In this document: positions 1 to 36,317 of the stretch, one piece after another
Layout: every line of letters starts with the position of its first letter
Numbering within the stretch: position 1 is the first letter of the stretch
Origin: Phycisphaerae bacterium
GTDB taxonomy: Bacteria > Planctomycetota > Phycisphaerae > JAAYCJ01
DNA length: 36,317 bases
Assembly (NCBI GenBank): GCA_012514125.1
Contig: JAAZAW010000288.1
Span: 1 to 36,317, forward strand
Direction: 5' to 3'
Made by a program: the position numbers and the translations under genes
Notes under the pieces: generated by a model
The model's database searches: none
What the model saw: the letters and a program-made list of their open reading frames with translations, nothing else
Told to the model about the DNA's origin: nothing

Positions 1-135
1 ATTCGTTTTCGGGAATTTCCCATCCCAGCAGCCAGGTCTTTTCAATGCCGTGCTCGTCCATGTTTTTGACTAAGGCGTCGTGATCATATCCGTACCAATT
101 GGGGTGATTGTGGATGTCGATGATTTTACGTGTCA
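1..135 (-). CDS. Amidohydrolase-family metal-dependent hydrolase, N-terminal fragment (continues beyond the window)
   Basis: Minus-strand ATG at 133-135. My own translation is MTRKIIDIHNHPNWYGYDHDALVKNMDEHGIEKTWLLGWEIPENE. The IDIHNH (HxH) start is typical of TIM-barrel amidohydrolases. An AGGA-type RBS lies just upstream, 57 nt after the DegT stop, so it is probably co-transcribed. It is absent from the ORF track because it is truncated. Confidence 0.55.
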
Positions 136-192
136 TTGATCCTGTCCTTAAAATGTATTTACAAATGATAAAAATATTAATATTTAATTGTC

Positions 193-1434
193 TTACTTTA
201 AATATGCGTTTTCAACTTTTTTGAATGCTTCGAGGATATCGGCGATCTCCTGGTCACCAAAACTTTCGGAAATGTGCAGATTGAAATGAGTCTCGGTTAC
301 CCGGATCGCGTTATCGATTTTAATTTGAGGATTTTTCGGGCCTTTGTATTCCGCACAATTCCATGGAAATCCGCTATTTCCGAAAGTAGCTTTATTTTTG
401 AACCACGGCATTTCGCAGGGAATATGACGATAGTGGGAGGAAACCGGCATGCCCTCCGCTTCCAACGCTTTACAAAACGTTTCCTTGTCCACTTTTACCG
501 CTTCGGCGTTGAATTTAATCTTGATGAACCAATAGGATGATTCGGTTTCAGGCGTCTGCCAGCCTAAGTCTACGGATTTGAAGGACTTAAAGGCTTGTTT
601 GAGCGATTCACCCACTTTACGCCGATTTGCGACAATTCTCGGCAGTTTCTTGAGTTGCGCGCTTCCAATCGCTGCCGACAGATCGTTGAGATTGCAATTG
701 ATGCCTGCGACGACGTTTCCATCGGCATTTTCAATATTGAAGGGTTTACCGCGATCCGCAAACCGCCTGCCTTGCCAGTGGAGTTTTTCGTTGCGGGTAT
801 ACACCACGCCGCCCTGGCCGCCGGTGCAATGATGTTTGCCGAACATAGTGGAAAAGGCGGCGATATCGCCAAGCGATCCGACGAGTTTTCCTTTATATTT
901 GGCGCCGTGGGACTGGGCGCAGTCTTCAATGACGTAGATGTTTTTTGATTTGGCAAATTCCATGATCGGGTCCATATCGACCGGATCGCCGGCGATGTGC
1001 GCGACGAGAATCGCCCGCGTGCGTTCGGTAAATACAGCTTTGATTTGATCAATTGATGTGTTATAGGTTCGGGGATCGCAATCGGCGGGCACGGGCACAC
1101 AGGCATTGAAGATTAAGGGCATGACTCCGCCGGGGTCGCTGATCGGGGGGACGATCACTTCGCTGAAGGCATCGAGCTGTAAGGCGCCGAGGGCGGCGAA
1201 AACGGCATTGGTTCCGGAATTTACGCCGTCAGCAAAACCTCCGCCCATGAAATCGACAAAATCCTGTTCATATTGTTTTTCGGGTTCACCACCATAACCA
1301 AAGGCATTGCCGGATGCAATGGCCTGGTCAAAAAGTTTCATTGCCGCAGCCTTTTCTTCCTCGCCGATGAGTCCGCGAGCAGGCATGGGTTTACTTCGAA
1401 CCGGTGTTCCGCCATCAATCGCCAATTTCGACAT
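193..1434 (-). CDS. DegT/DnrJ/EryC1/StrS-family PLP-dependent (sugar) aminotransferase
   Basis: 413-aa ORF starting MSKLAIDGGTPVR. FSTMFGKHHCTGGQGG matches the family PLP-lysine context (SFxxxK...GEGG). AGGAG RBS 9 nt before the ATG. Confidence 0.85.
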   Translation of the reverse strand: MSKLAIDGGTPVRSKPMPARGLIGEEEKAAAMKLFDQAIASGNAFGYGGEPEKQYEQDFVDFMGGGFADGVNSGTNAVFAALGALQLDAFSEVIVPPISDPGGVMPLIFNACVPVPADCDPRTYNTSIDQIKAVFTERTRAILVAHIAGDPVDMDPIMEFAKSKNIYVIEDCAQSHGAKYKGKLVGSLGDIAAFSTMFGKHHCTGGQGGVVYTRNEKLHWQGRRFADRGKPFNIENADGNVVAGINCNLNDLSAAIGSAQLKKLPRIVANRRKVGESLKQAFKSFKSVDLGWQTPETESSYWFIKIKFNAEAVKVDKETFCKALEAEGMPVSSHYRHIPCEMPWFKNKATFGNSGFPWNCAEYKGPKNPQIKIDNAIRVTETHFNLHISESFGDQEIADILEAFKKVENAYLK

Positions 1435-1487
1435 ACTAAATACTCCTATAATAACAATTATATATTAAATTACATGCGTATTATACG

Positions 1488-1503
1488 TGCAATCTGTGTG
1501 CCA
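1488..1503 (-). promoter_or_regulatory. Sigma-54 (RpoN) -24/-12 promoter driving the DegT operon
   Basis: The reverse complement of 1488-1503 is TGGCACACAGATTGCA, i.e. TGGCAC-N5-TTGCA, a perfect consensus with correct GG/GC spacing. It is about 55 nt upstream of the DegT ATG at 1434, and a sigma-54 activator gene is adjacent. Confidence 0.75.
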
Positions 1504-1565
1504 AATCAAATTTCGGCCCCAAAGGCTTTTATTTGCATCATCGATATGTTAAAATATTGACAGGC

Positions 1566-1579
1566 GACAAAATTTTGTC
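1566..1579. promoter_or_regulatory. Perfect 14-bp palindrome GACAAAATTTTGTC; candidate enhancer (UAS) or auto-operator for the adjacent activator
   Basis: Self-complementary 14-mer read directly. It lies 63-76 bp upstream of the -24 element (minus-strand sense) and 13 nt before the activator start codon. Flanked by TGACAGG / TGTCAGG. Confidence 0.4.
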
Positions 1580-1591
1580 AGGAAGAAGGCG

Positions 1592-2986
1592 ATGATAACG
1601 AAAACTATTTTATTAACCAGTCATTATCCTTCCAGGGTGGTCGAAATGGTTCGTCGGCAATGGAAGGTGATTGATATTCCGGATCAGCGTGAGGCATTGG
1701 CATTTTTGCGAGCCTGCACGACGATGCCCTGGGCGATTTCCATTGGGATTGTCGATAACACCGATCCCAAAGCGTTCGACGGCAAGAGTATGCTCCGGGA
1801 GATTCATAAACTCGATGCGAATATTCCGGTGATCGTCTCTACGCATCAGCGGTCCCCGGCGGTGATCGTCGATTTTGTCAAGCATGGAGCCTTCGACTAT
1901 GTTGTTGAACCCCAAGATGACAACGATGTTGAACAGTGGACCAGTTATACACAGGATTTTATTTTTGCGTTGACCCGAGCGATGGCTTGGCGAGAAATCA
2001 TGCTTGAAAATCAACGCCTGAAGGACGATTTGATTTGCAGAGACAAGCCCGATTTCATCAAGGGTCGATCGTCCGCGGTTTTGAACGTTGTGAATTTGAT
2101 TCGCAAGGTGGCACCCACGCCGGCGACGGTTTTGATTACCGGCGAATCGGGGACAGGCAAGGAGCTTGTGGCGAGAGCGATTCATTCTCAGTCAACCAAC
2201 CGTGAACACCCTTTTACGCCGATCAATTGCGGTTCCATCAGTGAGTCGCTGCTGGCCAGTGAATTATTCGGCCACGTCAAGGGGGCGTTTACGGGGGCCG
2301 ACGCCCATCGTCAGGGTTTGTTGCGAGAGACAGGGTCGGGGACGTTGCTGTTGGATGAAATCGCGACCATTCCGCCGAGTTTTCAGGTGATGCTGCTAAG
2401 AGTTCTGGAACAGCGAACGGCGAGGCCTGTCGGGGGCACAGGGGATTACAATGTTACCTGTCGATTTCTTGCCGCAGCCAACTGCAACCTGGAAGACCTC
2501 GTTCGCGAGGATAAATTTCGTGAAGATCTTTTTTATCGTCTGAATGTTTTTCATATCCACATTCCGCCGCTTCGTCAAAGGCGGGAAGACATTCCCATTC
2601 TGGCGGATTTTTTTCTCAAGCAAACGGCGAGCCAATACGGCAAGGACATCAAAGGAATATCTCCGGGGGCGATGGAGATATTGGAAGAATACGCCTGGCC
2701 TGGAAATGTTCGGCAACTTCGCCATGCGATAGAACGGGCGACCATTCTGTGCGAAAGCGATGCCCTCGGTATTGGGGACTTTGATCCGAGGATTCGCTCG
2801 TCCACGATCGTCACCGATGGGTTTAACAGTTTGCGGTATGATCAGGCGATGATGCACTTCGAGCGAAATTTGATTCAGTCGGCGCTGGCTCAATGTCAGG
2901 GCAACCGCAGCCAGGCGGCGAACCTTCTGCACATGAACCGAACGACGTTAAGCTATCGCATCAGGCAGTTGGGGATAGAAATTTGA
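1592..2986 (+). CDS. Sigma-54-dependent transcriptional activator (bacterial enhancer-binding protein) with a degenerate receiver-like N-domain
   Basis: 464 aa. AAA+ Walker A GESGTGKE, intact GAFTGA loop (VKGAFTGA), and a C-terminal Fis-type HTH (QAANLLHMNRTTLSYRIRQLGI). The N-terminal REC-like fold starts ILLTSHYPS instead of the acidic DD pair. Confidence 0.9.
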   Translation: MITKTILLTSHYPSRVVEMVRRQWKVIDIPDQREALAFLRACTTMPWAISIGIVDNTDPKAFDGKSMLREIHKLDANIPVIVSTHQRSPAVIVDFVKHGAFDYVVEPQDDNDVEQWTSYTQDFIFALTRAMAWREIMLENQRLKDDLICRDKPDFIKGRSSAVLNVVNLIRKVAPTPATVLITGESGTGKELVARAIHSQSTNREHPFTPINCGSISESLLASELFGHVKGAFTGADAHRQGLLRETGSGTLLLDEIATIPPSFQVMLLRVLEQRTARPVGGTGDYNVTCRFLAAANCNLEDLVREDKFREDLFYRLNVFHIHIPPLRQRREDIPILADFFLKQTASQYGKDIKGISPGAMEILEEYAWPGNVRQLRHAIERATILCESDALGIGDFDPRIRSSTIVTDGFNSLRYDQAMMHFERNLIQSALAQCQGNRSQAANLLHMNRTTLSYRIRQLGIEI

Positions 2987-3018
2987 ATGAAGCTGAAAGA
3001 AAGGTCAACGGACCTTTG

Positions 3019-3131
3019 GCTTGCTTACACTATGTCGCTGAGCTTGTCGAAGCGACATGGTGTAAGCAAACAAAAGACCCTTCGACAGGCTCAGGGTCCG
3101 AAACTACGACACGTTAAAATCAAAGGCATAT
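3019..3131. repeat. Partial, inverted copy of the palindromic MITE/REP-like element family (see 27573-27719)
   Basis: GTAAGCAAACAAAAGACCCTTCGACAGGCTCAGGGTCCGAAACTACGACAC is the reverse complement of the left arm of the 27573 copy. It ends in TTAAAATCAAAGGCATAT, a degenerate terminal repeat. It fills the gap between two convergent genes. Confidence 0.6.
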
Positions 3132-4396
3132 TAGATGTTTATGAACTGACCCAGGGCTTGCCAGGTCAGATCGATCATCGTTGGAGCATATTGATCCGCT
3201 TTATCGCCCCATAGATGAGTCAATAAATCTTTCAAACCGCTTTGCGTCAGTTCGGCTGCGGATTTCGGGAGATGTGGAATCGGTTCTTTGAAGGTGTCCT
3301 GCCGTTTGATCATCGAGAGGACGCCCGCTGCGGCGCCCAAAGCCATATTCTTCGGCTCGATCCGATATCGCAACGCCAGGCGAATCGTGCCGTAAATGCG
3401 ATCGTCGTAGCTTAGTTTGCGGATATGGTCGCGTCCCACGCGGCTGACCAGGTCGTTGAGGTTTGGATTGACCATGCGTTCGAGCAGGTCATCGGCGTAG
3501 GCTTGATAGCCTGCGGGAGTAAAGAGGGAATCGCCGAGTTGGGCGTGACGCTGGATCAGGGCGGCTCCGGATTCTTCGATGAACGCTTTTCTCGCGATAG
3601 CCATGATTTGCGTATCATGGCCGGCATCCGCGATGGTATTTAAATTTTTCTGGTCGGCCAGATAGGCGATCAGGGCATGGATGGCGTTATGGCCATAAAG
3701 TTTGGCTTCTTCAAACGGCAGAAGGTCCGGTTTTTCGATGAATACTTCAATGCCACGTTTGTAGTCGGGCAGGGTGATCTTCGAAATGAGGATGCGGTTG
3801 AATTCTTCGACCAGTATTGCCCGGGGGAAGTGGGGCGTGATGGTTTGCAGGTTGAGACGTCTGATTTCATCCACATCGGTAATCACGCCGCTCATTTTGC
3901 CGACGACGGTGTTGAGGACCTGCACCTGGTTGAGTTTTTCCGGTTCCATTCGCTGTTTCAGGAGATCGGTCAAAATTTCGGCTGCGTGGTTATGATTTTC
4001 GGCGGTGTAGATAATCGTCGGAAACTCGTTCGGCCGCTGTGAAAGGCCTTTGGCAAAAAGGTCCGCGCAGCTTGGATCGCCCAAACTAAAGATATTCACG
4101 CTCGGAAGGGCGGTGGCCATTTCGTCCGATTCGGCAATGGCGGCGAGGATTTTTTTTCGATCATCGACGTCTCGTGGGTTATAAAGTTCGACACCTTTGA
4201 CGACGCTGTGGTCGATTTTATTGTTTCTTGCGATATTGACGGTGTAAGATCCGCCGTTGCTTCGGACCGCGTCGATCATGGCCTGATCGACTTCCGCTAC
4301 GACGAAGCGTTTGAAATTTTTCGACATATATGCTTCATAAAGCATAAGTGCGTTCTGAATCGGTCCGAATCCAAATCCAAAAAACGTTTTGTTCAT
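3131..4396 (-). CDS. Mannitol-1-phosphate 5-dehydrogenase (MtlD) family polyol-phosphate dehydrogenase
   Basis: Recalled MtlD blocks align: IIYTAENH (IIACENM), EAKLYGHNAIHALIAYLA (ERKLFTLNTGHAITAYLG), FIEESGAALIQRH, and NPNLNDLVSRVGRDHIRKLSYDDR ([24 protein letters not shown]). I prefer the ATG at 4396 (AGGAAT RBS) over the GTG at 4435 in the ORF track. Confidence 0.65.
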   Translation of the reverse strand: MNKTFFGFGFGPIQNALMLYEAYMSKNFKRFVVAEVDQAMIDAVRSNGGSYTVNIARNNKIDHSVVKGVELYNPRDVDDRKKILAAIAESDEMATALPSVNIFSLGDPSCADLFAKGLSQRPNEFPTIIYTAENHNHAAEILTDLLKQRMEPEKLNQVQVLNTVVGKMSGVITDVDEIRRLNLQTITPHFPRAILVEEFNRILISKITLPDYKRGIEVFIEKPDLLPFEEAKLYGHNAIHALIAYLADQKNLNTIADAGHDTQIMAIARKAFIEESGAALIQRHAQLGDSLFTPAGYQAYADDLLERMVNPNLNDLVSRVGRDHIRKLSYDDRIYGTIRLALRYRIEPKNMALGAAAGVLSMIKRQDTFKEPIPHLPKSAAELTQSGLKDLLTHLWGDKADQYAPTMIDLTWQALGQFINI

Positions 4397-4483
4397 TGTT
4401 ATATTCCTGAAATTTTGTCGGGTGCGTTTGGCCACACCATTTTTTCTTTCAAATTGTCATTTTCGTGAAAGAGGGAATCGGTT

Positions 4484-5767
4484 TTATCGCAAATTATTCT
4501 CGAGGAACTCGATTTCCTTTGTTTGATCCCAGTGATCGACGAATCGCAGATCATCGATATCCGTGCCCGGATAGAGGATGACCTTGCCGTCCACTTTGGT
4601 TTCTTCGATCATTTTAAGCACTTGCGGGGCGTGTTTGAGCGATCCGACGCCTGCGACGTAATTGCCCGGATCGACGTCTTTGTTGTAAATGGCGTCGAGG
4701 GTGGATTTCATGTCGTAGGGGTCCCCGCCGCTTGAGCCTGCGACTTTGATTTCATTGTAGTGGATCGCGATGGCATCGATTTGCAGCATATTTTTACCCT
4801 TCGGGAGTCCGCCGAAGAAATTCGCCACGCCGCCTTTGCCTAAAAGTCCCAGTGCGTTTTGTTGTACGGGTTGAACCCCGACGGCGAGGATGATATCGTC
4901 GGCACCGGCACCGTTGGTGATCTTCATGAGTTCTTCGTTAAGGTCTTTTCCGTTGATGGCGAAAAGATTGATGCCGAGTTTTTTCGCTTTTTCCGCGTTG
5001 GTTTTGAGTGCGTGATCCATGCGTTCCTGAACGAGGTCGGAAATAATCAGATTTTTCGGACGATATCGCATCGCCATCTCAAAGTGGATTCGTCCCATCG
5101 CGCCTGCACCGATGACGACGGCAGTGCCGCCTGGAAGGAGTCCGAGTTTGGGGACACGCGGCGAGAAGGGCCCATCTTTGAAAATATGATATTGCCGATC
5201 CTGAGCCGAGTAGATACATGAGATCGGTTCGGCCATTGAAACACCAAAATACGACATTGAATCGTCGGGCAAGGGCAAGAGACACTGACCTTGAAGGACT
5301 TCTTCCTGGATTAAAATATATTCCGCCAGATTGCCGCCGAGGGTATAACCGACGGCACATTTGCTCATGCCTGCGGCATTGTTTGCATATCGTTCGCGAT
5401 GGCAGATCGGAGCAACATCGACGGCGGGTTGAACCGCGAAGCGCTGTCCGGGTTTGTATTGATTTTTAAGATTATCGCCGACGGCTGCGACGGTGACCGA
5501 ACCTTCATCGCCGAGGATAACGGGAAATTTTTCCAGGTCCCAGCCGTTGATGTAGGTGTGTTTTGAACCCTGCGAAATGATTTTAAGGATCGAAGTACAG
5601 ACTCCTGCGGCATCGACTCGGCAGAGCAGTTGATTCGGCCCGGGCTGGGGTACGGGCACTTCGGAAACCTTCAGGTTTTCGAACCCCACGCCGTTTAGTG
5701 TGACGGCTTTCATGGTTTTGGGAATTTGAAATTCCTTTTGATTACGATAATTCTCAAATTTGTTCAT
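4484..5767 (-). CDS. Medium-chain dehydrogenase/reductase (Zn-ADH/polyol dehydrogenase-like) with an altered metal motif
   Basis: 427 aa. GroES-like N-domain (RVDAAGVCTSILKI), Rossmann motif VVIGAGAMGR, AAGGAT RBS before the ATG at 5767. The canonical GHE motif reads GDE here. Confidence 0.75.
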   Translation of the reverse strand: MNKFENYRNQKEFQIPKTMKAVTLNGVGFENLKVSEVPVPQPGPNQLLCRVDAAGVCTSILKIISQGSKHTYINGWDLEKFPVILGDEGSVTVAAVGDNLKNQYKPGQRFAVQPAVDVAPICHRERYANNAAGMSKCAVGYTLGGNLAEYILIQEEVLQGQCLLPLPDDSMSYFGVSMAEPISCIYSAQDRQYHIFKDGPFSPRVPKLGLLPGGTAVVIGAGAMGRIHFEMAMRYRPKNLIISDLVQERMDHALKTNAEKAKKLGINLFAINGKDLNEELMKITNGAGADDIILAVGVQPVQQNALGLLGKGGVANFFGGLPKGKNMLQIDAIAIHYNEIKVAGSSGGDPYDMKSTLDAIYNKDVDPGNYVAGVGSLKHAPQVLKMIEETKVDGKVILYPGTDIDDLRFVDHWDQTKEIEFLENNLR

Positions 5768-5830
5768 GATTTATCCTTCATAGAGAAATGTTATCGGTTT
5801 TTATGCAGGATGGTCCATGCCCATTATCTT

Positions 5831-5858
5831 CCCGCAGTCTGTAGTCTGTGGCCTGTAG
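5831..5858. repeat. Four-unit heptamer array (CCCGCAG TCTGTAG TCTGTGG CCTGTAG)
   Basis: 7-nt periodicity read directly, located just 3' of the KpsF-like stop codon (minus-strand sense). Confidence 0.45.
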
Positions 5859-5864
5859 TCATTC

Positions 5865-6827
5865 TCAGGTGATTCCCGCCCGGGTAATATCGTGCAGGTG
5901 GATCATGCCGATCGGGTGATGAGATTCGTCGCAGACCGGCAATTCGATAATCTTGTATTCGCGTAAAATTTCCAATGCTTTTACAGCCATCATATCCGGA
6001 GTGGCGAATTTGGGATTTTTTGTCATCAGGCCGGTGATTGGCTCGTCGAGATTGACTTGGCCTTTCATCAGATATCGCCGTAAATCGCCGTCGACGAAAA
6101 TGCCCACGAGACTGCCGGATTGATCGATGACGCTGGTGGCGGCGAGTTTGCTCGACGTCATGACGAGAATCGCATCACGAAGTTTTGTGTCGTCTCGCAC
6201 GACGGGATTGTCTTTGCCCGTGTGCATCAGGTGTTCGACTTTGATCAACAGCCTGCGCCCAAGCGAACCGCCCGGATGGAGCAGGGCGTAATCGTTTTGT
6301 TTAAAACCGTGAGCTTCGAGCAACACCAACGCCAGTGTGTCGCCGAGGGCGAGCATGGCCGTCGTGCTCGCTGTCGGAGCTAAATCCAATGGGCAGGCTT
6401 CACGTTTGATCGGCAGGATCAGGGAAATATCCGAATGCCGGGCAAGCTCCGAATCAGCGTTGGAGGTGATGGCGATCAAGGGGACCTTGAGATGTTTAAA
6501 ATAAGGAATGATACGCAGCACTTCGTCCGTTTGTCCTTGGTGCGAGAAAAACAGGCCGATGTCGTTTGCGGTGATCATCCCCAAGTCGCCGTGAATCGCC
6601 TCGGCAGGGTGCATGAAAAAAGCGGGTGTTCCGGTCGATGCCAGGGTCGCGGCAATTTTTTTCGCGATGTGCCCCGCCTTGCCCATACCGGTCGTGACGA
6701 CTCTGCCCTTACAGTTAAGAATGAGATTAATTGCCCGCTCGAACTCCGAATCGATGACATGGTGCAGACAGGCCACCGCGTCGGTTTCGATATCGATTAC
6801 TCGTTTTGCGATATTGATCAAATCCAT
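5865..6827 (-). CDS. KpsF/GutQ-family sugar-phosphate isomerase (SIS domain plus tandem CBS domains)
   Basis: 320 aa. GRVVTTGMGKAGHIAKKIAATLASTGTPAFFMHPAEAIHGDLGMI is the hallmark arabinose-5-phosphate isomerase SIS block, and a C-terminal CBS pair is present. Confidence 0.85.
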   Translation of the reverse strand: MDLINIAKRVIDIETDAVACLHHVIDSEFERAINLILNCKGRVVTTGMGKAGHIAKKIAATLASTGTPAFFMHPAEAIHGDLGMITANDIGLFFSHQGQTDEVLRIIPYFKHLKVPLIAITSNADSELARHSDISLILPIKREACPLDLAPTASTTAMLALGDTLALVLLEAHGFKQNDYALLHPGGSLGRRLLIKVEHLMHTGKDNPVVRDDTKLRDAILVMTSSKLAATSVIDQSGSLVGIFVDGDLRRYLMKGQVNLDEPITGLMTKNPKFATPDMMAVKALEILREYKIIELPVCDESHHPIGMIHLHDITRAGIT

Positions 6828-6871
6828 TGACTATTTTCCTGTTTAAGTTATTGATCGTACGATCATAACCA

Positions 6872-8566
6872 TTATTCGGCGACTTTCAACAATTCTTCTT
6901 CCGCCGCTTTTGTCCAGCCGCCCTGGTCGAGCTTGGCCGCAACGGTTGGAAATTTCTCGGCAAGTTTTGCCAATGGCACCAAGCCTAGTTCATGAAGCAT
7001 CGGATAGACGATAATTTTACCTGCCAGTGTTCGATTTTCAACCGCCGCCAGACCTTCGACCGCTCCGGCCATACCGCAAATCGCATCGACCGAAACGTTC
7101 GTGTCTAACTGACCTTTTTCGATTTTCGAGAGAACAATTTTCATGTCGCGAATGACCGAACCGCTCGTACCGAACATATAGCAACGATTGGCGATATACG
7201 TATCGAGGTCCAGCGCCTGTTTTACCGGAGCCGGAATTCCCGCGAAAATGTTGATTAGACATCGATCGACGCTGTCGGTAATGGCATTGGCGACCAGGGC
7301 GCCCACCGGTGCCATCAACGCGATATAACTGAATTTTTCATTCATCGGTGTTTTTTGCGGGTTGATCATACGAACCTGAACACCGTTGGATTTGGCCAGC
7401 GGCTCGGCCTTATTCATCAACGACGCCAGTCGCGCATCGTCGAAATCCGTTCCTGTCAGCGATACATTTTTCACACCGGCGCAAATATCGCGGATCACGT
7501 GCATTTGTCCCATCGGACCGCCGGCACCGATCACAACAATTTTTTCGCCTTCGCGAATTTCGCCGGTGGCGGGAATGTGTTTGTACGATTCCGCCGCGTT
7601 TTCCGACGTTGTGCCGATCCATCGCGTCATGCCGTAATGTACTCGACCGACGCCGATGATTACCGGTTCGCCGAATTTCTTCCCGCCTGTCACAAGGTTC
7701 ATCAAACCTCTGGGCGCAAGCTTGTCGTTCAGAATTTCCACCGTCGCCTTGACCGCTCCGAAGTAAATGATATCGTCGAAACTTTCATTCGCCAATAATT
7801 CAACTGAACCGACTTTCGCGACCTTCACGCCAATAGTTTCAAGTTCTTTAAATTGTGAAGCATCGGCAACAACCGCAGTAATCGCCGCCGGTTTGTTCGT
7901 CGCAACGGCGTCTTTTAACCCTTCGACTCGATGTCCAGCCTCTGCCACAACCAGCATCCTGCCGCCCGATTTCACACACTGGCGTTCAGGATTCACATAC
8001 GAATTTTCCACACACGCCCAAGGTTCGACCAGGCAAACCGCCGACGCACTGAGTCCTTCACCCACCGGGATCAAAAATCGTTCCGATGTTTTCGGGTCCA
8101 TAACAACGCGTTCATCCATCAAAACATATTCTTGCAGCGCGCCCTCAAAGTTATATCCAAACGCCGCGTTCGATCCAGCCGTTTTCAGTTCTCGATAATC
8201 CGTCTGAACCAGACATCGTTCACCAAGCTTGTGATGCCTGACCTCATCGCCGACCGCCACGATCGTGCACACCGCCTCATGCCCCGGAACCACAGGCTTA
8301 TCTCCCGGAACATAACTCGGAATTTCCTTAAGCACGTCCGGCGAAATACCGCTGACGATCTCACTCTTTCGCGCATGCTCGGTAAATTGCTTGAGCAGTT
8401 TCAAATCGGAAAAACACAATCCCACCGCCTCGATCTTCGCCACAATCTGATGCGGGCCGGGCTTGAAAACCTCTTTCACCTTGTTCAGCGTCAATTCGCT
8501 CGGACCCACCAATTGAACCGCGTATTGTGTCTTCGGGAGTTCTGCTAAATTCGTGTTCATCATCAT
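6872..8566 (-). CDS. MDR-superfamily Zn-dependent dehydrogenase with an extra inserted domain (564 aa)
   Basis: N-terminal ADH_N-like region (EAVGLCFSDLKL, PVVPGHEAVCTIVAVGDEV). A canonical GxGxxG (VVIGAGGPMGQ) appears only about 340 residues in, after an insert lacking the glycine motif. Three consecutive ATGs at the start. Confidence 0.7.
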   Translation of the reverse strand: MMMNTNLAELPKTQYAVQLVGPSELTLNKVKEVFKPGPHQIVAKIEAVGLCFSDLKLLKQFTEHARKSEIVSGISPDVLKEIPSYVPGDKPVVPGHEAVCTIVAVGDEVRHHKLGERCLVQTDYRELKTAGSNAAFGYNFEGALQEYVLMDERVVMDPKTSERFLIPVGEGLSASAVCLVEPWACVENSYVNPERQCVKSGGRMLVVAEAGHRVEGLKDAVATNKPAAITAVVADASQFKELETIGVKVAKVGSVELLANESFDDIIYFGAVKATVEILNDKLAPRGLMNLVTGGKKFGEPVIIGVGRVHYGMTRWIGTTSENAAESYKHIPATGEIREGEKIVVIGAGGPMGQMHVIRDICAGVKNVSLTGTDFDDARLASLMNKAEPLAKSNGVQVRMINPQKTPMNEKFSYIALMAPVGALVANAITDSVDRCLINIFAGIPAPVKQALDLDTYIANRCYMFGTSGSVIRDMKIVLSKIEKGQLDTNVSVDAICGMAGAVEGLAAVENRTLAGKIIVYPMLHELGLVPLAKLAEKFPTVAAKLDQGGWTKAAEEELLKVAE

Positions 8567-8579
8567 TCCTTTTCGTTTT

Positions 8580-10634
8580 CTATTTCAACATAACCTGACC
8601 ACCGGTGACGGGAATCGCCTGGCCGGTTTCATATTTCTGTTCCATCAAATAATAAATCGCCTTCATCACATCCGGCGTCGTGCATCCACGTTTCATTGGA
8701 ACTTTCGCCTCATACGCCTTTTTCACGTCTTCCACCGTCTGGGCTCCAGGCACTTTGTTCGTCCGAAGATACTGCATAAAAAGTCCGTTCTTCGGATCAG
8801 ACCACAACGGCCCGTCAAAAAAATTCCCCGGACAAATCGAGTTGACCTTGATGCCGTCCTCCACCAATTCCATCGCGAACGATTGCGTCAATCCGATCCC
8901 GCCGAACTTGCTGCCCGCATACGCACCGTTCCGGTTCGACCCCTGCAGCCCCGATTTCGAGTTGATCTGAATGATGTCGCTCCAATAGTCAGGCTTTGCC
9001 TGGTGCTGAATCGCCAACGTCCGTGACGCTTTTTGCACGCACAGGAAATACCCCTTGTAATTCACATTCGTTACAAAGTCAAAATCTTTTTCAGACTGCG
9101 TCTTGACGCTCTCCGCCTTGAGCACGCCCGCGTTCGACACAAAAACGTCGAACCCCCCAAAGGTCCGATTCACCTGATATATCGCATTGTCAATCGACAG
9201 CGCGTCGGTCACATTAATCGGCAGCCCCAGCGCCCTGCCCGGCGTCTTGCTGTTGATCTCCCGAGCCGCTTTTTCCGCGCCGATCAGATTCATGTCCGCC
9301 AGCACCACATGCGCCCCCTGCGCCGCCAAATCCTGCGCAATCTCAAGTCCAAACCCCTGCGCCGCGCCGGTCACAATGGCAATCTTGCCCGCCGCACGTC
9401 CCAAATGCCCACTGCCCGCCGCCACCTTGCGACGATAAGACTCGACCTCCCAGTTCTCAATAAATTCCCGCTCGCGTTTCCCCATGAAATTAATTCCACC
9501 AAGCCGCTTCGCGCCGGACATCACCTTCACCGCATCGGTATAAACCAATCGAACCGTGTGCGCCGACATAAAATCGTCGCCCGCCGCAAACATTCCAAGG
9601 TCCTTCACCAACACAACATACGGCATCTGCCCCGTCATCTTCCGGTGCTCCGAAACCGCCTCTCTAAGCCGTTCCACAAGCTGCTCCGGCGTCTCGCCTT
9701 CCTGCGTCTCAAACCACATCGCAAACGATTTGCAATAAACAATCTGGTCCGGCGTCAACGGGCCGCCCGCCGCCACCGCTTTGCCTTCGGTTCCGCCAAC
9801 CAGATTGATGATCGTCTTCGAATCGTCAAAGGTAACCACCTTGAGCGCATCTTCAACCGCCAGCAATCCTCGAAGCGCAGGCCCGATCGTATGAACCAGC
9901 ACCTTCGTTTCCTGCTCGTCTTTTTGCGACCACTCGCCGAAAACAAACTCCGACGGTGTGCTCTCAAGTTTCGTGCGAATCGTGCCGATCACCGCGTCCG
10001 TCGCCTTGAAAATGTCCTCCGGCGTATCTCCGCAAATAATCAACCCATGATTCTGCATAAACACCGCGCCCGGACAATCCCGCCCCGTCTTCTGCTGATA
10101 TTCCCGAAACGCGTCATAAAGCGTCTTCGCCAGCAGATACCCCGGATCGACATACGGAATCCACAAAACCTTGTCATCGAAAAGTTCCGTCGTCAATGCC
10201 TTTCCATACTTACAGCAGGTAATCATATTCACCAGCGTCGAATGCGAATGAATCACGAATTGCCGCGGCAGCAGATGATGCAGCACCGCCTCCACCGAAG
10301 GCCTTTGTCCTTTTTCCGGATAAACCCGCGCGTTCATGATCACCTGTTTGAAGTGTGCCTCACGCTGATTGATATCCAGCGGCACTTCACCCTGAATCAG
10401 TGTTTCGAGAGGCTTGCGTTCCATCGCCACAAATCCTTCCGCACTGATCGTCGCCAGCGAGGTCCCGCTCCCTTTAACAAAAAGTCGATCCCCGATTTTC
10501 ACCGACGTATTCCCACCGCCTGCGATAACAAATTCCGGGTCCGATCCAAAATATCGTGAAAGTTTCACCAACTGATCCATCGCGCTATCCGACGAATCAA
10601 ATCCAGGCCGTTGCACCGCAGCAGACGTCATCAC
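8580..10634 (-). CDS. Bifunctional class II aldolase/adducin-domain plus short-chain dehydrogenase fusion (YuxG/RhaEW-like)
   Basis: 684 aa. The N-terminal half has aldolase_II character (GGGNTSVK, HSHS). The C-terminal SDR has IAIVTGAAQGFG and a YAGSK catalytic motif. AAGGAG RBS upstream; the start is GTG at 10634 or ATG at 10631. Confidence 0.8.
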   Translation of the reverse strand: MMTSAAVQRPGFDSSDSAMDQLVKLSRYFGSDPEFVIAGGGNTSVKIGDRLFVKGSGTSLATISAEGFVAMERKPLETLIQGEVPLDINQREAHFKQVIMNARVYPEKGQRPSVEAVLHHLLPRQFVIHSHSTLVNMITCCKYGKALTTELFDDKVLWIPYVDPGYLLAKTLYDAFREYQQKTGRDCPGAVFMQNHGLIICGDTPEDIFKATDAVIGTIRTKLESTPSEFVFGEWSQKDEQETKVLVHTIGPALRGLLAVEDALKVVTFDDSKTIINLVGGTEGKAVAAGGPLTPDQIVYCKSFAMWFETQEGETPEQLVERLREAVSEHRKMTGQMPYVVLVKDLGMFAAGDDFMSAHTVRLVYTDAVKVMSGAKRLGGINFMGKREREFIENWEVESYRRKVAAGSGHLGRAAGKIAIVTGAAQGFGLEIAQDLAAQGAHVVLADMNLIGAEKAAREINSKTPGRALGLPINVTDALSIDNAIYQVNRTFGGFDVFVSNAGVLKAESVKTQSEKDFDFVTNVNYKGYFLCVQKASRTLAIQHQAKPDYWSDIIQINSKSGLQGSNRNGAYAGSKFGGIGLTQSFAMELVEDGIKVNSICPGNFFDGPLWSDPKNGLFMQYLRTNKVPGAQTVEDVKKAYEAKVPMKRGCTTPDVMKAIYYLMEQKYETGQAIPVTGGQVMLK

Positions 10635-10701
10635 ATCAAACTCCTTCCTGTCTTATCTATTTTATGTTCATATATTTTTCTTATTTTTTACAGCGTGCGC
10701 C

Positions 10702-11991
10702 TCACGCACCATCTTCTCTCCCATACATCCCAATCACCGCAGCCCCAAGCGCCTTAAACGCCGAAATTCGTTCCTCCGCCGTCGTATATTTTCCATTAGG
10801 CTCACCGCTCGCATCCACAAACCCCACCTCGCCGTGCAACGTCAAAAACTGATGCGCCGCCATCACACACGCGCCCTCCCTGAAAATCTCTTTAATCTCT
10901 TCCGGCACCGCCGCTCCTTTCACACACGCCGGTTCAATCGGAATCAAATCCAGCGAATTATGTTCCGTCCCGCCCAGCACCACCAGCCCAGCCTCGCGAA
11001 TCGCCTTGACATATCGACTCAACACCTCAGGCGTATTTCGCCCCGGAATAAATTCCAAGCAATAAATGTTCCGCGATTTCACATTTTCGATAAGCTTCTC
11101 GACAGGTTCTTCAAATCCGCACATCGGCAAAACTCCGTCCGCCAGCGTCGGATAGCACGGCACACCCCCAAGCTCCAGAATCAACCGATACGCCTGATCA
11201 AAATCAACAAACATCTCCTGCACAAATCCACGCTTGCCCGCCTTCATCAAATTCGACCGGATTTCGTTCTGCACCTTCACCGCGTTTTGCGCATCGCACT
11301 TGCACTCACCCCCGAAAATCTCACCAAGCTTCGCCGCCCGCTGTTCCATCGGCACAAGCCTGAAAAACGCCTCCTGAAACGCCTGCGCAACGTGCCGTTC
11401 CTGAATATACACAATATTCTTCGAACACTTGTGACGACGAACGATCATCTCTTTGACCGCATCTTCATCTAGCCCCGTATCCACGCCCGCCGATTTGAAA
11501 ATCTCCGCCAACAGACCGATCATCTTCGCCATTCGCTGTGAATCGTTCGTGCGGATCGTCGTCATGATCGATTTCGCTTGTTCGGACATTTCCCCGAACT
11601 TCGTAATTCCTTTCCCGCAAATATACATCTTCCCCGGATTCCCCGGGTCGTTGATTTTCACACCCGCTTTCACCAACTCGTCGATCAACGCGATAATCTC
11701 AAGTCCGAAAAGCGGAAAAATCCCATGTCGTTTCGCCAACGAAACAAATTCACCGTAAACATCGAAATCGTAATAATTGCTCACGCCCACCACGCCGACT
11801 TTTTGTTCCGATGCCAACGCCACCGCCTGAGCCACCGTCTCAAATGCTGAAAAATTAGGCGGCAAATGGATATGCGAATTCACCCGCGGACAAATCGCCT
11901 CCCCGCCTCCCTCTTTCGCCGACAACGCCAATTCCCGAACCGTCCCAAGCCCCTTCAACCCATCAAGTGCGTCCTGAATCAATGTCGCCAT
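10702..11991 (-). CDS. Metal-dependent hydrolase-like protein (PHP/amidohydrolase-type HxH N-terminus), function unknown
   Basis: 429 aa. VNSHIHLPPNFSAF near the N-terminus and GGTEHNS near the C-terminus resemble PHP-type metal ligands, with a long helical insert between them. It is the first gene after the repeat-filled spacer downstream of lpd. Confidence 0.5.
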   Translation of the reverse strand: MATLIQDALDGLKGLGTVRELALSAKEGGGEAICPRVNSHIHLPPNFSAFETVAQAVALASEQKVGVVGVSNYYDFDVYGEFVSLAKRHGIFPLFGLEIIALIDELVKAGVKINDPGNPGKMYICGKGITKFGEMSEQAKSIMTTIRTNDSQRMAKMIGLLAEIFKSAGVDTGLDEDAVKEMIVRRHKCSKNIVYIQERHVAQAFQEAFFRLVPMEQRAAKLGEIFGGECKCDAQNAVKVQNEIRSNLMKAGKRGFVQEMFVDFDQAYRLILELGGVPCYPTLADGVLPMCGFEEPVEKLIENVKSRNIYCLEFIPGRNTPEVLSRYVKAIREAGLVVLGGTEHNSLDLIPIEPACVKGAAVPEEIKEIFREGACVMAAHQFLTLHGEVGFVDASGEPNGKYTTAEERISAFKALGAAVIGMYGREDGA

Positions 11992-12026
11992 TCAATACCT
12001 CAATTTTCTATTTTTCTTTACACCAA

Positions 12027-12052
12027 TCATTCCCGCAAAAGCAGGAATCCAG
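12027..12052. repeat. Short stem-loop repeat TCATTCCCGCAAAAGCAGGAATCCAG (partial member of the GTCATTCCCGCGAAGGC family)
   Basis: Imperfect 8-bp stem ATTCCCGC/GCAGGAAT read directly. Related to the copies at 12094 and 13826. Confidence 0.6.
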
Positions 12053-12093
12053 TTTGATAATTTCAGTTTCGAGTCATCCTCTTTCTGTCATTT

Positions 12094-12163
12094 CCTCTCT
12101 TCTCTTGTCATTCCCGCGAAGGCGAGAATCCAGAACCGGCTCAAGCCGTTAAACAATCCTCTT
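12094..12163. repeat. Intergenic repeat, copy 1: ...TTCTCTTGTCATTCCCGCGAAGGCGAGAATCCAGAACCGGCTCAAGCCGTTAAACAATCCTCTT
   Basis: About 64 nt matching 13826-13892 with 5 mismatches by eye. Contains two small hairpins (ATTCCCGC..GCGAGAAT and CCGGC-TCAA-GCCG). Confidence 0.8.
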
Positions 12164-12171
12164 TTCTTCTC

Positions 12172-12227
12172 TTCCAACTTCCAACTTCCAACTTCCAACT
12201 TCCAACTTCCAACTTCTAACTTCTAAC
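12172..12227. repeat. Heptamer tandem array (TTCCAAC)x6 (TTCTAAC)x2; GTTGGAA/GTTAGAA on the transcribed minus strand
   Basis: Counted directly, 8 contiguous 7-nt units. The last unit contains the TAG stop of lpd (12223-12225). Confidence 0.95.
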
Positions 12228-13641
12228 TCCCCACAACTATCTTCATCACCTTTCTGGGCGGCTGATGCAAACACATCCCAAACACATCCTCCGCCGATTC
12301 CTTGATCCCTTCACTCATCGTCGGATGCGCAAAAACCACTTCCGCCAATTCCGTCGCGCTCGCCTTCTGGTGCAGCATCGCTCCTGCCGCCGCGATACAC
12401 TCCGTAGCGTTATGCCCCATCATGTGCACACCCAGCAATTCATCCGTCTCCCGATTTCGAATCACCTTCACAAACCCTTCCGTATCGCCCGCTGCCATCG
12501 CCTTGCCCAGAAATGACAACGGAAAATGGCCGATCGACACCGGAATGTTCTTCGCCTTGCATTCTTCCACCGACAATCCCACCGATCCGATCTCCGGGAA
12601 CGTATAAACACATCCCGGAATCGGCGAGGTAAATGCCTTCGAATGCCCCAGCGCGTTTTCAACCGCAGCGATCCCCTGCGCCGATGCCGCATGCGCCAGC
12701 AAACATCTCCCATTCGCGTCCCCGATACAATAATAACCCTTCACTGCCGTTTCCATATGATCGTTCACGCGAATAAATCCGCGATCCGTCGCCAGACCAA
12801 CGGTCTCAAGCCCGATCTCCGCCGTATTAGGCCGCCGTCCCGTCGCCACCAGTGCCTTATCCGCTTCGATCACTTCGCCATTACTAAGCTTCGCCCGAAC
12901 GCCCGTCGCCGTCGTCGTCAATTCCTCAATCTTCACATTCACATAACTCTTGATCCCGCGTTTCGCGAAACTCTTTTCCAGCGTATCCCCAAGCTGCTTG
13001 TCCATATTCGGCAGCAGGTAAGGCAGCATCTCCACAATCGTCACTTTTACCCCGAAAGGCTCCATCATGCACGCGAACTCGCACCCGATCACTCCGCCCC
13101 CGACAATCAGCAAACTCTTGGGCAGCGTCTTCCAGTGCAGCGACTCATCGCTCGTGCAAACCTTCTCCACATCCGTAGGCCACCCCGGAATCCTCGCCGG
13201 AATCGACCCAACCGCCAGAATAATCTTGTCTGCGGTGAATTCTTCCGACTCACCGTTCTCTTTTTTGACAACAACTTTCCCCACACCATTCAAGCTCGCC
13301 TTGCCTTGAAACAGCGTCGCCTTCCGTGCCCCAAGCAACCCCTTAATCCCCGTGCGCAGTGTACTGACAACCTTATCCTTGCGAGCCTGAACCCTGCCCC
13401 AGTCAAAACCAACCACACCGTCGATATTGACCCCAAAATCGTCGGCATGTTTGAGATGATCCATCAATCCCGCCGACGCCAGAAGCGCCTTCGATGGAAT
13501 GCACCCATAATTCAAGCACGTCCCGCCCAGATAATGCTTTTCGACGATAGCGACCTTCGCTCCCATCGCCGCCGCCCTTAGTGCCGCAACGTACCCGCCA
13601 GGCCCCGCACCCAACACCGCAATATCAAAATTTTTACTCAT
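12223..13641 (-). CDS. lpd: Dihydrolipoyl (lipoamide) dehydrogenase, E3 component
   Basis: FAD motif VLGAGPGGY and redox disulfide GGTCLNYGCIPSK. The ATG at 13641 is preceded by an AGAGGA RBS. The 17-codon upstream extension in the ORF track is probably not translated. Confidence 0.9.
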   Translation of the reverse strand: MSKNFDIAVLGAGPGGYVAALRAAAMGAKVAIVEKHYLGGTCLNYGCIPSKALLASAGLMDHLKHADDFGVNIDGVVGFDWGRVQARKDKVVSTLRTGIKGLLGARKATLFQGKASLNGVGKVVVKKENGESEEFTADKIILAVGSIPARIPGWPTDVEKVCTSDESLHWKTLPKSLLIVGGGVIGCEFACMMEPFGVKVTIVEMLPYLLPNMDKQLGDTLEKSFAKRGIKSYVNVKIEELTTTATGVRAKLSNGEVIEADKALVATGRRPNTAEIGLETVGLATDRGFIRVNDHMETAVKGYYCIGDANGRCLLAHAASAQGIAAVENALGHSKAFTSPIPGCVYTFPEIGSVGLSVEECKAKNIPVSIGHFPLSFLGKAMAAGDTEGFVKVIRNRETDELLGVHMMGHNATECIAAAGAMLHQKASATELAEVVFAHPTMSEGIKESAEDVFGMCLHQPPRKVMKIVVGS

Positions 13642-13825
13642 AATTTTTTCCTCTTTCTCTGATAAGGTGAGCTTTACCCACCATCTTTTCATTTTCGATC
13701 TTCGTCGTTCTTCTCTATCCCGTCACCCAATAAAGCCCGAATCCTTTGAGACTATTAGGACTGCCTTTTCTGTGAACTCTATCGCTGATTTCCTGTCATC
13801 CCCTCTCTTTATATCTTTATTCCCT

Positions 13826-13892
13826 TTCTTCTCTTGTCATTCCCGCGAAGGCCCGAATCCAGAAACGGCTCAAGCCGTTGAATAATCCTCTT
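13826..13892. repeat. Intergenic repeat, copy 2 of the GTCATTCCCGCGAAGGC...GGCTCAAGCCGTT family
   Basis: TTCTCTTGTCATTCCCGCGAAGGCCCGAATCCAGAAACGGCTCAAGCCGTTGAATAATCCTCTT, to be compared with 12094-12163. Confidence 0.8.
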
Positions 13893-13894
13893 CT

Positions 13895-13937
13895 CCACCT
13901 TCACACTTTCACACTTTCTCACTTTTACACTTCTTCC
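13895..13937. repeat. Short-period (7-9 nt) array CCACCTTCACACTTTCACACTTTCTCACTTTTACACTTCTTCC
   Basis: Read directly. A related array in the opposite orientation occurs at 31536-31576. Confidence 0.6.
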
Positions 13938-13976
13938 TCGTCTTAGCGTCCAGGCAGTTCAATCTCTTTTCTTCTC

Positions 13977-14004
13977 TTCCAACTTCTAACTTCTAACTTC
14001 TAAC
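13977..14004. repeat. Heptamer array TTCCAAC (TTCTAAC)x3 overlapping the E2 stop codon
   Basis: Counted directly. The E2 TAG stop (14000-14002) lies inside the last unit. Confidence 0.9.
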
Positions 14005-15886
14005 TCTTTCCTTCTCCTATCCCATTCGGACTTTCCAGCATCTCTTTCAACCTGACCATAAACTTCGCTGCCAGCATCCCATCCACAATCCGATGATCCG
14101 CGCTCAGCGTCATTGTCATCACTCGTCCAGGCCGCATCGCACCGTTGCTCACGATCACCTGCTCGCGAATTGCTCCAACCGCTAGAATCGCCGCCTCAGG
14201 CGGATTGATAATCGCCGAAAATTCTTCCACGCCGAACATCCCCAGATTGGTAATCGTAAAGACTCCCTTGCCCATCCCCTCGATCTTCCCGCCGCGAGCC
14301 GCGTTCGCGATGCGTTTGGTCTCCGCGCTGATCTGTTCCAGATTCATCTGTTCCGCTCCAAGCAGCACCGGCACAACCAAACCCTCGTCCATACCCACCG
14401 CCACGCCGATATTCGAATTCGCGAACTCGACAATCGCGTCGTTATCCATTTGACTGCGGAACGCCGGAAATTCCTGTATCGCCTTCGCGCACGCCAGCAC
14501 CACCACATCGTTCACACTGCACGGATATTTCGCCTTTTCCGCTTTATAAAATCGATAAAGCGGATCGGCGTCGATCGTACTCTTGATATAAAAATGCGGA
14601 ATATTCTGCTTCGACGCCAGCAAATTCCTCGCAATCGCTTTTCGCATGTTCGACATCCGTTTGCGAACGCCTTCACCCGAAACAACAGGCATTGCCGCCG
14701 GTGCCGGTCGATACGCACCCGCAGCACCCGCCGCCGGAACATCCGTCGACAAAATTCGGCCGCCCGGACCGCTCCCCGTCGCCACCGTCGATAAATCCAC
14801 ACCCCGTTCCTTCGCGATCTTCCGCGCGGCAGGAGACGCCTTGACTCGCCCGCCCTCGCTGGCTGTCGGTTGGCTCACAGCCGCCTTCGCCGTTATTACC
14901 GGAGCCGTCTCTACAGGAACAGCCTTCGTCCCCGTCGCCGCGACCGTACTGCTCGCCAGATATCTCTCGACATCCACATCGTTTTCCGCAAGATACGCCA
15001 CAGGTTGCAACACCTCGATCGTCCCGCCTTCCGGCAGCACAATTTTCGAAAGTCGCCCCTCATCCACCGCTTCGACTTCAATCGTCGCTTTGTCGGTTTC
15101 AATCTCAAAAATGATATCGCCTTTTTTGATCCGATCCCCGGGCTTGACTCGCCAGCTGACAATCGTGCCTTCTTCCATCGACTGGCCTGCCTTGGGCATC
15201 AAAATCGGCGTAATACTTGTCGGCATTTCCACCGCCGCCGGTGCCGTCGAAGGAGCGGCAGGGGCCTGAGTCTCCGAAGTCGAGGCACCACCGGCACTTG
15301 TCGAACCCGACCCGCCCAGAAACGCATCGACATCGGCGTCGTTTTCCGCCAGATAAGCCACAGGCTGTAATACAGGAATCGTATCGCCTTCAGCCACAAT
15401 GATTTTAGCTAATCGTCCCTCATCCACCGCTTCGACTTCGACCGTCGCCTTGTCGGTTTCAATCTCAAAAATGATATCGCCTTTTGTAATCCGGTCCCCG
15501 GGCTTGACTCGCCAGGTGACAATCGTGCCTTCTTCCATCGACTGGCCCGCCTTGGGCATCAGCACCGGCACGACATTAGCCGCGTTGCCCCCCGCGCCGG
15601 TGGGGGGCGGTGCAGAAACTTCCTCTTTTTTCGATTCAGGAGTCATTATTTTTCCTGGATTGATTTCGCAAAGCGGTGTATCGGTTTCCACCGTCTTTCC
15701 GGTAGGGACTAAAATGGTCTCGAGGGTTCCGTCCAAACCAGATTCAAGGTCAATCAAGCCTTCATCACTTTCTATGCGAAGAAAAATTTCCTCTTTGGAA
15801 ATAACATCACCCGTTTTTTTCAACCAGGAAATAATTGTTGCCTTTGTTGCCGATTTTCCCGGTTTGGGCAGTTTGATTGTCGTCAT
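14000..15886 (-). CDS. Dihydrolipoamide acyltransferase (E2) with one degenerate and two canonical lipoyl domains, a PSBD and a catalytic domain
   Basis: Two EIETDKAT lipoyl motifs, a peripheral subunit-binding domain (ASPAARKIAKERGVDL), and the catalytic DHRIVDG. The ATG at 15886 has an AGGTGA RBS 7 nt upstream; an alternative GTG is at 15895. Confidence 0.9.
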   Translation of the reverse strand: MTTIKLPKPGKSATKATIISWLKKTGDVISKEEIFLRIESDEGLIDLESGLDGTLETILVPTGKTVETDTPLCEINPGKIMTPESKKEEVSAPPPTGAGGNAANVVPVLMPKAGQSMEEGTIVTWRVKPGDRITKGDIIFEIETDKATVEVEAVDEGRLAKIIVAEGDTIPVLQPVAYLAENDADVDAFLGGSGSTSAGGASTSETQAPAAPSTAPAAVEMPTSITPILMPKAGQSMEEGTIVSWRVKPGDRIKKGDIIFEIETDKATIEVEAVDEGRLSKIVLPEGGTIEVLQPVAYLAENDVDVERYLASSTVAATGTKAVPVETAPVITAKAAVSQPTASEGGRVKASPAARKIAKERGVDLSTVATGSGPGGRILSTDVPAAGAAGAYRPAPAAMPVVSGEGVRKRMSNMRKAIARNLLASKQNIPHFYIKSTIDADPLYRFYKAEKAKYPCSVNDVVVLACAKAIQEFPAFRSQMDNDAIVEFANSNIGVAVGMDEGLVVPVLLGAEQMNLEQISAETKRIANAARGGKIEGMGKGVFTITNLGMFGVEEFSAIINPPEAAILAVGAIREQVIVSNGAMRPGRVMTMTLSADHRIVDGMLAAKFMVRLKEMLESPNGIGEGKS

Positions 15887-15895
15887 GTCGTTCAC

Positions 15896-16082
15896 CTGTG
15901 TTTGTTAAATAAACAATATAGTAGTTAAATTTAGGTATTTCAAACTATTCCGATTATACTTCACGTCAGAATAAAAAAAAAGTGTGCAACAGTCAAGCAA
16001 AAATATACATTTTTATGTTGATATTTATGCTCATTTGTTGTTTATTATATGTACAGTGTTGATTGATCTGTGGAGGTTTAGC
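15896..16082. promoter_or_regulatory. AT-rich divergent control region between E2 and the DeoR regulator
   Basis: 187-bp AT-rich gap between divergent starts. It holds several TTGTT/AACAA and ACAT-N4-ATGT inverted motifs. No sigma-54 consensus is present, and I cannot assign a specific operator. Confidence 0.4.
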
Positions 16083-16847
16083 GTGAATACGCAAGAGCGT
16101 CGAGAATACATATTGTCGCAAGTCTATGCCAGCGGGCATGTTATGGTCAAAGACCTTTCCGCGTCCATGGCAGTGTCCGAAGCGACGGTTCGACGTGATT
16201 TGCGCGCTTTAGCGGACGAACGCGAGCTTGAACTCGTCTACGGCGGAGCGAACCTGGCGAGAAGCTCCGATTTCTCCTTCCGTTCCAAGGCGATGCGGAA
16301 CATTGAAGCCAAGCGAATCATCGGGCGTCTGGCGGCGGACCTCGTGCTTGATGGAGACCAGATTTTTATCGATTCAGGGACCACCTGTTTCGAGATGGCT
16401 CCTTTTATGAAACGGAAACGCGGCGTTTCGGTGATTGTTAGTTCGTCGCGTCTGGCGATTGAATTGGCTGATAATTCTAATTTAAGCATTATAACATTGG
16501 GTGGACAGTATCGTCTGGACCGGATGGACTCCGTCGGGCCTTTGGCGATGACGGTGCTGGACCAACTTCGCGGGTATATCGCCTTTATTGGTTCCGACGG
16601 CGTGAGTATGGATTTTGGGATTACCGCCAGCGATATCGAGAGCGCGCATTTGCACAAACTGGCGGTGCGGAACGCTCGCGAGACGATTTTGCTTGTAGAT
16701 CATACTAAGTTTTTCTCACCTTCACTTTATAAGATTGCGGAGTGGGATGTGGTGTCGCGATTGGTGACGGATCAGAAGCCCGGGCCTGAGTGGATGGAAT
16801 TTCTGGATTCGCGAGGGATCGAGGCGATTTATCCGGCGGAAAGTTAG
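16083..16847 (+). CDS. DeoR-family transcriptional regulator (N-terminal HTH plus sugar-phosphate-binding DeoR C-domain)
   Basis: EYILSQVYASGHVMVKDLSASMAVSEATVRRDLRAL is a typical DeoR HTH. GTG at 16083 with a GGAGG RBS 6 nt upstream gives a family-typical 254 aa. The upstream extension from 15984 is AT-rich and hydrophobic-looking. Confidence 0.85.
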   Translation: MNTQERREYILSQVYASGHVMVKDLSASMAVSEATVRRDLRALADERELELVYGGANLARSSDFSFRSKAMRNIEAKRIIGRLAADLVLDGDQIFIDSGTTCFEMAPFMKRKRGVSVIVSSSRLAIELADNSNLSIITLGGQYRLDRMDSVGPLAMTVLDQLRGYIAFIGSDGVSMDFGITASDIESAHLHKLAVRNARETILLVDHTKFFSPSLYKIAEWDVVSRLVTDQKPGPEWMEFLDSRGIEAIYPAES

Positions 16848-16877
16848 AAATTGGAAGTTTAGTGAGTTTGGTGATTT
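16843..16877 (+). repeat. Degenerate heptamer array GTTAGAA ATTGGAA GTTTAGT GAGTTTG GTGATTT starting in the DeoR stop codon
   Basis: Read directly. deoR ends ...GAA AGT TAG AA, the same AGT-TAG-AA junction seen at E2 and lpd. Confidence 0.5.
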
Positions 16878-16959
16878 TGGTAAAGAGGAAGAGTTTTTTT
16901 GTTCGATCATTAATTTAATTTGTCTATAACCTCATATTAAGGATAAGGAGTTTTCAGTC

Positions 16960-19431
16960 ATGCCCAAGAGTCAGATGATCAATCCGGAAGATGTTCGTAA
17001 ACCGTCAAAGGTTGAATTTAAACCTGTTCCGGTGAATCAGTACAAAAAGACCGTTAAAGAAGAACTTTCGCGTTACAGCAAAGACGATATGGTCCGCATC
17101 CAGCGGGATATGATGGTGATTCGCGCCTTTGAGAATATGCTCAACGAGATTAAGCTTCGCGGGAATTACCAGGGGATCGAATATAATCATCGAGGTCCGG
17201 CACACTTGTCGATCGGTCAGGAAGCATCGGCGGTGGGTCAGGCGTTTTTGCTGGGGGTGGACGATCATATTTTCGGCAGCCATCGCAGTCATGGTGAAAT
17301 CCTCGCTAAAGGTCTCTCCGCCATCGAGAAGCTTGATGACAAGACTTTGATGGACGTCATGAAGAATTATTTCGATGGAGAATGTTTGAAGGTTGTCGAA
17401 AAGGACGCCAGCGGTTCTGTGAAAGATTTGGCTATTGATTTTTTGATCTATGGCGCGCTGGCGGAGATATTTGGACGAAGGGCCGGCTTTAACAAGGGGA
17501 TGGGCGGTTCGATGCACACCTTTTTCCCGCCGTTCGGTATTATGCCCAACAACGCCATTGTCGGTGGTTCGGGTACGATTTCGGTCGGAGCGGCCCTTTA
17601 TAAACATATCAATCGGAAGAAGGGGATTGTGATTTGCAATATCGGCGATGCGTCGCTGGGTTGCGGTCCGGTGTGGGAGGCGTTGTGTTTGGCGACGATG
17701 GACCAGTATCGTGAGCTTTGGGACAAGGACCATCGGGGCGGGTTGCCGATGATTTTCAATTTTTATAATAATTTTTATGGTATGGGCGGTCAGCCTGTGG
17801 GCGAGACGATGGGGTTCAAGGTTCTGGCAAGGCTTGGTGCGGGGATTATGCCGAACCAGATGCACGCGGAGCGGGTGGATGGATTTAATCCGCTGGCGGT
17901 GATCGACGCGATCGAGAGGAAGAAGAAATTAATCGAGGAGAAGGACGGGCCTGTGTTGCTCGATACGATTACGTATCGGTTCAGTGGTCACTCTCCTTCG
18001 GACGCGAGTTCTTATCGGGAGAAGTCGGAGATCGAGATGTGGCAGAATCAGGATTCGATTGTCACCTTCGGGAATGAGCTGGTGAATGCGAAGGTTTGCC
18101 AGAAGTCGGATATCGAGAAGATGCAGGAGCGGATCGACGGGTTGATTTTGAAGGCCTATAAGAAGGCGATTGATTTGGAGATTTCGCCGCGATACGACCT
18201 CAAGCAGAAAGATAGTTTGCTGGAAAAGACGATGTTCTCGAATTTGAGGATTGAGTCGATGGACACGACGCGCAAGCCTGAGGTTTTGATGGCGAAGGAA
18301 GAGAACCCGCGGGTTATTCAGTTGTCCAAGCGCAGCAGGAGCGGGTTCGATGAGAACGGGGCGAAGCTGCCCAAGAGCAAGTGCATCGGTATTCGCGACG
18401 CGATTTTTGAAGCGATGATCGACCGGTTTTATATCGATCCGACGATGGTGGCGTATGGGGAAGAGAATCGCGACTGGGGCGGTGCGTTTGCGGTATATCG
18501 CGGATTGACCGAATCGTTGCCTTATCATCGGTTGTTTAATTCGCCGATTTCCGAGGCGGCGATTGTGGGTTCGGCGTGCGGTTATGCGATGGAAGGTGGG
18601 CGCGTGGTTTGCGAACTGATGTACTGCGATTTTATGGGCAGAGCGGGGGATGAGATCTTCAACCAGATATGCAAGTGGCAGTCGATGTCGGGCGGATTGT
18701 TGAAGATGCCGCTGGTCCTTCGGGTGTCGGTGGGTTCGAAGTATGGTGCGCAGCATAGCCAGGACTGGACGGCATTGGCGGCGCATATTCCGGGCCTTAA
18801 AGTTCTGTTCCCGGCGACACCTTATGACGCGAAGGGACTTTTGAACGCGGCATTGGTTGGGACGGATCCGGTAATTTTCTTTGAGAGTCAGCGGATTTAC
18901 GATCAGCCTGAAGAGTTTGTCAAGGGCGGAGTTCCGACGGGATTTTATGAAGTTCCGATGGGCGAGCCTGATGTCAAGAAGGAAGGCAAGGATTTGACGA
19001 TATTGACGATAGGTGCGACGTTGTATCGGGCGTTGGAGGCGGCGAAGACACTGGAAGAGAAATACGGTGTGAGCTGCGAAGTGATCGACGCTCGTTCGAT
19101 AGTGCCGTTTAATTATGAGAAGGTGATTGTCTCGGTGAAAAAGACCCGCAAGATTTTGCTGGCCAGCGACGCGTGCGAACGGGGCAGTGTGCTTCAGACG
19201 ATGGCGGCGAAGATTTCGCAGTTGGCGTTTGACGAGTTGGACGCGCCGCCTGTGGTGGTGGGGGCGCGTAATTGGATCACGCCGCAGGATGAAGTGGAAG
19301 ACGCGTTTTTCCCGTATCCGGTTGATGTGATCGACGCGGTACATGAGCATATTTTGCCGCTTAAGGGTTATACCGTGAGCAGAGATTGCTCGAACGCGGA
19401 TTTTGTACGGCGATATAAACAGGGTGTTTAG
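16960..19431 (+). CDS. Fused E1 alpha-beta component of a 2-oxoacid/acetoin-type dehydrogenase complex (ThDP-dependent)
   Basis: 823 aa. The N-half is E1-alpha-like ([19 protein letters not shown]...NFYNN ThDP motif). After a roughly 70-aa linker, the C-half is E1-beta-like ([12 protein letters not shown], ...GAQHSQD...). AAGGAG RBS. Confidence 0.85.
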
Positions 19432-19565
19432 GACGGGCGTGAATTCGCGAACCCAACGTTCATTTCAGACTTGAGCGGAACGTTGGATTTTAAGAAAACG
19501 CATCCGATGAGAAGGGCAGGTTTGTTCCCCTGCCGGCCTAATGGCTGGATTATTATAGAAAGCGC

Positions 19566-19607
19566 GGGCGAGTTGGAGAAATCCAATTCGCCCTTGTGCT
19601 TTGTGTG
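19566..19607 (+). terminator. Candidate intrinsic terminator or stable hairpin downstream of E1
   Basis: GGGCGAGTTGGA-GAAA-TCCAATTCGCCC: a 12-bp stem with one G-U pair and a GAAA tetraloop, followed by TTGTGCTTTGTGTG (T-rich but interrupted). Confidence 0.4.
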
Positions 19608-19670
19608 CCAGGTGTGTTGGAGGTGCGAGTCCTCTTCGGGCCGTGGGCCACTCCTACCCGATTTCTTTTA

Positions 19671-21479
19671 TTACTGCGTCAAATCCGTTGCTATTGTGAC
19701 GTCGTGGATCAGCAGACAACTGCCGGCGTCGGCGATCAGCAGGGCGGCTTGGGGTGGGTGGTTCGCCAGTGTCAGCGTCCATTCGATGGTGTGCAGGCCC
19801 AGGGAAATGTCCACGTCGGCGAAGGTTTCTTCAAAAGCCCGGTGTGTCATGGGGAAGAAAATCGCATCTTTGTAATCGATGATTTTCTTGCCGTCAATGC
19901 TCAGTGTGCCTGAACCGTTGCTGGCGAGAATGAAACGCACTCGCTGCTTTCGCGGGAAGTGAAATTTCGACTTTGCGGTGATCGTTTTGCCCGGAACGAC
20001 GGTCAACGTTTTTGAATCGGTCGGCAGGAGCATTCGTTCGGGCAGCCAAAGACTTTGCCGGTGATTGTCGATTTGCATGTCCCACTGCCAGGCGCTGATT
20101 AGCGGCAGACGATGGTCCTGGCGCAGGCCGTTTTTGGCGAGCCTGAGTGTGATGTATTCATAATACATCCGAAGCCGATCGGGCACGGAGAAGACCATTT
20201 CGATTTGTCGAGTTTCGCCGGTTTTTAAATTCAACGTCGCGGGTGTTTGAGTCGTCAGCGTCCACTGCGCGGGAAGCAGCATTTCCAGATTCGCATCGAT
20301 CGTATCGTTGGATTCGTTTTTGAATTCCAGCGTGATCGGGATCGTGCCGCCGGGGATGAAGGTGAAGCCTTGGGGGTAAATCGCGGTGATTTTCAGAGGT
20401 TTCACGGCCAGCAAGATGCTATTGAAGGAGGCGTCGATTTCGAAGACACCGAGCTTGATGTCGGTGTTTGTTGTTTGGGTGGGGCCGTCGGTGAATTGAA
20501 CCTTTTCGGAACGGGCTTTGATCATTTGTTCCGCGAGACGGATGGTTTGTTCTGCAAATTCGTCGATTGTCGCAGGGGAATTCATATTTTTCATGTTCGG
20601 GGAAAGGACCAGTTCGTTGCTGATCGGCGGTTTCCATTCTTCACCGATGCCGTCCGGATCGACAATGCCCAGTAGGGCACCGAGTGTTGCGCCGGTGCAA
20701 TCGGTGTCCTGGCCACAGTTGACGGCGATGCAAATTGCCTCGCCGAAGTCTTTTCCTGCAATCCAGCCTAGTATTGCAAAGGCGAGGTTTTGTGCGGCGT
20801 CGGTGAAATTCGGATGGCCGAACTCGGCAAGGATTTTTTCGCGTGTTTTTCGCCAATCGCCGGTTTCCTGATACCACCGGATGGTCGAGCGGACGGCGCG
20901 GGCGATTTTGGATTCTTTCGGGATTGCCGAGAGTCCGATTTCGAGGAGTTTTTCGCGATTTTGGATTACAAAGGCGGCTGATTCCATTGCAGCCATGAAG
21001 AGTTCACCCCAGATGCCTTCGCCGTCGTGGTCGAGGATGGCGTCTTCGTAGGCCAGTTTGCATGCCAGTTTCGGGTCGCCGGGCGCGAGGACGGCCCAGA
21101 TTTCGCTACGGATGGGGCTTCCCATGCAATCGCCGCAGAAGTTTGAATGATGGCCGCTGGCGGGGGGGAAGATTTTCCGGGCAAAATTTGCGGAGGCAGA
21201 GCCGTATTCGTCCCAGGGGAAATCGCTATGTTCATACCAGCCTTGGGCGAGGTCGATGCGGTTCAGAAACGGTCCGTGACGGTCGATCAGTTGTGCCCAG
21301 AGGACTTGCAGATCGAGGTCGTCGTTGGGGATGGCGCCTTTGGGGACCGGATCGTAAAATTTGAGGTCCAGCACATTGGAATTGCCTTCGTGGGGCATGC
21401 CGAGGGTTCCGCCGATGGCTTTGCCAAGCCAGCAGCCTGAAACACGTTTGCGAAAATCGTCACGGGAAATCGTAATCAT
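19671..21479 (-). CDS. ADP-ribosylglycohydrolase-fold protein fused to a roughly 270-aa C-terminal domain of unknown function
   Basis: 602 aa. N-terminal GCWLGKAIGGTLGMPHEG, NDDLD and CGQDTDCTGATLGALLG are ARH-family metal-site blocks. The C-terminal half looks beta-rich and has no motif I recognise. Confidence 0.75.
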   Translation of the reverse strand: MITISRDDFRKRVSGCWLGKAIGGTLGMPHEGNSNVLDLKFYDPVPKGAIPNDDLDLQVLWAQLIDRHGPFLNRIDLAQGWYEHSDFPWDEYGSASANFARKIFPPASGHHSNFCGDCMGSPIRSEIWAVLAPGDPKLACKLAYEDAILDHDGEGIWGELFMAAMESAAFVIQNREKLLEIGLSAIPKESKIARAVRSTIRWYQETGDWRKTREKILAEFGHPNFTDAAQNLAFAILGWIAGKDFGEAICIAVNCGQDTDCTGATLGALLGIVDPDGIGEEWKPPISNELVLSPNMKNMNSPATIDEFAEQTIRLAEQMIKARSEKVQFTDGPTQTTNTDIKLGVFEIDASFNSILLAVKPLKITAIYPQGFTFIPGGTIPITLEFKNESNDTIDANLEMLLPAQWTLTTQTPATLNLKTGETRQIEMVFSVPDRLRMYYEYITLRLAKNGLRQDHRLPLISAWQWDMQIDNHRQSLWLPERMLLPTDSKTLTVVPGKTITAKSKFHFPRKQRVRFILASNGSGTLSIDGKKIIDYKDAIFFPMTHRAFEETFADVDISLGLHTIEWTLTLANHPPQAALLIADAGSCLLIHDVTIATDLTQ

Positions 21480-21655
21480 TTTGGGGTATCCTTTGTTTTA
21501 TTTTACCGACATTTTTGAGACGATATTATACAAATGCCAGACCAAAGGCAAAATCGAAGTTATGTATAAATCCCTTTTTTCTTGTATGAAACCCGCAGGA
21601 GTCTGGGAAGGCGGATTACGAAATCCGGGGGCGTTGAAATTTGTTGCGAACGTCC

Positions 21656-21684
21656 TTGACCGAATTGGACGGATTCTGTACTAT
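21656..21684 (+). promoter_or_regulatory. Sigma-70-like promoter TTGACC-17 nt-TACTAT placed for a near-leaderless tyrS transcript
   Basis: Hexamers and 17-nt spacing counted directly. The -10 ends 6 nt before the tyrS ATG at 21691, and no SD sequence fits in between. Confidence 0.35.
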
Positions 21685-21690
21685 TATGCC

Positions 21691-22908
21691 ATGATGAGTA
21701 ATACAATAATAAGCGAACAGTTGATTGCGTTAAAACGCGGCGTAGAGGCGATTTACAGCGAACAGGAACTTGCGCAGAAGTTGACCCGCTCGGCGACTTT
21801 GGGCAAACAGCTCCGTATCAAGCTTGGTATGGACCCGACCTCGCCGGATATTCATCTCGGGCATTCGGTTATCCTTCGCAAGCTTCGTCAGTTCCAGGAG
21901 ATGGGACACAAAGCCGTTCTGATTATCGGTGATTTCACGGCGATGATCGGCGACCCCTCCGGGCGCAGCAAGACCAGGCCGGTGCTTTCGCCCACACAGA
22001 TCAAACAAAATGGTGAAACCTATTTTCAACAGGCGGGAAAGATTTTGCTCACCGACGACGAGCATCTGGAAATCCGCTATAACAGTTCCTGGCTGGCGGA
22101 GATGAAATTTGCCGATGTCCTCAAGCTGGCAGCCAAAATGACCGTCGGTCAGATGCTCAAGCGCGAGGATTTCCGAAATCGTTTCGAGAAAGAAACGCCC
22201 ATCGGGGTGCACGAATTTTGCTATCCGCTGATGCAGGGGTATGACTCGGTTGTCATCGAGGCGGACGTCGAACTCGGTGGTACGGATCAGACGTTCAATA
22301 ATCTCGTCGGCCGCGATTTGCAGATCGACGCGGGCTTTTCACCGCAGGTGGTGATGGTCATGCCGATTTTGCCGGGCATCGACGGGGTCAATAAAATGAG
22401 CAAGTCGCTCGGCAATTACATCGGACTCAACGATCCGCCCAAGCTGATGTTCGAAAAAATCATGAGCATTCCCGATCAATTGATGAAGCCTTATTTTACG
22501 TTGCTCACGAGCATCGACACGCAGACCATCGATACGCTGGTGGATGCGAATAAGACGCATCCCAAGCAGGCCAAAGGCGTTCTCGGCAAAGAAATCGTTC
22601 GCATGTATTACGACGAGGCCCAGGCTCAATGGGCTGCGGAAGAATTCGAACGCGTTCATGCCCAGCATCAACTTCCGGAGGACTTGCCCGAAGTCAAAGT
22701 CGCCAATGCCGAACCTCAGATGGTCGCGAAACTGCTGGCGGAACTCAAACTCGTTCCCAGCAACAGCGAAGGTCGGCGAATGATCCAGCAGGGCGGCGTT
22801 CGCGTGGACGGCGAGCAGATCACCGATGTCAACGCGACGATTACTCCAACCAGCGGCATGGTCTTGCAGGTCGGTCGACGAAAATTCGCCCGATTGATTG
22901 TTGGATAA
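21691..22908 (+). CDS. tyrS: Tyrosine--tRNA ligase (Thermus-like type with a C-terminal S4-like domain)
   Basis: HIGH motif (DIHLGH), KMSKS present, and long blocks match recalled type-2 TyrS (HKAVLIIGDFTAMIGDPSGRSKTRP). The start MMSNT at 21691 fits homologue N-termini. The ORF-track extension to 21361 overlaps the ARH gene. Confidence 0.92.
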   Translation: MMSNTIISEQLIALKRGVEAIYSEQELAQKLTRSATLGKQLRIKLGMDPTSPDIHLGHSVILRKLRQFQEMGHKAVLIIGDFTAMIGDPSGRSKTRPVLSPTQIKQNGETYFQQAGKILLTDDEHLEIRYNSSWLAEMKFADVLKLAAKMTVGQMLKREDFRNRFEKETPIGVHEFCYPLMQGYDSVVIEADVELGGTDQTFNNLVGRDLQIDAGFSPQVVMVMPILPGIDGVNKMSKSLGNYIGLNDPPKLMFEKIMSIPDQLMKPYFTLLTSIDTQTIDTLVDANKTHPKQAKGVLGKEIVRMYYDEAQAQWAAEEFERVHAQHQLPEDLPEVKVANAEPQMVAKLLAELKLVPSNSEGRRMIQQGGVRVDGEQITDVNATITPTSGMVLQVGRRKFARLIVG

Positions 22909-22918
22909 AATTTCGATA

Positions 22919-23066
22919 ATACGCCTTGGATTTAAGCATGTCGTAATTTCGGGATCTGAGGAAAGTCGAAGGGGCTTTTGTTTGCTGACGTTATGTCGCT
23001 TCGACCCATTCGACAAGCTCAGGGACCACAGGCTCAGCGACCGAAATTGTTAAATCAAAAGCGTAT
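22919..23066. mobile_element. MITE/REP-like palindromic element, diverged copy
   Basis: Begins ATACGCCTTGGATTTAAGC and ends TTAAATCAAAAGCGTAT. Its interior shares GTCGAAGG..TGTCGCTTCGAC..GGCTCAGCGACCGAAAT with the 27573 copy. It starts 11 nt after the tyrS stop. Confidence 0.5.
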
Positions 23067-23116
23067 AATGTCATGTAATCAATACAAGGCTGTTGCTGTC
23101 TATGAGGGGTTAAACC

Positions 23117-23710
23117 ATGTTCAATAAACTACCCGCACTATCCGATCCGGTACGATACGCAGGTCTGTATATTTTCGATTTCGGTACTCGTGTTGCCGTC
23201 GGTTATACCGCTCAGGAAATCCGATATCTTCTGGATGATCCAAAATACGCCGGCGGATCGGTCTATAAAATCTATCGGGCGCACTCCGACGGCACGCTGG
23301 AAATTCGGCGTATCGAACCTGCGGGGTTGAGCAGTTTGACGGGGATGGTTTTTCACTTTGCCGATCGGGCCGACGCAATCGCCGGGGCTGAACATCTTAA
23401 AAAATTATCGTTGGAAATTTCGCCGCCGGAAAGGTTCGAACTTTTCGTTATGGAACTCACCGGCGAAGATTGGCCTTTCGTGATGGTGATGCGATACAAT
23501 CAGGAATGTGAAGATGAATTGGCGGCGTGGATGATCAAAATCGATTATACCCTTGGAAGCCGGGTCGAAGGCGGGCGCTTGCCTGTCGCGCAGGTATTAA
23601 AAAAAGGCACCGAAGTGCTGCGGGAGCACATCGGTGCCGAGGATACTTTTCGTCGTTCGCGATCCAGAACCGAGGTTCTGGAAAGCGTCGATCTTTCCGT
23701 TCAACGATAA
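23117..23710 (+). CDS. Hypothetical protein, no recognisable domain
   Basis: 197-aa ORF with a GAGGGG RBS 7 nt upstream and balanced composition, unlike the shadow ORFs. I recognise no motifs. Confidence 0.6.
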   Translation: MFNKLPALSDPVRYAGLYIFDFGTRVAVGYTAQEIRYLLDDPKYAGGSVYKIYRAHSDGTLEIRRIEPAGLSSLTGMVFHFADRADAIAGAEHLKKLSLEISPPERFELFVMELTGEDWPFVMVMRYNQECEDELAAWMIKIDYTLGSRVEGGRLPVAQVLKKGTEVLREHIGAEDTFRRSRSRTEVLESVDLSVQR

Positions 23711-23714
23711 ATCG

Positions 23715-24266
23715 TTATGCCTGAGGTTCTGCTTGCGTCTCAGCCGAATCAAGAACGTTTTGAAGCTGATGAACGTCGAGAACCTTGTCGATATCGAGCA
23801 GAATTTTGACGTTTTCTTTCGACTTGGCCAGACCCAGAATGATCTCGCTGTTGACTTCCGAACTCATCGGGGGCGGCGGTTCGATTTCTTCACCGGAAAT
23901 GTCCGCGACTTCCTGAACCGAATCGACGATCGTACCGACCATCCCGCCGACATCGATGACGATAATACATGTCTGGTCCGTATATTCGACTTGCGGCAAG
24001 GAAAATTTTGTCCGCAGGTCGATGACCGGAATCACCTTGCCGCGAAGATTGATAACGCCCTTGACATAGCTGGGCATTTGCGGAACTTTGGTGATGTCCA
24101 TCAGTCCGATAATTTCACGGACTTTCAAAATCTGAACGCCGTATTCTTCGTCGCCCAGTTTGAAAGTCAGATACTTGCCGCCAAGACTTCCATCAGGTGC
24201 ATGTTCGTTTCCCTGATGAATCGACGCGTTCATTTTTGTATGCTGTTCTGCGATTCCGGTGGCCAT
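23715..24266 (-). CDS. cheW: Chemotaxis coupling protein CheW
   Basis: YLTFKLGDEEYGVQILKVREI...VKGVINLRGKVIPVIDLR is a classic CheW domain. The ATG at 24266 has a GGAGG RBS 8 nt upstream; the ORF-track start at 24281 lies inside that RBS. Confidence 0.88.
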   Translation of the reverse strand: MATGIAEQHTKMNASIHQGNEHAPDGSLGGKYLTFKLGDEEYGVQILKVREIIGLMDITKVPQMPSYVKGVINLRGKVIPVIDLRTKFSLPQVEYTDQTCIIVIDVGGMVGTIVDSVQEVADISGEEIEPPPPMSSEVNSEIILGLAKSKENVKILLDIDKVLDVHQLQNVLDSAETQAEPQA

Positions 24267-24639
24267 TTCATATACCTCCATAAAAAATCTTTTTTTCCGA
24301 CAACCCCCATATCATTGTTATTTCTTCTTTCGGTAAAAAAACAGACAGGCTTTGAAACAAAAACGTTTTTATTAATCAGGCTGTGGTTGCCGACATCAAG
24401 TAGGGCATTTCCATTCTGAAACGTCGATTCCCCCACTTTTTCTTTCAGACAAAGCCCGCTTACGTCCGATAGTAAAAACAGGTGCGCTATTCGAATAGAA
24501 TGGGCGCCGCATACTATTTTTACTCAGGTATAAACAACACATGATTCTTTTGTGATATCTCCACCCTCGGACGTGTCAAATGAATCATGCAAAATTACAA
24601 TAATATTATTATTAATTGGTGAAAACAGGTTATATTTAA

Positions 24640-27000
24640 ATGGCACGAACGAAACGAAATGATGTTCCGGCAGAAAAAAGTTATACCAAGAAACAGGTTT
24701 TCCTGAAACTGGCCAAAATAGCTCTTCTGGTTGTCGTCTGCGCATTTTTATGGATGAGCTGTTTTACCTTCGATTACGGCGACTGGCCTAACCCAAACAG
24801 CTATCCTCATAACGATCCGCTGGTCAACTGGTGCGGTCCGGCGGGAGCGTGGTTGTCCTATCAATTTTTTCATTTTTTGGGCCAAGGCTCCTGGGTCATC
24901 CTGTTTTTCTCGACCGTAGTCTCACTGATGTATGTTTCGGGACAATTAAATCATGGGACCTGGCTTCGCATTTCCGGCATGGTCATTTTGGTTTGTGTCA
25001 GTTCCTCGATTCTTTCTTTGGTCCATGCGCCCGGCAAAGCCGGTTTGCCCGAAGGCAGCGGTGGGGTGGTGGGGCTGTCTGCTGTTGAATTTCTTAAGCA
25101 ATACTTTTCGGGTTTTGGTTCCTCGCTTATCCTTTTATTGGGGTTGGCGATTGGTCTGATTCTGGCAGCCGATGAACTGGTTGTCTACCTGCCTGCCTTT
25201 TTCCGCCGAGCCTGGGCGGGGTTGCGCGTGCTGGTGGTTACTTTTGCCCAGCCCAGATTGCCTGTCAAGCCGTCCGCGGGACCTAAAAAGGTCAAGGCGT
25301 TGGCTGTTCCGAAAAACACAGCTATGGAGGAGGATGAAACGGCCGACGCGGCGCAGGATGTTGAAATATCCGAAGCGGAGGACGAAGTTTCGGCAGAGGC
25401 CGACGTGTCGTTTCCGCTTGAGAAGGTCGAGCCGAAAATTTTTGTGGCCCGCGCGCTGACTCAGACACCGCCGCGAAAAGATAAGCCCAGTGTGCCCAAG
25501 GAATTAGGCGATTGGGGACTGCCGCCCATCGATCTGTTGAGCAATGAGCGCAACGAATTTCCGCCCGACCACGAAGAGCAGATTCGCGAAAAAGCCCGCA
25601 TCCTTGAGCGAACCCTCAAAGAGTTCAGAATCGAAGCGGTTGTGGTGGAAATCGATACCGGGCCTGTCGTTACGATGTTTGAGCTTCAAATCGGCCCGGG
25701 CATCAAGGTTCAGAGTATCATCGATCGTTCAAAAGACATGGCGAGAACCCTCAAAGCGCCGGCGGTTCGCGTTGTCGCCCCGATTCCGGGCAAAAATACG
25801 ATCGGGATCGAGGTTCCGAATACCGAAAAGCAGCCTGTTCGTCTCCGTGAACTGATGGATCTTGCGGGCAACGTTCCCGATCGGATGGAAATACCGGTTT
25901 TTCTGGGGAAAGACGCGAGCGGAAATCCGTTGGTCTGTGATTTGACCCGAATGCCGCACTCGCTGATCGCGGGGACGACCGGCAGCGGTAAGAGCGTTTG
26001 CATTAATAGTATTATATTATCAATTCTTTTGACGCAGCGGCCCGACAATGTCAAAATGATCATGGTTGACCCGAAGATGGTCGAAATGAGCATTTTCAAG
26101 GAAGTTCCGCACCTGATGTGTCCGGTGATCACCGATGTGGACAAAGCCCAGGCGATTTTGGAGTGGCTGGTGCAGAAAATGGAAGAGCGTTATGCCATTT
26201 TGTCGGAGGCCCAGGTTCGTAACATCCAGGATTACAATAAATTAGGCCGCGAGGTTCTGCTTGATCGCATGAGTCCCACCGATGAGGAGGAAGCCAATCG
26301 TATTTGCACGCGGCTTCCTTACATTGTTTTGATTATCGACGAATTGGCGGATTTGATGATGGTCAGCCCGAAGGAAGTCGAATTGTGTCTGGCGCGTCTG
26401 GCGCAAAAGAGCCGGGCGGTCGGTATTCATATGATTCTGGCGACGCAGCGTCCGGAAGCCAAGGTTGTGACCGGGTTGATCAAATCCAACCTGCCTTCGC
26501 GAATCGCATTTCGCGTTAACAGCCGGCTCGATTCTCGAATCGTTCTGGACCAGAACGGGGCGGAAGACCTGCTTGGCCAGGGCGATATGCTCTTTTTGCC
26601 GCCGGGAAAGGGTAAGCCGGACCGCGCGCAGGGGACGCTGGTTGACGACGGCGAACTTCGACGGGTGTTGAAATTTCTGGCGGAAAAGGCGCAACCGCAG
26701 TTCAATGAAGAACTTATGCAAATCGGCAAAGTCGATCTGGCGGCGGGTGAACGTGATGAAATGTTCGATGACGCAGTCAGGATTGTCCTCGCGTCCCGTC
26801 GTGGAAGCGTTTCGTTGCTCCAGAGAAAACTGGCGATTGGTTATTCCCGCGCATCGCGTCTTATCGAGCAGATGGGGGTGGCGGGCATCGTCGGCGATTA
26901 CAAAGGTTCGCAGGCACGAGAGGTGATGATGACGCTGGAAGAATACGAAGATCTCAGAAGCTCGATGAACCAGGAAGTTTCGGACGGGATGACGGATTAG
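24640..27000 (+). CDS. ftsK: DNA translocase FtsK
   Basis: 786 aa. N-terminal TM helices, an acidic linker, the motor domain with Walker A GTTGSGKSV, and a C-terminal gamma winged-helix (SVSLLQRKLAIGYSRASRLIEQM). Confidence 0.93.
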   Translation: MARTKRNDVPAEKSYTKKQVFLKLAKIALLVVVCAFLWMSCFTFDYGDWPNPNSYPHNDPLVNWCGPAGAWLSYQFFHFLGQGSWVILFFSTVVSLMYVSGQLNHGTWLRISGMVILVCVSSSILSLVHAPGKAGLPEGSGGVVGLSAVEFLKQYFSGFGSSLILLLGLAIGLILAADELVVYLPAFFRRAWAGLRVLVVTFAQPRLPVKPSAGPKKVKALAVPKNTAMEEDETADAAQDVEISEAEDEVSAEADVSFPLEKVEPKIFVARALTQTPPRKDKPSVPKELGDWGLPPIDLLSNERNEFPPDHEEQIREKARILERTLKEFRIEAVVVEIDTGPVVTMFELQIGPGIKVQSIIDRSKDMARTLKAPAVRVVAPIPGKNTIGIEVPNTEKQPVRLRELMDLAGNVPDRMEIPVFLGKDASGNPLVCDLTRMPHSLIAGTTGSGKSVCINSIILSILLTQRPDNVKMIMVDPKMVEMSIFKEVPHLMCPVITDVDKAQAILEWLVQKMEERYAILSEAQVRNIQDYNKLGREVLLDRMSPTDEEEANRICTRLPYIVLIIDELADLMMVSPKEVELCLARLAQKSRAVGIHMILATQRPEAKVVTGLIKSNLPSRIAFRVNSRLDSRIVLDQNGAEDLLGQGDMLFLPPGKGKPDRAQGTLVDDGELRRVLKFLAEKAQPQFNEELMQIGKVDLAAGERDEMFDDAVRIVLASRRGSVSLLQRKLAIGYSRASRLIEQMGVAGIVGDYKGSQAREVMMTLEEYEDLRSSMNQEVSDGMTD

Positions 27001-27168
27001 AGAAAAAGTCGAAAGAAGTCTGGAAGAGTCGCGGAAGCCGGAAGCTTCGATTCGATAATTTTTTTAAAAACTTCGATTCTCTGCTTGCCTATTGGGCTAT
27101 TGTTAATTATGATATTTGTTTTCTATGGATTGAAAGTCTTGTAATAGATATAGACAGGAGATTTGCTC

Positions 27169-27483
27169 GTGTACGCAATAATTGAAGATGGCGGAAGACA
27201 ATATAAAGTGGAAGAAGGTCAGATTCTTGATGTCGATGTTCGCCCGATAGCGGAAGGTGTCGATACGATTGAATTTGATCGGGTTCTGCTGGTTGGCCAA
27301 GGCGCGGATTCTAAGGTCGGTACGCCGGTTGTCGATGGCGCCAAGGTTTTGGCGAAGATTCAGGATCATGTCAAAGGTCCGAAACTTGATATGCTGCACT
27401 TTATTCGCCGAAAAGGTCATGTGACCCACAAAGGCCATCGGCAGAATCATATCCGAGTTCAGATCGAAAAGATTGTTGGCTAA
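27169..27483 (+). CDS. rplU: 50S ribosomal protein L21
   Basis: (M)YAIIEDGGRQYKVEEGQ is the conserved L21 N-terminus. GTG at 27169 with an AGGAG RBS 9 nt upstream. Confidence 0.9.
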   Translation: MYAIIEDGGRQYKVEEGQILDVDVRPIAEGVDTIEFDRVLLVGQGADSKVGTPVVDGAKVLAKIQDHVKGPKLDMLHFIRRKGHVTHKGHRQNHIRVQIEKIVG

Positions 27484-27510
27484 TAAAGATTGCAGATAGC
27501 AGTAATATTG

Positions 27511-27546
27511 AAATAGCACACCATTAACGTGGTGTGCTATTTTTTG
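27511..27546 (+). terminator. Rho-independent terminator after rplU
   Basis: AAATAGCACACC-ATTAACGT-GGTGTGCTATTT: a 9-12 bp perfect stem with an 8-nt loop, running into TTTTT. Confidence 0.8.
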
Positions 27547-27572
27547 TGCCTGCGTACCGCGTTTCGCAATTA

Positions 27573-27719
27573 ATACGCTTTTGATTTAATAGTGTCGTAG
27601 TTTCGGACCCTGAGCCTGTCGAAGGGTCTTTTGCTTGCTTACGCCATGTCGCTTCGACAGGCTCAGCGACCGAAATTTTGACGTTTTTATGTTACGACAA
27701 TATTAAATCAAAAGCGTAT
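27573..27719. mobile_element. MITE/REP-like palindromic element, best-preserved copy (147 bp)
   Basis: Perfect 19-bp terminal inverted repeats: ATACGCTTTTGATTTAATA at 27573-27591 and TATTAAATCAAAAGCGTAT at 27701-27719. The inner arms are also mutually complementary (GTGTCGTAGTTTCGG..CCGAAA..TACGACA; CCTGAGCCTGTCGAAG..CTTCGACAGGCTCAG). It has no coding capacity. Confidence 0.6.
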
Positions 27720-27774
27720 AAGGGGCGAAAATTTTGGTCCTTGAGGAAATATCGCCATGTGCAATTTATTTGCG

Positions 27775-27802
27775 GAAGACCCTTCGGAGGCTCAGGGTCC
27801 GG
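27775..27802. repeat. Fragment of the same element family (GAAGACCCTTCGGAGGCTCAGGGTCCGG)
   Basis: Matches the AAGACCCTTCGACAGGCTCAGGGTCCG core seen at 3076-3102. Confidence 0.5.
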
Positions 27803-28012
27803 TTTTTCTACTTTTTTAACCCTTTAATTCCGAAGTGGTACGGAGTGTATGTCATGGGCTTGGGAGCGAGAAGTCGGGTCCGATAATGTATAATTATTCA
27901 ATATTGATGGGGGTGTTATGGTGGGTTGTATTCTTTGCTTAAACCTGTTAGAATAGGGGCGGAAATAAGATCGCAGCTGCAGCGGTCTTCAGGGTAAAAA
28001 GGAAAGAGCAAG

Positions 28013-28510
28013 ATGCACGAGTATCGGGGAAAAACCGAAGAAGGCCGCGTTGGTGTTCAATTCAGGAAAAGCCGCGTTGGGCAGAGCCATTTTTCATCCA
28101 GGGCAGGAAGGCTGATGAGGGATGAAAGTCCATCGATTCTTCCTCGCGGCGTGGGTCGTCATCGAGGGTTATCGTCGGAGGATCCTGTGCAGCGGGAGTT
28201 TGCCGCAGCGGTTTCACAGGCGATGGAGGGATCGTTGATTCGCTATTCGAAGAGGCTTGAATTGATGGCGTTGGCGGAGCGTCTGGGGATCGGGCGGTTC
28301 GAGGCGAATCTTTTGATTGCGCAGGTTCAGCAGAGGACGGGGGGGGCGGATGAGATTCTGATTCATGAGTCATTGGATGAGTCACGTGAGAAACGATCAT
28401 CGGAGACCCAGGAAACGGACGGCAAGGATACTTTATTTTTGCTGGCGGCGTTGTTTATCATTTCGGCACTTGTGGATATGGTGCTGGTGAAGATATTTTT
28501 TTCGGGTTAG
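28013..28510 (+). CDS. Hypothetical tail-anchored membrane protein
   Basis: 165 aa. AAGGAAAGAG RBS, a basic N-terminus and a single C-terminal hydrophobic helix (TLFLLAALFIISALVDMVLVKIFF). No recognised domain. Confidence 0.5.
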   Translation: MHEYRGKTEEGRVGVQFRKSRVGQSHFSSRAGRLMRDESPSILPRGVGRHRGLSSEDPVQREFAAAVSQAMEGSLIRYSKRLELMALAERLGIGRFEANLLIAQVQQRTGGADEILIHESLDESREKRSSETQETDGKDTLFLLAALFIISALVDMVLVKIFFSG

Positions 28511-28526
28511 AATGGAGGTAAAGGAG

Positions 28527-29573
28527 TTAACCTCCTTTGGAGCGGACGGCTTCGACGAGGGCTTGGGGGATACGTTCGAGGGGTGTGATTTTTTGAACGG
28601 CGTTGCAGGCGATAGCTTCGCGGGGCATGCCGAAAACGACGCAGCTTTCTTCGTCCTGGGCGATATTAAACGCTCCTGCCTGCCGCATGGCGAGCATGGC
28701 TGATGCGCCGTCGTTTCCCATTCCTGTCAGCATGACTCCAATGGCTTTGGGTCCGACCGTTTGGGCTACAGAATTAAAGAGGACTTCCACACTTGGGCAT
28801 TGATGACAGACGGGTTCTCCCTGTTGTGCGAGGGCCCGATATCCGGACATTTTTTTCAGGACGGTCATGTGTTTTCCACCGCGTGCGATGAGGGCGAGTC
28901 CTGGGCGAAGATCGATTATGGAATTACATTCCTGAACGGTCAGTTGCGAGATGGAGTTTAAGGTCGCGGCGAAGGGGCCGGTGAAGGCTTCGGGCATGTG
29001 CTGAACGATGACGATGGGGGGCATGTTGGCGGGTAGTTTTGAAAGGATGTATCGGAGCGCTTCGGTTCCGCCTGTGGAGGCTCCGATGGCGATGAGAATG
29101 TCTTTTGCCGCGTTAGCGCCGAGATTGTTTTCGACGACGGGACCTGGGACGAAGTTGACGGTTCTGTGTTTTGAGACGGCGGCGGCTTTGATTTTGAAGG
29201 CGAGTTCTTCGATGACTCGGTTTAAGGCGAGAAAGGATCCCCCGCCGGGTTTTTGCATGATTTCCACGGCTCCCCGCCGGAGAGCTTCCATAGCCATTCT
29301 GCTTCCGTCGGAGGTTAATGTCGAAAGCATGACGACGGGAACGGGATAGAATTTTTGCAGGACCGATAAAAAGGTGATGCCGTCCATTTTGGGCATTTCG
29401 ACGTCGAGGGTGAGAACGTCGGGTTTAAGCTGAAGGATCAGCGGTTTGGCTTCGATGGGATCGGCGGCGCAGGCGACAACTTCGATGGCAGGGTCTTTGG
29501 GCAGTTCTTTTTGAAGGACCTGCCGGATAAGCATCGAATCGTCCACTACCATGACTCGAATTTTCTTAGCCAT
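28527..29573 (-). CDS. cheB: Chemotaxis response regulator protein-glutamate methylesterase CheB
   Basis: The REC domain (IRVMVVDDS...LTLDVEMPKMDG) plus a C-terminal methylesterase (IGASTGG, DGASAM) match CheB architecture. Confidence 0.92.
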   Translation of the reverse strand: MAKKIRVMVVDDSMLIRQVLQKELPKDPAIEVVACAADPIEAKPLILQLKPDVLTLDVEMPKMDGITFLSVLQKFYPVPVVMLSTLTSDGSRMAMEALRRGAVEIMQKPGGGSFLALNRVIEELAFKIKAAAVSKHRTVNFVPGPVVENNLGANAAKDILIAIGASTGGTEALRYILSKLPANMPPIVIVQHMPEAFTGPFAATLNSISQLTVQECNSIIDLRPGLALIARGGKHMTVLKKMSGYRALAQQGEPVCHQCPSVEVLFNSVAQTVGPKAIGVMLTGMGNDGASAMLAMRQAGAFNIAQDEESCVVFGMPREAIACNAVQKITPLERIPQALVEAVRSKGG

Positions 29574-29578
29574 TTTGG

Positions 29579-30430
29579 TTAACCTTTTTGCCTGTAAATG
29601 GTTGGTTTGACGTACTCGAGTTTATGGCGAAGGCCGTTGAGACTTTCGGAATGGCCTACGATGAGGTAGCCGTTGGGACGAATATGCTGAGCCATTCGGT
29701 TGATGACGGATTCCTGGGTTGGTCGGTCGAAATAAATCATGACGTTCCGGCAGAAGATGTAATCGAAGCCGAACTTGAAGGGGTATTGCGGAGTCATGAG
29801 GTTAAAATAGGCGAAGGTGATGTATTTGCTGATTTCGGGCGAAATTTCGTAGAGTGACGAAGATTTGCCGATGTGGCGAAAGGCGTGTCGGCGATATTCG
29901 TCGGGGACGGATTTGATTTTTTGGGCGTCATATTGGCCTGCGCAGGCTTGGGCGAGGATTTTTTGTGAAATATCGGTGGCCAGGATTTTGGCGTTGATGG
30001 AGGGGTACTCTTTTAAGATTTTATTGATCACCATGGCCAGGGTGTAGGGTTCCTCGCCGCTGGAACAGGCGGCGGACCAGATTCGGAGGGTATATTGTTT
30101 TTCGTCCCATTTTTCGGATTTGATTCGGGAAACGAGCGACTCGGCGAGAAAATCGAAATGGTCCGATTCGCGGAAGAAGAAGGTGGTATTGGTTGAAATG
30201 GCGTCGATCAGATGAGTGATTTCCTCGTTGTTTGTTTCGGAGTCGAGATGTCGGAAATAGTCCCGAAATCCGGCGAAGGATTCGGAGCGAATTCTTTTGG
30301 CCAGGCGTGCCTGGACGAGATGTTGACGATTTGAGCCCAGGTTTATTCCGGCACGTTCATAGACCAGTTTTCTGACGCGTTCGTATTCTTCGGTTGTGAT
30401 TTCAATGTCCGGTAATGTATCCGCAGGCAT
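29579..30430 (-). CDS. cheR: Chemotaxis protein methyltransferase CheR
   Basis: IWSAACSSGEEPYTLAM SAM-binding block and FFRE motif. The ATG at 30430 has a GGAGG RBS 8 nt upstream and gives 283 aa. The ORF-track N-terminal extension reads through repeats and the 3' end of the upstream gene. Confidence 0.9.
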   Translation of the reverse strand: MPADTLPDIEITTEEYERVRKLVYERAGINLGSNRQHLVQARLAKRIRSESFAGFRDYFRHLDSETNNEEITHLIDAISTNTTFFFRESDHFDFLAESLVSRIKSEKWDEKQYTLRIWSAACSSGEEPYTLAMVINKILKEYPSINAKILATDISQKILAQACAGQYDAQKIKSVPDEYRRHAFRHIGKSSSLYEISPEISKYITFAYFNLMTPQYPFKFGFDYIFCRNVMIYFDRPTQESVINRMAQHIRPNGYLIVGHSESLNGLRHKLEYVKPTIYRQKG

Positions 30431-30502
30431 TGTTGACGCCTCCATTATTCGTAGCTTAAAGTTCCAGGATTCATTATCGGTCGATTTGGGGGTGGGGTTG
30501 AA

Positions 30503-30550
30503 GGTGAAGTGGAGAGTTAGAAGTTGGAAGATGGAAGTTGGAAGAGGAGG
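30503..30550. repeat. Heptamer array GGTGAAG TGGAGA GTTAGAA GTTGGAA GATGGAA GTTGGAA GAGGAGG (plus-strand reading)
   Basis: Read directly. It lies between the minus-strand PHP gene and cheR, so here the GTTGGAA strand is antisense to transcription. Confidence 0.8.
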
Positions 30551-30603
30551 AGAGTTTAATGGTCTGAGACGTTTTGGGGATTTTTGGGGAAAGGACGGAT
30601 TTT

Positions 30604-31407
30604 TTAGAGGATTGATAGGGGACGCGGTTGCGGGATTCGGTTTTCGAAGGTGTGATATTCGGTAAAGTCGAGGTCCAGCAGCATTTTTTCGGCGCGATCG
30701 AAATTTTTTCCCATTTGATCGGGTTGATGCGCATCGCTGCTGATGCTCAGGAGTCGGCCTCCCATTTGGCGATACCATTGAAGGACCTGCGGATGAGGAA
30801 AACTGCGGTCGGCTTGGGAGCGAAACCCGGAGAGATTGACTTCCAGGGCGATTTTTCGGTCGATGATGGTTTGGAGAATGGTTTGGATTTGTTTTTTGAA
30901 ATCGTCGGGGCGATAGGGAGGATAATTGCGTTGGGTGGTGTAACGGTCGAAATAGTCCAGGTGGGCCAGGACGTCGATGTTGGCGTGGGCGGCCATGTCG
31001 AGGGTGAAGTCGAAGAACATTTCGATACCTTCAGCGGGTGAATAGACGTCGAAGAGATTCGAGTGTACGCCGTAGCGATGCATGAAATGGACCGAGCCGA
31101 TGACGATATCGAGGGGATAATTCATGATGGGGCGAACATCGTCAGGGAACAAGTGCGGCTCGCCGAGTTCGACGCCGTGGCGAATGGTAATTTGGTCGCC
31201 GAATCGCCGGCGGGCATCGAGAGTTTGTTGCCAGGCTTTGTCGGCGACGTAGTATCCGGCGGTTGGGTCCAGCGGGTTGAAATCCGCATGATCGGTAATG
31301 GCGATGGTGTCCAGACCCAGAGCGATAGCTTGTCGGACCATGTCGTCCATGGTGCCCGGGGCGTCGTTTGATAAGGTTGTATGTAAATGAAAGTCGGTTT
31401 TTATCAT
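30604..31407 (-). CDS. PHP-domain phosphoesterase (HisJ-type histidinol-phosphatase family)
   Basis: MIKTDFHLHTTLSNDA..., AITDHADF and SSDAH are the PHP metal-binding motifs; 267 aa is family-typical. Confidence 0.8.
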   Translation of the reverse strand: MIKTDFHLHTTLSNDAPGTMDDMVRQAIALGLDTIAITDHADFNPLDPTAGYYVADKAWQQTLDARRRFGDQITIRHGVELGEPHLFPDDVRPIMNYPLDIVIGSVHFMHRYGVHSNLFDVYSPAEGIEMFFDFTLDMAAHANIDVLAHLDYFDRYTTQRNYPPYRPDDFKKQIQTILQTIIDRKIALEVNLSGFRSQADRSFPHPQVLQWYRQMGGRLLSISSDAHQPDQMGKNFDRAEKMLLDLDFTEYHTFENRIPQPRPLSIL

Positions 31408-31535
31408 TAAAGTCTCATAATAAAGATGGCAATCGTTGATAGAAGAATTACTTTGATAGCATGTTTCATATTATTGGAATTGTCAACTGTATTTGGGGGA
31501 ATTTTTATGCAGAAATGGGGACAGAAGAAGAGAAA

Positions 31536-31576
31536 AAGTGTGAAAGTGAGAAGGTGTGAAGGTAAGAAAAGTGAGG
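31536..31576. repeat. Short-period (about 8 nt) array GTGTGAAA GTGAGAAG GTGTGAAG GTAAGAAAA GTGAGG
   Basis: Read directly; a reverse-complement relative of 13895-13937. It sits in the divergent PHP/ctp intergenic region. Confidence 0.6.
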
Positions 31577-31730
31577 GCGGGGTTTGCGGGGGAGTTTGCA
31601 ACGAAATGGATTTTTGAAATAGTCTTTATCGGTGTACAATATCATATTACAATTAAACGATTGTCGGCTTAGGAACGATGAGTTTTTGATACGTGGGTGG
31701 ATGAGCGTTTGTTTTGGATAATGAATATCA

Positions 31731-33119
31731 ATGGTCGATGAGTTCAATGTTATGGCAAAAAGAAATCTGGTTTGGATATTGGCGGTGATATTGCTGATTA
31801 TGCTGTTCTGGCAGATGCCCGATGCGGCGAATCGCAAAGACACGTTTTATCAGACGTTTATCCCGCTGGCGGATATCAGTTCGCAGGTAAAGAAGAATTA
31901 TGTGGAGCCGGTTGACGACGAAAAACTGCTCGAAGGGGCGATTCAGGGAATGCTCCAGAAGCTTGACCCGTTTTCGCGATATATTCCCCCGTCGGAGCTG
32001 GCGAACTTTGATAATCAGACAACGGGAACGATTCAGGGGATCGGGATATTCCCGGAAGAACGGTCGGAGTTTTTGACGGTGTTGAGTCCGCTGGAAGATT
32101 CGCCTGCCTTCAAGGCGGGGATCTTGCCGGGCGACCAGATTTTGCGGATCGACGGTCAGACGACGAAAAATATGACGTGGGAAGACGCCGCAAAACTGTT
32201 GGCGGGCGAAGTGGGCAGCAAGTTGACGCTTGAGGTGCGGCATGAGCTTACGGGCGTGATCGAACAAATCACCGTGGTTCGCGATACGATCCATGTTTTC
32301 AGCGTGAAAGGATATGTGCGTAATCGGGATGGGGCGTGGGATTACAGGATCGATCCTGAAAATAAAATCGGATATATTCGAATAACGAGTTTTTTGACGA
32401 ATACGTGGGATGAGCTGGACCAGGCGTATCATCAGTTGATCCGGCAGGGGGCCAGGGGAGTGATTCTGGATCTGCGATTCAATCCGGGCGGGCTGCTCGA
32501 TACGGCGGTCAAGGTGGCGGATCGATTTTTGAATGAAGGGATTATTGTATCGACGAAGGGGAAATTTCAGGAGGAAGTCGTCTGGCGTGCGACGCCGGAA
32601 AATACGTATTCGCCGCTTCCGCTGGTGGTGTTGGTGAATAATTACACTGCCAGTGCGGCGGAGATCGTTTCCGGGGCGCTTAAGGATCATAAGCGTGCGA
32701 CGGTGATCGGAGTTCGGACGTATGGCAAGGGCAGTGTGCAGAAATTGATATCGCTGGAGAACGGATATGGGGCGATCAAGCTGACGACGGCGTATTATTA
32801 TTTGCCGAACGGGCAAAATATTCATCGTCGGCCTGGTGATAAGATTTGGGGAGTCGAGCCTGATATGATCGTGCCGGTGAGTGTGGAAGAACAACTCGCG
32901 ATCAAGGATTCGCGAAGAAAGGCGGATGTTTTTTGGGGAAAATTGCCGGACACGATGGCGGCGGACGATAAGAAGATGGATAAGTGCAAACCTGTGCCGT
33001 TATGGATCGATACGCAATTGAAGGCGGCGATCGATGTCCTGACGGAAACGTTGACGACAAAGTCGAACGAAGAGTCGCAGGCACAAATTTTGGAGACAAG
33101 AGTTTCGGGTGATGAATAA
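31731..33119 (+). CDS. ctp: S41-family carboxy-terminal processing peptidase (PDZ-containing)
   Basis: N-terminal signal/TM segment (NLVWILAVILLIMLF), PDZ (GILPGDQILRIDG), and catalytic blocks GVILDLRFNPGGLL, TASAAEIVSGALKD and TYGKGSVQ. An alternative start is at 31752. Confidence 0.88.
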   Translation: MVDEFNVMAKRNLVWILAVILLIMLFWQMPDAANRKDTFYQTFIPLADISSQVKKNYVEPVDDEKLLEGAIQGMLQKLDPFSRYIPPSELANFDNQTTGTIQGIGIFPEERSEFLTVLSPLEDSPAFKAGILPGDQILRIDGQTTKNMTWEDAAKLLAGEVGSKLTLEVRHELTGVIEQITVVRDTIHVFSVKGYVRNRDGAWDYRIDPENKIGYIRITSFLTNTWDELDQAYHQLIRQGARGVILDLRFNPGGLLDTAVKVADRFLNEGIIVSTKGKFQEEVVWRATPENTYSPLPLVVLVNNYTASAAEIVSGALKDHKRATVIGVRTYGKGSVQKLISLENGYGAIKLTTAYYYLPNGQNIHRRPGDKIWGVEPDMIVPVSVEEQLAIKDSRRKADVFWGKLPDTMAADDKKMDKCKPVPLWIDTQLKAAIDVLTETLTTKSNEESQAQILETRVSGDE

Positions 33120-34149
33120 AGAACACGTGGTGATTCTGGGGATCGAAAGCAGTTGTGACGAGACGTCGGCGGCAGTGGTGATGGACGGACGGAACGTGTT
33201 GTCGTGCGCGGTGGCGTCGCAGAACGAGCTTCATGAAAAATTCAAGGGTGTCGTGCCGGAAATCGCTTCACGTGCCCATCTGGAAAAAATTAATCTGATT
33301 ATCGAGTCTGCGATGGCGGAGGCGAAGATCGGATTTGATCGGATCGACGCGGTGGCGGCGGTGAATCAGCCGGGATTGGTCGGATCGCTTTTAATCGGTT
33401 TTACCGCGGGCAAGACGCTGGCGTGGGCATTGGGCAAGCCGCTTCTGGCGGTGCATCATGTTCATGCTCATGCGTATGGTGCGGTGCTTAATTATGAGAT
33501 GGAAGCGAGATCGGCGTTTCCGGCGGTGGCGTTTTTAGTGTCCGGGGGGCATACCTCGTTGTTTAAATGTCATGACCCGCTGGAGATGGAATTGATCGGC
33601 TCGACGCAGGACGACGCGGCGGGCGAGGCGTTCGATAAGGTGGCGTGCATTCTGGGTCTGGGGTATCCGGGCGGGCCTTTGATTGATAAACTCGCGAAAG
33701 AGGGCGATACGAAGGCGGTGCATTTTCCCCGGACCTGGCTGAAAAAGGCTCCGCTGGATTTTTCGTTCAGCGGACTCAAGACGGCGGTGTTGTATCATGT
33801 GCGGGGGCGGGATTTATCCAGGCCGGACAGCTCGCATTTAAGTCGACAGGAAAAAGCGGACATCGCGGCGTCGTTTCAGGCGGCGGTGATCGAGGTGCTG
33901 GTGGAAAAGGCGATACTGGCGTGTCGGGAGACGGGATACAACAGGTTGCTGGTGGGCGGCGGTGTGGCGGCGAACAGTTATTTTCGCCGGCAGATCGCGG
34001 AACGAAGCGATCGTGAGGGCATTGAATTGATTATGGCGTTGCCGAAGCATTGTACGGATAACGCGGCGATGGTTGCGGGGTTGGGGTATCATCAGTACAT
34101 GGCGGAGCGGTTCTCAGCCCTGGATGCTTCGGTGTATTCAACATTGTGA
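33112..34149 (+). CDS. tsaD: tRNA N6-adenosine threonylcarbamoyltransferase TsaD
   Basis: GIESSCDETSAAVV, HHVHAH and GLGYPGGP blocks. The start overlaps the ctp stop (GTGATGAATAA), implying translational coupling. Confidence 0.92.
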   Translation: MNKEHVVILGIESSCDETSAAVVMDGRNVLSCAVASQNELHEKFKGVVPEIASRAHLEKINLIIESAMAEAKIGFDRIDAVAAVNQPGLVGSLLIGFTAGKTLAWALGKPLLAVHHVHAHAYGAVLNYEMEARSAFPAVAFLVSGGHTSLFKCHDPLEMELIGSTQDDAAGEAFDKVACILGLGYPGGPLIDKLAKEGDTKAVHFPRTWLKKAPLDFSFSGLKTAVLYHVRGRDLSRPDSSHLSRQEKADIAASFQAAVIEVLVEKAILACRETGYNRLLVGGGVAANSYFRRQIAERSDREGIELIMALPKHCTDNAAMVAGLGYHQYMAERFSALDASVYSTL

Positions 34150-34165
34150 TGAAAGTGGAAGATCG

Positions 34166-35941
34166 ATGGCGAACGAATTGGAACAGATCAAAGCCGAGGA
34201 ACTTCTTGACCTGAATGTGTTGCAGGATATGCAGGAAGGTTTCGCGGGGTTGACAGGACTGAGTATTATGGTGTGCAAAACCAGCGGGGAACCTTTGACC
34301 CGTCCGACGCTGGGGCATCGTCTTTGCCGGAAGTTTCATGAACATACGGACATGGCGAGCCGGTGTCTTGAGCACATGCTGGCGGCGGCGAAGGCGATTT
34401 CCATCAACGGTCCTGTCAAAATGGTGAATTCTTTCTCAGGGACGCCGATTTTTGTTTCTCCGATCACGGTGGAAAATAATCGTATCGCGACGATCGTGGT
34501 GTGTGCGAATCCATGTTCGTGCGCTCAAGATCGATCGGTGGAGCAGATCGCGGAGCAGACGAAACTTCCGGTGGGAGAAGTTCGGGAGTTGCTTGAAAAA
34601 ACGCCGAAACTGGAAGATGATCAGCTTGAAGCGACGCTGACCCTGATTCATTCTCTGGCGACGACATTGGCGAAGTTGTCCTTGAGGGAATATCAATTGC
34701 GGCTTCGTCTTGGCGAACTGACGATTTTACATAATCTGACATCGCTGCTGGCGGGGCGATCGGATCTGGACCAGATATTGAAGATTACCGCGGAACAGGT
34801 TGTCCAGGTGGTTAAGGGCAAGGGGTGTTCGATCCGGATTTATAATCCGGACACGAAGGAACTGCAGATCAAGGCGGTGGCGAATTTGTCGCAGGCGTAT
34901 TTGCGGAAAGGGCCGCTCAAACTGGCGGATTCGCCGATCGATCAGGCGGCCTTGAGCGGGACCCCGGTGCCGATCGAAAATATGCTCACGGACCCGCGGG
35001 TGATTTACAAGAAAGAGGCGGAACGTGAAGGGATTATCAGCGGGCTGGCGGTGGGAATGATTTATCGGGGTAGAGGTGTGGGCGTGATTCATCTCTATGG
35101 CAGCGGACCCCAGGCGTATGACCGATTTGAGATCGAATGCCTCAAGGCGATTGCCTCGCAGGCCGCGTCGGCGATTATCAACGCTCAGCTTTATCAGGAA
35201 TCGATCGAGGCCGAACGCACGCAGCGGCAGCTTAAGATGGCGGGGGAAGTTCAACGGCGCATGTTGCCCAAACGTTCGCCGAAGATGGTGAAAGTGGATA
35301 TCGGATCGGTATACGAGCCGACGTATCTGGTTGGCGGGGATTATTACGATTTTCTGGAGTTGTCCGGCGGACGGCTTGGCGTGGTGATTGCGGATGTCGC
35401 GGGCAAGGGTGTGCCGGCGTCGCTTCAGATGGTCTCGCTCAAGGCGACGCTTCGGGCGTATGCGGATCAGGCCCCCGACTTGCAGACTCTGGTGAAAATG
35501 ACGGACAAGGTTTTTCGCCGGGACAGTCTGCTGGGCGATTTTGCGACCCTGCTGATTGGGATTATCGATCCGGAGAAGGGGACGTTCGATTATGTCAACG
35601 CGGGACATTACCCGGCTTTGCTGGTGAGAGATTCGAAAATCGAACAGCAAAAGGTTTCGGGGCCTGCACTGGCGATTTTTGATAAGCCGGAATTTACGCC
35701 CTATACCATCGAACTTGAGCCGTCGGACGAGATCGTGCTCTATACCGACGGTTTTCTGGATGCGATGAACTTCGACCATCACGGTTTCGGTCTGGATCGC
35801 CTGAGGGCGTCGATTATGAAATATTCGCATCTGTCGGCTCAGAAAATTGCCGAAAATGTTTTGTGGGACGTTCGACGGTTTGTCGGTCTATCGACGCAGG
35901 CGGACGATATGTCGATGGTGGTGGTGAAGTATAATCCCTGA
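34166..35941 (+). CDS. PocR-like sensor plus GAF plus PP2C (SpoIIE/RsbU-type) serine phosphatase
   Basis: 591 aa from the ATG at 34166. The N-terminal Cys/His-containing PocR-like region reads LCRKFHEHTDMASRCLEH. A central GAF follows, and the C-terminal PP2C has GGDYYDF, VVIADVAGKG, YTDG and DDMS motifs. Confidence 0.8.
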   Translation: MANELEQIKAEELLDLNVLQDMQEGFAGLTGLSIMVCKTSGEPLTRPTLGHRLCRKFHEHTDMASRCLEHMLAAAKAISINGPVKMVNSFSGTPIFVSPITVENNRIATIVVCANPCSCAQDRSVEQIAEQTKLPVGEVRELLEKTPKLEDDQLEATLTLIHSLATTLAKLSLREYQLRLRLGELTILHNLTSLLAGRSDLDQILKITAEQVVQVVKGKGCSIRIYNPDTKELQIKAVANLSQAYLRKGPLKLADSPIDQAALSGTPVPIENMLTDPRVIYKKEAEREGIISGLAVGMIYRGRGVGVIHLYGSGPQAYDRFEIECLKAIASQAASAIINAQLYQESIEAERTQRQLKMAGEVQRRMLPKRSPKMVKVDIGSVYEPTYLVGGDYYDFLELSGGRLGVVIADVAGKGVPASLQMVSLKATLRAYADQAPDLQTLVKMTDKVFRRDSLLGDFATLLIGIIDPEKGTFDYVNAGHYPALLVRDSKIEQQKVSGPALAIFDKPEFTPYTIELEPSDEIVLYTDGFLDAMNFDHHGFGLDRLRASIMKYSHLSAQKIAENVLWDVRRFVGLSTQADDMSMVVVKYNP

Positions 35942-35944
35942 AGA

Positions 35945-36101
35945 TTACCTTCGACAGTCAATCTTTATTTCGAGCGTTGAGTTTGTCGAAGGATGGGGAT
36001 AAAAAGTTGGAAGTTAAAAGTTAAAACTATGTTTAACTTAAATCACTTAAACTGTAGCCTTCGACCCAACCCCCAAAGCCTAAAGCCCGAAGCCCAGAGC
36101 C
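35945..36101. repeat. Composite repeat tract: CCTTCGAC/GTCGAAGG motifs, GTTGGAA GTTAAAA GTTAAAA (36006-36026), and CAAAGCC TAAAGCC CGAAGCC CAGAGCC (36074-36101)
   Basis: All units counted directly, immediately 3' of the PP2C gene. Confidence 0.7.
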
Positions 36102-36317
36102 CGCCGTGTGGCCGAATGCAAATGTTTGGAAAAATAAAAAACATCAAAAAATCGTAAGTGATTTATCCGAACGAAGATAAGAATGAAAAATATTTTTATT
36201 TTTGCCGATTTGATCTGGGCAGGAACTTTGAAGGATGCAAACCGACGGCTATTTTCATGAATTTGCATCTAATTTCATGTTTTTTTCATGTCGGACCCCG
36301 GATATTCGAGAGATAAC

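Follow-up and report, generated by a model that had tools for sequence, protein, structure and literature searches.

Introduction

Does a complete ThDP/lipoyl dehydrogenase complex encoded next to a string of sugar-phosphate and polyol enzymes belong to one catabolic route, or are a housekeeping complex and a sugar operon merely neighbors? The question is raised by a 36,317-nt contig of a Phycisphaerae bacterium (JAAZAW010000288.1; the whole stretch is called the window hereafter). Here, we report that both halves belong to a single conserved unit, which may act as the lower part of a pathway for L-rhamnose or a different 6-deoxyhexose.

Results

Gene content and transcription units

Profile searches with Pfam and NCBIfam recovered all ten genes, with the domains and in the order given in a preliminary description of this DNA; only the start codons need small corrections (Table 1). 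The deoR ORF opens at 15984, but the likely start is GTG 16083, with GGAGG upstream (called homologues are 237–287 aa long); the E3 ORF is open to 13692 with a likely start at ATG 13642, and the MtlD-like gene likely starts at ATG 4396. As had been stated, Pfam detects neither a kinase nor a PTS component or transporter in the larger ORFs of the window; the statement does not extend beyond it, as several relatives carry kinase or transporter genes.

Table 1. Features of the divergent gene cluster and its flanks
Feature	Position	Strand	Basis or remark
DeoR-family regulator (HTH_DeoR + DeoRC)	16083..16847	+	Pfam, sequence
Fused E1 alpha-beta ThDP enzyme, 823 aa (E1_dh + Transket_pyr + Transketolase_C)	16960..19431	+	Pfam
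E2 dihydrolipoyl acetyltransferase: three lipoyl domains, E3-binding domain, catalytic domain	14000..15886	-	Pfam
E3 dihydrolipoyl dehydrogenase	12223..13642	-	TIGR01350, sequence
PHP-like protein, 429 aa, HxH motif	10702..11991	-	AlphaFold, Foldseek
Class II aldolase + SDR fusion, RhaEW architecture	8580..10634	-	Pfam
Zn-type MDR dehydrogenase, 564 aa (MDR564)	6872..8566	-	Domain search
KpsF/GutQ-family sugar-phosphate isomerase (SIS + 2 CBS)	5865..6827	-	TIGR00393
MDR dehydrogenase, 427 aa (MDR427), weakly IolM-like	4484..5767	-	Pfam, NCBIfam
MtlD-family (mannitol-1-phosphate 5-dehydrogenase-like) enzyme	3131..4435	-	Pfam, NCBIfam
AT-rich divergent control region	15887..16082		Between E2 and DeoR
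Sigma-70-like promoter of E2 operon	-35 TTGACT 15996-15991; -10 TATTCT 15973-15968	-	
E2-E3 spacer, 357 nt	13643..13999	-	GTTAGAA heptamer array x4.3 + octamer array
E3-PHP spacer, 231 nt	11992..12222	-	GTTGGAA heptamer array x8.3
Hairpin then U-run	~3066-3099, within 3021..3099	-	End of long unit, just past MtlD-like gene
18-bp hairpin from REP-like inverted pair	3038-3054 / 3078-3094	-	Follows the 3066-3099 hairpin
Strong terminator-like hairpin, 12-bp stem, T-rich tail	19566..19603	+	Ends DeoR-E1 unit

In the divergent control region, an imperfect 20-nt inverted repeat (15987-16006/16021-16040) overlaps the -35 box of the E2 operon and is a candidate DeoR operator. The promoter core TGCTTGACT is kept across phyla, with AGTCAA present in 33 of 42 orthologous intergenic regions versus at most 15 in shuffles. 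Within the long arm, the two large gaps had been described as carrying repeats and hairpins but no hairpin followed by a U-run, and this was borne out: on the coding strand, no terminator-like or promoter-like site is present in either spacer, and the RNA of both folds no better than shuffled sequence (z of +0.94 and -0.05). Each heptamer array begins at the TAG stop; the E2-E3 spacer holds one copy of a 24-nt hairpin motif and the E3-PHP spacer two, and these three copies are the only ones in the window. Because neither spacer contains a terminator-like site, read-through as one unit, as proposed earlier, is plausible; the same junctions are short in relatives (medians of ~59 nt for E2-E3 and ~96 nt for E3-PHP). 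The hairpin at 3066-3099 is the first non-coding hairpin with a U-run on the minus strand (fold z of -4.19 for 3020-3135), and the one after E1, detected as a site at 19566-19593, heads the list of terminator-like sites.

Conservation of the cluster across phyla

The PHP-like family, present in 424 species genomes, is a marker of the cluster. We considered the best 80 PHP-like loci, ~60 of them outside Armatimonadota, and the counts below have as denominators the assessable loci outside Armatimonadota. E2 and E3 lie directly upstream of the PHP-like gene in 41 of 47 loci and an SDR lies directly downstream in 49 of 52; MDR564 is present in 39/44, the fused E1 and DeoR in 33-34/39, and the MtlD-like gene in 19/37. 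DeoR orthologues are 50-92% identical and adjoin E1 in 34 of 39 loci. The loci span Planctomycetota, Verrucomicrobiota, and Sumerlaeota, and parts of the cluster also occur in single loci from Acidobacteriota and Fibrobacteria bins. When loci were gathered via E1, the arrangement was found in three of four, the fourth being disrupted by transposases; L001 and L002, a close and a distant relative, show it as well. Thus, the E1/E2/E3 genes and the sugar half are syntenic in relatives, as the preliminary description had proposed to check, and an arrangement that recurs across phyla is more than chance. The region forms a single conserved divergon under DeoR control, composed of a deoR-E1ab arm and a long operon from E2 to the MtlD-like gene, i.e., E2-E3-PHP-like-(aldolase)SDR-MDR564-[KpsF-MDR427]-MtlD-like.

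KpsF and MDR427 had been listed as members on a par with the others, which the counts contradict: they occur in only 2/37 and 4/37 assessable loci, respectively, and are add-ons of the window's lineage. Add-ons depend on lineage in general, comprising KpsF, MDR427, and a myo-inositol-phosphate synthase (MIPS); a xylulokinase-like gene with an MDR; rha genes; or lipoate ligase/synthase. Nine loci keep the PDH-PHP-SDR-MDR564 core without any aldolase domain.

A pyruvate dehydrogenase–type complex

E2 scores 456.2 on TIGR01349 (PDH E2 equivalog, cutoff 445) and E3 scores 514.6 on TIGR01350 (Lpd, cutoff 408.8); both pass. Of the NCBIfam models, PDH E1 beta and the y-type PDH E1 alpha match E1 best, both below cutoff, and the alpha and beta domains of E1 are closest to PDH/BCKDH structures. 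No sequence mark was found for the earlier view that E1 is acetoin-type. It belongs to a discrete family of ~820 aa with an N-terminal extension. Across phyla, its orthologues share 71-92% identity, as against 33-41% for the next group of fused E1 proteins, which have ~640-690 aa.

The complex resembles the heterotetrameric-E1 PDH of alpha-proteobacteria and mitochondria in the curated scores of E2 and E3, in its multi-lipoyl E2, and in its nearest E1 domains; it differs in that E1 alpha and beta are fused into one below-cutoff protein with an extension, which is encoded on the opposite arm from E2 and E3, and in that the whole complex is part of a sugar operon controlled by a DeoR repressor. 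With the acetoin dehydrogenase system (AcoA/B/C/L), it has in common that a ThDP/lipoyl complex serves a catabolic operon and not central metabolism, that it occurs in anaerobes, and that it transfers acetyl groups. However, the E1 shows no specific sequence signal of AcoA/B, only the lipoyl/linker part of E2 is matched by the NCBIfam AcoC model, and the sigma-54 activator beside the cluster (1592-2986) is not kept in relatives.

The PHP-like protein

The PHP-like protein has no Pfam, NCBIfam, or PDB sequence match, and its 2358 homologues are all unnamed or "hypothetical." Its AlphaFold model (pLDDT 89.8) matches TrpH/YciV-type PHP phosphoesterases (Foldseek hits 2yb1, 3e0f, and 9etk; E ~1e-9; TM ~0.7 on target), a group including RNase AM and the 3',5'-bisphosphate nucleotidase Cv1693. 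The predicted fold and the N-terminal HxH are shared with this group; in contrast, sequence identity is 12-16%, the protein is ~140 residues longer without a Pfam PHP match, and its gene is fixed between E3 and the SDR. In Armatimonadota, the PHP-like gene stands alone, twice within a trpD-trpC-X-trpF string, a trp association that is a further likeness to TrpH; its function may thus be general.

Link to rhamnose catabolism

The aldolase-SDR fusion carries the PSVE, IHSHS, and NHG motifs, with the Glu/HxH/His metal and catalytic residues intact; it scores 317 on TIGR02632 (RhaEW), failing the cutoff of 568. Rhamnose genes adjoin the cluster in relatives. In L069, the order is E1ab-DeoR<>E2-E3-PHP-SDR-MDR564-aldolase-RhaB-RhaA-RhaT-GH78 rhamnosidase, everything from the core to the rhamnosidase being on one strand, and its RhaB, at 571, clears the TIGR02627 cutoff of 528. 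In L064, a string of aldolase-RhaB-RhaA-PHP-SDR (RhaB 564; RhaA, PF06134, 711 bits) occurs without MDR564, MtlD, or E1/E2/E3. The SDR domain of the fusion is 73% identical to the stand-alone SDR of this string; the aldolase domain of the fusion shares just 30-35% identity with the stand-alone aldolases beside rhaB/rhaA. Rhamnulokinase-like kinases also adjoin the cluster in L020, L058, and L075, making five of the 80 loci (~60 outside Armatimonadota) in all; in the window and in most relatives, rhaA, rhaB, and a transporter are lacking within 10 kb. Among the substrates proposed in the preliminary description, a deoxyketose split by the aldolase fits best, given the RhaEW architecture, the intact residues, and the Rha genes in relatives; that the ThDP complex itself would cleave a ketose oxidatively is speculative.

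As for the other enzymes, MDR564 carries an inserted alpha/beta domain (~residues 203-330), and some homologues are named "L-sorbose-1-phosphate reductase" (SorE) in JGI annotation, which is automatic naming only. KpsF scores 325 on TIGR00393 (cutoff 203.7), and the MtlD-like protein keeps the K-x4-N-x2-H motif. The cluster has no recognizable lactate dehydrogenase.

Discussion

Alternative readings

Chance abutment of a PDH or BCKDH complex and an unrelated sugar operon, the null explanation offered earlier, is barely credible: the sole point in its favor is that the window lacks a kinase and a transporter, and it is contradicted by an order kept across at least three phyla and dozens of loci with tight spacing. 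On the synteny counts given above, we reject it. It is possible, though we consider it doubtful, that the complex is a general pyruvate dehydrogenase under a GlpR/DeoR-type central-carbon regulator, that its variable sugar-phosphate and polyol dehydrogenases form no single pathway, and that the rha genes are a lineage add-on. The PDH-type scores of the complex and the very strong conservation of E1 agree with this, as do the best NCBIfam match of DeoR (haloarchaeal GlpR, below cutoff), the lineage-dependent add-ons, and the occurrence of the PHP-like gene also in housekeeping-type contexts. However, the same four or five non-PDH genes adjoin the complex in the same order across phyla, which is not expected of unrelated passengers, and a sugar-phosphate repressor over a sole PDH would be unusual. 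Moreover, some MAGs that carry the cluster were assigned to Anaerohalosphaeraceae, Sumerlaeota, and Fibrobacteria, lineages that are mainly anaerobic and as a rule rely on PFOR or PFL.

Anaerobes are also known to have acetoin-type complexes, and the same MAGs would suit a non-aldolytic route, in which MDR564 would reduce a ketose-1-phosphate, a SrlD-like SDR or the MtlD-like enzyme would oxidize the penultimate carbon at the methyl end, and E1ab/E2/E3, acting like the acetoin dehydrogenase system, would cleave the resulting 1-deoxy-ketose phosphate, with its acetoin-like CH3-CO-CHOH end, to yield acetyl-CoA and a tetrose phosphate. Such a route would explain why all three hexitol-phosphate dehydrogenase types (MDR, SDR, and MtlD) stand beside a ThDP/lipoyl complex, why nine loci dispense with the aldolase domain, and why E1 is a discrete, extended family below PDH cutoffs. 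We consider it unlikely: it is speculative, the SorE name is automatic, the L064 string fits the canonical aldolase route, and by stereochemical reasoning the tetrose product from L-rhamnose would be L-erythrose-4-P, with no obvious fate. Similarly improbable is that KpsF, MDR427, and the MtlD-like enzyme (with MIPS in relatives) form a separate polyol, inositol, or pentose-phosphate module appended to the core in the window's lineage. KpsF and MDR427 are indeed confined to a close clade, MDR427 is weakly IolM-like and travels with MtlD in L041 and L086, and a MIPS gene comes after MtlD in L005 and L008, and after E1 in L086; yet in Verrucomicrobiota and Pirellulaceae the MtlD-like gene is present although KpsF and MDR427 are not. 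Since no terminator-like site separates the three genes from MDR564, they are probably co-transcribed with the core.

A proposed deoxyhexose route to acetyl-CoA

Our preferred reading, to which we give a probability of about one in two, is that a DeoR protein resembling RhaR controls the lower part of a pathway for L-rhamnose, or for another 6-deoxyhexose, and that this part is wired to the PDH-type complex. Briefly, L-rhamnulose-1-P, made elsewhere by RhaA and RhaB, would relieve DeoR repression at the shared promoter region; the aldolase domain would split it into DHAP and L-lactaldehyde, and the fused SDR domain would at once oxidize the toxic L-lactaldehyde to L-lactate, as shown for RhaEW. 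A further NAD-dependent step, with MDR564 as a candidate, would yield pyruvate, and E1ab/E2/E3 would convert pyruvate, including that formed from DHAP, to acetyl-CoA. On the side of the rhamnose reading, we also count the promoter conserved across phyla with the inverted repeat over its -35 box, the operon spacers without terminator-like sites, and the terminator-like structures at both ends. On the other side, neither the MtlD-like nor the PHP-like gene is needed in the scheme, the latter also stands alone in Armatimonadota, the cluster has no recognizable lactate dehydrogenase, few loci have rha genes close by, the aldolase domain is distant from the stand-alone aldolases beside rhaB/rhaA, other add-ons (MIPS; the xylulokinase-like gene with its MDR) point elsewhere, the fusion and the E1 halves score below the RhaEW and PDH cutoffs, and nine core loci lack the aldolase domain. 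We found no description of this pathway in the literature, in agreement with the preliminary description, which did not recognize the gene combination.

The closest precedent is the RhaEW/RhaR regulon of Chloroflexus and Bacillus subtilis, in which RhaEW yields DHAP and L-lactate, RhaR is of the DeoR family, and some regulons reach out to lactate dehydrogenases, i.e., toward pyruvate (Rodionova et al. 2013, PMC3870299). Shared with it are the aldolase-SDR fusion, the DeoR-family regulator, and, in relatives, physical linkage with rhaA, rhaB, and rhaT; unlike it, the window lacks rhaA, rhaB, and rhaM, its fusion is below the equivalog cutoff, a complete E1/E2/E3 complex is embedded, and nothing in described rha regulons corresponds to the PHP-like, MDR564, and MtlD-like enzymes. 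Planctomycetes and verrucomicrobia also degrade fucose and rhamnose in a bacterial microcompartment, the PV-BMC, which has a DeoR-family regulator, PvmA (PMC11958385, PMC8857213). The phyla, the sugars, and the problem of toxic L-lactaldehyde would be the same, but our cluster has no shell proteins, PduP-type aldehyde dehydrogenase, or PduL; here, a cytosolic fused dehydrogenase would handle the aldehyde, and the carbon would exit as acetyl-CoA via the lipoyl complex.

Gene content and conservation of the cluster

The ten-gene inventory of the preliminary description and its divergent arrangement, i.e., a DeoR-family regulator and a fused E1 alpha-beta (E1ab) on one arm and a string from E2 to a MtlD-like dehydrogenase on the other, were upheld by ORF listing and by Pfam and NCBIfam scans. 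As it had also stated, no kinase, PTS component, or transporter is recognizable among the larger ORFs of the window. The nearest relatives of the window are Phycisphaerae MAGs, as indicated by a homologue scan and the fetched related loci (L001–L086).

Features of the cluster, of its intergenic regions, and of related loci
Feature	Position	Strand	Remarks
E2	14000-15886	-	three lipoyl, E3-binding, and 2-oxoacid_dh catalytic domains
E3	12223-13642	-	TIGR01350
PHP-like 429-aa protein	10702-11991	-	without Pfam, NCBIfam, or PDB sequence match
Class II aldolase + SDR fusion	8580-10634	-	PF00596 residues 21-215, PF00106 residues 417-604
MDR564	6872-8566	-	Pfam detects ADH_N domain only
KpsF/GutQ isomerase	5865-6827	-	TIGR00393
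MDR427	4484-5767	-	427-aa MDR
MtlD-like protein	3131-4435	-	K-x4-N-x2-H motif
DeoR-family regulator	likely start GTG 16083	+	GGAGG upstream; PF08220 (HTH_DeoR), PF00455 (DeoRC sensor)
E1ab	16960-19431	+	823-aa E1 alpha-beta fusion
24-nt hairpin motif, three copies	12027-12050, 12108-12131, 13837-13860	-	sequence search
CTGAGCYTGTCGAAGGG REP-like copies	3038-3054/3078-3094, 27610-27626/27650-27666, 23006-23022, 35977-35993		sequence search
E3-PHP spacer array	12171-12228		GTTGGAA x8.3, starts at TAG stop
E2-E3 spacer array	13976-14005		GTTAGAA x4.3, starts at TAG stop
DeoR-end heptamer array	16845-16881
Terminator-like hairpin, DeoR-E1 arm	19566-19593		12-bp stem
myo-Inositol-3-phosphate synthase gene	L005 20067-21218; L008 18742-19899; L086 12702-13862		TIGR03450, 492 bits, under cutoff
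Inserted genes of L043	5442-6395 and 7853-9973

The genes flanking the cluster encode a DegT aminotransferase, a sigma-54 activator, an ADP-ribosylglycohydrolase, TyrRS, FtsK, and CheB/CheR, and no link of these window neighbors to the cluster was seen. The sigma-54-dependent activator (1592-2986, plus strand) is convergent with the operon end and is not kept beside the cluster in relatives such as L001 and L002; sigma-54 activators (AcoR) are the typical control of acetoin operons. A further PHP-domain protein, of the ordinary kind (267 aa, PF02811; 30604-31407, minus strand), adjoins CheR/CheB, and the contig also encodes a PocR-GAF-SpoIIE phosphatase at another site (34073-35941, plus strand). 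GC skew tracks the coding strand very strongly along the window, with values of about -0.25 to -0.39 in the minus-strand gene stretch at 8-15 kb and +0.2 to +0.33 where the genes are on the plus strand; the coding strands are therefore markedly richer in G than C.

Relatives of the PHP-like protein in 424 representative species genomes were collected by an alignment-based scan, and the best 80 loci were fetched. Their neighbors were scored by tblastn with the window proteins; only loci with enough flanking sequence were counted, and Armatimonadota and one Actinomycetota-labelled MAG were left out of the counts. Among the assessable loci of these best 80, E2 and E3 lie directly upstream of the PHP-like gene in 41 of 47 and an SDR lies directly downstream in 49 of 52, with E1ab (33/39), DeoR (34/39), and the 564-aa dehydrogenase MDR564 (39/44) close by; the MtlD-like gene is found nearby in 19 of 37 loci, the 427-aa dehydrogenase MDR427 in 4 of 37, and KpsF in 2 of 37. 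The loci belong to Planctomycetota (Phycisphaerae, Tepidisphaeraceae, Pirellulaceae, Planctomycetaceae), Verrucomicrobiota, and Sumerlaeota, and identities to the window proteins are 71-92% for E1, 57-86% for MDR564, and ~57-79% for the SDR domain. Partial versions occur in one locus each of an Acidobacteriota bin (L068: DeoR, E2, PHP-like gene, fusion) and a Fibrobacteria bin (L075: E1ab, DeoR, and PHP-like gene only).

Loci were also gathered via E1, which avoids the ascertainment bias of the PHP-like collection. Three of the four E1 homologues on long contigs are accompanied by the PHP-like gene and the fusion, L083 and L085 carrying the long MDR as well, and the fourth locus is disrupted by transposases. 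The chance placement of a housekeeping PDH or BCKDH complex beside an unrelated sugar operon, which had been set up as the null explanation, is rejected by the synteny reached through either gene. E1/E2/E3 do co-occur across relatives with the SDR and often with the MtlD-like gene. The proposed supercluster thus stands as one unit for a conserved core of E1ab, DeoR, E2, E3, the PHP-like gene, the SDR (usually aldolase-fused), and MDR564, often with the MtlD-like gene, and not for KpsF and MDR427, which are add-ons of the window's own clade.

Among 96 flanking ORFs surveyed with Pfam, no further neighbor proved to be universally conserved. A myo-inositol-3-phosphate synthase gene is at the cluster edge in three Phycisphaerae-type loci (L005, L008, L086), which are of the group that also has KpsF and/or MDR427 added. 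In Pirellulaceae, a xylulokinase-like gene accompanied by an MDR is an add-on. Lipoate-protein ligase (LplA/B) is encoded at or inside the cluster in L004 (15714-16397), L071 (14382-15098), L052 (1-534), and L086 (1874-3422), the last of which additionally encodes lipoyl synthase there; these genes are consistent with a dedicated lipoylated E2. Between the fusion and the long MDR, L083 (1894-2388) and L085 (2237-2620) have a small inserted gene of the PDDEXK_3 nuclease fold. On the complete chromosome of L043, a SMP-30/gluconolactonase-like gene is inserted between E2 and E3 and a beta-helix protein gene between E3 and the PHP-like gene.

Enzymes of the cluster

E2 passes the PDH-E2 model TIGR01349 (456.2 vs. 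cutoff 445) and E3 passes its model (514.6 vs. cutoff 408.8); no E1 model reaches its curated cutoff in the NCBIfam scan, the PDH E1 models giving 181.8 vs. 393.85 (TIGR03182) and 232.8 vs. 321 (NF006667). The alpha half of E1 is nearest to human PDH E1 alpha (E ~3e-22), and the beta half resembles 2-oxoacid/PDH E1 beta of Thermus and Geobacillus (E ~1e-56 to 1e-58). The NCBIfam AcoC model NF011457 matches E2 at residues 227-387 only, i.e., in the lipoyl/linker part. In a library clustered at 50% identity, the ~820-aa fused E1s form a small discrete set, to which the next fused E1 group (~640-690 aa) is 33-41% identical. Database names of the cluster proteins are generic: "2-oxoisovalerate dehydrogenase E1 component," "thiamine pyrophosphate-dependent enzyme," "hypothetical protein," or "alcohol dehydrogenase catalytic domain-containing protein."

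With a class II aldolase at the N terminus and an SDR at the C terminus, the fusion has the same architecture as the bifunctional RhaEW but scores under the RhaEW equivalog cutoffs (TIGR02632, 317.2 vs. 567.75; NF006189, 274.8 vs. 634). Its aldolase metal/catalytic motifs PSVE, IHSHS, and NHG align with 3m4r and with fuculose-1-P aldolase 2opi, and its SDR domain is nearest to sorbitol-6-phosphate dehydrogenase (5o3z, 6e-49). In MDR564 the Zn ligands (GLCFSD, PGHE) and the Rossmann motif GAGGPMG are conserved, and its AlphaFold model (pLDDT 82.6) has the typical MDR structure, into which an alpha/beta domain is inserted. Structure search with MDR564 returned generic folds only (threonine, butanediol, sorbitol, and alcohol dehydrogenases) and no substrate clue; automatic JGI names of its homologues are in some cases "L-sorbose 1-phosphate reductase" and in others "threonine dehydrogenase-like," and a literature search on sorbose-1-phosphate reductase turned up nothing informative. 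KpsF passes the family model TIGR00393 (325 vs. 203.7) and is under the equivalog cutoffs of KdsD (352 vs. 505) and GutQ (313 vs. 481). The MtlD-like protein is far under the MtlD equivalog cutoffs (best model NF002652, 106.8 vs. 356), with 3h2z as its best PDB match (5e-20).

More than 2,300 homologues of the PHP-like protein were found, at ~55-83% identity; all are without a functional name, the few named ones being almost all "hypothetical protein." Its confident AlphaFold model (pLDDT 89.8) shows the PHP (beta/alpha)7 fold, with structural matches at E 4e-9 to 4e-8 and TM 0.68-0.72 on target. The best of these are TrpH/YciV-type PHP phosphoesterases, i.e., Cv1693 (2yb1), BAD_1165 (3e0f, 3o0f), and RNase AM (9etk); compared with them, the window protein is ~140 residues longer and only 12-16% identical in sequence. 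Pfam does not match the window protein, and one homologue has a precomputed PF02811 match. Conserved features of the alignment are an HxH motif and a large number of invariant His, Glu, and Asp residues. A recurring FGGY–aldolase–X gene pattern had raised the idea that this protein is the missing sugar isomerase; it was rejected on finding a bona fide RhaA beside it in L064 and L069.

A strictly pathway-bound role is weakened by the solitary occurrence of the PHP-like gene in Armatimonadota, including within trp strings. In 19 of 19 armatimonadotal loci it stands without a PDH or sugar gene adjoining; in two of them it sits between trpC and trpF, and in one it follows nadC-birA. Its activity may thus be a general one. 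The gene is the X of a trpD-trpC-X-trpF string in L059 (7397-11234), L053 (5944-9223) has the same two upstream gene clusters as L059, and the gene precedes trpF in L081 (4245-6651) and follows nadC-birA in L021 (8305-11179). This trp context echoes TrpH, the old name of its structural relatives.

Spacers and the control region

The two long gaps in the minus-strand string had been described as containing repeats and hairpins but no hairpin with a U-run, and indeed no terminator-like or promoter-like site was found on the coding strand there. A 24-nt motif with an 8-bp hairpin, GGATTCnnGCyTTyGCGGGAATGA, has all three of its copies in these two spacers; no further copy was found in the window and none in the 86 fetched related loci, and it looks like a small genome-specific repeat element that is not part of the system. 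In the relatives the E2-E3 and E3-PHP junctions are short (medians ~59 and ~96 nt; 38 and 13 nt in L002). Since the repeats are genome-specific and the junctions short elsewhere, the long spacers are repeat insertions into an operon. A structured regulatory RNA was considered and dropped, since folding of the spacers does not beat shuffled sequence (z +0.94 and -0.05). An Rfam scan of the whole window returned no family that reached its gathering score; the spacers therefore do not correspond to known riboswitches or sRNAs.

The E3, E2, and DeoR genes each finish with ...AGT TAG, the TAG being the first unit of a heptamer tandem array, and similar 7-8-nt arrays are present in other intergenic regions (5836-5860, 30506-30544, 31535-31568, 36002-36102). 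The first noncoding hairpin with a U-run on the minus strand is located directly 3' of the MtlD-like gene, followed next by a REP-like 18-bp hairpin (z -4.19); the DeoR-E1 arm has a terminator-like hairpin of its own. A second REP-like element, CTGAGCYTGTCGAAGGG, occurs six times vs. 0.15 expected, and its two inverted pairs form long hairpins between convergent or adjacent genes.

Within the 196-nt divergent region, a near-consensus promoter points toward E2 (TTGACT-17-TATTCT, 15996-15968). Its core, TGCTTGACT, is kept in orthologous regions from several phyla, and AGTCAA is present in 33 of 42 such regions vs. at most 15 in shuffles. An imperfect 20-nt inverted repeat overlaps the -35 box and is a candidate DeoR operator; de novo motif analysis of the control region recovered the conserved promoter and candidate half-sites, and no clean operator consensus.

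Linkage to rhamnose genes

The window itself has no rhaA or rhaB; a place beside these two genes is seen for the orthologous SDR in L064 and L069. In L069, an Anaerohalosphaeraceae MAG, one strand with short gaps carries E2, E3, the PHP-like gene, a stand-alone SDR, MDR564, and a class II aldolase, and continues with rhamnulokinase (TIGR02627, 571 vs. cutoff 528), L-rhamnose isomerase RhaA, the rhamnose-proton symporter RhaT, and a GH78 alpha-L-rhamnosidase, DeoR-E1ab being divergent. In L064, a Phycisphaerae MAG, the string is aldolase, RhaB (564 bits), RhaA (PF06134, 711 bits), PHP-like gene, and an SDR 73% identical to the SDR domain of the window fusion. The context is partly present in L020, L058, and L075, where rhamnulokinase-like FGGY kinases (343-435 bits, under cutoff) are beside the cluster.

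RhaEW has been shown experimentally to convert L-rhamnulose-1-P to DHAP and L-lactate; its regulons are under the DeoR-family RhaR, and in some bacteria lactate dehydrogenases are also among their members, so that the pathway reaches pyruvate (PMC3870299). In the route described for rhamnose and fucose in Planctomycetota and Verrucomicrobiota, a microcompartment contains the lactaldehyde (PMC11958385, PMC8857213); the cluster has no shell genes.

Proposed pathway and alternatives

We consider, with a probability of roughly one half, that the region encodes the lower part of a pathway for L-rhamnose or a related 6-deoxyhexose, which is controlled by a RhaR-like DeoR regulator and equipped with its own PDH-type complex. 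The aldolase domain would cleave a ketose-1-phosphate, the fused SDR would oxidize L-lactaldehyde at once, further oxidation, for which MDR564 is a candidate, would lead to pyruvate, and E1ab/E2/E3 would make acetyl-CoA; the synteny, the promoter, and the rha linkage are established by the data, and this chemistry, with pyruvate as the putative substrate of the complex, is our inference. DeoR may act as a repressor at the shared promoter, as suggested by the promoter conservation and the overlapping inverted repeat. Several points weaken the rhamnose reading. In most loci, the window included, neither rhaA and rhaB nor transporter genes occur within 10 kb, and no lactate dehydrogenase can be recognized. 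The fusion scores under the RhaEW cutoffs, its aldolase domain shares only 30-35% identity with the aldolases beside rhaB, and in nine loci the core is retained but an aldolase domain is absent altogether. Neither the MtlD-like nor the PHP-like protein is needed for the scheme, and the myo-inositol-phosphate synthase and xylulokinase-like add-ons point to other sugars.

These add-ons, together with the PDH-type score of E2, would suit an arrangement in which a housekeeping PDH sits with a mixed sugar-gene set under a GlpR-like regulator, an explanation that we regard as rather unlikely. A non-aldolytic route would account for the loci without an aldolase domain: the SorE-like MDR and the SrlD/MtlD-like dehydrogenases (hexitol-phosphate type) would make a 1-deoxyketose phosphate from 6-deoxyketose-1-phosphate, and E1ab/E2/E3, instead of being a pyruvate dehydrogenase, would perform acetoin-dehydrogenase-like C-C cleavage of this compound to acetyl-CoA. 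We hold this route to be improbable. If true, it would be a lactaldehyde-free path from the methyl end of the deoxyhexose directly to acetyl-CoA, with the widespread PHP-like protein as a new enzyme of the pathway.

The gene combination had been taken as a candidate undescribed route, and our full-text literature search found no description of the cluster. We rate it as a RhaEW/RhaR-type deoxy-sugar regulon joined to a dedicated 2-oxoacid-dehydrogenase-type complex and three uncharacterized conserved enzymes, i.e., a testable lead and not a solved pathway. To our knowledge, it is uncommon for 2-oxoacid dehydrogenase complexes to be built into a sugar operon that a DeoR repressor controls. Rhamnose and fucose are major constituents of plant and algal polysaccharides, of which Planctomycetota and Verrucomicrobiota are key degraders, and the microcompartment is the only lactaldehyde-handling route that we know to be described in these phyla. 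Thousands of database proteins named "2-oxoisovalerate dehydrogenase E1" or "hypothetical" probably belong to the system of this cluster. Three uncharacterized, highly conserved families, i.e., the PHP-like 429-aa protein, MDR564 with its inserted domain, and the MtlD-like dehydrogenase, gain a testable context, and a widespread cytosolic alternative, in which a fused aldolase-dehydrogenase supplies a lipoyl complex of its own, would alter the genome-based prediction of deoxy-sugar metabolism.
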